64,000 nt of DNA from an uncultured Clostridia bacterium (GTDB lineage Bacteria; Bacillota; Clostridia; Christensenellales; CAG-917): assembly GCA_947625225.1 (NCBI GenBank), contig CANQNQ010000002.1, forward strand, positions 37,397 through 101,396, read 5' to 3'. The notes under the pieces are model-generated. The model made no database searches, was not told the DNA's origin, and saw only the letters and a program-made list of their open reading frames with translations. Of this stretch, positions 1 to 64,000 are shown one piece after another (within the stretch, counting starts at the first letter, position 1; every line of letters begins with the position of its first letter). The position numbers and the translations under genes are program-made.

Positions 1-2
1 TG

Positions 3-980
3 GTGACGGGTCTCGCGCTTGAAAACGGCTCCGTAAAGGGCGTGAGGACGGCGGACGGCGAGGAAAGATACGACCTCGTGATAGACGCAAGCGGTATGGA
101 TTCTCCGCTCCGCGCGCAATTGCCCCAGAAGTGGTGCGTGCAGGGCGAGGTCAACAAGGAGGGCGTGCTGTACGGCTACCGCGCATTTTTCAAGGCTCCC
201 GACGGCGCAAAGCCGCTTGAGGAGGGCATAAACAGCTCGCTTGTTCTGAAGCACATGGGCGGCAAGGGCATAAGTTGGTGCAACCTCACCGAGGACGGCA
301 AGACGGACGTGCTAATAGGCAGGATAGGCGCACTGAGCGACGAGGAGATAGAAGCGGCAATTTGCGACATGAGGTCACATTTTGACATACTGAGCGAGGA
401 TATTTTGAGCGAAAGACGCGTAAAGATATGCTTAAGGAGCGGCATTGCCGTGGGCGTGGCGGACGGCTACGTCGCGATAGGCGACAGCGCGTTTATGACC
501 ATGCCGCTGATGGGCAGTGGGATAGAATCCTCCATGAAAGCGGGCAAATTGTTTGCGGATATGGTGGCAAACGGAGACGTAACGGACTTCGGCGCGGCGC
601 AGCTGTGGAAGTTTTGGAGACAGTATATGCGCGTATATGGCGGCGACTTCGCGCTTATAGACGTTGTGAAAAGCTGGGCGCTGGCGCAAAAGCCGGAAAT
701 GATAGATTGGGTGTTTTCAAGTGGACTTATAGAGCGCAGCGACCTCGCGCTGGTCAGCACGGACTCCAACGCGACAAAGCAGGGCATTCCCGCAAAGAGC
801 ATATTCAAAAAGATAGGCATACTGCTCAAAAAACCCTCGTTCGTGGGCTCTGCGCTTAGGGCTGTGGTGCGCGCGCTGATGGCAAAACGCTGCGCGACGC
901 ACGCGCCCAAAAAGTACGACGAGCGCCGCATAAGGCGATGGGCTGCGCGCTACGATAAGCGCATAGGCAAGTACAACTGA
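3..980 (+). CDS. NAD(P)/FAD-dependent oxidoreductase, geranylgeranyl-reductase/FixC-like (5' end outside window)
   Basis: 'YDLVIDASG' and 'AIGDSAFMTMPLMGSGIESSM' FAD-binding GD motifs; ORF runs in from the window edge. Confidence 0.75.
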   Translation: MTGLALENGSVKGVRTADGEERYDLVIDASGMDSPLRAQLPQKWCVQGEVNKEGVLYGYRAFFKAPDGAKPLEEGINSSLVLKHMGGKGISWCNLTEDGKTDVLIGRIGALSDEEIEAAICDMRSHFDILSEDILSERRVKICLRSGIAVGVADGYVAIGDSAFMTMPLMGSGIESSMKAGKLFADMVANGDVTDFGAAQLWKFWRQYMRVYGGDFALIDVVKSWALAQKPEMIDWVFSSGLIERSDLALVSTDSNATKQGIPAKSIFKKIGILLKKPSFVGSALRAVVRALMAKRCATHAPKKYDERRIRRWAARYDKRIGKYN

Positions 981-987
981 GGCACAT

Positions 988-1818
988 ATGGCGGACATAA
1001 GAATAGCTCGCGTGGGCTTGCACAGGTTTGAGGAGCCTTGTATTTCGGGGACGAGGGGCAGCGGAACGGTGTTTTTTTCCGGCTGCAATCTGAGGTGCAG
1101 GTTCTGTCAAAACTACGAGATATCCCGCGACGACAAGGGCATCCCGGTGGATGGCGACACGCTGTTGAGGCTTATGCAATACCTTGTCGACGAGGGCGCG
1201 CACAACATCAATCTTGTGACTCCGTCAAATTACACAAACGTGCTTATTCCCGTACTTGAACGCGCAAAATCGTTGCTTAAAGTGCCGATCGTGTGGAACA
1301 GCAGCGGTTACGAAAGCGTTGCCAACCTCAAAAAACTTGAGGGGTATGTGGATATATATTTGCCCGACTTCAAGTACAGCGACGACGATATGGCGTGGCG
1401 ATATTCGCACGCAAAAGGGTACAGGGACGTTGCGGCAAAGGCTATAGGCGAGATGCGACGCCAGCAGCCCGCGGACGTGTTTGACGACGACGGGATAATG
1501 TGGCGGGGCGTAATAGTGCGCCATTTGGTGCTGCCTTGCGGTGTGGAAAACGCGCGCGGCGTGAGCAGGGAGATCGCGGCGATAGACAAAAGCATGTACG
1601 TCAGCATGATGGGACAATATTTTCCGACTCCCGCCGTGGCGGACGACCCGACGCTTGGCAGACGGCTGACAGAGGAAGAGTACGACGCCGCGATAGACGG
1701 TTTTTTCGAGGCGGGGCTTACAAACGGGTTCAGTCAATCCTTGGACAGCGCGACGGAGGAGTATGTGCCCGACTTCGACCTTGGCGCGCTGGAGTCACTT
1801 ATAGCGCGGCTAAAGTAG
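988..1818 (+). CDS. Radical SAM protein, PflX-like (putative PFL-activating-enzyme family)
   Basis: 'HRFEEPCISGTRGSGTVFFSGCNLRCRFCQNYEIS' CxxxCxxC motif; 'DIYLPDFKY' and 'VIVRHLVLP' typical of PflX. Confidence 0.85.
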   Translation: MADIRIARVGLHRFEEPCISGTRGSGTVFFSGCNLRCRFCQNYEISRDDKGIPVDGDTLLRLMQYLVDEGAHNINLVTPSNYTNVLIPVLERAKSLLKVPIVWNSSGYESVANLKKLEGYVDIYLPDFKYSDDDMAWRYSHAKGYRDVAAKAIGEMRRQQPADVFDDDGIMWRGVIVRHLVLPCGVENARGVSREIAAIDKSMYVSMMGQYFPTPAVADDPTLGRRLTEEEYDAAIDGFFEAGLTNGFSQSLDSATEEYVPDFDLGALESLIARLK

Positions 1819-1956
1819 GTGCGATACAGATTGCATAATGAGGCGATCAAATTTGCATAATTATTTAACGATTTGATTTGTTTGGCAAGGTTTTTCATTA
1901 AAATTATTAAAAAACAGCCCAAAAAATGGTATTTTATAAATTTTATTATAAATAAG

Positions 1957-1986
1957 TTGACAAATACTGCATATACATTATAAAAT
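1957..1986 (+). promoter_or_regulatory. sigma-A-type promoter for the large surface protein
   Basis: TTGACA (1957-1962) followed by TATAAA/TAAAAT (1979-1986) in an AT-rich intergenic region. Confidence 0.55.
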
Positions 1987-2071
1987 TATATTCATTATAA
2001 ATAGACTAAAAAACATCTAAAACGCGGGCGCGTCCCGCGCGAATCGATTGCTTTCATACAGGAGGCGAACA

Positions 2072-5000
2072 ATGAGAAAAAGACTTTTGACGGTTGTCTG
2101 CGTAGCTCTTGCACTTATTTTGGCGCTTGGCGTGTTTGTTGCGTGCAACAAGGACAAGGATAAAGACTTCACCGTCACGTTTAAGGACGGATCCGACGTC
2201 GTCAAGACTGTCAGCGTACAGAGAGGTGGCGGGCTTGCCGCCAAGGATATCCCCGCCGCGCCCAAGCACGAAGGCGAGGTCTTTGACGGCTGGTATGTGG
2301 ACGCCGACGTCGTTTCGACAGGCTATGTGCCCTCCGGCAGCATCACCGCGCTTGCCAAGTACCATACTCCCGCCGCGGGCGAATACATAGTGAAGTTTTC
2401 GCTTGGCGAATACGATGGCAACGGCTCCGCTCCGTCGGATATGGCGGCGACCAGCGGCATGCTTGTGGAGCTGCCCAACGTTGATTTCGACTTCCAAGGT
2501 TTGATATTCGGCGGCTGGCAGATAGAGGGTCAGACGGGCACGCTGTACGGCGCGGGCGATGTATACCAGGTGTTTGGCAGCGTCAACTTTGTCGCGACCT
2601 GGGTGGTGAACGAGGCGGCGGCAGACGTCACTTTGAGCTTTGTCGCAAACGGCGGCAGCGACACCGCGGCTGTCACGGCAAAGCCGGGCGAGCTTATAAA
2701 CGCGCCTGCGGCTCCTCAAAAGCAGGGCTTGACCTTTGTCGGCTGGTATACCAATGCGGAGCTGACAGGGGAGGCGGTGCAATTCCCCGCGCGCATGCCC
2801 AAGGACGGCGGCACCTACTATGCAAAGTGGGCGACTCGCTATATCGTGAGGAGGCAATTGCAGAATGTTGCGGGCGACGGCTACACACCCGACGACGTAA
2901 TATATGACATTCCCGAAGGGGATCCCATCACCGAGGTGGACGTCACCGCGGCGATAACCGGTTTTGTATTTGTGGACGGCGAGACAGTGTTCACCCCCGT
3001 AAACGGCGGCGTGTACGAGCTGAAGTACGACAGACAGCACTACACCGTGACCTACAAGCTCAACCTCGATGACTATGAGGTTGAAAACGAGCAAGTGGAC
3101 AGCGTCGTCTACGGACAGAGATACAAGGTTGCGGAGCAGCTTTACGGCGGCGCGGAGGGCTATATGTTCAAGGGCTGGTCCGAGGCGGAGGAAGGCAGTG
3201 TGGTCAAGGAGTACGTCACCATAACGGGTCCCATGACGCTGTACGCGCAGTGGCTGGAAGCATATCTTGACGCCAACGGCGGCTACGACTACATCTACTA
3301 CGACGCCGACGCGCCCTCAAAGATATACCTTGAAAGACTGGGCATGGACGATTATGTCGAGGGCAAGTTTGACGTCGCTACGCAGAAGTTTATGTTCAAC
3401 ATGAGCGATTTCCAGCTGACGGGCACCCTCAATCAGGAGGTAGGCAGCTACTGCTACGACGTGGGCGACAAGACGTACTATTGGTACAATGACGCGAAAG
3501 AAAGCATAGAGGAGGACAGTTATGTCGTGCTGCACGACGACGGCACCGCCAAGGTGAAGGTGACGGACGGCGTGTTCAGCAGATACAAGGCAGGCAATGA
3601 CGGGCTGGAAATTCAGACCTTGCCCGCGGGCGAATATGACAACGTGACCTATCTCTACGACAGCGGCAACTTCGATTATGTGCTGACCATCACGGCGGAC
3701 AACGGCACCGTGTACGAGTTCGGCTTTGCCAACGGTTGGGCAAACAAGCTCCGCGACGATTCTCCCGACATGGCGCACTTCGATGTGTTCTTTACGCGCG
3801 GACTCGAGGCGGGCTACTACTGCGTGGGCATAGACGAAGAAGGCTATCTTGACACCAGCCTTATTGTAATACTCACCGGTTACGGCACGGCGATCGTCGT
3901 TATGGACACTGAACAGTATGTTTGCGAATACGAAGTGTATGAAACGGATCTCGGCCTCGGCGTGGAAGCGGTGCTCGATTTGTCAAGCACAGGCGTCAAC
4001 AGAGTGCTGCGCATCCTGTCCAGCGATTATATCGGCACGACCACAAGCGGCTACATCCTGCGCGGCCTGAGCCAATACAATGGCATGGGCGAGGATGGCG
4101 TCTACACCAACGGCAACGAAAGCCTGTTCCTCACCGGTTACAGCCTCGCTTTGGAGAACGTAGCCGCAAACGAGCTTTATGACGGCTATTGCAACGCCAT
4201 ACTCAGCATAAATGGCAGAAATGAGAATATGAAGTATGTCGTCAGCGACTACTTTGACAGCGAGTACTATGGCGACGACTTTGTAGGATTGGAAAATACT
4301 CAATACAGTTTGTACATTTTGAATTTGTACAGCGCTGTCGACGGCGCATGGCAACCTTACAACAGGCAGGCATACGCGCTTGCAAAACTAGTGGGCAAGG
4401 AGTGGCAGTTTAGCTTTGGCTGGATGCCGGACGAGCTGACTCAAGCAAATGATTCATATTTCTATGCCGACCTCACCGAGGGCAGCTTGGATCTCGGCTA
4501 TATAATTATGAAGGCCGATAGCGCCTCGCAAAACGGCGGCGCAATGATGTTTGTGGACAAAGCCGGCAACGTGAAAGTCGGCACCTATGCCAAGGACGCG
4601 GTCGACGGGCAGTATACCTTCACCGCGGACAGCACGAGTCTGAAGTTCCGCTTGCAGGCTTACGACGATGATTCCACGTTCCAAATGTTCTTCGCTTACA
4701 GCCCGGACAACCACGTCATCAACGGCGAGTTCAAACACGACAACGAAATGTTGTCCATCGACTTCATTTGGGCGTCATATGTGGACGCGTACGGGATCCA
4801 GCACAACGGCACTTACTACGACGTGACCGATGGCAGCAGCCCGACGTACAAGTTTGTCTGCGCGGACGAGAATTGTGACATTGCCTTCACTTTTACTGTC
4901 GAGGACGGCGGGGACGGCGAGGACGACAAGTTTATCCTTTCGGACGAGGCGGCGGTTGACGCAACGGACTACTTCTATCTGGATCTGGAAGAGCAAAGTA

Positions 5001-6637
5001 TTTACACCGGCCTCAAATTGACCGTGGACGCTTCGCTCAACGCGACAATAAGCAACTGCGACGATCCCTCGGTGGACTCTCCCGTGTTCACGGAAGTGGT
5101 GAAAGGCAAGCTTGAAGTTTTCGACCTCATCAACGGAATTTATACGTTTGCCAACTTGCAGGTGAGTGATGAAGACCTTGCGACCGAATTTGGGATGAAT
5201 GATAGCTTCAATGTGATGTTCCTGACAGTGACCGCAACGGGCGGCGTGCAGATGAATGCGTTTATGACATCCGACCACTTGGCTGGCACATATACCGTTA
5301 AGGATTTGAAGGGACAGCCCGCAAATATCACCTCCCTTGGTCTCAACGGCTTTGGCGACGGCACCATGGAAATGGCTGCCGAGGGCTTGTTGATGATCGC
5401 CAACTATACCGTGTCGGCGTACCGCGACGGGCACTACATCGTCACGCTGGCGGCAGGCAGCACAAGTTATTCCTTTGAATTGAATACCTCGGACAACACC
5501 GCAGTCTTGCTCGACAGTGAGGGCTTCATGATGTACAATCTGACCGATGGCATGTATATTTACAACGTTTATATGCTGTTGGACGGCAAGGGCAATGTGG
5601 ACATCATATACTATGACAGCAAAACAGATGAGACAAAGACGGTAAGCGAATCCACAAGCACATACGATATGGATGAGGAAAATCCCGGCTACGGCAGTGT
5701 GACCCTCAATTATGTCGTCTTTAGTGAAGGGACGGATATGTCATATACGCAAAAGGTGCATTGGAATGACAACGTCGATTATTTGCGCGATGTATACGGC
5801 ATGACCGAAAATTTCCAATTTGTGTTGGTCACGTTGGGTAGCTACCAGTGCTTCCTGGTGTACAATGAGGCGTTGGAAGATATCTTTGTGTGCGACGACG
5901 GCTCCGTGCTTGTGACGGATGGCTATTTCCAGGCCGAATACATCGACAAATACGGCAACTACTATTCAAGCGGGCAGTTTGTTATAGAGGAGCGCGAATA
6001 TTACAATGTCTATCTGGAGTCTACGACAATTGATTTGCTCAGGTTCAGCAGCAACGATGACTTCACCTTTGTACTGTTTGACGACGGCACTTTCCACCGC
6101 GTTGGCAACGAGATAGGCGCATACGATTATTTTGGCTCGGCAACCGTTTACTTTGATGGAGAGGGTGGGTTCTTGTTCAACAGTGATACGTTGGGCATTA
6201 TGTTTGGCACATATGTCCTCGAAGATGACATCTACTCTTCCGCTACGGGCTATATCTATCAAGAGGTCACCGTGACCGTCCCCGAGGATTACGACGATGA
6301 CGGCAATCCAACGGGTTACGTTGATTTCAGATTCCAGCTCGACCAAAACAGCTATAGCTGCTACCTGTATGACGAGAGCATTGCAGGCGAATTTACCAAT
6401 GATGTGAGCAACAATACTGTCGTAAACATGTATGGCAACGGATATATGGAGTTCTTGATTGTGTTGGAGGACGGTACGCAGGTGGCTGTGGTGCTGTACA
6501 GCATTGAAGAGGAAGCGGACGGCGAAGAATGCTATACATGCATTATGGTGGACCTCGAAACCCTGGTGGCATACACTTTCAGCTTGGACCTTGTAAACAA
6601 GACGTACGTCTATTCAGGTATGGAATCTTTGACTTGA
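2072..6637 (+). CDS. Large acidic surface lipoprotein with N-terminal InlB B-repeat (Listeria-Bacteroides repeat) domains
   Basis: GGAGG RBS, ATG 2072, signal peptide with lipobox 'VFVAC'; repeats such as 'PAAPKHEGEVFDGWY', 'PQKQGLTFVGWYTN...YYAKW' and 'GYMFKGWS...LYAQW'. Confidence 0.8.
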   Translation: MRKRLLTVVCVALALILALGVFVACNKDKDKDFTVTFKDGSDVVKTVSVQRGGGLAAKDIPAAPKHEGEVFDGWYVDADVVSTGYVPSGSITALAKYHTPAAGEYIVKFSLGEYDGNGSAPSDMAATSGMLVELPNVDFDFQGLIFGGWQIEGQTGTLYGAGDVYQVFGSVNFVATWVVNEAAADVTLSFVANGGSDTAAVTAKPGELINAPAAPQKQGLTFVGWYTNAELTGEAVQFPARMPKDGGTYYAKWATRYIVRRQLQNVAGDGYTPDDVIYDIPEGDPITEVDVTAAITGFVFVDGETVFTPVNGGVYELKYDRQHYTVTYKLNLDDYEVENEQVDSVVYGQRYKVAEQLYGGAEGYMFKGWSEAEEGSVVKEYVTITGPMTLYAQWLEAYLDANGGYDYIYYDADAPSKIYLERLGMDDYVEGKFDVATQKFMFNMSDFQLTGTLNQEVGSYCYDVGDKTYYWYNDAKESIEEDSYVVLHDDGTAKVKVTDGVFSRYKAGNDGLEIQTLPAGEYDNVTYLYDSGNFDYVLTITADNGTVYEFGFANGWANKLRDDSPDMAHFDVFFTRGLEAGYYCVGIDEEGYLDTSLIVILTGYGTAIVVMDTEQYVCEYEVYETDLGLGVEAVLDLSSTGVNRVLRILSSDYIGTTTSGYILRGLSQYNGMGEDGVYTNGNESLFLTGYSLALENVAANELYDGYCNAILSINGRNENMKYVVSDYFDSEYYGDDFVGLENTQYSLYILNLYSAVDGAWQPYNRQAYALAKLVGKEWQFSFGWMPDELTQANDSYFYADLTEGSLDLGYIIMKADSASQNGGAMMFVDKAGNVKVGTYAKDAVDGQYTFTADSTSLKFRLQAYDDDSTFQMFFAYSPDNHVINGEFKHDNEMLSIDFIWASYVDAYGIQHNGTYYDVTDGSSPTYKFVCADENCDIAFTFTVEDGGDGEDDKFILSDEAAVDATDYFYLDLEEQSIYTGLKLTVDASLNATISNCDDPSVDSPVFTEVVKGKLEVFDLINGIYTFANLQVSDEDLATEFGMNDSFNVMFLTVTATGGVQMNAFMTSDHLAGTYTVKDLKGQPANITSLGLNGFGDGTMEMAAEGLLMIANYTVSAYRDGHYIVTLAAGSTSYSFELNTSDNTAVLLDSEGFMMYNLTDGMYIYNVYMLLDGKGNVDIIYYDSKTDETKTVSESTSTYDMDEENPGYGSVTLNYVVFSEGTDMSYTQKVHWNDNVDYLRDVYGMTENFQFVLVTLGSYQCFLVYNEALEDIFVCDDGSVLVTDGYFQAEYIDKYGNYYSSGQFVIEEREYYNVYLESTTIDLLRFSSNDDFTFVLFDDGTFHRVGNEIGAYDYFGSATVYFDGEGGFLFNSDTLGIMFGTYVLEDDIYSSATGYIYQEVTVTVPEDYDDDGNPTGYVDFRFQLDQNSYSCYLYDESIAGEFTNDVSNNTVVNMYGNGYMEFLIVLEDGTQVAVVLYSIEEEADGEECYTCIMVDLETLVAYTFSLDLVNKTYVYSGMESLT

Positions 6638-7110
6638 TGTCAAAGCGCAAAATGATGACGCGCGCGGACAAGTTCTGCGCGCGTTTTGCATACCTGTATT
6701 GCAAAATTTGCTTTGGAATGCGCATTAGGCATACGTTTTTTTGCGAGGATATACGCCGTTTGTTGCGCTTTGATGGCTTTTGGTATTTCCGCTTTAATTC
6801 GTATGGCGGAGAGACGTTATCGTGTGTATAGTCAGTCCCTTAGTTATGCGTATTTTATTTGTAAATTGTAGGGCGGCATTGGAGCAGCGTGCGGCGGCGC
6901 GTTTTTGGCATATATCAAAGTCGATAAGTCCCTCCGGCGTGGCGTATTTGGTCTGTTGACTGCCGTGAGGCGGGCGGTATGGCTTTGCGCCCGCGCTGAA
7001 CACTTTTTGTATTTTATAAAGAAAACCTTAAAATTCCTGTCGAAATTTGTTGATAAAATTTTATCGTTGTGCTAAAATATCCGCAATATGTTTGCGGAGG
7101 CGGCGCTACT

Positions 7111-7203
7111 ATGAAGGGTATGCTGATGTCCCATGTGGAGACCATTTGCGTGGCGGTGTCGGGTGAAGTGCCCTCTGTTTCCTCCGCTGAGTATCTCGCC
7201 TGA
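7111..7203 (+). CDS. Putative 30-aa leader peptide upstream of uraA (MKGMLMSHVETICVAVSGEVPSVSSAEYLA)
   Basis: GGAGG at 7096-7100, ATG 7111, in-frame TGA 7201-7203 placed 2 nt before a terminator hairpin. Confidence 0.5.
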   Translation: MKGMLMSHVETICVAVSGEVPSVSSAEYLA

Positions 7204-7205
7204 AT

Positions 7206-7235
7206 AGATGTCCCGTTTGCGGACATCTTTTTTTT
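7206..7235 (+). terminator. Leader (attenuator) intrinsic terminator before uraA
   Basis: AGATGTCC-cgtttgc-GGACATCT followed by a T run, 27 nt upstream of the uraA ATG. Confidence 0.75.
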
Positions 7236-7262
7236 GGATAATAAACATATAGGAGAAATGTT

Positions 7263-8852
7263 ATGGCAAACAACAATCTCATCTATGACGTGCAAGATGT
7301 GCCAAAGCCGTTTGGTAAATTGCTGGTCTTTGCGTTCCAGCAGGTGTTGGCTATCATGGCTGCAACGATAGCCGTGCCGACGATCACAGGACTGAGTGTA
7401 CAGATCCCCGCTGCAATTCTCGGCGCGGGCATAGGTACGATAGTGTACCTGCTGTTCACCAAGTTCAAGAGCCCCGTTTTCCTTGGCAGTTCGTTCGCAT
7501 TCCTCAGCTCGTTGAGCGTGGCAATCTGCTATGGCTATTTGGGCATCATCGTAGGCTCTATCTTCGCAGGACTTGTGTATGTGGTGCTGGCGATCATCAT
7601 CCACTTTGCGGGCACCAAATGGGTAAGCAAACTGATGCCTCCCGTCATCATCGGACCCACCGTCGCCCTCATCGGTCTTTCTCTTGCGGGCAACGCAATG
7701 GGCGATATGGTCACGGCAAGCGGAGCGGAAACATTAACCTTGATCAATGGTGCGCCGGTAAATTATAATCTTATAAGTTTGCTGTGCGGACTTGTGACTT
7801 TCTTCACCATCATCATCTGCTCCTGCCAAAAGAGATTCAAGAGCATGAAGTTGATCCCCTTCATCATTGGTATTGGCGCCGGCTATCTTGTGGCGACCAT
7901 CTTCTCCGCAATCGGCTACGGCGCGAAAGTGGAGTATCTCAAGATAATCGACTGGTCCCCCTTGGTGGACAATTTCAAGGTGCTTGGCGACAGCGCTGCT
8001 AAGGCGGGCGATAAAGTGCAGGCGTTCCTCACATATCCCGACTTCGCGCTCATCGAGGCTATCAAGGAAATCGTTAATAAGGGCGTCAATGCGGATATTT
8101 TGAAAGCGTCCGACAACGCAGGTCAACTGCTCAACGGCGCAGGCGTTGCAGAGGTCGCGCTGGCATTCATCCCCGTGGCATTGGTCGTGTTTGCAGAGCA
8201 TATCGCAGACCACAAGAACCTCAGCTCTATCATCGGTCAGGACCTCGTCGAAGGCGAGCCCGGTCTGAAGAGAACGCTGCTCGGCGACGGCGTAGGCTCC
8301 ATCGCGGGCACAGTGTTCGGCTATTGCCCCAACACCACCTACGGCGAGTCCGTCGGCTGCGTGGCTATCACCAGAAACGCGTCGGTAGCTACAATATTTA
8401 TGGCTGCTTGCATGTGCATCGTACTCAGCTTCATCAGCCCGCTTATGTGCCTGCTGCGCACCATCCCCAGCTGCGTTATGGGCGGCGTGTGCCTCACCCT
8501 GTACGGATTTATAGCGGTCAGCGGTCTCAAGATGTTCAAGCACATCGACCTTGGCGAAAACAAGAATCTGTTTGTCGTCAGCGCCATCCTCATTGCGGGC
8601 ATTGGCGGTCTGTCCATCCAGATCCCGTACGCGATTGAAGGCAACGGCTTGGTCACCAAGACCATCCAGATCACGTCCATCGCGACCGCGCTCATTCTGG
8701 GCATTGTTACCTACGCAGTCATCGGCGCCATCGAGAAGCGCGGCGGTAAGAACGAGGATAAGCCCGAAAGCCTTATGGCGGCTCCCGTCGAGGCGGACAA
8801 CACCTACGAGGTGGGCGCCAAGGAAGCTGCTGAAACTAATCAGGACGACTAA
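7263..8852 (+). CDS. uraA: Uracil/xanthine permease (NCS2 family)
   Basis: 'SPVFLGSSFAF', 'EHIADH' and 'PNTTYGESVG' NCS2 signature; adjacent to upp. Confidence 0.9.
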   Translation: MANNNLIYDVQDVPKPFGKLLVFAFQQVLAIMAATIAVPTITGLSVQIPAAILGAGIGTIVYLLFTKFKSPVFLGSSFAFLSSLSVAICYGYLGIIVGSIFAGLVYVVLAIIIHFAGTKWVSKLMPPVIIGPTVALIGLSLAGNAMGDMVTASGAETLTLINGAPVNYNLISLLCGLVTFFTIIICSCQKRFKSMKLIPFIIGIGAGYLVATIFSAIGYGAKVEYLKIIDWSPLVDNFKVLGDSAAKAGDKVQAFLTYPDFALIEAIKEIVNKGVNADILKASDNAGQLLNGAGVAEVALAFIPVALVVFAEHIADHKNLSSIIGQDLVEGEPGLKRTLLGDGVGSIAGTVFGYCPNTTYGESVGCVAITRNASVATIFMAACMCIVLSFISPLMCLLRTIPSCVMGGVCLTLYGFIAVSGLKMFKHIDLGENKNLFVVSAILIAGIGGLSIQIPYAIEGNGLVTKTIQITSIATALILGIVTYAVIGAIEKRGGKNEDKPESLMAAPVEADNTYEVGAKEAAETNQDD

Positions 8853-8861
8853 GGAAAAATT

Positions 8862-8898
8862 GCGGCATACGGGATATGGCTCCCGTATGCCGTTTTTT
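8862..8898 (+). terminator. Intrinsic terminator after uraA
   Basis: GCGGCATACGGGA...TCCCGTATGCCGT stem plus T run. Confidence 0.7.
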
Positions 8899-8938
8899 AG
8901 AAAAATGCAACCTGTATTACAATTTTTGAGGTAAAATT

Positions 8939-9577
8939 ATGAAACAATATCCCAATGTAACCATCTTCAATCATCCGCTCATCCAGCACAAGGTCGCCAT
9001 CTTGCGCGACAAAAACACCGGGATGAAGGAGTTCCGCGAGCTCGTCGAGGAGATAACCACCCTTATGGTGTTCGAGGCGTTCAAGGACGTCCCCACCAAG
9101 ACCGTCACCGTGGAAACTCCGCTTGAAACCGTGCCTCAGACCATGGTGGCAGACAATGCCGTCACCATCGTGCCAATCCTGCGCGCGGGCCTCGGCATGG
9201 TCAATGGTGTGCATACGCTGTTTCCCACAGCCAGAGTAGGGCACATCGGTCTCTACCGCGACGAGGAGACTCTCGAGCCGCACGAGTACTACTGCAAGCT
9301 CCCCGAGGGCATCGAGAACAGCATCGCCATCTTGCTTGACCCCATGCTCGCCACCGGCGGCAGCGCAGTCGGAGCCATCGACCTGCTCAAAAAGCGCGGC
9401 TGCAAGGAGATCCGCCTTATGAACATCATCGGCGTCCCTCAGGGCGTCGAAGCCGTCGCCTCCGCGCATCCCGACGTGAAGATCTATGTGTCCACTCTCG
9501 ACCGCCAGCTCAACGATGTGGGCTATATTTTGCCGGGATTGGGGGATGCGGGCGATCGCCTCTTCGGCACCAAATAA
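8939..9577 (+). CDS. upp: Uracil phosphoribosyltransferase
   Basis: 'HPLIQHK', '[10 protein letters not shown]', '[11 protein letters not shown]' and '[17 protein letters not shown]'. Confidence 0.98.
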
Positions 9578-10049
9578 AACCGCACCAGACAGCGAATAAC
9601 TGCGTCAGGGGCAACGCTCCGACGACCGTGTACAAAAAGTACACTAGGTCGCCGATTCGTTGCCCCTTTCTTGTTCTTCATCTGCCCGGAGCGGTTTTAT
9701 GCAAACCAACAAAATTACATTGGGCGGCTAGGCAAACCTCGCGCTATACATCTAAATCACACAGTTTTTATATATAAATCAGGGGTCCCCAAGCAAATGA
9801 GCTTGCGAATTTGTTGGGGTAAATCTGGGGTCCCCGCGAAAACACCTTGTGTTTTTGTGGGGTATAGGAGCGAATAACTGTGTCAACGTCCGTTTTCTTC
9901 ACGTCATGTACAGCAAGTACATTAGGCGTTTGAGAACGGACGTTTCCTTGTTCTTCATCTGCCTGGAGCGGTTTTATGTTAATCAACAATTACATTAGTC
10001 GGCTTGGCAAGCCCTTCTTTCGCGCTATGCATCTAAATCACGCAGTTTT
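9576..10049. repeat. Composite structured intergenic repeat, locus A (two ~190-bp hairpin units around two GGGGTCCCC hairpins)
   Basis: Units at 9576-9769 and 9869-10049 share AGCGAATAACTG(C/T)GTCA...TGTACA(AA/GC)AAGTACA...CTTGTTCTTCATCTGCC; hairpins at 9782-9823 and 9827-9866; homologous to 43071-43578. Confidence 0.9.
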
Positions 10050-10110
10050 AAGTTATAGGGATTTTAAGTGTCTTTTTTATGCCTAAAACTCAATACAGGT
10101 GGCAAAAATA

Positions 10111-10908
10111 TCATAAATAGTGCAGCCAATCTATATCTTTTTCTTCCGTGGCGGGCAGGTGCGCGCGCATAAAGGCCAGTGTGTAGGTCACGGTAAGTTC
10201 GCGTTGGAGCTGTTTGTCCTCTTCCGATATCCCGTCGCCGTCGCCGTTGAACATGCCAAGTATGCCGTCCGCGTCCATTGTGCTGAAGCTCATGTGGGCG
10301 CCGGGGGTTATCATGTGGTGCTCCAGCATATCCTCGTCCAGGCGGGAGAGTGCGGACGCTTTCATTTCGTCCGTCAGCACGTGGTCGCCTGCCGCTTCCA
10401 GCAGCAGAGTGGGCATATTCAGCCCGTGGATATTGTCCTCGAGGTAGCAAAGCGGGGAGTACAGAATGGCGCCAAGCGCCTTGTCGGGGTTTTCCTGTAT
10501 CCTCTTGACCGCGGCACCGCCTCCCTGCGAGTGGCCGCCTATAAAGAACTGCGTGCCCTCAAAGTCGTAGAACGCGTATTCTGTTTCTTTGTAGTCCATA
10601 TACGTCATGTACAGATCCGCCAGCGGGAACACCATGAGATAGCCCTGCGCGGCAAGCGGCATGGCGAGATATTCGTAAAGTGAGGGGGCGATAGCGGTGC
10701 CCACGTAGAAGATCATGCCGTACTTGCAATTTACGCCCTTGGGCTTGTAGGCGACGTAGTCCTCGGTCTCGACAATTTCCACTTCAAAGTCGTTGTCGAC
10801 GCTGTAGTCAACGCTTTTGGAGCTGTTGCAGGCAAAAAGCGCAAGCGAACATGCGGCAAGCATGGCAATCGCAACGATGATCAGCGCGGTTTTCTTGATT
10901 TTTTGCAT
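10111..10908 (-). CDS. Alpha/beta-hydrolase lipoprotein (Abhydrolase_5-like)
   Basis: Lipobox 'LFAC'; nucleophile elbow 'GGHSQGG'; 'GDHVL' Asp and 'GAHMSF' His; GGAGG RBS before the ATG at 10908. Confidence 0.85.
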   Translation of the reverse strand: MQKIKKTALIIVAIAMLAACSLALFACNSSKSVDYSVDNDFEVEIVETEDYVAYKPKGVNCKYGMIFYVGTAIAPSLYEYLAMPLAAQGYLMVFPLADLYMTYMDYKETEYAFYDFEGTQFFIGGHSQGGGAAVKRIQENPDKALGAILYSPLCYLEDNIHGLNMPTLLLEAAGDHVLTDEMKASALSRLDEDMLEHHMITPGAHMSFSTMDADGILGMFNGDGDGISEEDKQLQRELTVTYTLAFMRAHLPATEEKDIDWLHYL

Positions 10909-11066
10909 ATGTATGTCCTCCTCTTTTTCACAGTATAACATGTGCGGTGGGATATTGCCATACCCAATTTGTACAATTTGTATGATGCCCTGTAAAATTT
11001 GTATATAATAATGACAAATTTGCCGCTGTCTATGGCAAAATTCAAAAAAGATGTTATAATCAAAAT

Positions 11067-12503
11067 ATGAAAGACGCTACTCACGACAACTTTAAGGGCG
11101 GAACGCTGCAAAAAGCCATAATGGGGTACACTTCGGGTGCCGCTACGCCTTTTCATATGCCCGGGCACAAGCGCAACGCGACTTATGATCACCTTATGGG
11201 GGTCGAAAAGTTGGATTTGACCGAGATAGACGGCTTCGATGACCTCCATGCGCCAAAGGGGATACTCCTTGAGGCGCAAAAGAGGGCGAAAGAGGTGTTT
11301 TCCGTCCCCCATTGCCGATTTTTGGTGAATGGCAGTACCGTCGGCATACTTGCCGGCGTCAAGGCGACGACAAAACGCGGGGATAGGGCGCTTATAGCGC
11401 GCAACTGTCATCGCAGCGTATATAACGCGGTCGAGCTGTGCGGCTTGAGCGTAAATTACATAATGCCCCAATGCGCGAGCGGGTTTTACGGCTGTGTATC
11501 TCCCGACGAGGTGGAGCGCGCTCTGAGCGCGGACGGCGGTATAAAATTGGTGGTTTTGACGTCCCCCACCTACGAGGGCGTGATCTCCGACATACAAAGC
11601 ATTGCCGAGGTATGCCACCGCCACTATGCAGTACTTATGGTGGATGAGGCGCACGGCGCGCATCTGGGACTGTGCGGCGCATTTTGCAAGAGCGCGCGTC
11701 AGCTCGGCGCGGATATAGTGGTCAACAGCCTGCACAAGACTCTGCCCAGCCTCACGCAGACGGCGTTGTTGCACGTGACAAGCGACAGAGTGGATATAAG
11801 CAAAGTGGACGAGGCGCTCGCCGTGTTTGAGACCAGCTCCCCGTCCTATGTGCTGATGTGCAGCATTGACGGCGCGGTAAATTATATTGAGGAACACGGC
11901 AAGGAAGATCTGAAGCGTTGGCATGACGATGTGGTATCACTGCGCGGCAGGCTCGGGACGCTGTTTGAGGATAGCGAGATAAAGCTGTTTGAGGGCGAAG
12001 GCGCGTATGCGCTTGACGTCACAAAGTTGTGCCTGCTGTGCTCCGACGGCTACGCGCTGGCAAGGGAATTGAGGGCGCAAGGGATAGAGGTGGAGATGGC
12101 GGCCCCGTCGCATGTGCTTGCGCTGAGCGGAATGGGCGACACAGCGCAGACTTTTGACAGGCTTTATGAGGCGTTGAAAGTGGTAAAGACTCAATACAGG
12201 TACGCAAAATTGCCATATGGAGCGTCTTTTTACGGGGTGCCGGAGAGGGCGTGTGCCGCATATGAAGTTGACGCGCTTGAGCAGGAGCAGTTGCCTTTAA
12301 ACAGCTGCGACGGCAGGATCTCCGCCGAAAACGTGTGGGTGTATCCTCCCGGCTCGCCCGTCATCGTCAAGGGCGAAAGAGTGGACGGCGATACGCTGAG
12401 CAGGCTCGTCGCGCTTGACAAATGCGGCGCGGCGGTGCAAAGCTCCCGCGGGGATATGCCAAAGGCGCTGTACGTCCTGAGAGAATTGCGCGGGCACGCT
12501 TGA
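11067..12503 (+). CDS. Orn/Lys/Arg decarboxylase (PLP fold type I, YaaO-like)
   Basis: 'FHMPGHK', 'LVNGSTVGI', 'VDEAHGAH', 'SLHKTL' (PLP lysine), 'TSSPSY' and 'YPPG'. Confidence 0.9.
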   Translation: MKDATHDNFKGGTLQKAIMGYTSGAATPFHMPGHKRNATYDHLMGVEKLDLTEIDGFDDLHAPKGILLEAQKRAKEVFSVPHCRFLVNGSTVGILAGVKATTKRGDRALIARNCHRSVYNAVELCGLSVNYIMPQCASGFYGCVSPDEVERALSADGGIKLVVLTSPTYEGVISDIQSIAEVCHRHYAVLMVDEAHGAHLGLCGAFCKSARQLGADIVVNSLHKTLPSLTQTALLHVTSDRVDISKVDEALAVFETSSPSYVLMCSIDGAVNYIEEHGKEDLKRWHDDVVSLRGRLGTLFEDSEIKLFEGEGAYALDVTKLCLLCSDGYALARELRAQGIEVEMAAPSHVLALSGMGDTAQTFDRLYEALKVVKTQYRYAKLPYGASFYGVPERACAAYEVDALEQEQLPLNSCDGRISAENVWVYPPGSPVIVKGERVDGDTLSRLVALDKCGAAVQSSRGDMPKALYVLRELRGHA

Positions 12504-12528
12504 CAATGCGCGCATATTGGAATATAAT
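12500..12528 (+). promoter_or_regulatory. Consensus sigma-A promoter of scfAB
   Basis: TTGACA-17 bp-TATAAT. Confidence 0.75.
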
Positions 12529-12560
12529 GTGTACATCAGCAGACAAAAAAGGAGATTGAT

Positions 12561-12707
12561 ATGAAGAGAATCGTTACCCTCAAGACTCGCGACCTCGACG
12601 CGAGCAGGAACAACGGCGGTTGCGGCGAGTGCCAAACCTCCTGCCAATCCGCGTGCAAGACGTCCTGCGGCGTTGCCAATCAGAAGTGCGAGAAGCAGGC
12701 AAAATAA
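12561..12707 (+). CDS. scfA: SCIFF six-cysteine ranthipeptide precursor (48 aa; not in the ORF track)
   Basis: AAGGAG RBS; translation MKRIVTLKTRDLDASRNNGGCGECQTSCQSACKTSCGVANQKCEKQAK. Confidence 0.97.
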   Translation: MKRIVTLKTRDLDASRNNGGCGECQTSCQSACKTSCGVANQKCEKQAK

Positions 12708-12766
12708 TAATTTTGCGACAGAGCAAGCGCCTAGCTTTATGCTAGGCATTTTTTTAAACAAAGAAA

Positions 12767-14146
12767 ATGACGCATTTATACAAACTGAACGGATACAACA
12801 TAGTTCTTGACACCGCAAGCGGCAGCGTGCATAGCGTGGACGACGTTGCGTATGACGCGATAAGCATGTACAACGACTGCTCAAAGCAACAGATAGCGGA
12901 ATTTATCACTTCCAAATATCCCGATGTAAGCGAAGCGGACGTCGAGGATGTGCTTGCGGACGTCGCCGAGCTGAAGGCGGATGGCAAGCTGTTTTCGGAG
13001 GACAAATATAAGCCGAACGTTGACGCGCTTGCCAAACGCGATCCCGTCATAAAGGCGCTGTGCCTGCATGTGGCGCACACCTGCAACCTCGATTGCGCGT
13101 ACTGCTTTGCCGCGCAGGGCAAGTACCACGGCCAAAGGGTGCTGATGAGCTACGAGGTGGGCAAGCGCGCACTGGATTTTCTGGTGGAAAACAGCGGCAC
13201 AAGGCACAACCTCGAGGTGGACTTTTTCGGCGGCGAACCGCTGATGAACTTCGACGTGGTCAAGCGCCTTGTCGCATACGCCCGCTCCATTGAGGGGGAG
13301 CGCGGCAAGCGTTTCAGGTTTACACTGACCACCAACGGCATGCTGCTTGACGACGACGTGATAGACTTTGCCAACCGCGAGATGGACAACGTGGTGCTGT
13401 CCCTCGACGGGCGCAAGGAGGTCAACGACCGCTTTCGCAAGACTGTGGGCGGCGTGGGCAGCTATGATATAATAGTCCCCAAATTCCAAAAATTCGTGAA
13501 AGCTAGAGGTGACAAGAGCTACTACATGCGCGGCACCTTCACTCACAACAACGTCGATTTTACCAACGACATTCAAACTATGTTGGATCTGGGCTTCGAC
13601 CAGCTCAGCATGGAGCCCGTGGTCTGCCCGCCGTCCGACCCCTACGCGCTGACGGAGGAGGATAAGCCCGAGCTGTTCAGGCAATACGAGCGTCTCGCGC
13701 AAATGATGATAGAGCGCAAAACGCAGGGCAAGCCATTCACCTTTTATCACTACATGCTTGATCTGGAAGCAGGCCCCTGCATCTACAAGCGCATATCCGG
13801 TTGTGGCAGCGGCACGGAATATCTAGCCGTAACTCCCACGGGCGAGCTGTATCCCTGCCATCAATTTGTTGGCAACAAGGACTACCTGATGGGCGACATA
13901 TACGAAGGCATAAAGCGCGCGGACATCCGCGACAAATTCAAACGTTGCAACGCCTATTCCCGCAAGGAGTGCGAGGATTGCTGGGCAAGGCTGTACTGTT
14001 CGGGCGGCTGCGCGGCAAACGCCTACAACGCTACGGGGGACATCAACGGCGTATACGGCTACGGCTGTGACCTGTTCAGAAAGCGCATAGAGTGCGCCAT
14101 AATGCTCAAAGTGGACGAGTACGCAAAGAGCGGACAAAAAGAGTAA
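12767..14146 (+). CDS. scfB: Thioether cross-link-forming SCIFF radical SAM/SPASM maturase
   Basis: 'KALCLHVAHTCNLDCAYCFA', 'LEVDFFGGEP', SPASM cysteines 'CGSG...YPCHQF...CEDCWARLYCSGGC'; follows scfA. Confidence 0.97.
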   Translation: MTHLYKLNGYNIVLDTASGSVHSVDDVAYDAISMYNDCSKQQIAEFITSKYPDVSEADVEDVLADVAELKADGKLFSEDKYKPNVDALAKRDPVIKALCLHVAHTCNLDCAYCFAAQGKYHGQRVLMSYEVGKRALDFLVENSGTRHNLEVDFFGGEPLMNFDVVKRLVAYARSIEGERGKRFRFTLTTNGMLLDDDVIDFANREMDNVVLSLDGRKEVNDRFRKTVGGVGSYDIIVPKFQKFVKARGDKSYYMRGTFTHNNVDFTNDIQTMLDLGFDQLSMEPVVCPPSDPYALTEEDKPELFRQYERLAQMMIERKTQGKPFTFYHYMLDLEAGPCIYKRISGCGSGTEYLAVTPTGELYPCHQFVGNKDYLMGDIYEGIKRADIRDKFKRCNAYSRKECEDCWARLYCSGGCAANAYNATGDINGVYGYGCDLFRKRIECAIMLKVDEYAKSGQKE

Positions 14147-14165
14147 AACAGACAAAAATATATAG

Positions 14166-14215
14166 AAAAACTCAATACAGGTTGCAATTTTGCAAATCTG
14201 TATTGAGTTTTTTTT
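14166..14215. terminator. Bidirectional terminator formed by an inverted pair of the array motif
   Basis: AAAAACTCAATACAGGTTGC-aattttgc-AAATCTGTATTGAGTTTTT between the convergent scfB and DUF975 genes. Confidence 0.7.
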
Positions 14216-14233
14216 GTTGGGAAAAATTGCTTG

Positions 14234-15028
14234 TTAGTCCTCTGTTTGTACGGGCGGCTGAGAGTTTAGCTGTTCAATCGCAAGATATTGTTTTGCCAGC
14301 GCGATATTATAGTACGGGACGACATAGAGAACAAAGAAGCCCAGTACGATTGTCAGCAGCCACCAACCGATAAAGCTCAATTTCAAAGCCAATATCTTGC
14401 CGAAATTTTTGTTTACCAATTCAAATCCGTATCTTATGGCATCTGTCGGGCGGACGTTTTGGTCGCGGTTGAGTTTGAAAAATGCGTAGTCGCTGACGCT
14501 GTTTACCCAAGCCATGAAGAAAAGTAGGCCTATCCCGTAAAATGCCAAGAGTATAAACAATATCGGCATAAAGATGGATACTGCCAGCAATATGATCAAC
14601 AACACCACCGGCAACAACTTTATGAGAGACATCAGTATGTAAATGGCAAAGGCGGGCATTATGTTGTTGAAGCCGCGATAGGTGGATTTTGTGCCTTCGC
14701 ATTTGTTGCTTGCCACGTCCAGCCAAAAACCCGCATAACTGCTGCTTATTGCGCCGCCCACAAATATCGGGCCGAATATTGTGCCTAAAAGAAGCGAACC
14801 GAATTGTATAAGACCAAGCAAAATTTGTGTGAGTACGCTGTAGCCGAAATTCTTTTTGAGCGCCAAGCGCGCTTGTGTCGTCAGCTGTCTGCTTGGGGGC
14901 ATAGCGTCGTAACCAACGCTGAGTTCGCCTCCGCATACAGGGCAAAAGCTTACGCCGCCTGCATTGTTTCTGAAAACTACGCGGTCGATCTGTGCGCCGC
15001 ATTTTGGACAGTACATAATTACCTCCAT
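14234..15028 (-). CDS. DUF975-family membrane protein with N-terminal double zinc ribbon
   Basis: 'YCPKCG...FCPVCG'; 'LKLSFIGWWLL...YVVPYYNIA' DUF975 C-terminal motif; multiple TM helices. Confidence 0.75.
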   Translation of the reverse strand: MEVIMYCPKCGAQIDRVVFRNNAGGVSFCPVCGGELSVGYDAMPPSRQLTTQARLALKKNFGYSVLTQILLGLIQFGSLLLGTIFGPIFVGGAISSSYAGFWLDVASNKCEGTKSTYRGFNNIMPAFAIYILMSLIKLLPVVLLIILLAVSIFMPILFILLAFYGIGLLFFMAWVNSVSDYAFFKLNRDQNVRPTDAIRYGFELVNKNFGKILALKLSFIGWWLLTIVLGFFVLYVVPYYNIALAKQYLAIEQLNSQPPVQTED

Positions 15029-15047
15029 AGTATAAATTGTTGTAACT

Positions 15048-15088
15048 ATTATATCCTACAAAATGTAGGAAGTCAACAAAATGTAGGA
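15048..15088. promoter_or_regulatory. Minus-strand sigma-A promoter with palindromic operator and a second half-degenerate operator
   Basis: Minus-strand TTGACT (15071-15076)-17 bp-TATAAT (15048-15053); the spacer is the perfect palindrome TCCTACA-AAA-TGTAGGA; second copy TCAACAAAATGTAGGA at 15073-15088. Confidence 0.75.
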
Positions 15089-15110
15089 AAATTCAGTTAA
15101 TATATGTGCT

Positions 15111-15320
15111 ATGCAGGACAATGTGTTTGGCAAAAGGTTAAAATATCTCAGGCAGGAGCAGGGCGTCTCTCAAAAGGAGCTGGGCGCAAGGCTGGGGTAT
15201 TGCAATCAGACCGTCAGCTTTTGGGAGTCGGGACAGCGCGAGCCGGATCTGGACGCTATAAAAAAGATAGCGGTATATTTTGACGTTACTGCCGATTTCC
15301 TGTTGGGGCTGTCGGATTGA
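15111..15320 (+). CDS. XRE/Cro-CI family HTH regulator
   Basis: 'FGKRLKYLRQEQGVSQKELG...TVSFWESGQREPD...YFDVTADFLLG'. Confidence 0.92.
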   Translation: MQDNVFGKRLKYLRQEQGVSQKELGARLGYCNQTVSFWESGQREPDLDAIKKIAVYFDVTADFLLGLSD

Positions 15321-15397
15321 TGGAGTAAAACGTTTTTATTTACAAAAAAAACTCAATACAGGTTGCAATTTTGCAATATGTATGCAAAAATGTTGAT

Positions 15398-15880
15398 ATG
15401 GGTAAGGATAGGATAGACAAGACAAACGCCATGCGCATACTTGACAGCGCGGGCGCAAAATACGAGGTGTTCAGCCTTGGCATATCGGAGGCGGTCAGCG
15501 GCGCGGAAGCGGCGCGCATTTTGGGTGTAGACGAGGCGCAGGTGTTCAAGACTCTGGTCACCGTCGGCAAAAGCCTCGAACACTACGTGTTTGTTATCCC
15601 GGTCGCCAAGGAGTTGGACCTCAAGTCGGCGGCGCAGGCGGTCGGCGAAAAGAATGTGGAGATGCTCAAGTCCAAGGATCTTTTTCCGCTCACGGGCTAC
15701 GTGCACGGAGGTTGTTCGCCGCTGGGAATGAAAAAGTCATTTGTGACCGTCATAGACGATTCCGCGCTGAGGGTGGACAAGCTGTATTTCAGCGCGGGCA
15801 AGATAGGCGTGCAGATATGCTCCACCTTGGAGCAGCTGCGTCGCGCGCTCAAATTTACCGTCTCGCCCGTCACCAGGTGA
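15398..15880 (+). CDS. ybaK: Cys-tRNA(Pro) deacylase
   Basis: 'KTNAMRILD', 'QVFKTLV' and 'LTGYVHGGCSPLGMKK'. Confidence 0.93.
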   Translation: MGKDRIDKTNAMRILDSAGAKYEVFSLGISEAVSGAEAARILGVDEAQVFKTLVTVGKSLEHYVFVIPVAKELDLKSAAQAVGEKNVEMLKSKDLFPLTGYVHGGCSPLGMKKSFVTVIDDSALRVDKLYFSAGKIGVQICSTLEQLRRALKFTVSPVTR

Positions 15881-16011
15881 GAATTTTTGGGATTTATAGG
15901 CAATTTTTATCGATTTGGCCTCAATTTTACGCTTAAATATTGACAAAACCCGTCAAAATGGGTATATTTTTATCGATATCAACATATCGCATCACCATTT
16001 TGGAGTGGAAT

Positions 16012-16656
16012 ATGGAAGTTTCAAAGGCGACCCTCAACAGATTGCCCGCGTACCTCAGATTTTTGTATGAGCTGGACAGGCAGGGCGTGACGCGCGTTTC
16101 AAGCACCACCATCGCGGGAGGTCTGGACCTCAACCCCGTGCAGGTGCGCAAGGACATTGCGGTGGTGTCCACCGTGGCGGGCAAGCCAAAGACGGGATAT
16201 ATAACAAAGGAGCTAATCGCCGACCTCGAAAACTTTTTGGGCTATCACAACACGCGCGACGCCATATTGGTGGGCGCGGGCGGTCTCGGACATGCAATAC
16301 TCGGTTATGACGGCTTTGCAAAGTATGGGCTGAACGTGGTGGCGGCTTTCGACATAGACGGCGGCGTAGTGGGCACGTCCATCAACGGCAAGCCCGTCTA
16401 CGATATGTCCCGTCTGCCCGAGATAGTCGGGCGCTTCAACATACAGCTTGGCATCATCACGGTGCCGTCGCAGGCAGCGCAGGAGGTGGCGGACAGGATG
16501 GTCGCCGCGGGCATAAAAGCGATATGGAACTTCGCCGCAAAGCACCTCAACGTACCCGCCAATATAGCGATGAAACATGAGGACCTCGCCGCGTCGTTGG
16601 CGCTTTTGCGCATGCAATTGGTCAGCATGGACGACGCGAACAATCAACCGCAATAA
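16012..16656 (+). CDS. rex: Redox-sensing transcriptional repressor Rex
   Basis: 'ATLNRLPAYLR', 'QVRKD', Rossmann 'LVGAGGLGHA' and 'GIKAIWNFA'; GGAG RBS. Confidence 0.92.
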   Translation: MEVSKATLNRLPAYLRFLYELDRQGVTRVSSTTIAGGLDLNPVQVRKDIAVVSTVAGKPKTGYITKELIADLENFLGYHNTRDAILVGAGGLGHAILGYDGFAKYGLNVVAAFDIDGGVVGTSINGKPVYDMSRLPEIVGRFNIQLGIITVPSQAAQEVADRMVAAGIKAIWNFAAKHLNVPANIAMKHEDLAASLALLRMQLVSMDDANNQPQ

Positions 16657-16689
16657 CCGCGAATTTTGCAATACAGGTATGTATTTTAT

Positions 16690-16722
16690 AAAAAAAAAGC
16701 GACGCCATGCGTCGCTTTTTTT
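16690..16722. terminator. Bidirectional terminator between rex and glyQS
   Basis: A9-GCGACGC-cat-GCGTCGC-T7. Confidence 0.85.
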
Positions 16723-16740
16723 GTGCATTTACAGTTTATA

Positions 16741-18126
16741 TCAATATTCAAACTGCTCGGCAAGATAGCCGTCAAGCTCCTCAATGGGCAGACGCACCTG
16801 AGCCATGGTGTCGCGCTCGCGCACGGTCACGCAGCCGTCCTCAAGCGTATCAAAGTCCACCGTCACGCAGAAGGGAGTGCCTATCTCGTCCTGGCGGCGG
16901 TAGCGCTTGCCGATGGAACCGCTGCCGTCGAAGTCGCACGCATAGCGCTTGGAGAGCGCAGCGTATATTTCCTCCGCCTTTTCGTTAAGCTGCTTTTGCA
17001 GGGGCAGCACCGCCACTTTTACGGGAGCGATGGCGTGATGCAGATGCAGCACAACGCGGGTGTCGTTTTCGCCGACTTGCTCCTCGTCATAGGCGTCGCA
17101 GAGGAAGGCGAGGAACACTCTGTCCGCGCCGAGGGACGGCTCGATGACGTAGGGAACAAACTTCTCGTTGGTGACGGGATCGATGTAGCTGAGGTCCTTG
17201 CCGCTGGTCTTGATGTGTTGATTGAGGTCGTAGTCCGTGCGGTCCGCGACGCCCCACAGCTCGCCCCAGCCGAAGGGGAATTTGTACTCGAAATCGGTGG
17301 TCGCCTTGGAGTAGAAGCACAGCTCCTCCTTGTCGTGGTCGCGCAGTTTGAGGTTTTCGTCCTTCATGCCCAGCTCAAGCAGCCACTTGTGGCAGAAGTC
17401 CTTCCAATAGGCAAACCACTCCAGGTCGGTGCCCGGACGGCAGAAAAATTCAAGCTCCATTTGCTCAAACTCGCGTATGCGGAAAATGAAGTTGCCGGGG
17501 GTGATCTCGTTGCGGAAGCTCTTGCCTATCTGACCTATGCCGAATGGCAGCTTCTTGCGGGTGGTGCGCTGCACGTTTTTGAAGTTGACAAATATGCCTT
17601 GCGCGGTCTCGGGGCGCAGGTAGACGGTGGAGGTGCTGTCCTCTGTCACGCCTATGAAGGTCTTGAACATCAGGTTGAACTTTCTGACTCCCGTGAAGTC
17701 GGATTTGCCGCAGACGGGGCAGGGGATGTTGTGCTCGTGCACGTAGGTCTCCATCTCCTCGTTGCTCCAGCCGGCGATGTTTTGCTCGATGCCGTGCTTT
17801 GCCATATAGTCCTCGATGAGGTCATCCGCGCGGTGGCGGGATTTGCAATTTTTGCAATCCATCAGCGGGTCGGAAAAGCCGCCTATGTGACCGGAAGCCT
17901 GCCAGGTGGTGGGGTTCATCAAAATGGCGCTGTCAAGCCCGACGTTGTAGGGGTTTTCCACCACAAACTTTTTCCACCAAGCCTGCTTGATGTTGTTTTT
18001 CATCTGCGCGCCGAGGGGGCCGTAGTCCCAGGAGTTGGAAAGTCCGCCGTATATCTCGCTGCCGGGATACACAAAGCCCCTGTTTTTTGCGAGGGCGACC
18101 AGCTTGTCCATAGTGAGTTGTGCCAT
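16741..18126 (-). CDS. glyQS: Glycine--tRNA ligase, homodimeric (alpha2) type
   Basis: 'EIYGG...WDYGPLG', '[11 protein letters not shown]', '[21 protein letters not shown]' and '[22 protein letters not shown]'; AAGGAG RBS. Confidence 0.98.
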
Positions 18127-18464
18127 AATTTTTGCTCCTTTCCCTATATGGATAATAGGGGGATAAATTTTGTTAATAGAATGATAAAATAACCGCGCGC
18201 AAAAGTCAAACGATTGGCGACAAGTGATAAATTGTTGTATTTTGAGCGATGTAAAAAGAAGTGTAAACAAAAAAGTTGCTATTTTGTAAAAATGATTTAT
18301 AATGATTATGACAAACCTTTTAAGGACGCCCGCATGGGCGTGCCGATGGCAGGCACACAAGCGGAAAAACTCAATACAGGTTGCAATTTTGTCATATGTA
18401 TCGCAAAAATTGCGGTATAGGCATAAATTTTAAGACGGGCAATGCCCGCGCAGTGAGGAAAAGC

Positions 18465-19304
18465 ATGAAAGAGATCTTGGGGAAAACATTTGGGGAGGAG
18501 CGCGCGCTCTACGCCATAAAGGACGCGCGCGTAAAGGATTGCCGCTTCGAAGGCGTAGAGGACGGCGAATCTTTTTTGAAGGAATGCGAAAACGTCTCCG
18601 TTGAGGATTGCTATATGGACTTGCGCTATCCCATGTGGCACGCGCGCTCGCTGTCCATAAAGGGTGGCGAGATGACCTTGCGTTGCCGCGCGGCGCTGTG
18701 GTACGACAGCGCGGTCTCAATAGAGAGCTGCAAAATAGACGGCGTGAAGGCGCTGAGGGAGAGCAGGGATATTTCCATTGTAGCCTGCGACATCAACTCG
18801 CCGGAATTTTGCTGGCGCTGCAAAAACGTGAGCGTGCGCGGGGGCAGCGTTGAGGGCGAATACGCCTTTTTCGAGAGCGAAAACGTCAGCGTGGACGGTA
18901 TAAAGTTCAACGGCAAATACTCCTTCCAATATATCAAGGGGCTCAGCGTGACCAACAGCGTGCTAAAGACCAAGGACGCCTTTTGGCACACGCAGGGCGC
19001 GGTCATAAAGGATTGCGTGATAGACGGCGAGTATCTCGGCTGGTATTCGGACGGGCTGACGCTTATAAGGTGCCGTATAAAGGGGACTCAGCCGCTGTGC
19101 TACTGCACAAATCTTAAACTTATAGATTGTACCATGGAGGACTGTGACCTCTCCTTTGAGTACAGCGAAGTGGACGCGGATATAAAGGGCGCGGTGACGT
19201 CCGTCAAGAATCCGCTGAAGGGCAGGATAGTTGCGGACGGCTACGGCGAGATAATACTTAAAGACAGCAAGTATCCCTGCGAGGCGGAGATAGTCGTGAG
19301 ATGA
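18465..19304 (+). CDS. DUF3737 family beta-helix protein
   Basis: 'ERALY', 'DGESFLKE', 'LRYPMWH', 'TKDAFW', 'GEYLGW', 'QPLCY' and 'DLSFEYS...SVKNP'. Confidence 0.88.
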   Translation: MKEILGKTFGEERALYAIKDARVKDCRFEGVEDGESFLKECENVSVEDCYMDLRYPMWHARSLSIKGGEMTLRCRAALWYDSAVSIESCKIDGVKALRESRDISIVACDINSPEFCWRCKNVSVRGGSVEGEYAFFESENVSVDGIKFNGKYSFQYIKGLSVTNSVLKTKDAFWHTQGAVIKDCVIDGEYLGWYSDGLTLIRCRIKGTQPLCYCTNLKLIDCTMEDCDLSFEYSEVDADIKGAVTSVKNPLKGRIVADGYGEIILKDSKYPCEAEIVVR

Positions 19305-19394
19305 AATATATGCGAAATATCGCATACAGGTGCCACTTTTGATACGCATATAAGAAAAAAGCCGCGGTTGACCCGCGGCTTTTTCCATGCGCGC

Positions 19395-19574
19395 TTACTT
19401 GCAACCGCCGCCGCACATACAGGAGAGCAGCAATATAAGCCACACAATGTCGCAGCTGTTGACGTTCATGCCGCATCCGCAACCGCCGCCGCAGTTGTTG
19501 AGCAGAAGCATCAGGAGAATGAGGTCACAGCAGTTTGCGCCGCATCCGTTTGCGCCGTTAGAGAAAAAGTTCAT
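19395..19574 (-). CDS. Small Cys/Gly-rich hydrophobic protein (59 aa; not in the ORF track)
   Basis: GGAGG RBS; MNFFSNGANGCGANCCDLILLMLLLNNCGGGCGCGMNVNSCDIVWLILLLSCMCGGGCK; terminator hairpin directly downstream (~19354-19385). Confidence 0.8.
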   Translation of the reverse strand: MNFFSNGANGCGANCCDLILLMLLLNNCGGGCGCGMNVNSCDIVWLILLLSCMCGGGCK

Positions 19575-19680
19575 GGTATGTACCTCCGGATATATTAGGA
19601 TCGCTCCTACATTACCTTACGCGTTTTGAAAAAAATGTGTTACGGCGCATTGAAAACGGCGCAAGAAAATATATTTTGAT

Positions 19681-20145
19681 GTGGAGCAACTCAAGCGCAT
19701 GATCGGCATAGTCGCTGCGCTGTTCTGTACGCTTGTCGTGGCAGGGCTGTGCTCATATTGCTTCAAAATGGACCATGCGTGGTACAACGCGCTTTCAAAG
19801 CCGCAATTTTTGCTGTCCGGCGGGTGGTTTTCGCTGTTTGTGGGCGCAAGCTACCTGTCCTGCATACTGTCCGTAAGCCGCCTTGTGGAGTACAAACATC
19901 TGTTTCCGAGCATGCTGTTTTTCGTGCTGCTGGGAACGGGCTGCGTGCTGTTTGTGTGGAGTTTTTTCACATTGAAAAACATGCTTGCGGCATTGATATT
20001 TATGACGTTGGTGCTGGCGATGGCGTACACGCTGTTTTTGAGGTTTTTGACCAAGGAAGTGCGCCTCGCGCTTGAATTTTTGCCCACCTTGCTGTTTGAC
20101 ATCTACGCGTTTATAGTGGTGCTGTGCATCGTCATGGCAAACTGA
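19681..20145 (+). CDS. TspO/MBR-family membrane protein
   Basis: 'AWYNALSKPQF...WF' motif, about 5 TM helices, about 150 aa. Confidence 0.7.
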   Translation: MEQLKRMIGIVAALFCTLVVAGLCSYCFKMDHAWYNALSKPQFLLSGGWFSLFVGASYLSCILSVSRLVEYKHLFPSMLFFVLLGTGCVLFVWSFFTLKNMLAALIFMTLVLAMAYTLFLRFLTKEVRLALEFLPTLLFDIYAFIVVLCIVMAN

Positions 20146-20267
20146 AAATTTTGTACGCGCACACAATCAACTTTGTACTTGATAATACATTATAACTTTG
20201 GTATACTAAGTATAACGGTTGGAGGACGGCGGAACGCCGTCCGGCAAATGGATATTTTGGGTGTGAT

Positions 20268-21035
20268 ATGATAGTTACAATGGACATAGGCAACACAAAC
20301 GTCAAGTTCGGCGTGTTCGACGGGGACGCGCCCGTTGTCACGTGGCGTTTTTCCACAAAGGCGTCCCGTACGTCGGACGAGTACGGCTCGATATTGTCCG
20401 ACCTGCTTGCGCGCTCCGGCATCAAGGCGAGCGAAGTCGAGGCGGCGGTGCTGTCGTCGGTGGCGCCCGCGCTGAACTACACGCTGGAGCACACCTGCAA
20501 GGACTATCTTGGCGTGACGCCCGTGTGGGTGACTCCGTCTACGGACGTGGGGATAAAGGTGCGCTACGACAATCCGCGGGAGCTTGGTTCGGACAGGCTG
20601 GTCGCTGCTGCGGCGGCGTACATGTTGTACGGCGGGCCGGTCATAGTGGTGGACTTCGGCTCGGCGACGACGTTCAATCTGGTCAACAAAAAGGGCGAGT
20701 TCATCGGCGGCGCAATCGCTCCCGGCATAAAGACTGCGGCGGAATCGCTGGTGAATACCGCCGCTAAGCTGCCGCGCGTGGAGCTTGCCATGCCCGAAAG
20801 TATAGTCGGCAGAAGCACCACAGAGTGCATGCAGAGCGGCATAGTGTACGGCTATACGGGATTGGTGAAGTATATGCTGGAAAGCTACAGGGCGCTGGAC
20901 GAGATGGCGGGCGCAAAAGTCGTCGCCACGGGTGGTCTGTGCGAGCTGGTGGCGGATCAGTCGCTGTTTGACGTGATGGACAGGGCGCTGGCGCTCAAGG
21001 GGCTGAAGATGGCCTACGAGCGCAACAAAAAGTGA
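20268..21035 (+). CDS. coaX: Type III pantothenate kinase
   Basis: 'MDIGNTN', 'SSVAP', 'LGSDR', 'VDFGSATT', 'GGAIAPG' and 'VATGG'. Confidence 0.95.
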   Translation: MIVTMDIGNTNVKFGVFDGDAPVVTWRFSTKASRTSDEYGSILSDLLARSGIKASEVEAAVLSSVAPALNYTLEHTCKDYLGVTPVWVTPSTDVGIKVRYDNPRELGSDRLVAAAAAYMLYGGPVIVVDFGSATTFNLVNKKGEFIGGAIAPGIKTAAESLVNTAAKLPRVELAMPESIVGRSTTECMQSGIVYGYTGLVKYMLESYRALDEMAGAKVVATGGLCELVADQSLFDVMDRALALKGLKMAYERNKK

Positions 21036-21040
21036 GAATT

Positions 21041-22573
21041 ATGCAAAGGAAATTCAACCAATTTGATAGGGCGGCGGGGGTGTTGCTCAACATCTCGTCG
21101 TTGCCGAGCGAGTATGGCATAGGGTGCTTTTCGCGCGACGTAAACGCGTTTGCGGACCTGATCGCGGACATGGGCTTCCGCTATTGGCAGATACTGCCCA
21201 TCACCACGATAGGCATGGGCAATTCGCCATATTCGGGCATATCGTCCTTCGCGGGCAACAGGCTGTACATCTGCCCCAACGACCTCGAGGGGCTGCTCAG
21301 CGACGAGGAAGTCGCCGCGTGCAAGTACCACGGCGAGCCTTACAGGACGGACTACGAGTTTGCAAAACTCAATACAGGTCGCTATTTGAGGCTTGCTTTT
21401 TCGCGTATAACGCCTGAGGTGAGGGCGCGTATGGACGCTTTCCGCAGGGAGAACGCGGATTGGGTTGAGGATTACGCGCTGTTTATGGCGCTGGCGGCGG
21501 ACTACTCCACGGCGTGGTGGAAGTGGGAGGACGGACTAAAGTTCAGGCGCCCCGACGCGCTTGAAAAGGCGCGCGCGCAATACGCCGAGGATATAGACTT
21601 CTACGTGTTTGAACAATATCAGTTTTTCCGCCAATGGACGAGGCTCAAGTCGGAGGTAAACCGCAGGGGTGTGTCCGTCATAGGTGACTTGCCGTTTTAT
21701 GTGGCGACGGATAGCGTGGACGTGTGGGCAAACGCGGACAAATTTCAGCTTGACGAGAAGCTGCTGCCCAAGGCGATCGCGGGCGTGCCGCCGGATCTGT
21801 TTGCGGCAAACGGACAGGTGTGGGGCAATTGCCTCTACGACTTCGAGGCGATGAAGGCGGATGATTATAGTTGGTGGCGGCGTCGCATCTCGCATTGCCT
21901 GAAGATGTATGACGCGTTGAGGCTGGATCATTTCAGGGCATTTTACAACTATTTTTCCATCCCCGCGTGCGATTACAACACCGCCAAAAACGGGCATTGG
22001 GAGCCGGGACCTGCGGACAGCTTGCTCGACCTCGTGCGGCATGACAACCCCGACGCGCTGTTCATTGCGGAGGACCTGGGGCTTATAGACGAGGATTGCC
22101 GCCGCTATATCGATTCGACGGGCTTGCCTACAATGCGCGTGTTCCAATTCGGTTTTGACGGCACGCCAAGCGGCCACATTCCCTTCAGATACGAGGTGAA
22201 CACGGTGGCGTACTCCGGCACGCACGACAACAACACCACGCTGGGCTGGCTGTACGAGCTTAACGAAGGCGCGCGCGACTACGTGCTGAAATATTGCGGC
22301 TTCACGGGCGCGGGCTGGGGCGCGGGCGGACCGGACTCCAAATCCATGCATGCGATAATCAAGGTGCTGATGATGTCGTCGTCCTCGCTGGTGGTGTTGC
22401 CTTTTCAGGATATGCTGGGCTACGGCGGCGATACACGCATGAACATTCCCGGGGTGCCCGAAGGCAATTGGGAGTACCGCTTGCCTTACCACCTGATGGC
22501 GACCGTGGACAGGGACTTTTTCCTCGACCTCAACAAGACCTACGGCAGAATTGGCGGGGGAGTGAGAAGATGA
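21041..22573 (+). CDS. malQ: 4-alpha-glucanotransferase (amylomaltase, GH77)
   Basis: 'WQILP', 'SPYS', 'GDLPFYV', 'GVPPDLF...GQVWGN', 'RLDHFRAF', 'AEDLG', 'GTHDNNT' and 'RMNIPG'. Confidence 0.96.
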   Translation: MQRKFNQFDRAAGVLLNISSLPSEYGIGCFSRDVNAFADLIADMGFRYWQILPITTIGMGNSPYSGISSFAGNRLYICPNDLEGLLSDEEVAACKYHGEPYRTDYEFAKLNTGRYLRLAFSRITPEVRARMDAFRRENADWVEDYALFMALAADYSTAWWKWEDGLKFRRPDALEKARAQYAEDIDFYVFEQYQFFRQWTRLKSEVNRRGVSVIGDLPFYVATDSVDVWANADKFQLDEKLLPKAIAGVPPDLFAANGQVWGNCLYDFEAMKADDYSWWRRRISHCLKMYDALRLDHFRAFYNYFSIPACDYNTAKNGHWEPGPADSLLDLVRHDNPDALFIAEDLGLIDEDCRRYIDSTGLPTMRVFQFGFDGTPSGHIPFRYEVNTVAYSGTHDNNTTLGWLYELNEGARDYVLKYCGFTGAGWGAGGPDSKSMHAIIKVLMMSSSSLVVLPFQDMLGYGGDTRMNIPGVPEGNWEYRLPYHLMATVDRDFFLDLNKTYGRIGGGVRR

Positions 22574-23061
22574 TATTGTTTTTTGTGCGTGCGGATGTGG
22601 ACAGCGACAGATTTGTCAAACATTGCTACGCCCATTACCGCGACATAATGCGCCAATACAACCCTAATTTGCCACCTCAGGTGCGCATTTTGCGTGAGGA
22701 AGGCAAAAAACCGAGGCTGGATACGGACGAGGCGTACTTCAATTTGTCCCACTCCCACGGGCTGAGCGTGTTGGCTATATCCCACGCGCCTATAGGCGTT
22801 GACGTGGAGATGGTGCGCCCCATAGACTTTGCCAAGTTCGACTTCATCTCGGCAGAGAACGAGCAGGATTTCTTTGAACAATGGACGCAGCGCGAAAGCT
22901 ACGTCAAGTTTACGGGCGAGGGGCTTGGCGCCATGCGCAAACAGCCGCCCGCCGACGCGCACTTCGAGCATTTTGATGTGTTTGACGGCTATCACGTGTG
23001 CGTGTGCGCAGAGGAGCAGAACGTAACCGCGTACGAGATGAACGCGGAGGATATAGATTGA
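22570..23061 (+). CDS. Sfp-type 4'-phosphopantetheinyl transferase
   Basis: 'GKKP', 'FNLSHS', 'IGVDVE' and 'WTQRESYVKFTGEGL'; ATGA overlap with malQ. Confidence 0.88.
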   Translation: MILFFVRADVDSDRFVKHCYAHYRDIMRQYNPNLPPQVRILREEGKKPRLDTDEAYFNLSHSHGLSVLAISHAPIGVDVEMVRPIDFAKFDFISAENEQDFFEQWTQRESYVKFTGEGLGAMRKQPPADAHFEHFDVFDGYHVCVCAEEQNVTAYEMNAEDID

Positions 23062-23094
23062 TATTGCGCCGCAAATGCGGCAAAGGAGTATATT

Positions 23095-23328
23095 ATGGTT
23101 TTTGAAAAATTGAAGGACTTGATTGTCAAACAAATGGGCGTCGATCGCGACAGCATAACGCTTGACAGCGACATCTTTGACGACATTGGCGCGGACAGCC
23201 TGGACATCGTGGAGATGCTGATGGACGTGGAAAGCCAGTGGAACATAGTCGTCGACGACAGCGAGATCTTGGGCTTCCGCACAGTGGGCGACGTGGTGAA
23301 GTTGGTGGAACAAAAAATTGCCAAGTGA
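23095..23328 (+). CDS. acpP: Acyl carrier protein
   Basis: 'DDIGADSLDIVEMLM' phosphopantetheine serine; 77 aa, acidic. Confidence 0.93.
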   Translation: MVFEKLKDLIVKQMGVDRDSITLDSDIFDDIGADSLDIVEMLMDVESQWNIVVDDSEILGFRTVGDVVKLVEQKIAK

Positions 23329-23390
23329 GCGCAATTCTATATCAAAGGAACAAGGATAGGTAAAATCTTGCCTATTCGAAATTTTGTAGT

Positions 23391-23420
23391 TAAAAACCTG
23401 CTTTTTCAAGCAGGTTTTTA
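23391..23420. terminator. Bidirectional terminator acpP/clc
   Basis: TAAAAACCTGCTT-tttc-AAGCAGGTTTTTA. Confidence 0.8.
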
Positions 23421-23433
23421 TGTTGTTTTAAGT

Positions 23434-25098
23434 TTAGTCGGTTGAATTGGCGCTCTCGTCTTTTTGGGAAGCGTCATATTTGTATTCGGGCGCGGAAATG
23501 TCCTTGCGCGGGCGGTCGCCGACTATTTGAGCTATGTCGTCTTCCACGACGCGCTTGTCGGAGGTCTGCGCCTTTATGTGCAATATGTCGCCGCTTTCCA
23601 GTTCGGTCTCGGAGGATGGGACTACGGCCTTGCCATCGCGCTCAAGCAGCACCACCGTCATGTCGCTCGGCCAGATTATGTCGCGTATCTCGCGTCCGTC
23701 CGCATGCGAGCCGCGGCGAACTTTGGCGGTGAATTGGTGGATTGAGGGTTCGTTCTCGTCAAGCATCCACTCAAGGATGAGGTCGTAAAGCGGCTTGTGA
23801 CGGAACAGCTCGCTGACAAAGTAGCCTATCAGCACGCCTATTATCACGGGTATAAGCAGGGTGAATTGCCACGTGAACTCGATCACCATCACTATCGCTG
23901 TCAGCGGCGCCTTGACGGTGGAGGCGAATATGGTCGCCATGCATATAAGCACGATGGCGTCCGCGTATGCTTTGTCCATGCCCATCATTATGCACAGTTG
24001 CGCCATAAACGCGCCTACGCACGCGCCCAGCGCGATTATTGGGACAAAGATGCCTGCGGGGAGCTGCGCGCCAATGTTTAGGCACAGCGAAATGACGCGC
24101 AAAACTATCAATATCGCCAACGTCGCAAGCAGTGGAGCGCCGAATATGCCGCCGAGGGTCATCTCCTCCGCGCCGCCGTCCGTGCCCAGAGCCTCGATGA
24201 GGGAGTGACCACCGCCCGTGGCAAATACGCTTATAAGCCCCACCGCGCCCGCAAACAGCAGCGGAATGAGGACTTTTACAAAGCCGCGCAGGGCGGTCAT
24301 TTTGGAGAACATCCGTCCGCTCAAAGAGGACAATTTGTATATCGCAATGCCCAAAAACGCGCATACTATGGCCGCCAAAACAACATACAGGTATGCATTT
24401 ATGGGCAGATCCACCACTTTGAAGTCGTGGAACGCCGCGCCCGTGCTCAGCTTCAGCGCGCCGCGGAGCAGGTTGCGGGTGACCACCGCGCCTATGACGG
24501 AAGCAAAGGTGGTGATCACAAGCGGCGGAGTGAAGCGCCTGTGCGCCTCTTCAAGCGCGAACAGTACGCCGGTTATGGGAGCGTTGGACGCCACCGCCAC
24601 GCCAGCGCTTGCGCCCGCCGATATATAAAGGCGCCTCTCCATGTCGGGACGGCGAAGCAATGTGCCCGCTCCGTCCGAAGTCATCGCGCCGATAAGCATG
24701 GATGGGCCCTCCGCGCCCGCCGTAACGCCCATAAACATGACAAACAGCGAGGAAGCCGCCATCGCGGGCAGCACCTTGTACCACTTCATGCGCAGCATAC
24801 CCCTGGATGCGCCCTCGGCTTGCGGCACGCCGTTGCCCCTTATCATCGGCACGAAGTACATCGCGACGCTCAGCAAAAACGCGCCCGCCGCCAGCACGAC
24901 GAACAGCAGGGGGATGAACGCGGGATTTTCGCGGATGTAGATATACAGTTCGCCGGAATATTCGCTTATTATGTCCGCAGCTATGTTAAAAAATGTTACC
25001 ACCACGCCCGTCAGCACGCCCGTCAGCAATCCCATTGCCAACAGTTGCGCGGCGCTTTTGAGCGCGTTGAGTTTGCTTTTGTCCGCTTTGATTTCCAT
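23434..25098 (-). CDS. ClC-family H+/Cl- transporter with C-terminal TrkA-C domain
   Basis: 'GNGVPQ', 'GAEGPS', 'NAPITG', 'PAGIFVP', 'VKAPLTA' and 'PLYD'; C-terminal 'ELESGDILHI'. Confidence 0.88.
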   Translation of the reverse strand: MEIKADKSKLNALKSAAQLLAMGLLTGVLTGVVVTFFNIAADIISEYSGELYIYIRENPAFIPLLFVVLAAGAFLLSVAMYFVPMIRGNGVPQAEGASRGMLRMKWYKVLPAMAASSLFVMFMGVTAGAEGPSMLIGAMTSDGAGTLLRRPDMERRLYISAGASAGVAVASNAPITGVLFALEEAHRRFTPPLVITTFASVIGAVVTRNLLRGALKLSTGAAFHDFKVVDLPINAYLYVVLAAIVCAFLGIAIYKLSSLSGRMFSKMTALRGFVKVLIPLLFAGAVGLISVFATGGGHSLIEALGTDGGAEEMTLGGIFGAPLLATLAILIVLRVISLCLNIGAQLPAGIFVPIIALGACVGAFMAQLCIMMGMDKAYADAIVLICMATIFASTVKAPLTAIVMVIEFTWQFTLLIPVIIGVLIGYFVSELFRHKPLYDLILEWMLDENEPSIHQFTAKVRRGSHADGREIRDIIWPSDMTVVLLERDGKAVVPSSETELESGDILHIKAQTSDKRVVEDDIAQIVGDRPRKDISAPEYKYDASQKDESANSTD

Positions 25099-25186
25099 AT
25101 ATACCTCGAAGTGTCAGCGCCGCGGAAAAGCGGCTTTGCGGGTTGTGAATTTATGACAAAATTGCCACCTGTATTGAGTTTTCAGC

Positions 25187-26158
25187 TCATTTTGTGTACA
25201 TGTCAAGAGTTTTTTGCAATGTTTCTATAACTTTTTGCCTTAAAGTCGGCGGGGACAGCACCTCGACGTTGGCGTTGTATTGCAGCGCCCAAAACAGCAT
25301 CGCCTGTTCGCTTGCCTTGACGGTGACGATTATGTGGTCGTCCTGCTTTTTCACCGTGTAGTCCCTGCCAAACCAGTCCGCCAGCGCGTCCGTCATAAAC
25401 AGCGGGCACTTCATCGTCACAGGGCAGGGCTTGTCGCTGTACATATAGGGCATGGATGTCGCTATCGTGCGATAGTTGATCCCGCGCGCGTAGCCGGGAT
25501 TGGATTTTAGCGGCACCGCTTCCTCGTCCAGAAGGCGCATTTTGGTGATCTTGTCCATGCGGTAGAATCCAACTTTGCCGTATTTGTCGTCGCGCAACAT
25601 CAGGTAGTAGCGTTGGTTGTGCAGCAGCATCTGATAAGGGGAGGCGACGTGGCTGTCCGACTTGTGCAATTTTTTGTCAGCGCCCACGCGATTGTAGTCA
25701 AAGGCTATCTTTTTGCCGCTTTCTATCGCCTCGTCCGCCAGCTCGATGTTCAGGAAAAAGTCCCTGTTTTCGGACTTTTCCCAATCCTTGACGGAGTAGA
25801 CGTGGCGCACATGATTTTTGAAATCGCGGCCGCCAAGCGAGATCAGCTTGTTTATCAGCTGCTCGGAATGCGCGGAATTGATGTGCCGCGCGCTCAGTAC
25901 GCTGTCTATAAGCAGGCGCAGTTCGGAGTTTTCAAGCGGGCGGGAGGCGAGATAGGAGCCGTAACGCGTGCTCTCTATGTCGTAGCCCATCTCTTTAAGG
26001 CAGGAGATGTTGCGCCCTATCGCCTTGCGCTCGCATTCGGCACCGTATTCCTTGTCGAGATACTCGATGATGTCCTGTTGCGTGAGAGGGTGCTCGGCGT
26101 CGGAATGCTTGTCGAGTATCTGATATATGCGCATAAGCAGCGTCTTTTTTGTTTCCAT
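25187..26158 (-). CDS. wHTH-WYL-WCX transcriptional regulator
   Basis: N-terminal wHTH 'HSDAEHPLTQQDI...ERKAIGRNI'; WYL 'SPYQMLLHNQRYYL...FYRMDKI'; WCX 'WALQY...VEVLSPPTLR'. Confidence 0.92.
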   Translation of the reverse strand: METKKTLLMRIYQILDKHSDAEHPLTQQDIIEYLDKEYGAECERKAIGRNISCLKEMGYDIESTRYGSYLASRPLENSELRLLIDSVLSARHINSAHSEQLINKLISLGGRDFKNHVRHVYSVKDWEKSENRDFFLNIELADEAIESGKKIAFDYNRVGADKKLHKSDSHVASPYQMLLHNQRYYLMLRDDKYGKVGFYRMDKITKMRLLDEEAVPLKSNPGYARGINYRTIATSMPYMYSDKPCPVTMKCPLFMTDALADWFGRDYTVKKQDDHIIVTVKASEQAMLFWALQYNANVEVLSPPTLRQKVIETLQKTLDMYTK

Positions 26159-26251
26159 ATGTCCTCCTTTGCGCCTTCCTCGCGCATATGACGGCAGCGG
26201 AACAGGCGCAATTGCGACTTTTTTTGAAATTTTTTGAAAAAAGTTTTCAAA

Positions 26252-26269
26252 TGTACCGTTTTCGGGACA
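26252..26269. promoter_or_regulatory. Imperfect inverted repeat, candidate WYL-regulator operator
   Basis: TGTACCG-TTTT-CGGGACA between the divergent WYL gene and a small ORF, just upstream of -10-like TACGCT/TAAAAT. Confidence 0.5.
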
Positions 26270-26361
26270 TATTATACGCTAAAATGAAATTGAAATCAAG
26301 GGGAAATGAAAATTTCCTCCCAAAAAACAAAAAAATTGCCGCAAGGCGCAAAGGAGTCAAT

Positions 26362-26475
26362 ATGAATATCAGCATTTCACGCATCAGCAAAGGCGACCAA
26401 GTTTGCAACTCGTCCGTGGCGACCGCCGCAGACGGCAGCCTAATCAGCGTCAGGATGAGCATAATCCATCGCTGA
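26362..26475 (+). CDS. Small ORF (37 aa) divergent from the WYL gene
   Basis: AAGGAG RBS at 26351; MNISISRISKGDQVCNSSVATAADGSLISVRMSIIHR. Confidence 0.4.
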   Translation: MNISISRISKGDQVCNSSVATAADGSLISVRMSIIHR

Positions 26476-26635
26476 CCGACCCCGCTCCCATAACCCATTG
26501 CTTCGGATGAAAACTAAAAGCACGCAGGATAAAGCTGGAAAATACAAAAGATAAACTATTTCTGAGCATAAATTGCGCGCTGTTGTCATCAAGAAGTAAG
26601 TTGTTTGCCGGAAGTTGTTTGTTTCTCTCTCCTAT

Positions 26636-26674
26636 GTCAAGCGCCACGCTATTTGCGCGGCGCTTGACTTTTTT
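26636..26674 (+). terminator. Intrinsic terminator on + strand
   Basis: GTCAAGCGCC...GGCGCTTGAC plus T6. Confidence 0.65.
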
Positions 26675-26887
26675 GCAAATTTTACAAAATCATAAATGAA
26701 AAACGCAATAGACATAAATAATAGAAAGAATATTTAATCATAATATATGGAAATATTTCAAATATGGAAATGTTTCAAACGAGCGCCGAGCTGAGGACAG
26801 GCGCGGCTTTGAACAGCTATATGTTTTAATCATAAAAAATGCAGTCGGGCGACTGCATTTTTTGGTGAAAATTATATTCAGCGTAAA

Positions 26888-28714
26888 TCAATTGTCTTTT
26901 TTGCCGTAGGCAAGTTTCATTCTTTGTTCGCCGGAGAGGATGACTTTGCGTATCCTTATGTTTTGCGGGGTGACCTCGAGCATCTCGTCGTCGCCCAAAA
27001 ACTCCAGCGCTTCTTCGAGGCTGAAGCGGCGGGGAGTGTTGAGGCGCAGCGCTTCGTCCGAACCTGCGGCGCGCATATTGGTGACGTGTTTGCGCTTGCA
27101 GACGTTCACGCGGATGTCCTCGTTTTTGGGAGACATGCCCACCACCATGCCCTCATAGACCATGGTTTGTGGGGTGATGAACAGCTGACCGCGCTCCTGC
27201 GCGTTGAACAGCCCGTACGTCGCGGCTTCGCCCGTTTCGTAGGCGACAAGCGACCCCGTGTAACGGCGCTGGATAGGCCCCTTGTAGGGCGCGTAGCCGT
27301 CAAACAGCTGATTCATCACGCCCTCGCCCTTGGTGTCCGTCAAAAACTCGTTTTTGAAGCCGAACAGGCCGCGGGCGGGCACTTTGAACTCCAGGCGTAT
27401 GCGGCTGCCTACGGGATTCATATTGAGCAGTTCGCCCTTTCTGAGTCCCATGCGTTCCATCACGGGCCCCACGCAATCCGCGGGCACGTCGATGTACAGC
27501 CTTTCCATAGGCTCGCACTTTTCGCCGTCTATTGTTTTGAAGATCACCTTGGGGGTGCTTACGCTGAATTCGTAGCCCTCGCGGCGCATTGTCTCAATAA
27601 GTATCGAAAGGTGCATTTCGCCCCTGCCGCACACCTTGAAGGTGTCGGGGCTGTCCGTCTGATAGACGCGCAGGGAGACGTCCTTTTTAAGCTCCCTGAA
27701 CAGCCTGTCGCGCAGGTGGCGGGAGGTGACGTACTTGCCTTCTTTGCCCGCAAATGGGCTGTCGTTGACAAGGAAGTTCATCTCTATTGTGGGCTCGCCT
27801 ATCTTGACGAAGGGCACGGGCTCGATCTTGGCGGGGGAGCAGATGGTGTTGCCTATGGTGATGTTGTCTATGCCGCTGAAGCACACTATGTCGCCCACGT
27901 ATGCGTTTTCAACGGGCACGCGCTTGAGGCCCTCTATCTGGAACAGGTTGACTATCTTGCTCTTGAAGGGGGAGATGCCGCTGTGGTAGTCGCACACGAC
28001 CACTTCCTTTGCCATGTCGACTCTGCCGCGCTCTATCCTGCCTATGCCTATCCTGCCCACGTAATCGTCGTAGGAAATGGCGGAAACAAGCAGTTGCAAC
28101 TCGCCGTCTGCATCGCCTTCGGGAGCGGGTATATAATTGAGTATTGTGTCAAAAAGCGGCTTTAAGTCGACGCCTTCGATATGATAATCTGTCGTTGCGG
28201 TGCCTTTCTTGCCGGAGCAGTACAGTATGGGACTTGCCAATTGTTCGTCAGTGGCGTCAAGGTCCAGCAGCAGTTCCAGTACCTCGTCGGCGACTTCGTC
28301 AAGTCTTGCGTCGGGGCGGTCGATCTTGTTGACGACGATTATTATCTTCAGTCCAAGCGACAGCGCCTTTTCCACTACGAAGCGGGTCTGCGGCATGGGA
28401 CCTTCCGCCGCGTCCACAAGCAGGACGACGCCGTTGACCATCTTGAGTACGCGCTCCACCTCGCCCGAGAAATCCGCATGGCCGGGGGTGTCGATGATGT
28501 TTATCTTGACCCCGCCATAGTGGATGGACGTGTTTTTGGCAAGTATTGTGATGCCGCGTTCGCGCTCAAGATCGCCCGAATCCATGACGCATGTGGCGAC
28601 CTGTTGGTTTTCCCTGAAGGTGCCGGACTGCTTCAGCATGCCGTCCACAAGCGTGGTCTTGCCGTGGTCGACGTGCGCAATGATTGCAATGTTCCTCAAA
28701 TCTGTACGTATCAT
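26888..28714 (-). CDS. typA: Translational GTPase TypA/BipA
   Basis: '[19 protein letters not shown]', 'DTPGHADF', '[18 protein letters not shown]' and '[11 protein letters not shown]'. Confidence 0.98.
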
Positions 28715-28932
28715 ATTGTCCTTTTTGTCCGTCCGCGGTGTTGCGGGCGGCGGAGCGCGCAAAGCGCTCTCTTCAAAACTGCCTTATATTAGCACACTTA
28801 AATATTGTTTGGCAAATCGTTGGGGCGTCAAACGCAAAAAAATATGCAATATTTTTTGTAACCGCCTTGAAATGGGCGCAACTCATGTTATAATTCTTAT
28901 GGTCGCGAGCTAGCGCGGCACGGAGCGTGGTT

Positions 28933-30165
28933 ATGAAAAGTCTTACTCAACTTTACAGGATAGGCAGAGGCCCGTCCAGTTCGCATACAATGGGTCCGGA
29001 AAGGGCGGCAAAATATTTCGAGGCGATGTACCCCGACGCGTCGTGTTACGCGGCGCTGCTGTACGGGTCGCTTGCCGACACGGGCAGGGGACACGGCACG
29101 GACAGGGTGCTGCAAAAGACGTTTTCAAAGCCCGTGGAAGTTGTTTTTGATGTGGATACGCCCACCGCGCATCCCAACACATTCGACCTCATCGCGCTTG
29201 ACGGCGACGGCAAAGAAATTGCGCGCAGACGCGTTGTAAGCACGGGCGGCGGCGCAATAGAGATGGAGGGCGTGGACAACTCCGAAAGCGAGGACGTCTA
29301 TCCCCACCGCAGCTTCGAGCAAATAAAGCTGTACTGCGAAGAGAACGGGCTGTCCCTCCCCGAGTACGTCTACCGCTTCGATGGAGAGGGCATAAAGACC
29401 TATCTGCGCGACGTTTGGCGGCACATGGAAGCCTCAATATACGAGGGGCTGATGGAGGAAGGCGAACTGCCCGGAGGGCTGCGCACAAGGCGCAGAGCAA
29501 AGGTCCTGTTTGACACCGCTCCCCCCGATGAGGAGCCCGAAACGCGTGAGAACAGGCTGGTGTGCGCATACGCTTTTGCCGTGTCCGAGCGCAACGCCGC
29601 GGGCGAGATGATAGTCACGGCGCCCACCTGCGGTTCTTGCGGGATCGTACCTTCAGTGCTTAAATATGAGCAGATAAAGTACGGATTTGGCGAAGATAAA
29701 ATTATAGACGCATTGGCGGTCGCTGGGATCATGGGCAACATTGTGAAGGCAAACGCGTCCATAAGCGGCGCTGAGTGCGGATGTCAGGCGGAGTGCGGAA
29801 CGGCGTGCAGTATGGCGGCCGCAGCTGCCGCTCAGCTGGGCGATATGTCCCTCGACGAGATCGAATATGCCGCGGAGGTCGCAATGGAGCACCACCTCGG
29901 GCTTACCTGCGATCCCGTGGACGGGCTGGTGCAGATACCTTGTATAGAGCGCAACGCCGTTGCGGCGATGAGAGCCATCAACGCGGTGTCGTTGGCGCAT
30001 TTTCTTACAAGTTCCCGCCAGATCTCATTTGACGCGGTGGTGCGCACCATGTACCAGACGGGCAAGGACATCAACTCGCGCTACAGGGAGACCGCGGCGG
30101 GCGGTCTTGCGCAAAACTATACGCTTTCACGCCTGTCCAGCCGATTTATCCGACCAAAAGATTGA
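28933..30165 (+). CDS. sdaA: Fe-S L-serine ammonia-lyase, single-chain
   Basis: '[13 protein letters not shown]', '[13 protein letters not shown]', '[12 protein letters not shown]' and '[10 protein letters not shown]...QIPCIERN'. Confidence 0.95.
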
Positions 30166-30193
30166 TTTTGCGCCGCCCGTGAAAAATTACTCC

Positions 30194-30389
30194 GTGCCGG
30201 TCGCTTTTTGGTTCGCAAAGCTCAAAGGCACTTCGAAATTTTTCACTCACTACCGCGATTTTACCCCACACAATCACTACGTAATTTTGCGGGGACCCCA
30301 AAAAAAAATAACGTTTCGCAATTCGCATTTGGCAGTTGGGGAGCGTTTTTCTTAAAATGCTCATGGCTCGCTATTTTTTGTGCTTGGTG
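30194..30389. repeat. Diverged copy of the ~200-bp repeat unit at 44920-45298
   Basis: Shares GTGCCGG..GCTTTT...GCAAAGCT.AAAGGCACT, TTTACCCCAC...TAATTTTGCGGGGACCCC, CAATTCGCATTTG and AAATGCTCATGGCT.GCTATTTTTTGTGCTTGGTG. Confidence 0.85.
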
Positions 30390-30494
30390 TTTTGGGACTC
30401 CGTCCCCGCTCAAAAATCTTAACGGTTCACAATATCTCACATTACAGATGTGTATATGGTTCGCCTGATTTTTGTGTTTGGTGGTGGGTTTCAT

Positions 30495-30549
30495 CGCCAC
30501 CACTCCCGTAATGGCTGTGAAGCGAAGGGCACCTTCACTTCGCAGGAAT
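30495..30549 (-). repeat. 55-bp two-hairpin element; inverted copy of 53752-53806
   Basis: Reverse complement ATTCCTGCGAAGTGAAGGTGCCCTTCGCTTCACAGCCATTACGGGAGTGGTGGCG. Confidence 0.85.
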
Positions 30550-31056
30550 ATAGATTTTGAGATGAGTTAATTTCTGTGCTTCGTACTTTGTCCCCGATTT
30601 TAGCGCAAACGCCGTGCAGCCTCGCATTGGACTTAACATAACAAGTATCTTTTATAAGAAAGACCGTTGCAGTGGAAGTGCAAAAAGACGTAAAAAAAGA
30701 AACGCGTCCACAAGAGGCATAACCTCTCGCAATGTCCACCGTTACGGCTTTTTGCTTTACGGCTTTTTGCGTTTCGTATATGTATTTTAACGCGTAAAAT
30801 TGCAAAAATCAAACGTTTTTACAACGAAAATGCAAATTAAAAGTGCAATTATGCAAATGTGGTTATCTTGCCGATTAAGATAATTCCGTTTATCATCTGC
30901 TTGCAAAAATGTATTCTGTTTTCGAACATTTGTAAAAAATATTTACGGATTTTCAAATTTGTATTGAAAAAATCGGATATTTTAGATATAATGGCATAGT
31001 CTGCTCAGTGCATTCTTGTTTTACGGCGCAATCAACGGGCAGAAGGGGGAGTATTT

Positions 31057-32754
31057 ATGACGGCAACCAACCTCATGGAAAAAAAGCCCGAAAAACGTTT
31101 TTTCGGACTTAACGGCAATATGTGGGTGTATGCCCTTGGCGTAATGGGCATCAACCTCGCAATTGGCCTTGTCAACAGCTATCAGGCGGAGTTTTTCAAC
31201 AAACTGATGCACGTTGACCTCGTCGCGGTGGCGCTCATCATCCTTGCGGCAAAGGTCATCAGCATTGTGGCGGATTTCGTCTTTGGCAACCTTATAGACC
31301 GCGCAAGGTTCAAATCGGGCAAGATGCGCCCATGGATACTTATGTCGGCGTTCCCGCTGGCGGCGTTCACGATGTTATCCTTTGTCGCCATACCCTTCGG
31401 GACGGGCCACGCCGCGACGATAGGCAAGTATTTTTACATCACCTTTGTGCTTGTGCTGTGGAACGTCAGTATGACCATGGCGGATATACCGTCGCAGGGC
31501 ATGCTGTCCTTTGTGGCGGACAACGCCAACGACACCAACAACGCCGCGGGCATGGCAAACACCCTCAAATCCGCCGCGCTGGCTTGCTCGGGCATATTCT
31601 TCACCATAGTGTGCATGATCACCGGCTCCAGCGAAAACGGCAAGAAGGAATACCTCATCACCGCGGGCATTCTTGTGGGCGTGGGACTTATATTCCAACT
31701 GGTGATGTATTTCAAGTCCAGGGAGATCAACAAATCCGTTGCGCCCACGGGCATGAGCTTCAGGGAGATGTTCCGCGAGCTTAAAAACAACAAACAGATC
31801 CTCATCGTGCTTGGCACCTACCTGCTTGGCTTTGGCAGGAACATCGGTCTGGGCATAGCGGTGCAGGCAAGCTGCATCCTCATAAGGGACGGCATAGACC
31901 TCAGCTTCCTCGGCATGGGCACGCTGTACGGCGACGCGTGCAGTTGGGCGATAGGCATTACATCCGCTATCGCCAGCGCGGTCACCATCATACTCAATCC
32001 CATGATCAACAAGAAGTTGGGCGAAAAGAAGTACTTCATCATCGCCGGCGTCTACGGCTTTGTCGTCAGCGTCATATGCTTCCTGTGTTATGCGCTGGGC
32101 GGCAACGCGCTGCGCTCAATATGGGCTATATGGGTATATCAATTCTTCCTCGGCTTCTCATTCGGCCCCAACGGGTATTTGCCTATGGTCATGACCGCGG
32201 ACATCGTGGACTACCAGGAGTGGAAGACGGGCAAGCGAACGGAGGGTACGCAATTTGCGATACTTTCCATGTCAAACAAGCTATCTAATGCGCTGTCTGT
32301 ATCCGTCGGACTGCTGCTGATAGGCGCGATCGGATTCAGCTCCGCACAATATTCCACCGTTGTCGCGCAGGCTACCGATTCCGTCACAAAAGTCGTGGAT
32401 ACAAGCGTGATCGCGGGCTATGTGACCAACTCCATGCAGAACAAGGCGTGGGCGATAGAATTCCTCGTGCCCGGCGTGTGCATGTTGCTAAGCTCCATTC
32501 TGATGTTCTTCTACAAGATAGACGAGAAGACCAAGAAGGTCATGCGCGAAGAGCTTGCTCAGCGCCGCGCCGCCGCAAGATTGTCCGAAGAGCAGGGCGA
32601 GGAAGCTGAAGCAACTTTGAGTGGCGAGCTTAACGGCGCAGAGGGCGTCGCCATGAGCGAGGCGTTGGAGGAGATAGAGGCGAACAAGGCCGAAAACGCG
32701 GACGCGGAAGAGGTGTTCGATATGGACGACAAGTCGGGCGATTCGGACGCATAA
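31057..32754 (+). CDS. MFS transporter, glycoside-pentoside-hexuronide (MelB-like) family
   Basis: 'ADFVFGNLIDR..FKSGKMRPW' and 'ADIVDYQEWKTGKRTEG'; 12 TM helices; acidic C-terminal tail. Confidence 0.88.
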   Translation: MTATNLMEKKPEKRFFGLNGNMWVYALGVMGINLAIGLVNSYQAEFFNKLMHVDLVAVALIILAAKVISIVADFVFGNLIDRARFKSGKMRPWILMSAFPLAAFTMLSFVAIPFGTGHAATIGKYFYITFVLVLWNVSMTMADIPSQGMLSFVADNANDTNNAAGMANTLKSAALACSGIFFTIVCMITGSSENGKKEYLITAGILVGVGLIFQLVMYFKSREINKSVAPTGMSFREMFRELKNNKQILIVLGTYLLGFGRNIGLGIAVQASCILIRDGIDLSFLGMGTLYGDACSWAIGITSAIASAVTIILNPMINKKLGEKKYFIIAGVYGFVVSVICFLCYALGGNALRSIWAIWVYQFFLGFSFGPNGYLPMVMTADIVDYQEWKTGKRTEGTQFAILSMSNKLSNALSVSVGLLLIGAIGFSSAQYSTVVAQATDSVTKVVDTSVIAGYVTNSMQNKAWAIEFLVPGVCMLLSSILMFFYKIDEKTKKVMREELAQRRAAARLSEEQGEEAEATLSGELNGAEGVAMSEALEEIEANKAENADAEEVFDMDDKSGDSDA

Positions 32755-32966
32755 AACAAAAGCAAATATTGTCGGAGGACGCAAAGCGACGTCCTCCGAT
32801 TTTTTTTGTGCGGAAGAGCGCGCTCCGCAAATGGGAAACGCATTTTAGGTTTTTGTTGTAGGCCGCGCGCGGCGTTTGAGCCGACAAATTTTGTAAAACC
32901 GCGCGGTTTTGTCACCCGAAGCGCACTTATTATATATAATATCAAAGAAATTTGATAAAATGATAC

Positions 32967-32995
32967 TTGACAAGCGTATGCTGTGTTGGTATAAT
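32967..32995 (+). promoter_or_regulatory. Consensus sigma-A promoter of the SPFH-TIR pair
   Basis: TTGACA-17 bp-TATAAT. Confidence 0.75.
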
Positions 32996-33062
32996 CATTT
33001 TAGTAATACTTTATTGCATTTTGCTGTCTTGGAGCGGGATGCGATTATGGAGGGAAATTTAT

Positions 33063-34286
33063 ATGTGCAAAATGAAAGGTAACGTGACGATCGAGTTCAA
33101 GCCCGGCATCAACGACAAGGACTTGGAATTGGTTGCAAATGAACTCAAATCCATGGCGGCAGACATCGTAGCTGCGCCCAAAAAGTATTTCTGGGGCAGC
33201 CTCAAAAACCGCGAGTATGTCTATCAGGAGTTCGCTCAGGAATTGGTAGAGAGAGCCGACAAGCTGCTGGATTACTATGAGTATCGCAAGTCTCTTTCCG
33301 ACGCCGACGTGGTGTGGAGAGTCAGGCTCGACGAGGAATTGCTTGGACTTTCCCTTGCTCCCGCAAGGCTGAGAAACAACAAATTCAAGGCAGTTTCTTT
33401 CCGCAAGATCAAGAAGATCAACAAGGCTTATGTCAACGTCATAGTGCCTTACACCAGAGAGGCCGTGTTCATCGACGACGGCAAGATCGACGAGCGCGCA
33501 TGGGAATCGGGCAAGCATCGCATCAAGACAAAGACGATGTACGATCCGTTTGCACATTGCGAGCGCCTCACCAGAAGGGCAAGCAAGGATCTGCCTTCCG
33601 GTCAACTTAAGTTCCGTCACTCCATGGATCTGTTCCTAATCAACAAGACCGTTGTTCAGGACATCAAGTGGGGCACCGAGGAAAATTTCTACATGATCGA
33701 CCCCATCCTCAAGATGCCCGTACCCTTCGGCGCGCACGGCGTTGCGAAATTCTCCATTTCCAACTCCAAGCTGTTTATGACCAGAGTGGTCGGCACCAAG
33801 GGCGAAAACAATATCGACGATATGACCAAATTCTTCCGCAGCAAGATAGTGATGCTGTTCAACTCTTTGCTGGGCAAGAAGCTGGTTGAAATGAATATGA
33901 GCATATTCCAGCTTGCGTCTCAACTGCACACCATGTCCGGCGTGTTGCTGACCGCAATGAAGAAGGAGTTTGCCGACTACGGCGTCAACCTCGAGGACTT
34001 CGCGATAGAGCATATCGCAGTTGTCAACAACAAGGTCGAGGACGAAAACGGCGAGATAGTCGAGGAGAGGATCAATCCCGTGGATCTGTACGCAAATCAC
34101 CAAGAGATACTGCGCATACAGATGCAGAACGGCGAGAACGAGGCTCTGCTCAAGTCGCTGGTCAGCAGGAATGCGGACGCCAACACCGACAGGATCGTCC
34201 GCCTCATCGAGGCAAAGGGCAAGGCTCTCAAGGACGCAAAGGACGAGAGATCCATCGTTATCAACAAAAACAAATCTGTGCTCTAA
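33063..34286 (+). CDS. SPFH/Band-7 domain protein (YdjI-like) with insertions
   Basis: 'VIVPYTREAVFIDDGKI', 'LFLINKT...IKWGT', 'DPILKMPVPFGAHG..KFSI.NSKLF' and 'EFADYGVNLEDFAIEHI'. Confidence 0.75.
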   Translation: MCKMKGNVTIEFKPGINDKDLELVANELKSMAADIVAAPKKYFWGSLKNREYVYQEFAQELVERADKLLDYYEYRKSLSDADVVWRVRLDEELLGLSLAPARLRNNKFKAVSFRKIKKINKAYVNVIVPYTREAVFIDDGKIDERAWESGKHRIKTKTMYDPFAHCERLTRRASKDLPSGQLKFRHSMDLFLINKTVVQDIKWGTEENFYMIDPILKMPVPFGAHGVAKFSISNSKLFMTRVVGTKGENNIDDMTKFFRSKIVMLFNSLLGKKLVEMNMSIFQLASQLHTMSGVLLTAMKKEFADYGVNLEDFAIEHIAVVNNKVEDENGEIVEERINPVDLYANHQEILRIQMQNGENEALLKSLVSRNADANTDRIVRLIEAKGKALKDAKDERSIVINKNKSVL

Positions 34287-34331
34287 GAAGGAGTACGGCG
34301 CTATTTGAGCCCCTTCAGTTAGGATTGGACT

Positions 34332-37121
34332 ATGCAACAGAACAATATGTTCCGGGACGTCTGCCGCACTTGCGGTGCGGAGCTCGTGCTGGAGAGAAAA
34401 AATCTATATGTGTGTCCCTATTGCGGCAACCACTATTCTGTGCAGAAGAATGACCCTCCGTCTGCGACGTTGCGTCTTGCAAACGCGTGCAGGGAAAGCT
34501 TTGACTTTGCAAAAGCCGAAAGTTTGTACCTGTCGCTTATCAGGAGCAATCCCGACGGCGATCTGACGGATGTGTACTGGGGCTTATTCCTTTTGGAACA
34601 AAGATGCGTGTTTGAGGAGGACGAGCACGGCGATCGTTTCCCGTCCTTTTATGACATAGTGCCATACGACGTAGAGCAGTCCGAATATTTCAAGCTGGCT
34701 GTCAAGAGCGCGCAGGCCGCGGGCGACGCCGAAAAGGCGGAGACCTACCGCACGCTTGCAAAGCGCATGCAACAGCTCAAGCTGAAATACCAGACCATCA
34801 AGCGCACGACAAAGCCGTATGACATATTCATCTGCTTCAAAAAGAATGCTTCGCAAAACACGGTCACGGCAGATTACAAGTTGGCGTACGAGCTGTACAA
34901 CCGTCTCAGCAGGGACTACAACGTGTTTTTCAGCGAGAGGTCGCTGAGCAACATCGTCGTCAGGGAGTACGAGCCAAACATCTATCACGCGCTGTACACC
35001 GCAAAGGTGATGCTTGTGCTTTGCTCAAGGCGCGAGTATCTTGACGCGCAATGGGTCAAAAACGAGTGGTCGCGCTTCAGGGAGATATCCAAGAACTCCG
35101 CGGAGCCAAAGGCGATGATCCCCATCTTTATAGACGGATTTATCCCCGACTATCTACCCGACGAACTGAGGAGCTGCCAGGGGGTGCGCGCAGACGTCAA
35201 CCTGATGGCAAACCTCACCGAGATGATCTCGCATATCGTCGCGCCAATAGACCGCAGCGCTATGCTGGAGGCGGAGCTGAGCAACATGACCGCCGATTTC
35301 AGCGCCAAGTTTGAGGAGCTGAACAACAAGGTCAGTCAGCAACAGCAACTTCAACAGCAGATCTTGAGCGCGAAGCAGGCAGCGCCCACCGTGACGGAAA
35401 GCGTGACCGTGCCCGTAAGCGGCATACCGCGTATGCCCGTCGCTCAAGCGACGCCCGCGCCGGTGGCGCAAGCGGCTCCGCAGGTGGTGTATCAGACAAT
35501 GCCCGGCATGGATATGCTGGTTGGCAACACCAGACAGCTTGCGGACAGCTTCTACGAAGGGCGCAAATATAAGGCGGCGAAGGACAAATATCTCGAATGC
35601 CTCAACGTAAACGCGGGCGACTATCGCAGCAGATATATGTGCGAGCTGTGCGACGTCAACATATCGCTTGACAACGACTCGCTTGCAGGACTTGCGGACG
35701 CCACCAAACGCTATATCGGCAGCTGGACTTTTGACAAGACGGCGGACAAGTACAACATGATCCCGCAGAGCCTATCCCTCGGCTCTGTGCTGAATCCCAA
35801 GAGCTCTGTCCCCGCCGCGCTCAAACAGTACAGAAGCGGCGGCAAGTACGCCTCCGGCAGCATAGGCTACCATAAGGGCGAGCAGGCGTTTGCCCCCGGC
35901 GATATAAGCGCGACGAGCGCCGCCTACGCAGCGGATGCAAAATTGCCCGCAATACCCAACCTGCCGCTGGCAGTTGCGATAGAGACGTTGGGCTGCTATC
36001 AGAAGAAGTACCTCAACAAGCAGCGCGACGAATTGCTGGATTACTACAACGCGGTAGACAACCTTGGCTACGACAGCGTGCAGAGCGGCAACGCCAAATT
36101 CCGCAACTACATCAACAGCGTATGGAGCCAGCTGGATATGTCCATGAATTTGCTGGACTATCTGATGAGCGGCGCCTACGTCAAGAAAAATATCAAGGAT
36201 TGCAACAAACTTATCGCAACGCAACTGTCCAACACGCGCGAACTTGCAAAGTATTGCGAGGACAGCTATACCGTCAGCGTCGCCGACAGCAGCAGACCCA
36301 CCGCATACGAGACCTTCGAGATGTCCGTATTCGACAGGGAGAGGCTGACCTCCGCGCGCAGACGGCTTAAGGAGTACGCCGGCTATGTCATAGCTCGCGA
36401 AAACCTCAAGCACAAGCGTTATCTTGAGGCGTTCAAGCAGCTGAAGGACAACACCGTGCTCAACTCCAAGGCGTTATTCAAAAAGTGCAGCAAGCTCACG
36501 CAGGTAGAGCGCTACAACAACGCGATCAATCTGTACAAAAACAAGCAATACGCCGAGGCAAAGGAGGAGCTTGAGGACCTCGCGGGTTACCGCAACGCCG
36601 ACAAGTACCTCGCCAGCGTGGACAGCAAGTTTATGCAGGAGGACTACCGCGACGCGCAGCAGAAGATAGAGGACAAGGACTACGAGGGCGCGAAGGAGCT
36701 GTTTGTCAAGCTGTCTATGTACAGCGAGGAGTACACCGTCCCCGCAGGCGGCTACAAGGATTCCGCCGAGATGGTGGAGGAGTGCGACAAGCAGATCGCA
36801 AAGCGTTCTGCCAAGCAGGGCAAGGTAGCCTCCACGGTGATCATGGACCTCACGCTTGCGCTGGTGATGATCGCGGCGATCGTGGGCGCGCTGTTGCCCG
36901 TGCAGGTCAGCTCCGCGCTGAGCGGACTGATGGTGCTGGTGGTGCTTGTGCCCATTGTGGTGTTGACCATCGCCACGTTGTGCAGCCTCAAACGCTTCAG
37001 GTATCCCGCGCTGACGGTTGTGCTGCTGGTGCTGGCGGTCATAGCGATGGCGCTGATGATGCTGTCGGCAACATTTGCGGCAGATATCGGCTTTGTGGGA
37101 CTGAGCGATATGCTTGCATAA
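34332..37121 (+). CDS. Zn-ribbon + TPR + TIR domain protein with C-terminal TPRs and 3 TM helices
   Basis: 'CRTCG...CPYCG'; TIR 'YDIFICFK...VFFSERSL...YEPNIYHAL.TAKVMLVL...WVKNEWSRF'; 'LAGYRNAD' and 'GGYKDSAE' TPR-like repeats; hydrophobic C-terminus. Confidence 0.85.
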   Translation: MQQNNMFRDVCRTCGAELVLERKNLYVCPYCGNHYSVQKNDPPSATLRLANACRESFDFAKAESLYLSLIRSNPDGDLTDVYWGLFLLEQRCVFEEDEHGDRFPSFYDIVPYDVEQSEYFKLAVKSAQAAGDAEKAETYRTLAKRMQQLKLKYQTIKRTTKPYDIFICFKKNASQNTVTADYKLAYELYNRLSRDYNVFFSERSLSNIVVREYEPNIYHALYTAKVMLVLCSRREYLDAQWVKNEWSRFREISKNSAEPKAMIPIFIDGFIPDYLPDELRSCQGVRADVNLMANLTEMISHIVAPIDRSAMLEAELSNMTADFSAKFEELNNKVSQQQQLQQQILSAKQAAPTVTESVTVPVSGIPRMPVAQATPAPVAQAAPQVVYQTMPGMDMLVGNTRQLADSFYEGRKYKAAKDKYLECLNVNAGDYRSRYMCELCDVNISLDNDSLAGLADATKRYIGSWTFDKTADKYNMIPQSLSLGSVLNPKSSVPAALKQYRSGGKYASGSIGYHKGEQAFAPGDISATSAAYAADAKLPAIPNLPLAVAIETLGCYQKKYLNKQRDELLDYYNAVDNLGYDSVQSGNAKFRNYINSVWSQLDMSMNLLDYLMSGAYVKKNIKDCNKLIATQLSNTRELAKYCEDSYTVSVADSSRPTAYETFEMSVFDRERLTSARRRLKEYAGYVIARENLKHKRYLEAFKQLKDNTVLNSKALFKKCSKLTQVERYNNAINLYKNKQYAEAKEELEDLAGYRNADKYLASVDSKFMQEDYRDAQQKIEDKDYEGAKELFVKLSMYSEEYTVPAGGYKDSAEMVEECDKQIAKRSAKQGKVASTVIMDLTLALVMIAAIVGALLPVQVSSALSGLMVLVVLVPIVVLTIATLCSLKRFRYPALTVVLLVLAVIAMALMMLSATFAADIGFVGLSDMLA

Positions 37122-37137
37122 AAACGATAAACTACGG

Positions 37138-37165
37138 CGTCCGCAGTGAAAACTGCGGACGTTTT
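37138..37165 (+). terminator. Intrinsic terminator after the TIR gene
   Basis: CGTCCGCAGT-gaaa-ACTGCGGACG plus T run. Confidence 0.75.
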
Positions 37166-37404
37166 CTTATTATTGGAAATCATAAACTAGTCCAAGCGAG
37201 GCGTGAATAGCTTAGGCGTTGAGGATTATCCACCAACTAAGCTAAGTGAGGCGAGAAGAATTTAGGCATTGAGAGATAATCGACTGAACCGAGCGAGGCG
37301 GAAATAGCTTGGGAGCTTAGAAAATTTGTATAATGCAAACGGCGGCTTGTCGCCGCCGTTTACATATAAACTCATACTCCATTGTCCCTCTTTTGTATAA
37401 AATT

Positions 37405-39975
37405 TTAATTTTTGTTTGATTTTGCGCGGGCAAATATGTTGTACGCGCCGCGCGGGCGCGCGTCACGCGCGCGCATTGCCGCGTCAAGTCTGCCAAACGT
37501 GGCTTCCATCCTGTCGCCAAGGCGCTTTCTCAAAAGGCGCATGGCAAGCGAAAGTCCAATGTATATGGGCAGCATAACCGCCGCGATCGTCAGCATAGCC
37601 TTGCCCATCTCCCAAGTGATGTCGTTGGTAAGCCCGAAGAACTCCATCACAATGTCGTGGGGCAGGGGCACGACGTAGCACATAGCAAACAGCGCCAACA
37701 TCAGCGCAAACAGCGCCCCATGTATCCAATTGAAGGGCAGACATACCTTAAACAGCAACATAAACCCCACAAATGTGATGAGTATGATAAACAGCTGCTT
37801 TGCCTGCATGCCCGATATATCCGTAAGGAAATATGTGTTGGCAAGTATAACTGCCGTTGCGCACAGCAGCACCGTGAAGCCGCCCGGCAGCGCGTCCGTC
37901 AGCACCTTGGGCAGGAAGCGACCCTTTACGCGTTCGTGGTTTGGCTCCAGCGCGAGGATGACGGAGGGGATACCTATTGTCACCGCGCCCATCAGCGTAA
38001 GGTTTTGCGGCGTGAAGGGCAGCGTCTGAGGAATAAACATAAACAGAATTGCAAGCAACGTGTTGTACACCGTCTTCATCAGGTACAGCGACGCGGAGCG
38101 TTCAAGATTGTTTATGGAGCGCCTGCCCTCGGCGACTACGCGTGGCATGGAGGCAAAATTGCTGTCCAACAACACCAGCGAGCTCACGTTTTTGGCGGCG
38201 TCCGAACCGCTCGCCATGGCGATGGAGCAGTCCGCGGATTTTAGCGCCAGCACGTCGTTTACGCCGTCGCCCGTCATTGCGACGGTGTGTCCCGCCGCTT
38301 TGAGCGCGTTGACAAGTATAAGTTTTTGTTCGGGCAGCACTCTGCCGAACACGGTGTACTTGGTCGCGGCTTCCCGCACTTCCTCCTCGGTGCGCAGGGT
38401 GGACATATCTATGATGTCGTCGCAGTTTTCAAGCCCCGCGCGCATCGCCACGGCGCGCACCGTAGCGGGATTGTCGCCGGAGATTATCTTGACCGCAACG
38501 CCCTCGTCCCTGAAGAATTTGAGGGTGGCGGGAGCCTCCTTCCTTATGGTGTCCGCGATATATATAAGCGCGATGGGCGCAAGCCCCTCCGGCAGCTTGT
38601 TGTCCTCAAAAGCGGCAGTTGAAGTGGCGATCGTGAGCACTCTAAGTCCTTTTTGCGCCATTTCGTCCACTTTTTTCATTATCTCATCGCGGCCGTCGCG
38701 CAGCACAAATTCGGGCGCGCCGAGCACGTAGGAAACGCCGTCAAAGCGCGCTCCGCTCCACTTGCGTTGGGAGGAAAACGGCACCGTCTGCGTTGCCTTG
38801 CCGCTTGGGGTAAGGTCGGCGACGTAATCCCTGAGAGCGTTTGCGGTGGCATTGTCGTCGGGCAGGGCGGAGGTTATGTTTTTGACTATCTGTTTCAACT
38901 GCTCTTCGCTCACGCCAAGCCCCTCCGCGCCGTCCACGGTCATCGTGCCTTCGGTGATGGTGCCCGTCTTGTCAAGGCACAGCACGTCCACGCGCGCCAG
39001 CGTCTCCACGCAGTACAGATCCTGCGCCAGGGTCTTGTGGCGGGACAGCCTAACTACGCTTACGCAAAACACCGTCGAGGTCAGCGCGACAAGTCCGCTG
39101 GGTATCATGCCCACCACCGAACCGACGGTGGTAAGCGCTATGGTTTTAAGGGTGTCCGTTCCGCCGTTGAGGACGCTGTTGGCTTGCAGGTAGTATTTCA
39201 CCAAAAACAGCGCCACGCCCAGCGGCACAATGACCGCCGCCATCACCTTTACGATGAGCATAAGCGAGCGCCATATCTCGGAGTTGGGCTTTTTCATATA
39301 CTTTGCGCCCGCGCTTATCTTTGCGGCGAAGTTGTCCGCGCCCACGTGTTCCACCTGAGCCTTGGCTTTGCCGGACACTACGAAGCTGCCGGACATCACC
39401 TTGTCGCCGATTTCTTTCACTATAGCGTCGCTCTCGCCGGTGATGAGGCTTTCGTTGACCTCTATGCGTCCCTCGCGCACGATGGCGTCCGCGCATATCT
39501 GACAGCCGCTCGCAAGCACGGTTATGTCGTCAAGCACTATGTCGCTTACCGCAATTTCGCGCTCGACCCCGTCGCGCAGCACAGTCGCTTTGGGCGCGGA
39601 GATGAGTGATAACTTGTCTATAGTGCGTTTTGCGCGCACTTCCTGTATGATGCCGATAAGCGCGTTGACCACGACCAACGCCATAAAGCCGAAGTTGCCA
39701 ATCGCGCTCAAAAAACCGCCTTCCCAATCGGAGCAGGCGGCGGTGATGACGGCAAGCGCAACAAACACCGCGTTGAAAAAGGTAAGCAGATTTTCCCTGC
39801 AGATCTGCGCGATGGATTTGGTCTTGACGTTCTGATCGCCGTTTTGTTTGCCCTCGGCGACGCGTTTTTCCACCTCGGCGGCGCTAAGACCCGTTTGGAC
39901 GTCTGTTTGCGGCGAGTTTTCCTCGGGAGATTGAGTTGAGTCGGTCATTTCCCCGACGGAGATGTTGTTATCCAT
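37405..39975 (-). CDS. Cation-translocating P-type ATPase (CtpE-like)
   Basis: 'TGES', 'IPSGL', 'DKTGTIT' phosphorylation motif and 'MTGDGVND'. Confidence 0.93.
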   Translation of the reverse strand: MDNNISVGEMTDSTQSPEENSPQTDVQTGLSAAEVEKRVAEGKQNGDQNVKTKSIAQICRENLLTFFNAVFVALAVITAACSDWEGGFLSAIGNFGFMALVVVNALIGIIQEVRAKRTIDKLSLISAPKATVLRDGVEREIAVSDIVLDDITVLASGCQICADAIVREGRIEVNESLITGESDAIVKEIGDKVMSGSFVVSGKAKAQVEHVGADNFAAKISAGAKYMKKPNSEIWRSLMLIVKVMAAVIVPLGVALFLVKYYLQANSVLNGGTDTLKTIALTTVGSVVGMIPSGLVALTSTVFCVSVVRLSRHKTLAQDLYCVETLARVDVLCLDKTGTITEGTMTVDGAEGLGVSEEQLKQIVKNITSALPDDNATANALRDYVADLTPSGKATQTVPFSSQRKWSGARFDGVSYVLGAPEFVLRDGRDEIMKKVDEMAQKGLRVLTIATSTAAFEDNKLPEGLAPIALIYIADTIRKEAPATLKFFRDEGVAVKIISGDNPATVRAVAMRAGLENCDDIIDMSTLRTEEEVREAATKYTVFGRVLPEQKLILVNALKAAGHTVAMTGDGVNDVLALKSADCSIAMASGSDAAKNVSSLVLLDSNFASMPRVVAEGRRSINNLERSASLYLMKTVYNTLLAILFMFIPQTLPFTPQNLTLMGAVTIGIPSVILALEPNHERVKGRFLPKVLTDALPGGFTVLLCATAVILANTYFLTDISGMQAKQLFIILITFVGFMLLFKVCLPFNWIHGALFALMLALFAMCYVVPLPHDIVMEFFGLTNDITWEMGKAMLTIAAVMLPIYIGLSLAMRLLRKRLGDRMEATFGRLDAAMRARDARPRGAYNIFARAKSNKN

Positions 39976-40076
39976 ATTGTCAAATTTCCCATATTTATTT
40001 TACCACACACATCAATGTTTGGCAATACCAATTGTTTTAAGTCATATCTCGGCGGATGGCGGCATACATTTTGCGT

Positions 40077-40739
40077 ATGAAAAGAAAATTTGTGTTGTGT
40101 GCAGTCACCCTTATCCTTGCAATTTGCGTCCTGTTTTGCGCCTGCAACAAAAAGGACGATGTCGAACCAAAATCCAACGTCTGTCGCCGCACGGACGGCT
40201 ATCTTGCGGGGGAGAGCGAAAGCTTTGCCGTCAGCATAGAAAGCGGCTGCCGTGAAAAATGCTTCATTGCGGACGGAAAGGCGACGGACGTGATACCTTT
40301 TTGCGAGATAAATATAACGCCGCTTGTGACGATCGATCGCGACAGCATATCCTTTGCGCTGACGGACGGCGAGGGCAACTCGCTCAGCGGCGCTTGCGAA
40401 GGCGGCAAATTCGGCGAATTTTGCGCGGATATAACACTCGATTTCACTCCGACAGCCGTCACAGTTACGGCGGGGGAGAAGAGCAGCGAGATAGAGCTGT
40501 GCGACGTGCTCGATGGGTGCATCACCGCCGCGGACGCCATCAATATAGCCGCAGATGCATTCAAGGACGCTCTTGAAAAAGAGGACGCCGAGGGTAAACA
40601 TGAGCGAGAGATATATGTCAAAGTCATCACGGGCGACAGACTCAACTACTACTATTACGTGTCGTTTATAGGCGACGGCGTGGACTACCGCGCTGTGCTG
40701 ATAGACGTCAAGACGGGCGAGATAGCGTCAAAAAAGTAG
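40077..40739 (+). CDS. Hypothetical lipoprotein (PepSY-like C-terminus)
   Basis: Lipobox 'FCAC'; 'ITAADAINIA...LIDVKTGEI'. Confidence 0.65.
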   Translation: MKRKFVLCAVTLILAICVLFCACNKKDDVEPKSNVCRRTDGYLAGESESFAVSIESGCREKCFIADGKATDVIPFCEINITPLVTIDRDSISFALTDGEGNSLSGACEGGKFGEFCADITLDFTPTAVTVTAGEKSSEIELCDVLDGCITAADAINIAADAFKDALEKEDAEGKHEREIYVKVITGDRLNYYYYVSFIGDGVDYRAVLIDVKTGEIASKK

Positions 40740-40907
40740 GGGAGAGCATAAAAAAATCCGGACTTGACAGTCCGAATAAAAACCAAATGCGGCGCAACAA
40801 GCCAAAGTGCCGCGCCGATAAAATGCCATGTGCATGCGCCTCATGGCAATCAACGGTGCAAGATATGATATGCGCTCCCTAAAAAAGGGAGCGCAAATAT
40901 GATCTTG

Positions 40908-41180
40908 TCAGTTGAACAGATCCTTGTAAGCCTTTCCGAACTTGAGCACAGGCGCGTTGGAGGGGCCGATGGTGATGGGCTGGTTGGATCTGGGATTGTA
41001 GCCCTGTCTTTCGGGTTTGACCTTGAGTTCGTATGAACCGAAGTTGGCGATGGCAACTTTATCTCCGGACTTCAGCGCTTCGGTGATGACATCCTGATAT
41101 GCATTCACTGCGGCGGTTGCGTCTTTGAGAGAAATGTCTGCTTTCTTTGCGATTGCTTTGATAAAATCTGCTTTGTTCAT
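40908..41180 (-). CDS. hup: HU family DNA-binding protein
   Basis: 'MNKADFIKAIA...NFGSYE...RQGYNPRS...KFGKAYKD'; AAGGAGG RBS. Confidence 0.95.
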   Translation of the reverse strand: MNKADFIKAIAKKADISLKDATAAVNAYQDVITEALKSGDKVAIANFGSYELKVKPERQGYNPRSNQPITIGPSNAPVLKFGKAYKDLFN

Positions 41181-41448
41181 TAGGTGACCTCCTTAAGGTT
41201 ATGGTGATATTATAAGTCATAAGCGGAAAAAACGCAAGCCTTTATTTACATTATGTCCGCTGTTTGGTTGATTTTTGTCAAAAATCGCGTGAATATACCC
41301 ATTGTATACGATATTGACCGCCTTATTTTGTTGCGCAAACAGTCATTATGTATATTCTGTATGGTTTTCTTGTATAAAATGCATATTTACAATCGCCCGC
41401 GAGTTTGTTATAATATAATAAAGAATTTTTTATATTCGGAGGACAATT

Positions 41449-43068
41449 ATGGCAAACGGCTACGGAATTTCCGAGTGGCAAGACGCAAAAGAAATATACA
41501 AAGAGCTGAATGAACTTACATCCAAACCGATATATTGCGTATCGGACGACGCGCTCAAGCGCATATTGGAGCACTTTGACACCAAGTGCGCCGCTTCAAA
41601 GGAGATCACCACCGAGGCGAAAAAGTATATCCCCGGCGGCGTGCAGCACAACCTTGCGTTCAACTACCCCTTCCCCATGTGCATGGAAAAGGCGGAGGGC
41701 GCATACCTGTATGACCGCGACGGCAATCAGTATATAGACTTTTTGCAGGCGGGCGGCCCCACCATCCTCGGCAGCAATTATCCCGCAGTCAAGGAAAAGG
41801 TGTTTGAGCTTCTCAATCACTGCGGCCCCGTCACGGGTCTGTTCCACGAGGGCGAGCTGTTGCTCGCAAAGAAGATAAGCGAGCTGATGCCCGCATGCGA
41901 GATGTTCCGTATGCTCGGCAGCGGTACGGAGTCCGTCATGGCGGCGATAAGAGTCGCGCGCTGCGCCACAAAGAAAAAGCGCGTCATCAAGATAGGCGGC
42001 GCATATCACGGCTGGTCCGACCAGATGGTCTACGGCCTCAAGATCCCCGGAAGCAGACAGTTCTTGGAATCTCACGGCATCCCCGGCAGCTACGGCACGA
42101 CGGACGAAGTGCGTCCCAACGACCTCAAGATGCTTGAAAAGATGCTGCGCAAAAACCAGCTTCGCGGCGGCACGGCGGCGGTCATTGTGGAGCCCGTCGG
42201 TCCCGAATCCGGCACCCGTCCCATCGATTTCGATTACAACGAGAAGGCGCGTATCCTGGCAAAGAAGTACGGCGCATTGTTCATCTTTGACGAAGTCGTC
42301 ACCGGCTTCAGAGTGGGCATCCACGGCGCGGCAGGCTACTTCTTCGGCGAGAAGTACCCCTACAACGACAGCCCCGTCACCATCAACGGCGCTCCTTGGC
42401 TCATCAAGAAGAAGGTCGTCAAGGATGGCAAGGTGAAGGAAGTCACAGTGCAGGGCACCAACAGAGATATGTATCCCGACCTCACCGTGTTCGGCAAGAT
42501 CGTTGCGGGCGGCTATCCCGCAGCGGGCGGCGTCGGCGGCAAGAAGGAATATGTCAGCCTTATGGCGGCAGGCCTTGCGGGCATGGGCAAAAAAGCGTAC
42601 GTGGGCGGCACCCTCGCGGCAAACCCCCTCAGCTCCTATGCGGGCTACGTCGCGATTTGCGAGATAGAGAAGAACAACGCTTGCGAAGTCGCGGGTCGCG
42701 CGGGCGACAGACTCGCCGCAGGCCTCAAGGCGTTGATCAAAAAGTACAACCTGCCTTACGTTGTTTACAATCAGGGCTCCATCGTGCACCTCGAATGCAC
42801 CGGCGCAATGAGCTATGACTTCAGCAGCATGAGCTTGCTCGGCTCCGTCATTCCTCTCCTCAAGAAAAAACCCGAAATGCTCCGCCGCAAGGTCGCAATG
42901 GAACAGATGGGCGCCGCCTATATGGCAAACGGTCTCGTAACTCTCGCCGGCTCCCGCCTCTACACCTCCATGGCAGACACCGATGAGGTCATCGACGAGG
43001 CGTTGCGCCGCTTTGAGAATGTGTTTAGGGATGTGGTGGAGTGTAAAGATAACTCCCGCTTTGAATAA
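41449..43068 (+). CDS. Class III PLP aminotransferase, glutamate-1-semialdehyde-aminomutase-like
   Basis: 'IPGGV', 'DGNQYIDF', 'SGTESVM', 'YHGWSD', 'IFDEVVTGFR', 'FGKIVAGG' (PLP Lys) and 'GGTLAANPLS'. Confidence 0.88.
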   Translation: MANGYGISEWQDAKEIYKELNELTSKPIYCVSDDALKRILEHFDTKCAASKEITTEAKKYIPGGVQHNLAFNYPFPMCMEKAEGAYLYDRDGNQYIDFLQAGGPTILGSNYPAVKEKVFELLNHCGPVTGLFHEGELLLAKKISELMPACEMFRMLGSGTESVMAAIRVARCATKKKRVIKIGGAYHGWSDQMVYGLKIPGSRQFLESHGIPGSYGTTDEVRPNDLKMLEKMLRKNQLRGGTAAVIVEPVGPESGTRPIDFDYNEKARILAKKYGALFIFDEVVTGFRVGIHGAAGYFFGEKYPYNDSPVTINGAPWLIKKKVVKDGKVKEVTVQGTNRDMYPDLTVFGKIVAGGYPAAGGVGGKKEYVSLMAAGLAGMGKKAYVGGTLAANPLSSYAGYVAICEIEKNNACEVAGRAGDRLAAGLKALIKKYNLPYVVYNQGSIVHLECTGAMSYDFSSMSLLGSVIPLLKKKPEMLRRKVAMEQMGAAYMANGLVTLAGSRLYTSMADTDEVIDEALRRFENVFRDVVECKDNSRFE

Positions 43069-43070
43069 AA

Positions 43071-43578
43071 AAACCGCACCAGGCAGCGAATAACTGTGTC
43101 AACGCCCATCTCCATTCGCGTCATGTACAAAAAGTACATTAGGCGCTTGAGAGATGGGCGTTTCCTTGTTCTTCATCTGCCTGGAGCGGTTTTTTATATT
43201 ATATTAAGTACATTAGGCGGCTTGGCAAACCCCTCTTTCGCGCTATACATCTAAATCACGCAGTTTTTTTTAATAATATTTGTGGTACATATAAATTGGG
43301 GTCCCCGCGAAAACACTTTGTGTTTTTGTGGGGTATAGTAGCGAATAACTGTGTCAGGAGCACCCGCTCTGTCGACCATGTACAAAAAGTACATTGGGTC
43401 GCCGTATCGGGTGCCCCTTCCTTGTTCTTCATCTGCCTGGATCGGTTTTTTGATATGCCGATAAGTACATTAGGCTGTCCGCCCGCGGGCGTTTTCGCGC
43501 TATACATCTAAATCCCGCAGTTTTTTAATATTATTTGGGGTCCCCAAGCAAATGAGCTTACGAATTTGTTGGGGTAAA
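43071..43578. repeat. Composite structured intergenic repeat, locus B
   Basis: Units 43071-43268 and 43340-43526 plus GGGGTCCCC hairpins 43298-43337 and 43537-43578; homologous to 9576-10049. Confidence 0.9.
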
Positions 43579-43769
43579 ATGTTGGGGACGGAGCAAAAAT
43601 GTTACATTTGTCTTTGCCAAATCTAACATTTCAGGCGGTGTTGTTCCGTCCCCGCAACGGCAATTCGGGGCGCCCATCCAATTTGTATGCAAATTGAATG
43701 GGGTAAATTGACATCGCATAGCGCATTTGGTATTATATAGGGGATAAAGCTGTGTTTGAAGGTAGCGTT

Positions 43770-44909
43770 ATGAAAAAGAGCAGAAAGATTGTGGCAATTG
43801 TACTTATCGTGGTGTTCGGCGCCGCGGCAATATTCAGCCTTGTGATAGGCGGGATCGCCATTTGGCGCAGTCAGAAGTATCTGAACAACTACGATTTTTC
43901 TCCGCTTGGCGGCGCGGCAAACAAGGTAGTGCTGTTCATCGGCGACGGCATGGGATTCAATCACATCAAAGTTACGTCAAGCTACTATGAAAAAGATATG
44001 TTTGTTGACTCCATGGAGTATAAGGGCGAGATAACCACATTTTCGCGCAGCGTACTTGCCCCCACGGACAGCGCCGCCGCGGGAAGCGCGCTGGCAACGG
44101 GACGTAAACACTATCTTGGGCAGGTGGCGAGGCGCTACAGCAAGGACGTAGAGACCATCGCCGAAACCGTCAAAAAGCAGGGGCTTGGCGTGGGCATCGT
44201 CACAACGGACAAGCTGAGCGGCGCGACCCCCGCAAGTTTTTCCGCACACACGTGGCTGAGGAGCAATTCGGACGAGATAATATCCGACCAGGCGAAGAGC
44301 AATTTCGACCTGTTTCTGGGCGCGGGCAAGGAGGACTACGAGGCGAAAAAGCAGAAGTTTGTGGACAACGGCTACACGTTCTGTACAAATATGAACGAAC
44401 TTGGCGAGGCGGACGGCAAGATCATCGCCGCGTTCGGCGGGCTGTCCGCGTCCGCAGGGGAAGGCGATATGTCCGAGGCGCCCACACTCAGTATGCTGAC
44501 TGAATTTGCGCTGAGCTATATGGAGCAAAAATATCCGCAAGGCTACTTTTTGATGATAGAGGGCGCGCATATCGACAAGCGCAGCCATCGTAACGACGTG
44601 TTTGGCATGGTGGAATACCTCGACAATTTTGACGAGAGCATCCGCTTTGCCTGCGAAACGTTGGGCGAGATGGACAACACCGCTGTGCTGGTTACCGCCG
44701 ACCACGAAACGGGCGACTTGCAGTTTGACGGTCAGACCAAGGCGCAAATAAGCAACGACCTCTACCGCCGCGGCGGACATTCCACCGCAAACGTCCCGTA
44801 TTTTATGAACCTCAACACACTTAAGAGCGTGGACGTCGCCTCAGTGATAGGCAAACGCATGGACAATACCGATATTTACAAGATAATAAAGGCATTTATG
44901 GGCTTATAA
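43770..44909 (+). CDS. Membrane-anchored alkaline phosphatase
   Basis: 'VVLFIGDGMG', 'TDSAAAGSALATG', 'ATPASFSAH', 'LMIEGAHIDKRSH' and 'VTADHETG'; promoter TTGACA-17-TATTAT at 43708-43736. Confidence 0.93.
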   Translation: MKKSRKIVAIVLIVVFGAAAIFSLVIGGIAIWRSQKYLNNYDFSPLGGAANKVVLFIGDGMGFNHIKVTSSYYEKDMFVDSMEYKGEITTFSRSVLAPTDSAAAGSALATGRKHYLGQVARRYSKDVETIAETVKKQGLGVGIVTTDKLSGATPASFSAHTWLRSNSDEIISDQAKSNFDLFLGAGKEDYEAKKQKFVDNGYTFCTNMNELGEADGKIIAAFGGLSASAGEGDMSEAPTLSMLTEFALSYMEQKYPQGYFLMIEGAHIDKRSHRNDVFGMVEYLDNFDESIRFACETLGEMDNTAVLVTADHETGDLQFDGQTKAQISNDLYRRGGHSTANVPYFMNLNTLKSVDVASVIGKRMDNTDIYKIIKAFMGL

Positions 44910-44919
44910 TAATTGCTGC

Positions 44920-45298
44920 GTGCCGGGCGCTTTTCTGAGCGCAAAGCTTAAAGGCACTACGCGACTTTACCCCACGAAATCACTTCGTAATTTTGCGGGG
45001 ACCCCGAGAAAAAATTGACGCTTCACAATTCGCATTTGATATTTTGGCAAGTCGGGAAGTAGAAATGCTCATGGCTTGCTATTTTTTGTGCTTGGTGTGG
45101 GGGCTTCGCCCATCCTTTAGTGCCGGGCGCTTTTCTGAGCGCAAAGCTTAAAGGCACTCCGCGACTTTACCCCACGAAATCACTTCGTAATTTTGCGGGG
45201 ACCCCGAGAAAAAATTGACGCTTCACAATTCGCATTTGATATTTTGGCAAGTCGGGAAGTAGAAATGCTCATGGCTTGCTATTTTTTGTGCTTGGTGA
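44920..45298. repeat. Near-identical tandem repeat, period 200 bp (2 units)
   Basis: GTGCCGGGCGCTTTTCTGAGC... starts at 44920 and 45120; about 178 bp nearly identical, then the units diverge. Confidence 0.92.
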
Positions 45299-45618
45299 TG
45301 CGCCTGCGGCGCAGTGGGGCTTTGCCGTCCCCAACGCAACAGGCATCAGGTAGAGGAGAAAACTCAAATTTTCCAACCTCATATATAAAAAATCACCGGA
45401 TGTGCCGGTGATTTTTTTGATAGAAACACAGTTGATATGTTTATCTTTGTTTGTATAGCATACGCTTGAAAAAACTGCAAGAGCGCGAGGGTATAAAAAT
45501 GGGCCGTGAAAAAGTGATTGAGGAAGAGGCAAAATAAAGTAAATTCGTTATTGCAATATCTTGATATTATGTTATAATATAATAGAATAATGCTAAAATG
45601 TCCGTAAGGAGTCCAAAG

Positions 45619-47706
45619 ATGGCAAAGCTGCTGAAATGCTCTAAATGCAACAAAATCATTTATGTTGACGCTGCGCGCAAGATAATCGAATGCCCCGATT
45701 GCGGCACGCAATATCGCAACACCTTTTACGTCGACCCGATGGCGGCGCGCGAGGAGAAGGAGGGCATACCCACTTTCGATATGTCGCCGGATCTTGTGCC
45801 CGTGTTTATGAAGGCGAAAGAGGGCGATCTCGAGTCCATAAAGCAGATGGCGTTTTGCTACAGCACCGGGCAGGGCGCGCCACTCAACAGGGAAAAGGCG
45901 GTGGAGTACTTCACGGAAGCCGCGGAGCAGGGCGACAAGGAGTCGCAATATCAGCTTGCAAATCATTATTCAACGGGACTCGGCGTAAAGCGTTCGGACG
46001 AGCTTGCGGCAAAATACTATATCATGGCGGCTAAGAAGTGCCATGTGGATTCGATGTACTATGCGGGCTGGCATTACTACCTCGGCAAGGGCGTCAAGAA
46101 GGACGAGGTAGAGGCGGCAAAGTATTTCAGAGCAGCCGCAAAGAGAGATCACGACAAGGCGCAGTGCATGCTGGGCGTGTGCTACGCAAACGGCGTGGGA
46201 TTTGAAGCCAACGCCAAAAAGGCGGCGGAATGGTTTGGAAAATCCGCCGAACAGGGCTATGCGCGCGCGCAATACAACTATGGCGTGTGCTTCGACAGAG
46301 GAGAGGGCGTAAAGCAGAGTTACTCAACTGCCGCAAAGTGGTTTTTCAAGGCGGCGGAGCAGGGTGACGTGGACGCGCAATACGATCTCGCGCTGATGTA
46401 TCTTGATGGGCACGGCGTAAAGAAAAACGCGCAAAAGAGCCTTATGTGGTTCAAAAAAGCCGCCGAACAGGGCGACGTGGACGCACAATACAACGCGGGC
46501 ATAATGTATGACGAAGGGCTTGGCGAGAAGACCAGCTATATAAAGGCTGCCAAGCTGTATAAACAGGCGGCGGAGCAGGATGACAGAGACGCAATGTTCA
46601 ATTCCGCCGTGTGCTACCACCTCGGACAGGGCGTAAAGAAGGACTATGCCGAGGCGACAAAGCGCTATATCAAGGCGGCGGTCAAGGGCGACGTGGACGC
46701 AATGTTCAACCTCGGCACCATCTACCGCACCCGCGACGACGGCAACGCGCGCAATATAGAGGCGGTCAAATGGTATCGCGCCGCCGCGGAGCAGGGCGAC
46801 AGGGACGCGCAATACAACCTTGCCGTGTGCTATCACAAGGGCGAGGGCGTCAACCAAAACTACGACGAGGCATTCAGATGGTATCGTACTGCGGCAGACA
46901 ACGGTTGCACCGCCGCATACTTCAACCTCGGCCAATGCTACTTTGAGGGCATGGGCGTGCCCAAAGATTACACCGAGGCGTTCAAGTGTTTCCGCGACGC
47001 TACCGACGCAGAGGAATCAGACAGCGACGCCGCGCTGATGCTTGGCTACTGCTACCTGTCCGGGCTTGGCGTGGATTCGGATTTTGATAAGGCAATGGAG
47101 CTGTTCAAGCGCTCCGCCGATCTGGGCAATAAGTTTGCAAAACGCAACCTGGGTGCGCTTTTGGGCAGCAGACGTTACAATACCGTGGATCCGCTGGAAG
47201 CAGTCAAGGGCTATAAGGAAGCGGCGGCAGAGGGCGACATCGACGCGCAATTCAACCTGGGCGTCTACTACGACAACGGCTTCGGCGTGCCGCAGAATTA
47301 TGCCGAGGCTATAAAGTGGTACAAGAGGGCGGCGGATCAAGGCAACGAGCTTGCGCAATACAATCTCGCGGTCATGTACATCCGCGGCATAGGCGTTGAA
47401 CAGAGCTACGAGGAGGGCGCCAAATTGCTTGAAAAGGCGGCAAACAAGGGACTGTCCACCGCACAGCTCTACCTCGGTCATTGCTATTTGCTGGGCAAGG
47501 GCGTGGAACAGAACCTGTCCATGGCGAGCCACCTGTACAGCCTCGCGGCAGAACAGATGAACATCGGCGACGAGTTCGACTTTGACTTCCGCTTCAGCAG
47601 CGCCACCATCCGCGTGTTCCGCATCAACAACGCAAAGGACGTGGTGACGGACATCCGCGAGAGGAGAGAGCATATCCGCGTGGAACGCCGCGGCTTTGCA
47701 AAATGA
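45619..47706 (+). CDS. Sel1-like repeat protein with N-terminal zinc ribbon
   Basis: 'CSKC...CPDC'; more than a dozen 'A(Q/M)(Y/F)NLG.CY..G.GV....A.KW...AAEQG' repeats. Confidence 0.92.
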   Translation: MAKLLKCSKCNKIIYVDAARKIIECPDCGTQYRNTFYVDPMAAREEKEGIPTFDMSPDLVPVFMKAKEGDLESIKQMAFCYSTGQGAPLNREKAVEYFTEAAEQGDKESQYQLANHYSTGLGVKRSDELAAKYYIMAAKKCHVDSMYYAGWHYYLGKGVKKDEVEAAKYFRAAAKRDHDKAQCMLGVCYANGVGFEANAKKAAEWFGKSAEQGYARAQYNYGVCFDRGEGVKQSYSTAAKWFFKAAEQGDVDAQYDLALMYLDGHGVKKNAQKSLMWFKKAAEQGDVDAQYNAGIMYDEGLGEKTSYIKAAKLYKQAAEQDDRDAMFNSAVCYHLGQGVKKDYAEATKRYIKAAVKGDVDAMFNLGTIYRTRDDGNARNIEAVKWYRAAAEQGDRDAQYNLAVCYHKGEGVNQNYDEAFRWYRTAADNGCTAAYFNLGQCYFEGMGVPKDYTEAFKCFRDATDAEESDSDAALMLGYCYLSGLGVDSDFDKAMELFKRSADLGNKFAKRNLGALLGSRRYNTVDPLEAVKGYKEAAAEGDIDAQFNLGVYYDNGFGVPQNYAEAIKWYKRAADQGNELAQYNLAVMYIRGIGVEQSYEEGAKLLEKAANKGLSTAQLYLGHCYLLGKGVEQNLSMASHLYSLAAEQMNIGDEFDFDFRFSSATIRVFRINNAKDVVTDIRERREHIRVERRGFAK

Positions 47707-47909
47707 TATAAATGCGTATAAATACAAAAACTTCCGCTTTTGCTTTGCGGGAGTTTTTTTGTGCAAACAAGCTGGTCGGCGGGACAAAATATCAAAAAAA
47801 TTTTTGCAAATTGTGCAAATAATGCTTTATATTATTCCAAATGTTTGGTAGTATATTATATAGACAATAATCATATATAAGACGCGCTTAAAGGCGCGCA
47901 AGGAGAAAT

Positions 47910-49166
47910 ATGAACGAACAGACTTTGCAAAACATCTCCAATTACGCAGGTATGCTTGCAAAAAAAGGCTACCTCAGGTCGGGCTTTGTCGCCGTGAAGG
48001 AGGAGGACGGGATACTTATCACCGTGCCAAAGGCGCAATATGAGTCCCTGAAAGAGGAGGAAGTCAAATTTGTCAACGACAAGAATATAGAGGAGCTGGA
48101 AGGCAACTTCCGCGCCGCCGCAGTCATCCTGTTCTGTGTGGTAAGGCAGGGCAAGGACGTCGGCGCCGCAGCCATTGTGGACAGCGAGAGCATACTTGAC
48201 TTCTCCACCAAGCGCAAGCCCCTCGCGCCCATCCTCGACGACCTCGCGCAGGTGTGCGGCATCTCCATAAAGAGCGCCGCCAAAAACGTGGCGTCCGAGG
48301 TGGTGACCGCAATATCCGGTCTGCGCAACTCCTGCTTCCTGCCCGACGCGGGCGCGGTGGTAACTGGCCGTACGCTTGACGAGGTGTTTACAGCAACGCT
48401 TGTGTTGGACAAGGCGTGCAACGCCGAGAAGCTGGCGGGCAAAAAGGGCGGCACCGAGAGCATGAAAAAGCTGAACGCCGTGTTGGAACACGTGGTCTAT
48501 AAGCTGAAATACAGCAAAAAGAACACTCAACAACATATGGAAAACGAGGGTGACGCGCCCAAAAAGGATAAGAAGGACAAAAAAGAGGAGCGCGTGACAG
48601 CAATCGTCACCGACGAGGAAAAGCGCATCGCCGCCGCCATAAAGGATACGGGCGTCAGGATGCTTGACGAAAACCTGGTGCAGGGCACCTGGGGCAACAT
48701 AGCCGTCAAGCTGGACGACAAATTTATGCTTGCCACACCATCAGGTCTCGACTACGTGTTGTTAAAGCCCGAGCAGATCGCCAAGGTGGACATGGACACA
48801 CTCGAATGGACGGGCCTTGACAAGGCTACCAGCGAGAAAGGCATACACGCAGTGCTGCTCAAGGGCGAAGGCGTGGGCGCGACGATACACTCCCATCCCT
48901 TCTACGGCTGCATACTCGCGGCAATGAACAAGGCAATGCCCGTGCCCGAAAAATACCAAGATGTGCTTGGCAAGGAGATCCCCTGCGCGGCGGCGGCTTT
49001 GCCCGGCACAAAGGGACTTATAAAAAACGTGTCCGCGGCGATTGGCGACGCGCCCGCATGCTTCCTTGCGCACCACGGCGTCATTGCAAGAGGCAAGGAC
49101 CTCGAGGATACGCTGAACATATGCAGAGCGCTTGAAAACGCCTGCCGCGACTATCTTACCGAGTGA
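47910..49166 (+). CDS. Class II aldolase/adducin family protein, two tandem domains
   Basis: C-terminal domain 'QGTWGN', 'TPSG', 'TSEKGIH', 'HSHP' and 'LAHHGV'; N-terminal domain degenerate ('GAVVTGRTLDE'). Confidence 0.8.
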   Translation: MNEQTLQNISNYAGMLAKKGYLRSGFVAVKEEDGILITVPKAQYESLKEEEVKFVNDKNIEELEGNFRAAAVILFCVVRQGKDVGAAAIVDSESILDFSTKRKPLAPILDDLAQVCGISIKSAAKNVASEVVTAISGLRNSCFLPDAGAVVTGRTLDEVFTATLVLDKACNAEKLAGKKGGTESMKKLNAVLEHVVYKLKYSKKNTQQHMENEGDAPKKDKKDKKEERVTAIVTDEEKRIAAAIKDTGVRMLDENLVQGTWGNIAVKLDDKFMLATPSGLDYVLLKPEQIAKVDMDTLEWTGLDKATSEKGIHAVLLKGEGVGATIHSHPFYGCILAAMNKAMPVPEKYQDVLGKEIPCAAAALPGTKGLIKNVSAAIGDAPACFLAHHGVIARGKDLEDTLNICRALENACRDYLTE

Positions 49167-49228
49167 TTTGATAAAATGGGCTTATATCGCGCAATACGCG
49201 GTTTAAGCGGCAAAAAGAGGTAAATAAA

Positions 49229-49903
49229 ATGGTTTTTCCGCAGATACATAGCGCGGAGGATATGGCAAAGCTCGTGAATGACGCGGGCTTTTTGCCTTTT
49301 TTCAGGAATGAGATAGAGGGCTTTTCCATCGAGGATATCACCCCGCCGTCGCTGTGGTTCAGCGATACCGAGGACGGTCCGTGGGAGTGGAAAGGTCCCG
49401 TCATAGCGCTCACGGGCGGAGCGTACGGCAAGTTTTTCAGGGGCAAGGCGATGTTTGTAAGCAGGCAGTGGTTCGCACACTTTGCAAACTACAGGCGGGA
49501 CGGATACGACTTCGATTCGCGCGTGGACGAGGGGCTTGTGCGCGCGGCGGACGAGAGAGTGTACGGCGCGCTGGAAAGGCTGGGCCCGTCGCTGTCCAAG
49601 CGGCTAAAGGCGTATGTGGGATATGGCGGCGAGGCCGTCAAGGGTTTCGACGGAGTGATGACCAGGCTGGAGATGGGCGGCTATGTTGTGACGGCGGACT
49701 TCGAGTATATGCACGACGCAAGCGGTAAGCGCTACGGCTGGGGAGTGGCGAAGTACGCGACGGTGGAGCAGTTTTTCGGTGAGGAATTCAGAAAAGAGAT
49801 GTACGCCGTCCGCCCTTCGGAGTCCTACGAGATGATGTTTGAGCACCTGCGCGCGCTGTTGCCGTCCGCCGACGAGGCGAGCATACGGCGGCTGTTGGGG
49901 TAG
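49229..49903 (+). CDS. Conserved hypothetical protein (AlkZ-related winged-helix family)
   Basis: 'GFLPFF.NEI.GFS.ED', 'PWEWKG', 'YGKFF.GKA.FVS..WF..FANYRRDGYDFD'. Confidence 0.55.
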   Translation: MVFPQIHSAEDMAKLVNDAGFLPFFRNEIEGFSIEDITPPSLWFSDTEDGPWEWKGPVIALTGGAYGKFFRGKAMFVSRQWFAHFANYRRDGYDFDSRVDEGLVRAADERVYGALERLGPSLSKRLKAYVGYGGEAVKGFDGVMTRLEMGGYVVTADFEYMHDASGKRYGWGVAKYATVEQFFGEEFRKEMYAVRPSESYEMMFEHLRALLPSADEASIRRLLG

Positions 49904-49966
49904 AACAAAATAGCAATAACAAAAATAAGCAGGCGGTTGCCTGCTTTTTTTCATTCGGTGCAACTT

Positions 49967-50722
49967 TTATGCGCAGATGTAGTTTTCAGCCCAGTCGTAG
50001 CTTTTGAGGAATATTTCGGAGGGGCGTGAAATGGCGCCGTCAAGATAGTCCCAATAGTCGCAAGTGATGTTCTGTTTGTTCAGGATGAGTCTTGCGCGCT
50101 CGAAAGTGACGCACTCGAAGCCCGCTGCCTTAAGGGTCTTTCTCAGGCGCCAGACGGCGTCACGGTAGAGAGGTTTTGCCTTGTCAAGGTTCATATCCGG
50201 CCACAGTTGGGATATTGCGTCGGACATCTCGAGGATCTTGCCGTTGTAGGTCAAAAGCAGTGCGAACAGTTCTTTTGACTTGCCCGATGAAAAGCGCACA
50301 GCCATATCGTTGATGAAGCAGTCAAAGGCGCCGAACATATTGGCGGTCATAGTGGGCGCGTCCTTGCCGAGGGAGGAGAGGATAAGTTCGAGCGAGCTTG
50401 CCTCGTAGGGTTTGTACAAAAACGCCATGACGTGCGAGGCGACGTCCTCGTCGAGGTCGTCCTTGGTGAAGTCAAGCGCGGTGATGAACACTATGCGGAT
50501 CGCGGGCAGGGTGGCGATCAGCTCGCGCGCGAGGGCTATGCCGTCTATGTTTGGCATGCGTATGTCCAGAAATGCTGCGACGATGTTGTTCCTGCCGGCG
50601 TAGTCTAATATCTCGCGCTCGTCGTCCTTGAAGAATTTGTATTCGATGTCGGAGCGGTGTATTACGTCGGACAAAAAGGTATGCAGGGCGCTCATTTCGT
50701 CGTCAACGATGATTATTTTCAT
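49967..50722 (-). CDS. Response regulator (REC + winged-helix/SARP-like output)
   Basis: 'IIIVDDE', 'FLDIRMP', 'IVFITA' and 'LYKP'; output 'FGAFDCF...KSKELFALL...LWP'. Confidence 0.88.
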   Translation of the reverse strand: MKIIIVDDEMSALHTFLSDVIHRSDIEYKFFKDDEREILDYAGRNNIVAAFLDIRMPNIDGIALARELIATLPAIRIVFITALDFTKDDLDEDVASHVMAFLYKPYEASSLELILSSLGKDAPTMTANMFGAFDCFINDMAVRFSSGKSKELFALLLTYNGKILEMSDAISQLWPDMNLDKAKPLYRDAVWRLRKTLKAAGFECVTFERARLILNKQNITCDYWDYLDGAISRPSEIFLKSYDWAENYICA

Positions 50723-52097
50723 TTTTTTCAAACTCCTTGGACGTGATGACAATGCTTACGCACGTCCCCTCTCCGGGGGCGCTGTTTATGACGGGCGTGA
50801 TACCCATAAGCACTTCAAACCGTTCGGTAGAATTTTTTATACCGCACGATAACGGGGGGGGGGTACTTTTTGAGTCAAATCCAACGCCGTTGTCCACAAT
50901 ACGGACGACAGCGTTGCCGTCCTTGGTGAGGCGGGAGGAGATTTTGATGTAGCCGTCGGGCTTCTCGTTGACCTTGCTGTGGCGGATGGAGTTTTCAATG
51001 TATGGTTGCAGGGAAAGCACAGGGACGTAAAAATCGGTGTATTCTATGTCGAATATGACGTTGAACTCACGGTCGAAGCACAGGTTTTCAAGCTCGATGT
51101 ATGCCTGAATGTTGTCCAGCTCCTTTTCAAAGGGGATGAGGTCCACGTTTCCCGCTTCGACGTTGGCGCGCATATGTTTTGAGAACAGCGTGATCGCGCG
51201 GTCGCCCAGCTCGAAGCTGCGACGGTACAGCCCCTGTATGGCGGCAAGGGAGTTGAAGATGTAGTGCGGCTTGATCTGCGCGCGCAGCGCCTCCGTCCTC
51301 ACGCGCTCGTACTTGAGCTTGTATTCGCTTACTTTCAGAGCGGCGCGGTCGCCTCGCACAGCAAAGGCGATGTAGGTCAACGCAAACAGCGCGATTTGAC
51401 ATATAGCGTAAAAGCTGGTGAAGCCGTAGGGCGCAAACGTTATCCATCCGCCGCACATAATGTTGCTAAGGCTGCTGCCTATCGCGGTGGCAAGCAGCAG
51501 GGAAGTGGTGTAAAAGGGCGGGTCGTCAATGCCGGACTTTAACACCTTGCCCATTATGATCGACATGACGACGAGTAACGCGGTGACGTAAACGAAGTAT
51601 GCGATAGGCTCAAGTCCCACAAAGCTCAGCCCCGCATAGGCACCTATGCATAAGGCGGCAGCGGCGACAGTAAGCGCGCGCACCGCTCGCGGCGTACGAA
51701 TGGAGTAGGTGTAGCGCTGGAAGGAGAGTACGGAAAGGGTGAGCAGTACAAAGAACATGAAGTAAACTATCCCGAACGCGCGCTCGTCAACTACGGCGCC
51801 CTTGTCTTTAAGAAAGAGCGCGAAGTCGGGCGAGAACACCGTCGCGCCTATAAGACACGCCGCTATGAGAACGGTGTGCAACGTGGAGTCCGATATCTTG
51901 AACATGGAAATGAGCTCCACCGTGAAGATCAGCGAAAAAAAGCACATCACAAAAATGGCCAGCACTTTCACCGCGTACAGATAGGAGCGAGAGGCGCTGT
52001 GCCCGAGCGCGCCGAGTATCGCCGCTATGACGGAGGCGACAACCATTAAAAACAGTTCCGACGTCGTTAGAAACGCCGCTTTGCGTTTGATGTCCAT
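50703..52097 (-). CDS. LytS/YesM-type membrane sensor histidine kinase
   Basis: Multiple TM helices; 'AQIKPHYIFNSL' H-box, 'LQPYIENSIRH' and 'DNGVGF'. Confidence 0.9.
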   Translation of the reverse strand: MDIKRKAAFLTTSELFLMVVASVIAAILGALGHSASRSYLYAVKVLAIFVMCFFSLIFTVELISMFKISDSTLHTVLIAACLIGATVFSPDFALFLKDKGAVVDERAFGIVYFMFFVLLTLSVLSFQRYTYSIRTPRAVRALTVAAAALCIGAYAGLSFVGLEPIAYFVYVTALLVVMSIIMGKVLKSGIDDPPFYTTSLLLATAIGSSLSNIMCGGWITFAPYGFTSFYAICQIALFALTYIAFAVRGDRAALKVSEYKLKYERVRTEALRAQIKPHYIFNSLAAIQGLYRRSFELGDRAITLFSKHMRANVEAGNVDLIPFEKELDNIQAYIELENLCFDREFNVIFDIEYTDFYVPVLSLQPYIENSIRHSKVNEKPDGYIKISSRLTKDGNAVVRIVDNGVGFDSKSTPPPLSCGIKNSTERFEVLMGITPVINSAPGEGTCVSIVITSKEFEKNENNHR

Positions 52098-52200
52098 ACA
52101 CTCAAAAGATAACATTCTATTTTGCCGCTGTCAACATCGAGGCGGCAAAAATCGCCGACAGGTCAAAAAAATTTAAGGAATTTTTTTAGGCGGCGCGCGG

Positions 52201-52222
52201 TTTAGCACTTTTTTAGCACTTT
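52201..52222. promoter_or_regulatory. 11-bp direct repeat, candidate response-regulator site
   Basis: TTTAGCACTTT x2, upstream of -10-like TATGAT and the LRR lipoprotein gene. Confidence 0.55.
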
Positions 52223-52264
52223 ATTTTCTATGATGATGTAAACACCCAATAATGGAGGTAATTT

Positions 52265-53674
52265 ATGAAAAAAGCAAAATTTGTCGTGGCGCTGATGTTT
52301 GTCATGGCGCTGGCTCTTGCGCTCTCACTGACGATGGTGGCGTGCAACGGCGACAAGAACAACGATAACAACGACAACGGCCCCAAGTTTGAGACCCAAG
52401 TCCTTGAAGATGGCACCATCTCGGTCACAGGGCTGAGCTCCGTGTATGAGCCGGAAGACCATACTCTGACCATTCCCGAGACCCTCGAGGGCCGCACCGT
52501 CACGCAGGTCACCATTTCCAAGGGCTATGACCCATCGACACGCAGCGATATCATCTCGCCCAACATTTCCGATATGGTGTTGCCGGACACCGTTCGGCAA
52601 CTCGGCTGCGACGAGTATACGTTTGACGGCATACCCGGCATCGCGCGCTTCAACATTCCGAGGGATCTGCGCAACATCACCTCGCACGCCTTCGACGATA
52701 TCGAGCTCTCCACCACCACCGTTGACGGCATGAGCTATCTGGGCACCGAGGAAAACCCCTATATGATACTGTGGCAGGTGCAGTCCAACAGTGAGCACCT
52801 CACCGGCAACGTCACGCAGGGCACCAGAAAGTTGACTTTGCGCGATGAAACGACCATCGTCGGCCCAAACGCCCTCCTCAACAGATATACCAGCAGCTAC
52901 ACGTCGGTAGATATTGTGGACTTGAAGAACGCCACCATTCTGTGTGATGAGGCATTCTCGCAGTACAACCGCACCGATTGCCCCGTCAGCAGCATAATTG
53001 GCGTTGACAAACTCAAATATGTGGGCGACTATGCGCTGCACGGCTGCAACATGAGCGCAGTGTACTTCGGCGCAGATCTGGAATACCTCGGCAAAGGCGC
53101 GTTTACCGGAAGCAGCAAGTTGGAGACCATCGACATCTCAAACTCCGCTAAACTCAAGACCATCGGCGATTACTGCTTCGAGGGCTGCACCAAAGTCGGT
53201 TCCCGCTTGGATCCCACCCTCAACATTCCCGCGTCCGTCGAGATCATCGGTGACTACGCGTTCAGCAGCGACAGCTTCGTTGAGATCGTCTTTGGCTCCA
53301 ACAGCAAGCTCAAGGAGATCGGCGACTATGCCTTTGCAAGCAACAGCAAGCTGTCAGGCTCCCTCGAGCTGCCCGAAGGTCTGCTCTCCATCGGCAGCAA
53401 CGCTTTCTACGGCAATTATTCTTTGGGTTCGGTCACCATCCCCGCTTCCGTCACGTATATCGGCCGCGGTGCGTTCGATCCGAATCCCAGAACGGGTAGC
53501 TTGCAAGCGACCTTTGCCGATACCAACGGTTGGGGCGTTTCCAAGGACTCCGGCGCCGAGCGCAACGAGATGACCACTCCAGCCCTGCGCCCCGCCACCG
53601 ATCCCAACGGCCCGGCGATCAACGGAAATCTGCTGCAGGGAACGTACGTGGACTACTATTGGAGGAAGGCCTGA
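52265..53674 (+). CDS. BspA-family (LRR_5) leucine-rich repeat surface lipoprotein
   Basis: Lipobox 'MVAC'; repeats 'LKTIGDYCFEGC', 'IPASVEIIGDYAF', 'LPEGLLSIGSNAF' and 'IPASVTYIGRGAF'. Confidence 0.9.
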   Translation: MKKAKFVVALMFVMALALALSLTMVACNGDKNNDNNDNGPKFETQVLEDGTISVTGLSSVYEPEDHTLTIPETLEGRTVTQVTISKGYDPSTRSDIISPNISDMVLPDTVRQLGCDEYTFDGIPGIARFNIPRDLRNITSHAFDDIELSTTTVDGMSYLGTEENPYMILWQVQSNSEHLTGNVTQGTRKLTLRDETTIVGPNALLNRYTSSYTSVDIVDLKNATILCDEAFSQYNRTDCPVSSIIGVDKLKYVGDYALHGCNMSAVYFGADLEYLGKGAFTGSSKLETIDISNSAKLKTIGDYCFEGCTKVGSRLDPTLNIPASVEIIGDYAFSSDSFVEIVFGSNSKLKEIGDYAFASNSKLSGSLELPEGLLSIGSNAFYGNYSLGSVTIPASVTYIGRGAFDPNPRTGSLQATFADTNGWGVSKDSGAERNEMTTPALRPATDPNGPAINGNLLQGTYVDYYWRKA

Positions 53675-53751
53675 TCAGTCTTTCAGAACGTAAAAAGAGC
53701 AGGCGTTTGCCTGCTGTTTTTACATTCGGCGCAAAAACAAGATAAAATTAA

Positions 53752-53806
53752 ATTCCTGTGATGTGGAGGTTTCCTTCACTTCACAGCCATTACGGGAGTG
53801 GTGGCG
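53752..53806 (+). repeat. 55-bp two-hairpin element; copy of 30495-30549
   Basis: ATTCCTGTGATGTGGAGGTTTCCTTCACTTCACAGCCATTACGGGAGTGGTGGCG. Confidence 0.85.
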
Positions 53807-53991
53807 GCATAGCCGACATTGGGACAAAGCTCCCGCACGCAAAGCGAAGTTTACGTGAAATTTGCAAAAATAAACCTCGTTTTCGAGACTTTAGGGTAAT
53901 ACTATAATTTATATGTTCGCGAGCGGAGCAACGTTTGCGCTAAAAACAGCTGCCGATAGGGCAGCTGTTTTTACATCCGGAGCAAAATTAT

Positions 53992-55416
53992 TCAGATCTT
54001 TTTGCGTGCGTGCAGGCAGGCGATGACTATCGCCGCAATTATGCCGCCTGCCACTGCGGCGATCAACAAAATGAGCGCGGTGGCTATCAGCACTATGTAT
54101 AAGACCGTCAGTCCTCCGGAGCTGCTACGTTCCGGATCTTCCGACGCGCACAGCGTAAACGTCAGCTCGCCGTCGGGCAGTCCGTCCAGCGAGAGGGCAT
54201 AGCCGTCCTCGGTCTTTGTAAATCCCTCCGGCGCGCTGCCAAGCAGGAAGCTGTCGGTGCGGATGAATATGTCTATGTCGCCGAAACTACTCCACGTCGT
54301 GGCGGGAGAGAGCAGGTACGTGTAGTCGTATTTGGGCGGGTCGTAGTCGTCGTATATGTATGGATAGATGGGCGCAGTGACGGAGTTGAGCACGCGCTCG
54401 TTTGGGTCGAGGGTGATGTCGTATTCGTACCAGCGCATAAGCAAGCGCTCAAATCCGCTGCCGAAGTCGGCGGTGGTTATGACGATCCCGTTGTCGTACT
54501 CGTCGCTGAGCTCGGCAACTGCCGCGTTGTACAGGTCGACCTTGCTCACGGGGCTATTTTCGGTCCTGCTTGCCATGACGAATTCCTCAAACGTGAGCGT
54601 TGATGTGGACGTCAGTGCCACATCCAAGGAGCACTGTTCCTCATCGCGCAGGCTGCCGTTTTTGTAAAATTTCCAATCGGGGAACTGCGCGTACGGAGTG
54701 CCCAGCACGTACACCGTAAGGGTGTCGTCCAGGTCGACCCATATGCCCGCGCGCGTGACGGCTCCGCGAATGTAGAGGTTGGGGGAGCCGGGGAAAACAA
54801 TGCGCCTGTCCGCGCTGTTTATAAAGTCAAAAGCCGCGCATAAAGTGCCGTTCAGATCAACTTGAGTCGTTCCGCCGTATGCGAAGTCGTATCTGGTCAC
54901 GGTCAGGTCGGGCGAGAAGAAGCTGTCCGTCACGTAGTCGTCGCGGATGAGGGCGAGCTGTCGGGTAGTGTCAAACTTGCCGTACTTATAGCCGGATAAT
55001 GTATGGCGCAGTCGCGTATCCACCGCGTTGCCGTTCACGGTCAGAGCGTAGGAGTCTATGACCTGCGCGTCATCGGCGCCTAAGTCGTAGTAGTAGGGCA
55101 GCGTTCCGAATGGGAAGAGCAGCGTCGCGGTGATAGTGTAGTCGGATGGATTGTAAAAGGTATACTCGGCGGTGACTTTGCCGTCGTAGCCGTCCTGCGT
55201 GCCTACGGTGGGGAAGCTCGTCAGGTCAAAGGTCAGCTGCTCGTGTTCGACGACGATGGGATTTTCGCCGCGCATTATCGCGCCCATGGCGTCCACGCCC
55301 TCGTAGCGCTGCAAAGCCGAGTTGGCATTGGCCAACGACGTGGGCATAAATACGAGCGCCACCGTAACAAGCAGCGCTGCCGCGGCGCATATAGTAAGGC
55401 GTTTTGTAAGTTTCAT
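53992..55416 (-). CDS. Hypothetical exported protein with C-terminal membrane anchor
   Basis: Signal peptide ending 'ANA-NS'; 'VEHEQLTFDL', 'AEYTFYNPSD' and 'YTYLLSPATTWSSFGDIDI'; C-terminal TM plus basic tail. Confidence 0.7.
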   Translation of the reverse strand: MKLTKRLTICAAAALLVTVALVFMPTSLANANSALQRYEGVDAMGAIMRGENPIVVEHEQLTFDLTSFPTVGTQDGYDGKVTAEYTFYNPSDYTITATLLFPFGTLPYYYDLGADDAQVIDSYALTVNGNAVDTRLRHTLSGYKYGKFDTTRQLALIRDDYVTDSFFSPDLTVTRYDFAYGGTTQVDLNGTLCAAFDFINSADRRIVFPGSPNLYIRGAVTRAGIWVDLDDTLTVYVLGTPYAQFPDWKFYKNGSLRDEEQCSLDVALTSTSTLTFEEFVMASRTENSPVSKVDLYNAAVAELSDEYDNGIVITTADFGSGFERLLMRWYEYDITLDPNERVLNSVTAPIYPYIYDDYDPPKYDYTYLLSPATTWSSFGDIDIFIRTDSFLLGSAPEGFTKTEDGYALSLDGLPDGELTFTLCASEDPERSSSGGLTVLYIVLIATALILLIAAVAGGIIAAIVIACLHARKKI

Positions 55417-55738
55417 AATAGCCTCTTTGCTGCGGAACGGGGATAAAAATTATGCCGCCGATACCGCCGAGCATGATTTCTTATTGTAGTTATACGGGCG
55501 CATGTGCGCTCAAATTTGTTTGCATACGCAGGCGGGTACACAGCGCGCCGTTATGGACAAAGTATAGCACATCGGTCGGCGCTTGTCAAGGCGGGCGGCG
55601 GCGACCCGTCTCAAATAGAATGATATAGCTAAGTTAATAGATAAACTATAATAATATTTATCCATAATTGAGCATATATTCAAAGGATATACTTTTTGTG
55701 TTTTTTTGAAAAAAATTGTCGCAACATAGTTATTTTGT

Positions 55739-55767
55739 TTGACACGCCAATTTGAATTAAGTATAAT
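55739..55767 (+). promoter_or_regulatory. Consensus sigma-A promoter of the xpt-ABC operon
   Basis: TTGACA-17 bp-TATAAT. Confidence 0.8.
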
Positions 55768-55858
55768 TCACCTATCATTTGCGAGCAACCAATCACGCAA
55801 ACACAACAGGCGGGACTGCGTTCCACGCCCAACCACCATATATGGTGCAGAGGTGACA

Positions 55859-56437
55859 ATGCAACTTTTGGAAGAGCGCATCCTCAAGGACGGCAAGGTT
55901 TATCCCGGCGAGGTCCTCAAGGTAAGCGGATTTCTGAATCATCTTATAGACGAGCAACTGCTCGACGAGGTCGGTAAGGAAATTTCTGCACGCTTTTGCA
56001 AGCAAAATGTGACGAAAATTCTGACCATTGAGGCATCGGGTATAGCGATAGCATGTGCGGCGGCACACTATCTGCATGCGCCGGTGCTTTTTGCTAAAAA
56101 GAGCAAGACCAACAACATATCCGCGGACTGCTATTGCGCGGACGTGATGTCCTACACGCACGGCACCCTCAGCAAGGTCTGCGTCGACAAGGAGTTTCTA
56201 TCCTCAAGCGACCGCGTGCTGATTGTGGACGACTTCCTTGCGCGCGGCGAGGCTGTCAGGGGGCTGAAGAGCCTCGTCGAACAGGCGGGAGCGGAGCTGG
56301 TCGGTTGCGCCATCGCCATCGAAAAGGGCTTCCAGCCCGGAGGCGCGCAGCTAAGAGCCGAGGGCGTACGCGTGGAGAGCCTTGCCATCATCGACAGTAT
56401 GACGGACGACAGCCTGGTCATACGCCACCAAAATTGA
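55859..56437 (+). CDS. xpt: Xanthine phosphoribosyltransferase
   Basis: 'LKVSGFLNH', 'KILTIEASGIA', 'LIVDDFLA.G' and 'IEKGFQPG'. Confidence 0.95.
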   Translation: MQLLEERILKDGKVYPGEVLKVSGFLNHLIDEQLLDEVGKEISARFCKQNVTKILTIEASGIAIACAAAHYLHAPVLFAKKSKTNNISADCYCADVMSYTHGTLSKVCVDKEFLSSSDRVLIVDDFLARGEAVRGLKSLVEQAGAELVGCAIAIEKGFQPGGAQLRAEGVRVESLAIIDSMTDDSLVIRHQN

Positions 56438-56480
56438 AAAGCAAAAAATAAAGCCTTACGGCTAAAAAGGAGATGTAACA

Positions 56481-57692
56481 ATGAAAAAGAGAATTTTGGC
56501 ACTTGTGCTGTGCGTAGCACTTGTGGCAGCACTCAGCGTCGGTTTGGTGCTTGGTCTTGCGGCCTGCAACAATAACGATGATACTCTCAAAGTGGGTCTT
56601 ATCTGCTTGCATGATGAAAACTCCACCTACGACCTCAACTTCATCGATGCTATGGAGCGCGCAAGAGTTGAGCTTGGTTTTTCCAAAGCCCAAATCGTCA
56701 TCAAGAAGAACATACCCGAAGGCCCCGAATGCTATGACGCCGCAGTTGAGCTCGTCGAAGACGGTTGCGACATCATCTTTGCGGACAGCTTCGGTCATGA
56801 AGATCATATAATCCGCGCCGCCAAAGAGTATAAGGATGTTCAGTTCTGCCATGCTACAGGCACCAAGGCACATACCGAAAATCTTGCCAACTACCACAAT
56901 GCATTTGCTTCCATATATGAGGGCAGATACCTTGCAGGCGTTGCCGCAGGTCTGAAGCTCCAGGAAATGGGTTACGGCGAGGGCACCACTTTGGGCAATG
57001 CACCCAAGGTAGGTTATGTCGGCGCATTCCCCAATGCGGAAGTTAAGTCCGGTTACACCAGCTGGTTCCTTGGCGTTCGCTCTATCATAAGCGGAGCAAC
57101 CATGGATGTTACGTTTACAAGTTCTTGGTATGACCAGGTCGCTGAGCATACCGCAGCAGAAACTCTCATCAGTGCAGGTTGCGTGCTTATTTCCCAGCAT
57201 GCTGACTCCATGGGCGCTCCTAACTCTTGCAAAGAGCACAGTGTTCCCAATGTCACTTATAATGTGAGCACAGAGAGCAGTTGCTCTGGTACATACATTG
57301 CAGGCTCCAGAATCAATTGGACTCCTTACTATGTGTATGCTATTAAGGCGTTGCAGAATGGCGAACAGATAGCGGCAGATTGGACGGGCACGCTTGCAAC
57401 AGGTTCCGTTGAACTGCTTGAAATCGGCACCGCTGCTGCCCCCGGAACAAAGGAGAAGCTCGATGCAGTGAAGGCTAAACTCATTGATGGGACGTTGCAT
57501 GTGTTTGACCTCGACACTTTCACGGTTGGTGGTGTGAAACTCACATCATTCCCCGCTGACATTGATTCCGATGCCGAGTATGTGCATGAGACGGCAGTAG
57601 ATCTTTCTAAGGGCTATATCGAGGAATCAACTCTTCGTTCTGCACCTTACTTTGATCTTGACATTGACGGAATCACACTTCCCCAAGCCTAA
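56481..57692 (+). CDS. BMP-family (nucleoside-binding) ABC substrate-binding lipoprotein
   Basis: Lipobox 'LAAC'; 'IFADSFG', 'YEGRYLAGVAAG', 'SWYD' and 'ISQHADS'. Confidence 0.9.
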   Translation: MKKRILALVLCVALVAALSVGLVLGLAACNNNDDTLKVGLICLHDENSTYDLNFIDAMERARVELGFSKAQIVIKKNIPEGPECYDAAVELVEDGCDIIFADSFGHEDHIIRAAKEYKDVQFCHATGTKAHTENLANYHNAFASIYEGRYLAGVAAGLKLQEMGYGEGTTLGNAPKVGYVGAFPNAEVKSGYTSWFLGVRSIISGATMDVTFTSSWYDQVAEHTAAETLISAGCVLISQHADSMGAPNSCKEHSVPNVTYNVSTESSCSGTYIAGSRINWTPYYVYAIKALQNGEQIAADWTGTLATGSVELLEIGTAAAPGTKEKLDAVKAKLIDGTLHVFDLDTFTVGGVKLTSFPADIDSDAEYVHETAVDLSKGYIEESTLRSAPYFDLDIDGITLPQA

Positions 57693-57784
57693 TAAACGAA
57701 CGAATAAAACAGAGGTTAGACGGAGCGCCGCTCCGTCTAACCGATTTATGACTTAAAAATCTATTTTGCGACGGAGGTAACAAC

Positions 57785-59575
57785 GTGGAAAAAACCGTTG
57801 CTATCGAGCTTAAAGGCATCACCAAAACCTTTGGTGAGGTGGTCGCCAATAAGGATGTAAATCTCGACGTGTACAGGGGCGAGGTTCTTTCAATTTTGGG
57901 GGAAAACGGAAGCGGCAAGACTACGCTTATGAATATGATTGCCGGCATTTATTTCCCCGACGAGGGTCAGATTTTTATTGACGGCAAAGAGGTTGTCATC
58001 AAATCGCCCAAGGACGCATTTGCTCATAAAATCGGCATGATACACCAGCACTTCAAACTGGTGGACGTGTTCAGCGCGGCAGACAATATAATCTTGGGTG
58101 AAAAGGCGCCTCGTTTTGATATGCGCGCGGAAGTTCAGCGCGTGAAAGACGAGTATGCCGAGGAAAACAAGCGTTTTGAGGAGTATGACGAAAGCGAGCA
58201 TCCCGGCGCGCTTGCCTACCTACAAAAGCCAAAGTATCACAGCAACGCTCAGCTAAACCTCAAGCTGATGAGTCTGCCCTTTGAGGAGATAGGCAGAAAA
58301 ATCAAATTCAATTGGCTCAGCCGCAATCGCGTCAAGGCGGTGCAGAGCATAGCCAACAGATTTGGATTTCAGATAGACCTTAAAAAGAAAATTTACGATA
58401 TGTCTGTCAGTGAAAAGCAGACTGTCGAGATAATAAAAGTGCTGTATCGCGGCGCGGATATCCTCATCCTTGACGAACCCACCGCGGTGCTGACCCCGCA
58501 GGAGATAGAAAAGCTGTTTGACGTCATCCGCAATATGCGCGACAGCGGCAAGTCCATAATCATCATCACGCACAAGCTCAACGAGGTTATGGAGATCTCG
58601 GACAGGGTGGCGGTGCTCAGAAAGGGCGAACATATCGCCACCGTCAACACTGCGGAAACCAACGAGCAGGAGCTCACCGAGATGATGGTGGGCAAAAAGG
58701 TGTCCCTCAACATAGACCGCACCCTGCCGCACGACGTGGTGGACAGACTTATTGTAAAAAACCTCACCGCCGTGGACCACGAGGGCGTAAAGGTGCTCAA
58801 CAACATCAGCTTCGAGGCGCGTTCGGGCGAGATATTGGGTATCGCGGGCATAGCGGGCAGCGGCCAGAGGCAATTGCTGGAAGCTATCGCAGGTCTTTAC
58901 AAGGTCAACGAGGGCGAAATAAGTTATATAGACCCATTCAACAACAATGAAAAAGTGGATCTGCGATCTAAGACTCCCGTGCAGATAAGAGAATTGGGAG
59001 TCAGGTTGTCATTTGTGCCCGAGGACAGGCTCGGCATGGGACTTGTAGGCAACATGGACCTTGTGGACAACATGATGCTGCGCAGCTATCGCAAGGGCAA
59101 ATCTATATTCCTTGACAGAAAGGCGCCCAAGATACTTGCGGACAAGATAGTTGAGGAATTGGAAGTGGTCACACCCAGCACTCACACCGCGGTCAGAAAG
59201 CTGTCGGGCGGCAATGTGCAAAAGGTGCTGGTCGGCAGAGAGATCGCCGCTTCGCCCACCGTGCTGATGGCGGCGTATCCCGTCAGAGGCCTTGACATCA
59301 ACTCGTCGTATACGATCTATAATTTGCTCAACGAGCAAAAGGAAAAGGGCGTCGCGGTCATCTTCGTAGGCGAAGATCTGGACGTGCTCATAGAACTTTG
59401 CGACCGCATATTGGTCATCTGCGCGGGACAGGTCACCGGCATTGTGGAGGGCAGACGCGCCATCAAGGAACAGCTCGGCTTGTTGATGACAAAGACCGAT
59501 GTTGATGAAAATCAAATTTCCATTGACGAGCTGACAATAAAGCAGGAAACCGAACAAGGAGGGGAGGAGCAATGA
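57785..59575 (+). CDS. Nucleoside/sugar ABC transporter ATPase (tandem ABC domains)
   Basis: 'GENGSGKTT', 'HQHF', 'LILDEPTAVL', 'VPEDR' and 'LSGGNVQK'; GTG start with GGAGG RBS. Confidence 0.93.
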   Translation: MEKTVAIELKGITKTFGEVVANKDVNLDVYRGEVLSILGENGSGKTTLMNMIAGIYFPDEGQIFIDGKEVVIKSPKDAFAHKIGMIHQHFKLVDVFSAADNIILGEKAPRFDMRAEVQRVKDEYAEENKRFEEYDESEHPGALAYLQKPKYHSNAQLNLKLMSLPFEEIGRKIKFNWLSRNRVKAVQSIANRFGFQIDLKKKIYDMSVSEKQTVEIIKVLYRGADILILDEPTAVLTPQEIEKLFDVIRNMRDSGKSIIIITHKLNEVMEISDRVAVLRKGEHIATVNTAETNEQELTEMMVGKKVSLNIDRTLPHDVVDRLIVKNLTAVDHEGVKVLNNISFEARSGEILGIAGIAGSGQRQLLEAIAGLYKVNEGEISYIDPFNNNEKVDLRSKTPVQIRELGVRLSFVPEDRLGMGLVGNMDLVDNMMLRSYRKGKSIFLDRKAPKILADKIVEELEVVTPSTHTAVRKLSGGNVQKVLVGREIAASPTVLMAAYPVRGLDINSSYTIYNLLNEQKEKGVAVIFVGEDLDVLIELCDRILVICAGQVTGIVEGRRAIKEQLGLLMTKTDVDENQISIDELTIKQETEQGGEEQ

Positions 59576-60819
59576 AATCTGTGACAGGTAAGCCCAGCAA
59601 ATTCGACGCCTTTGTCGATAAGCTCAAAAAAGAATCCCCGATACATATTGCAAAGCGTATGGACGCGCCCAAATGGCTGCCTTGGGTGGTCAGGGTTTCA
59701 GCTGTGATTGTTGCAATCTTTGTTTGCGCCATTGTTTGCGTTGGTGAAGGCGGGTCTTTTGGCGGTTTCTTTACGGAACTGTTCAGAGCTTCATTTTCTA
59801 CGGGAAGAAGGGTTGTCAATTTGTTGCAGGAAATTGCAATTTTGTTGTTGATTGCGCTTGCGGTGACTCCCGCCTTCAAAATGAAGTTCTGGAATATCGG
59901 CGCTGAAGGGCAAGTGCTCATGGGCGCGCTGATGAGTGTTGTATGTATCAAATATCTTGGGACATATGTCACTAACGGCTCAATGAGCGACGGCGGTTTG
60001 ATATTTATATGCCTCATCGCTGCAATAGTTGGCGGCGCTGGTTGGGCGGTAATCCCCGCGATATTCAAGGCAAAGTGGAACACAAACGAAACGCTGTTTA
60101 CACTGATGATGAACTATATTGCAACAGGTATTGTTGCGTTTTCAATCGTAGCTTGGGTCCCCGCAGGTTCATTTACCCTTGGCATTTTGCCGCAAGGACA
60201 TTTGCCAAATGTAGGCGGATATCCATATATTATAAATATAATTGTAGTTGCAATTTTAGTTGTGCTTGTGTGGGTTTATCTCAGATTTTCAAAACATGGC
60301 TATGAAATATCCGTTGTGGGTGAATCGGTAAATACCGCAAGATATATCGGAGTTAGCGTGCCCAAAGTCATCATCCGTACGATGTTGCTTTCGGGCATGC
60401 TGTGCGGCGTGGCAGGATGGCTGCTTGTCAACGGCGCAAGTTTCTCCATAACCACAGAAACCGTAGGCGGCAGAGGTTTTACGGCGATTCTGGTAAGTTG
60501 GCTGGGACAGTTTAATCCATTCGCTATGGTTGTAGTAGCTTTCCTTGTCGCATTCCTCACCAAGGGCGGCTCACAGCTTGCGTCGACCTATAATTTTGGC
60601 GGTTCTTTCCCTAAAATTATGACGGGCATTTTCTTCTTCATTTTCATTGCTTGCGAGTTTTTTGTAAATTATAAATTGAAATTCAATTTTGAGCATTTGA
60701 GAAAAGAAAAGAACCAAAATGAATGCGTAGCAGACGATGTAATCGATGTTCAAGCTGAAGATGATAATAAAAACAATGATGCGACCGAATCGAATATGGA
60801 TGAGGAGGTGACTGACTGA
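59572..60819 (+). CDS. Nucleoside ABC transporter permease 1
   Basis: 'WNIGAEGQ', 'NETLFTLMMNYIA' and 'GFTAILVSWLG..NP'. Confidence 0.9.
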   Translation: MKSVTGKPSKFDAFVDKLKKESPIHIAKRMDAPKWLPWVVRVSAVIVAIFVCAIVCVGEGGSFGGFFTELFRASFSTGRRVVNLLQEIAILLLIALAVTPAFKMKFWNIGAEGQVLMGALMSVVCIKYLGTYVTNGSMSDGGLIFICLIAAIVGGAGWAVIPAIFKAKWNTNETLFTLMMNYIATGIVAFSIVAWVPAGSFTLGILPQGHLPNVGGYPYIINIIVVAILVVLVWVYLRFSKHGYEISVVGESVNTARYIGVSVPKVIIRTMLLSGMLCGVAGWLLVNGASFSITTETVGGRGFTAILVSWLGQFNPFAMVVVAFLVAFLTKGGSQLASTYNFGGSFPKIMTGIFFFIFIACEFFVNYKLKFNFEHLRKEKNQNECVADDVIDVQAEDDNKNNDATESNMDEEVTD

Positions 60820-61766
60820 TGTGGATTTTTTTGAGAAAAGCTGTTAGATTAAGCGCCATATATTTATATGGTGCAACCGGTGAAATCCTCACCGAAAAAT
60901 CAGGTCACCTCAACCTTGGAACACCCGGTATTATGTGTATGGGTGCAATAGGCGGATGCTTAGGTGTACGTGCCTATGTGGGGACGTTGAGTTCGCTTGC
61001 TCAGATGAATGGTTTTGCCGTCGTCTTGATAGGCATAATATGCGCATTCTTGTTTGGTATGCTTGGCGGACTTATATACAGTTTCCTCACAGTCACGCTG
61101 CGTTGCAATCAAAACGTTACCGGTCTTACGCTTACAACATTCGGCGCAGGGCTCATGAGCTTTGTGCTAAGCAGTATAGACCAAACAGGATTCAGCGAAG
61201 CAAGCGAATATTTTAGAATGGGATTTGTGAATGGTCAGGATCTCGATTGGTTCAGTACGCTGTTCCTCAATTACGGCACGCTTGTTTATTTGGCGATAGC
61301 AATTGCAATTATTGCGGCTATAGTGCTTAAAAAGACGCGTACAGGTCTAAATTTGCGCGCTGTGGGCGAAAATCCCGCCACCGCGGACGCCGCAGGTATA
61401 AGCGTAGGAAAATACAGATATTTTGCTACATTGACGGGCGCGGGGATAGCAGGACTTGGTGGTCTATGTTACATCATGGACTCTCTTCTCGGCACAATCG
61501 ACTATGAGGTTGAGGCATTCGGTTGGATAGCAGTCGCTCTTGTTATATTCTCGATATGGAAACCCGATTTGGCAATTGTAGGTTCATTGTTGTTTGGTAT
61601 TCTTCTTAATGCTGCAGATGCCATGCAGATTCTAAACAAGGGGCTTATCAAAACTTTGCCTTATGTTGTTACAGTAATTGTGCTTGTTATCACGAGTATA
61701 ATCAACAAGAGAGAAACGCAGCCGCCGGCGGCGCTGGGTACGTCGTATTTCAGAGAGGAGCGATAG
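60819..61766 (+). CDS. Nucleoside ABC transporter permease 2
   Basis: 'GEILTEKSGHLNLG', 'NQNVTG', 'LRAVGENP..ADAAGI', 'GWIAVALVIF' and 'LPYVVT'. Confidence 0.9.
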   Translation: MWIFLRKAVRLSAIYLYGATGEILTEKSGHLNLGTPGIMCMGAIGGCLGVRAYVGTLSSLAQMNGFAVVLIGIICAFLFGMLGGLIYSFLTVTLRCNQNVTGLTLTTFGAGLMSFVLSSIDQTGFSEASEYFRMGFVNGQDLDWFSTLFLNYGTLVYLAIAIAIIAAIVLKKTRTGLNLRAVGENPATADAAGISVGKYRYFATLTGAGIAGLGGLCYIMDSLLGTIDYEVEAFGWIAVALVIFSIWKPDLAIVGSLLFGILLNAADAMQILNKGLIKTLPYVVTVIVLVITSIINKRETQPPAALGTSYFREER

Positions 61767-61778
61767 CGCATTTTGAAC

Positions 61779-61818
61779 AAAAAAAACGGCGCGGCGAGTA
61801 TATCGTCGCGCCGTTTTT
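61779..61818. terminator. Bidirectional terminator ABC operon / DnaD gene
   Basis: A-run-CGGCGCGGCGA...TCGTCGCGCCG-T-run. Confidence 0.75.
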
Positions 61819-61914
61819 GCATATTTACAAAATCGGCGTTATTTTGCGCATGCGCGGGTTGAATGTCGCGTTGTGCATGCGTAAAGTCGAAGTTTTGCGC
61901 TCAGAGGGGAGCGG

Positions 61915-63519
61915 TCAGCGGAGGTCGTCCTCCGAGTAGCCGTGCTTTGCCAGCTGCGCCACGTACGCGTCGTGCGCCGCCTTCACCGCCTCGTCGTCGG
62001 GGGAGTCGTTCATGCCCGCGACAAAGCTGGCTTTGATGTACGCCTCGTGCGCGGAGGCGATCTCGGGTATGGCAAACGCCGCCGCTATACGCGCCTCTGC
62101 CGCCTGTTTTTGGGCGTCCGCCTGCTTGCGCTTTTCGGCTTGTTGCGCCGCTGCCGCTTGCTGCGCCTCCGTGAGCTGTACGGCGTTGGGCGTCACCTTC
62201 AGCGCGCCCACCACCGTGGTTATGCCGTTTTTGCGGTACTCCGACAGCAGCCTGTTGATGTAGGGCGTGGCGTACGTTTTGTCCACCGCCTGCGCCGCCG
62301 CAAACAGTATAAGCTCATCGTCAAAGCCCCAATCCGCCGTCCAGGTGCGGTATATCTCCCTGTCCGCCGCCGTCACGCTGCGCGAACGTCCGCTGCGCTC
62401 GATGATGGCGCGGATCCTGGCGTCCTGCTCGGATTGCAGGCGCAGATATTCGTCTATGCTGGACGCCGTAAGCAGACCCTGCGCGTAAAACTTGCCCACC
62501 GCCGCGTTCATGCCGTCCAGCGTGCGGATGTTGCTGACAAAACAGTGATGAGCTATCTTTTTCAGCGCCTCGTCGCTGAAACCTTTCGCCGTCCAGGGCG
62601 CGATGTATATCTCTATCTCGTGGTCGAAGGACTCGTAGTAGACGCCAAGGTTTTTGTTGACCGCTATAGCCAGCGCTTTCAGCTGCTCGCGACGCGCCTG
62701 CCAATCCGCCATCTCCTCGGCGGTGAAGATGGACAGCCGATAAAATTCGTCCAGACGCGCGTCCAGCTTGCCTATGCTCTTGCCGCCCTTGAGCGTCTTT
62801 GCCGCCGCAAGTATGGCGTCAAGCTGATAGCCCCAGCTGCGCGTCCACTTCTGCAGCATCTGCTTGTCCTCAAGCTCCGCGCCGCCCTTGCGGTTAAGCG
62901 CCGCCAGCACCTGGCGCATATCGTCGGATTGTTGGTCGTATTCGTTGAGCTTGTCCTCGACGTCCTTGGCGGTGCGCACGCCGTCCGCCACCCAGTTGCG
63001 CGCCACCGTCAGTATGTAAGGGTAGCGCACGCTCATGCCCTTGAGGTTGATGCAGTATTGCACGATCATCAGCATGGCGTCCTGTTCAAGCTTGCTCTCG
63101 TCAAGGAACATGTAGTACTCGTTGTATTCGTTGGGCGTGATCATGCGCTCCGGAAAGAGCTGCTGAAGCTGTACGTTGAAATCGTTCCATTTTTCGCCGC
63201 GGTACTTTTTGGGCGGCTGATTGGCCTTTTTGAGGCTGAGATAGCTGACCTCCAGCGGCTCGCGCGAAAGTATGCGCACCAGCCCCATGTCCTCAAAATA
63301 GGAGTAGACGGACAGGATCTCGCCCTCCGTCATGTCAAGGCGCGCGCAGAGTGCGTCAAGGCTGTTGTCCTCGGCGGGATTGTTGCACAGGTACAGCCCG
63401 AACAGATATACCTTGATCTGCTTTTCGTCGCAGCCGGGAAGATGCTCGTTGATGAACAGATTGTCAACGAGGGTGAATGTTTCCATCAAAAAATCGCTTG
63501 AAAATTTTGCAAAGCTCAC
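61915..63519 (-). CDS. DnaD/DnaB_2 domain replication protein
   Basis: 'VDNLFINEHLP....IKVYLFGL'; DnaD motifs 'YPYILTVARNWVADGVRT' and 'YINRLLSEYRKNGITT'; GTG start with AAGGAG RBS. Confidence 0.85.
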   Translation of the reverse strand: MSFAKFSSDFLMETFTLVDNLFINEHLPGCDEKQIKVYLFGLYLCNNPAEDNSLDALCARLDMTEGEILSVYSYFEDMGLVRILSREPLEVSYLSLKKANQPPKKYRGEKWNDFNVQLQQLFPERMITPNEYNEYYMFLDESKLEQDAMLMIVQYCINLKGMSVRYPYILTVARNWVADGVRTAKDVEDKLNEYDQQSDDMRQVLAALNRKGGAELEDKQMLQKWTRSWGYQLDAILAAAKTLKGGKSIGKLDARLDEFYRLSIFTAEEMADWQARREQLKALAIAVNKNLGVYYESFDHEIEIYIAPWTAKGFSDEALKKIAHHCFVSNIRTLDGMNAAVGKFYAQGLLTASSIDEYLRLQSEQDARIRAIIERSGRSRSVTAADREIYRTWTADWGFDDELILFAAAQAVDKTYATPYINRLLSEYRKNGITTVVGALKVTPNAVQLTEAQQAAAAQQAEKRKQADAQKQAAEARIAAAFAIPEIASAHEAYIKASFVAGMNDSPDDEAVKAAHDAYVAQLAKHGYSEDDLR

Positions 63520-63952
63520 GCCGTACTCCTTTTGCCCCAAACGCGCGCACATATGTGTTTGAGCGATGTTGGGGAACAACAGCATACCACACCTTTCCGC
63601 CGCGGGCAAATCTTGACGGCAAAATTTTTGTCAGATACTACATTTGGTATCTGCCGCCGCTTCGCGCTCATATTGTCAAGCGCCGTTGCACATTCCAAAT
63701 TGTGCATTCGGTGGGCGAACAGAATGGTGAAGAGATATTCTCTTGCAAAATGCCTCCGCTTGCGCCATTGACGTTTTTTTTAACAAACGCCCCCTCGACG
63801 TATTGACCATAGACAGCCGCGCTCATATTACGCCCTTGTAGCAAACCGTACCGGAGAAGTCTACTTAAAGCGAATTGTGCCTTTCAAGCGCGTTGACTTT
63901 GCGCGCGGCATATGCTATCATAACCGTTGGCAGTCTGCCGCGAGGTGAAAGA

Positions 63953-64000
63953 ATGAAAATCTGGGCAAAATTGATGAAGGGCGACAAGATGTTGAAGGAC
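63953..64000 (+). CDS. Start of a hypothetical protein (MKIWAKLMKGDKMLKD...), truncated by the window end
   Basis: GAGGTG RBS and ATG at 63953. Confidence 0.55.
   Translation, partial: MKIWAKLMKGDKMLKD

Follow-up and report, generated by a model that had tools for sequence, protein, structure and literature searches.

An A/T-flanked 8-bp word in all-or-none zones of a gut Clostridia genome looks like a protein recognition site and most resembles a DNA-uptake signal

The window considered here, the whole 64-kb stretch of DNA that was analysed, comes from an uncultured Clostridia bacterium of the rabbit gut. A short word recurs among functionally unrelated genes in its left part and is followed as an 8-bp core, ATACAGGT, as a 10-mer, CAATACAGGT, and as a 13-mer, ACTCAATACAGGT. 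Its copies are given below.

6692..6701, - strand: exact CAATACAGGT, 55 bp 3' of the stop (6637) of a gene for a 1529-aa repeat-bearing surface protein
8910..8919, - strand: TAATACAGGT, exact 8-mer core with both A/T tracts, between the stop of a permease gene (8852) and the start of upp (8939), adjoining a hairpin (8862-8893)
10088..10100, + strand: exact 13-mer in the spacer where upp (stop 9577) and a - strand hydrolase gene (stop 10111) converge
12189..12201, + strand: exact 13-mer within an Orn/Lys/Arg decarboxylase gene (11067-12503), sense
14170..14205, inverted pair: exact 13-mer at 14170-14182 (+) with CAATACAGAT at 14196-14205 (-), forming a hairpin with an outer A-run and T-run in the convergent spacer between a radical-SAM gene (stop 14146) and a DUF975 gene (stop 14234)
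15351..15363, + strand: exact 13-mer, 31 bp 3' of the stop of a 69-aa XRE gene (15111-15320) and upstream of a YbaK-like gene
16669..16678, + strand: exact 10-mer, 13 bp 3' of the Rex gene (15940-16656) stop
18369..18381, + strand: exact 13-mer upstream of a DUF3737 gene, the only site of the window in a divergent spacer
19322..19331, + strand: GCATACAGGT, exact 8-mer core, 18 bp 3' of the DUF3737 stop (19304)
21367..21379, + strand: exact 13-mer within malQ (21032-22573), aligned codon by codon with three motif-free orthologues
24383..24392, + strand: ACATACAGGT, exact 8-mer core, antisense within a ClC channel gene (23434-25098, - strand)
25167..25179, - strand: exact 13-mer, 8 bp 3' of the stop of a WYL gene (25187) and 69 bp 5' of the ClC start (25098); the last site preceding a 72-kb site-free stretch

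A first-pass annotation had reported these copies, and they are found at the positions it gave. All seven exact 13-mers are in place, against 0.00 in 100 shuffles, and two further exact 10-mers (6692 and 16669) bring the exact 10-mers to nine; with up to one mismatch, the 10-mer gives 12 matches where 2.51 +/- 1.59 are expected. Among the near copies, those at 8910, 19322 and 24383 have an exact core and that at 14196 has one core mismatch. The copies said to lie within coding sequences in differing frames are real, and the right-hand 39 kb has a sole ATACAGGT, at 41705, which lacks A/T flanks.

Across the sites of this genome the unit is W4-N4-ATACAGGT-N4-W4, and its A/T peaks recur at intervals of about 10.5 bp (positions -28, -17, -7, +14, +24, and +36 around the word). 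The 8-bp core is invariant and usually has CA directly 5'; A4-5 or T4-5 tracts flank it on both sides, one helical turn off, and weaker A/T peaks reach about 35 bp from the core in either direction. The single unit is asymmetric, that is, non-palindromic. Structured sites with a perfect core number 93 as against 29 with one mismatch, with about 6.5 expected from the shuffled-core ratio. The phased A/T tracts imply bending, and the A/T-flanked core looks like the recognition site of a DNA-binding protein that presumably reads the word.

The first-pass annotation took the motif to be locus-restricted and evenly spaced, and neither description survives at the scale of the whole 1.52-Mb genome. 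Here the 93 structured sites compare with a single site for a control pattern, and 20 of the 31 contigs together carry 74 exact 10-mers, where an order-3 Markov model predicts 2.17. The 81 same-contig gaps below 12 kb have a mean of 2821 bp and a standard deviation of 2539 (coefficient of variation 0.90), close to what random placement above a minimum distance of about 600 bp would give. The proposed domain-like distribution is upheld: the variance/mean ratio per 10 kb is 2.43, compared with at most 1.49 in 2000 random placements. Density is all-or-none, with sharp edges between free zones (0 sites) and dense zones (2-3.6 per 10 kb). Zero-site zones comprise C1 (291 kb, with dnaA), C2:63-135 kb, C4:36-132 kb, C5:1-66 kb, and C7:28-60 kb, and just 4 of the 93 sites fall on eleven contigs that make up 48% of the genome. 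The zone edges number six or more, which gives at least three separate domains. Spacer supply does not explain the zoning, since the free zones contain 530 spacers (93.6 kb, 57% A+T) without a site. Uniform density had been suggested as the mark of an uptake or REP-like repeat; the answer is intermediate, as the word is genome-wide yet strongly non-uniform.

One explanation for the zones, nearly as likely as the uptake-signal-like reading preferred below and likewise tentative, is that particular chromosome domains are marked by a lineage-specific protein, of the nucleoid or chromosome-organising kind, which binds the word and wraps its phased A/T flanks. This extends the idea of the first-pass annotation to the whole genome. 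It fits the sharp edges, the independence from spacer supply and the implied bending, as well as the position of the dense zones: when sites are projected by gene order onto G047, a closed genome whose dnaA lies at 832.5 kb and whose GC-skew minimum is near 820 kb, they are densest 200-400 kb from the origin on one side and 300-600 kb from it on the other, and sparse at distances below 200 kb or above 600 kb in either direction, although this mid-arm placement leans on a relative whose proteins are only about 59% identical. A division into three or more domains is less easily accommodated. The matS/MatP, Noc, SlmA, RacA ram, and parS sites are palindromic and conserved across whole clades; like them, the word has tens of copies in parts of the chromosome, some of them in genes, but it is asymmetric and narrowly distributed, and, as the first-pass annotation held, it is not known to match any palindromic centromere or macrodomain site.

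Among the 52 species of the genus, two besides this one carry appreciable numbers of sites, 26 (G060) and 8, and the remaining 49 have 0-2; counts of 7-18 are seen in a few further genera of the order. The conservation of the cluster in close relatives that was expected of a functional array is thus not seen, and the zones differ in G060, whose 26 sites map to dense (8), intermediate (6), and free (12) zones of the present genome (G000). The two binders proposed from proximity were also followed across species, and neither tracks the motif: the species with 0-2 sites include at least nine that have an XRE orthologue (60-73% identity), and a 71%-identical counterpart of the WYL gene is found in G015, which has 0 sites. 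A cognate protein for an organising array was not found in this comparison. What stands of the first-pass interpretation is pressure at the DNA level and a domain-like distribution; the single local array and its XRE and WYL binders do not.

Among spacers, sites favour those at gene 3' ends and avoid divergent ones. Convergent spacers are occupied in 15 of 56 cases, tandem in 28 of 161, and divergent in 3 of 63; the corresponding numbers are 7, 7, and 1 in G060 and 2, 2, and 0 in G007. Orientation relative to neighbouring genes is random, and the strands are used equally (46 sites on +, 47 on -). An ordinary transcription-factor regulon or special promoter is highly improbable, and largely refuted by placement: of the 46 spacer sites, only 3 are in divergent spacers and 15 in convergent ones. 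The neighbouring genes also share no function, and usual operators are far less sharply defined than this core, although in four species one site does separate purN from the pur gene that follows. The preference for convergent and tandem spacers in three species, the position of window sites 8-58 bp past stop codons, and an inverted partner at +20 or +21 in 10 of 93 sites, which gives an A-run, hairpin, T-run structure, would suit a gene 3'-end element, whose bound protein would act as an orientation-independent roadblock or terminator helper, or which would be a supercoil-relief site between genes. Such an element is quite improbable, given that gene ends are equally many in site-free zones, terminators of the ordinary G+C-rich kind occur, 49 of 52 congeners do without the word, and copies within genes would be harmful roadblocks.

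In-gene copies originate by substitution. They use six frames and strands, and 15 of the 21 that can be aligned to G047 orthologues are gap-free. In malQ, TGR stands at the motif in place of A/S-E-K/R, residues conserved in three orthologues, with 5-8 of 10 adjacent bases differing and the flanks unchanged; this agrees with the earlier view that selection acts on the DNA and not on protein or promoter position. Flanks of different sites are identical at a mean of 12.2 of 28 positions (maximum 23), too unlike for transposition, and those of nearby sites are not more alike (permutation p ~0.09). These data bear on a reading that we consider unlikely, namely a selfish repeat of the REP/REPIN kind whose spread would depend on a REP-associated tyrosine transposase or on templated conversion of short patches. 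The word resembles such repeats in being intergenic, at gene 3' ends, in either orientation and in inverted doublets at about one site in ten, and in its patchy species spread and variable copy number; the malQ change resembles a patch more than independent point changes, and a REP-associated-transposase-like protein is encoded at a dense-zone edge (C4:160-921; best NCBIfam match NF047646 at 71 bits, cut-off 80; C-terminal helix-turn-helix). However, the single unit lacks a palindrome, only its 8-10 bp core is conserved, and copies arise in place, mostly without insertion or deletion in genes. The transposase-like gene has no copy of the word within 2.9 kb, although the contig ends 160 bp past it, and it does not co-occur with the word: a Y1 transposase was not found in G060 and is present in nine motif-less species.

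A module encoded 1.8 kb ahead of the first site of a dense zone suggests another reading. C2:131426-133159 encodes a TraG/VirD4-type coupling protein, and the adjoining C2:133173-133781 encodes P0001, a 202-aa tandem FtsK-gamma-like winged-helix protein that matches FtsK_gamma weakly (25.3 bits, cut-off 30.6) and whose C-terminal part resembles the end of the FtsK proteins of the genus. FtsK gamma domains read 8-bp non-palindromic words, and the best full-length homologue of P0001 is in G060 (30% identity), so the word could belong to a DNA-transfer module with a type IV coupling protein. This is very improbable. The G060 copy lies between pnp and pyrC, outside any transfer module; a full-length homologue is present in G017 (0 sites), whereas G007 has an N-terminal match only. 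Words read by translocases are strand-skewed. The present word, like those of KOPS/FtsK, SRS/SpoIIIE, and Chi, is exact, non-palindromic and 8 bp long, with a gamma-domain-like protein encoded nearby, but it is unskewed (56 copies oriented with GC skew, 53 against, hence no link), mostly intergenic, and has A/T tracts integral to the site.

The word is most like the 'self' tags employed in DNA uptake by some bacteria, and an uptake-signal-like role is offered, tentatively, as the best reading. A sequence-specific protein would recognise the word, binding and bending the DNA. Copies arise in situ by base substitution and not by transposition, and persist where harm is least, directly past stop codons. 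DNA bearing the word would be bound and imported preferentially and then recombined, and the word may spread because exchange is biased in this way; the all-or-none zones would represent tracts acquired from a close relative rich in the motif. The genome has a type IV pilus cluster (C10:19.9-34.4 kb) with pilB, pilT, pilC, pilD, pilM/N/O-like, and four pilin-like genes, as well as comEC and two dprA genes. Within the genus the pilus cluster occurs only here and in G007, both motif-bearing, and in genus g92 a pilB-pilT pair is present in the two motif-bearing species and absent from the two motif-poor ones.

Like the Haemophilus USS and Neisseria DUS, the word has a short invariant, strongly over-represented core, equal numbers on the two strands, in-gene copies made by substitution, and a lineage-specific distribution. 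The Haemophilus sequences combine a core with AT tracts thought to aid bending, in the account cited (PMC7811141), and uptake sequences often build terminator hairpins as inverted pairs (PMC1852404). Several observations count against the uptake-signal-like reading. Known uptake sequences 'generally' have at least 1,000 copies, as that source puts it (PMC1852404), while the word has about 100, a far lower density; its A/T tracts lie on both sides of the core, and its host belongs to a Gram-positive-type gut Clostridia lineage, sequence-specific uptake being described only in Pasteurellaceae and Neisseriaceae according to the account cited (PMC7811141). A pilus ATPase was not found in half of the motif-bearing genomes, namely G060 (26 sites), G329 (18), G428 (17), G100 (9), and G371 (7), nor were pilC, pilD, or pilins found in G060; in the order sample, 3 of 7 genomes with at least 7 sites have the ATPase, compared with 138 of 401 overall, so there is no real association. 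The pilus island itself has 0 sites, and motility or adhesion may be what the type IV pili are for. A drive acting in place does not predict the near-absence of sites from 48% of the genome. As for imported tracts, dense and free zones do not differ in their share of G047 orthologues (60% and 60%), are close in identity to them (58.8% and 59.7%), and are nearly alike in 4-mer make-up (AUC 0.68).

The flanked core also recalls a nucleoid-protein site. IHF-type sites pair an asymmetric core with an A-tract, and in E. coli IHF-bearing REP clusters stand at transcription-unit ends. The word shares the asymmetric core, the A-tract and about 100 copies at transcription-unit ends, but its core does not fit the IHF consensus and is much sharper.

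All of the exact copies of the word that the first-pass annotation had listed are present in the window: the 13-mer ACTCAATACAGGT occurs there seven times (none in 100 shuffles) and the 10-mer CAATACAGGT nine times, with 12 matches to the latter at one mismatch or fewer where 2.5 are expected. The near copies at 8910, 19322, and 24383 each hold an exact ATACAGGT, and no Rfam family is found anywhere in the window. The array had been described as restricted to this locus. In the assembly of the studied genome, G000 (1,518,458 bp, 31 contigs, 98% complete; the window is C2:37397-101396), there are 26 exact 13-mers and 74 exact 10-mers, the 10-mers lying on 20 contigs; the array is therefore not limited to the window locus. 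The 74 10-mers compare with 2.17 expected, a 34-fold excess over an order-3 Markov expectation, and total copies of the word number 93-109. The 10-mers that are most over-represented in G000 are accounted for by a CRISPR array at C30:17-~3700, which has 54 copies of a 33-nt repeat and spacers of about 34-36 nt. Gene calls are crude longest-ORF calls made for the present analysis, and relatives are represented by one genome per species, many of them incomplete.

The invariant part of the word is the 8-mer ATACAGGT, which occurs 156 times in G000; the two bases before it are CA in 74 cases, GC in 22, CG in 10, and AC in 10. The structured site, W4-N4-ATACAGGT-N4-W4, in which A-runs or T-runs flank the core on either side, is found 93 times, and the reversed pattern once. 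The four bases separating the core from each tract carry little information; weaker A/T peaks lie at about -28, -17, +24, and +36, one per helical turn, which points to bent or wrapped DNA at the sites. Against the 93 perfect structured sites, cores with one mismatch between such tracts number 29 (the shuffled-core ratio predicts about 6.5), and nine of these 29 are ATACATGT. The core is asymmetric, and no direct-repeat partner occurs in G000 at any fixed offset; 10 of the 93 are paired with an imperfect inverted copy 20-21 nt downstream, forming an A-run, hairpin, and T-run that resemble a two-way terminator (for example, window 14170-14205).

Forty-six sites lie inside the crude ORFs of G000, some of these placements being artefacts of start calls that lie too far upstream. 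In 21 cases the ORF can be aligned across the site with its orthologue in the closed relative G047, and 15 of the 21 alignments have no gap within six residues on each side. In-gene copies use six frame/strand combinations, with LNTG, NAIQV, NLY, and PV as recurring encoded peptides. In malQ, G000 has T-G-R versus A/S-E-K/R in three orthologues, with no indel, and the flanking AAAACTCAA and ATTTG pre-exist in the relative G015. Flanks of different sites agree at a mean of 12.2 of 28 positions (maximum 23); they are not significantly more similar between neighbours than between distant sites, and local copying is rejected on this ground. The gap-free in-gene alignments and dissimilar flanks indicate that the copies are made in place, not pasted; the malQ changes, 5-8 among 10 adjacent bases, leave room for short-patch conversion too. 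Whatever its role, the word reveals pressure at the level of the DNA, strong enough to override protein residues that are otherwise conserved.

By analogy, the anatomy of the sites and the mode of copy origin come closest to DNA uptake sequences, described in one account as short conserved words often found in terminator hairpins (PMC1852404); for those of Haemophilus, another describes AT tracts that favour bending, an uneven distribution, and reading by a type IV pilus machine (PMC7811141). An uptake-signal-like role for the word is the leading reading, held tentatively and well short of an even chance, in which DNA carrying the word would be taken up preferentially and the zones described below would derive by import from a close relative rich in the motif. 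The likeness lies in a short invariant word that is far over-represented (74 versus 2.17) and has few degenerate copies (93 versus 29), in equal orientations (46 structured sites on the + strand, 47 on the - strand), and in the inverted pairs, although their share (10/93) is below the figures for Neisseria that appear in PMC1852404. The 93-109 copies differ from the roughly 1,000 or more that are spread round the genome in uptake-sequence systems, and 48% of the G000 genome holds just 4 of the 93 sites. Should the word serve as a signal for uptake or exchange, it would be the first sequence-specific 'self' tag found beyond two proteobacterial families, here in an uncultured lineage of gut Clostridia, and the imported tracts would be visible directly as its all-or-none zones.

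Structured sites are absent from C1 (291 kb; dnaA at 237.6 kb), C2:63-135 kb, C4:36-132 kb, C5:1-66 kb, and C7:28-60 kb, and reach 2.2-3.6 per 10 kb in dense zones. The variance/mean ratio per 10 kb is 2.43, versus at most 1.49 in 2000 random placements; within zones, spacing is near random (CV 0.90), and the initial impression of an evenly spaced array does not hold. Dense and free zones offer a similar supply of spacers, and 4-mer make-up hardly separates them (AUC 0.68). A mosaic of two organisms is rejected on this AUC together with the equal orthologue share and identity of the two kinds of zone.

Dense and site-free zones of G000 compared.
Share of genes with a G047 orthologue: dense zones 60%, free zones 60%
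Mean identity to G047 orthologues: dense zones 58.8%, free zones 59.7%
Spacer A+T content: dense zones 57%, free zones 57%

With six internal zone edges, the dense domains must number three or more. Landmarks in G047 are dnaA at 832.5 kb and a GC-skew minimum near 820 kb; by gene order against this genome, a placement made across about 59% protein identity, the dense zones would occupy the middle of both arms and would keep clear of the parts near the terminus and of about +/-200 kb at the origin. A contig end adjoins every dense zone, and many of the small contigs are dense; motif-rich parts may therefore be break points of metagenome assembly, for example through strain differences there. 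A domain-specific architectural array is nearly as likely as an uptake-like signal, and as such also tentative. Macrodomain or centromere-like sites would be restricted to one defined domain; the zones here are sharp but number at least three, and their placement relative to origin and terminus comes from G047 gene order alone; a co-occurring cognate protein is also expected of such systems, and the XRE and WYL proteins fail to co-occur with the word here. An architectural role would make the word a sequence handle on chromosome-arm domains. Distinctly less probable is a chromosome marking of an unseen kind, in which a horizontally mobile protein would read an asymmetric 8-bp word in phased A/T tracts, with sites written by substitution in all-or-none domains of both arms and excluded around origin and terminus. 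Such marking, if real, would be an arm-domain determinant without known counterpart; we know of no determinant of chromosome-arm domains.

REP-like spread, in which a transposase would multiply the word, ranks lower than the uptake and architectural readings. A Y1 transposase-like gene does exist in G000, at C4:160-921 (L294); its 253-aa product has a C-terminal helix-turn-helix and scores highest against 'REP-associated tyrosine transposase', with 71 bits where the cut-off is 80. The remaining Y1 matches of the genus resemble IS200 (about 130 bits). A REP transposase gene is expected to be flanked by its repeats and to co-occur with them, whereas no motif copy (one mismatch or fewer) lies outside this gene within 2.9 kb, a contig end cutting one side, and no Y1 transposase is found in the motif-bearing relative G060; nine motif-less species have one. 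The REP/REPIN unit is, moreover, an imperfect palindrome conserved over its full length, in contrast to the asymmetric core and dissimilar flanks of the word.

Replication direction has no bearing on the sites: of 109, the GC-skew leading strand carries 56 and the majority gene strand 55. Polar words such as KOPS, SRS, and Chi, by contrast, are orientation-skewed with replication. Judged by the crude ORFs, the site-holding zones of G000 have sites in 15 of 56 convergent, 28 of 161 tandem, and 3 of 63 divergent spacers; the same bias appears in G060 (convergent 7, tandem 7, divergent 1) and in the relative G007 (2, 2, 0). Sites in the window fall 8-58 bp past stop codons. This spacer bias and post-stop position argue against promoters or operators and fit elements tolerated at, or active at, gene 3' ends. 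A regulon, which ranks below the uptake and architectural readings, would have promoter-proximal operators beside coherent genes, whereas divergent spacers are the least occupied and the genes neighbouring sites are functionally unrelated. A role at gene 3' ends agrees with the placement and likewise ranks below those two readings. Other features of the window are as follows.

Features of the window.
9774-9869: short dispersed repeat in the 500-bp gap between upp and a hydrolase gene, with many matches in G060 and G007 (74-90% identity over 40-90 nt); a point of rearrangement in contigs from other strains
16741-18360, - strand: gene with the highest conservation in the region, at 79-86% nucleotide identity within the genus
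16666-18192, + strand: ORF overlapping the preceding gene, no Pfam match, probably not a gene

Among the 52 species of the genus, structured sites number 93 in G000, 26 in G060, and 8 in G007, which are not obviously mutual closest relatives, and 0-2 in each of the other 49. A 400-genome sample of the order has raised counts in three other genera: g53 (18, 17, 9), g92 (11, 9), and g145 (7). Ten genomes count as motif-bearing: G000, G060, G007, G329, G428, G100, G351, G174, G371, and G341. The 26 sites of G060 map to dense (8), intermediate (6), and free (12) zones of G000, so that the two species do not share the same zones. Four species have a site at one common position, between purN and the pur-operon gene that follows it (IMP-cyclohydrolase-like); two of the four have almost no other sites.

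The purN-adjacent site.
G000: C22:8921 (locus L289)
G007: L150:1146
G008: L152:2555
G061: L153:2604

The closed G047 has no equivalent A/T-flanked 8-mer; its over-represented words are two longer repeat families, both unrelated to the motif (loci L011-L093). One, an element of about 70 nt or more, is present in 33 copies and changes strand between 731 and 797 kb, near dnaA; the other numbers 22 copies. A 16-mer scan of public species genomes gave mostly single, scattered matches among those listed, a 20-mer scan of metagenome contigs gave eight matches, none related to G000, and a literature search by four sequence strings gave primers, barcodes, and similar among the matches listed, with no bacterial motif. 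The window stretch itself is found in rabbit-gut metagenome runs from several studies, in which sites are spanned by contigs 3-5% divergent, one of which is gap-free.

The XRE and WYL proteins, put forward as binders by the first-pass annotation, are excluded by co-occurrence, the former having orthologues in at least nine motif-less species and the latter a counterpart in motif-less G015. No other candidate binder that tracks the motif was found among the relatives compared. Genes common to G000 and G060 or G007 near sites are just enzymes, a transporter, and an integrase.

For the uptake-like signal, a candidate machine would be a type IV pilus island of G000 (C10:19872-34426) with pilB, pilT, pilC, pilD (prepilin peptidase), pilM/N/O-like genes, four pilin-like genes (C10:32550-34426), and a hybrid sensor kinase; no motif site lies within it. 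Within the genus this island is otherwise present in G007 only and is missing from 49 of the 52 congeners; G004 has a different one and G047 none. comEC occurs in 50 of the 52 genomes, and dprA in all five genomes tested, of which G000 and G007 alone have a second copy.

The second, divergent dprA-like gene.
G000: C1:203370-203960
G007: C7:18122-18709

In g92, a pilB-pilT pair is present in both motif-bearing species and absent from both motif-poor ones. Among all motif-bearing genomes, an uptake machine (pilus or pseudopilus ATPase, ComEC, DprA) is found in G000, G007, G174, and G351. Uptake sequences would lead one to expect the machine in every word-bearing genome, whereas a pilus/pseudopilus ATPase was not found in motif-bearing G060, G329, G428, G100 (the last three from g53), or G371. 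Across the order, the ATPase is present in 3 of 7 motif-rich genomes versus 138 of 401 overall; two genera thus suggest a link between pilus and motif that the order as a whole does not show. Low copy number, zones, and pilus-less genomes all weaken the uptake reading.

A reader linked to DNA transfer also ranks below the uptake and architectural readings. The G000-specific genes of dense zones are mostly enzymes, a MarR-type regulator, and a pair (C2:131426-133781; L298:1426-3781) in which a gene for a TraG/VirD4-type coupling protein precedes one for a protein of 202 aa. Homologues of the 202-aa protein (P0001, C2:133173-133781), which apparently has two FtsK-gamma-like winged helices, do not track the motif. 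The pair, which looks like a remnant of a transfer module, lies where a site-free zone gives way to a dense one, 1.8 kb before the latter. The sites themselves define a 26-bp probe, AAAACTCAATACAGGTTGCAATTTTG, usable to fish out the reader protein.
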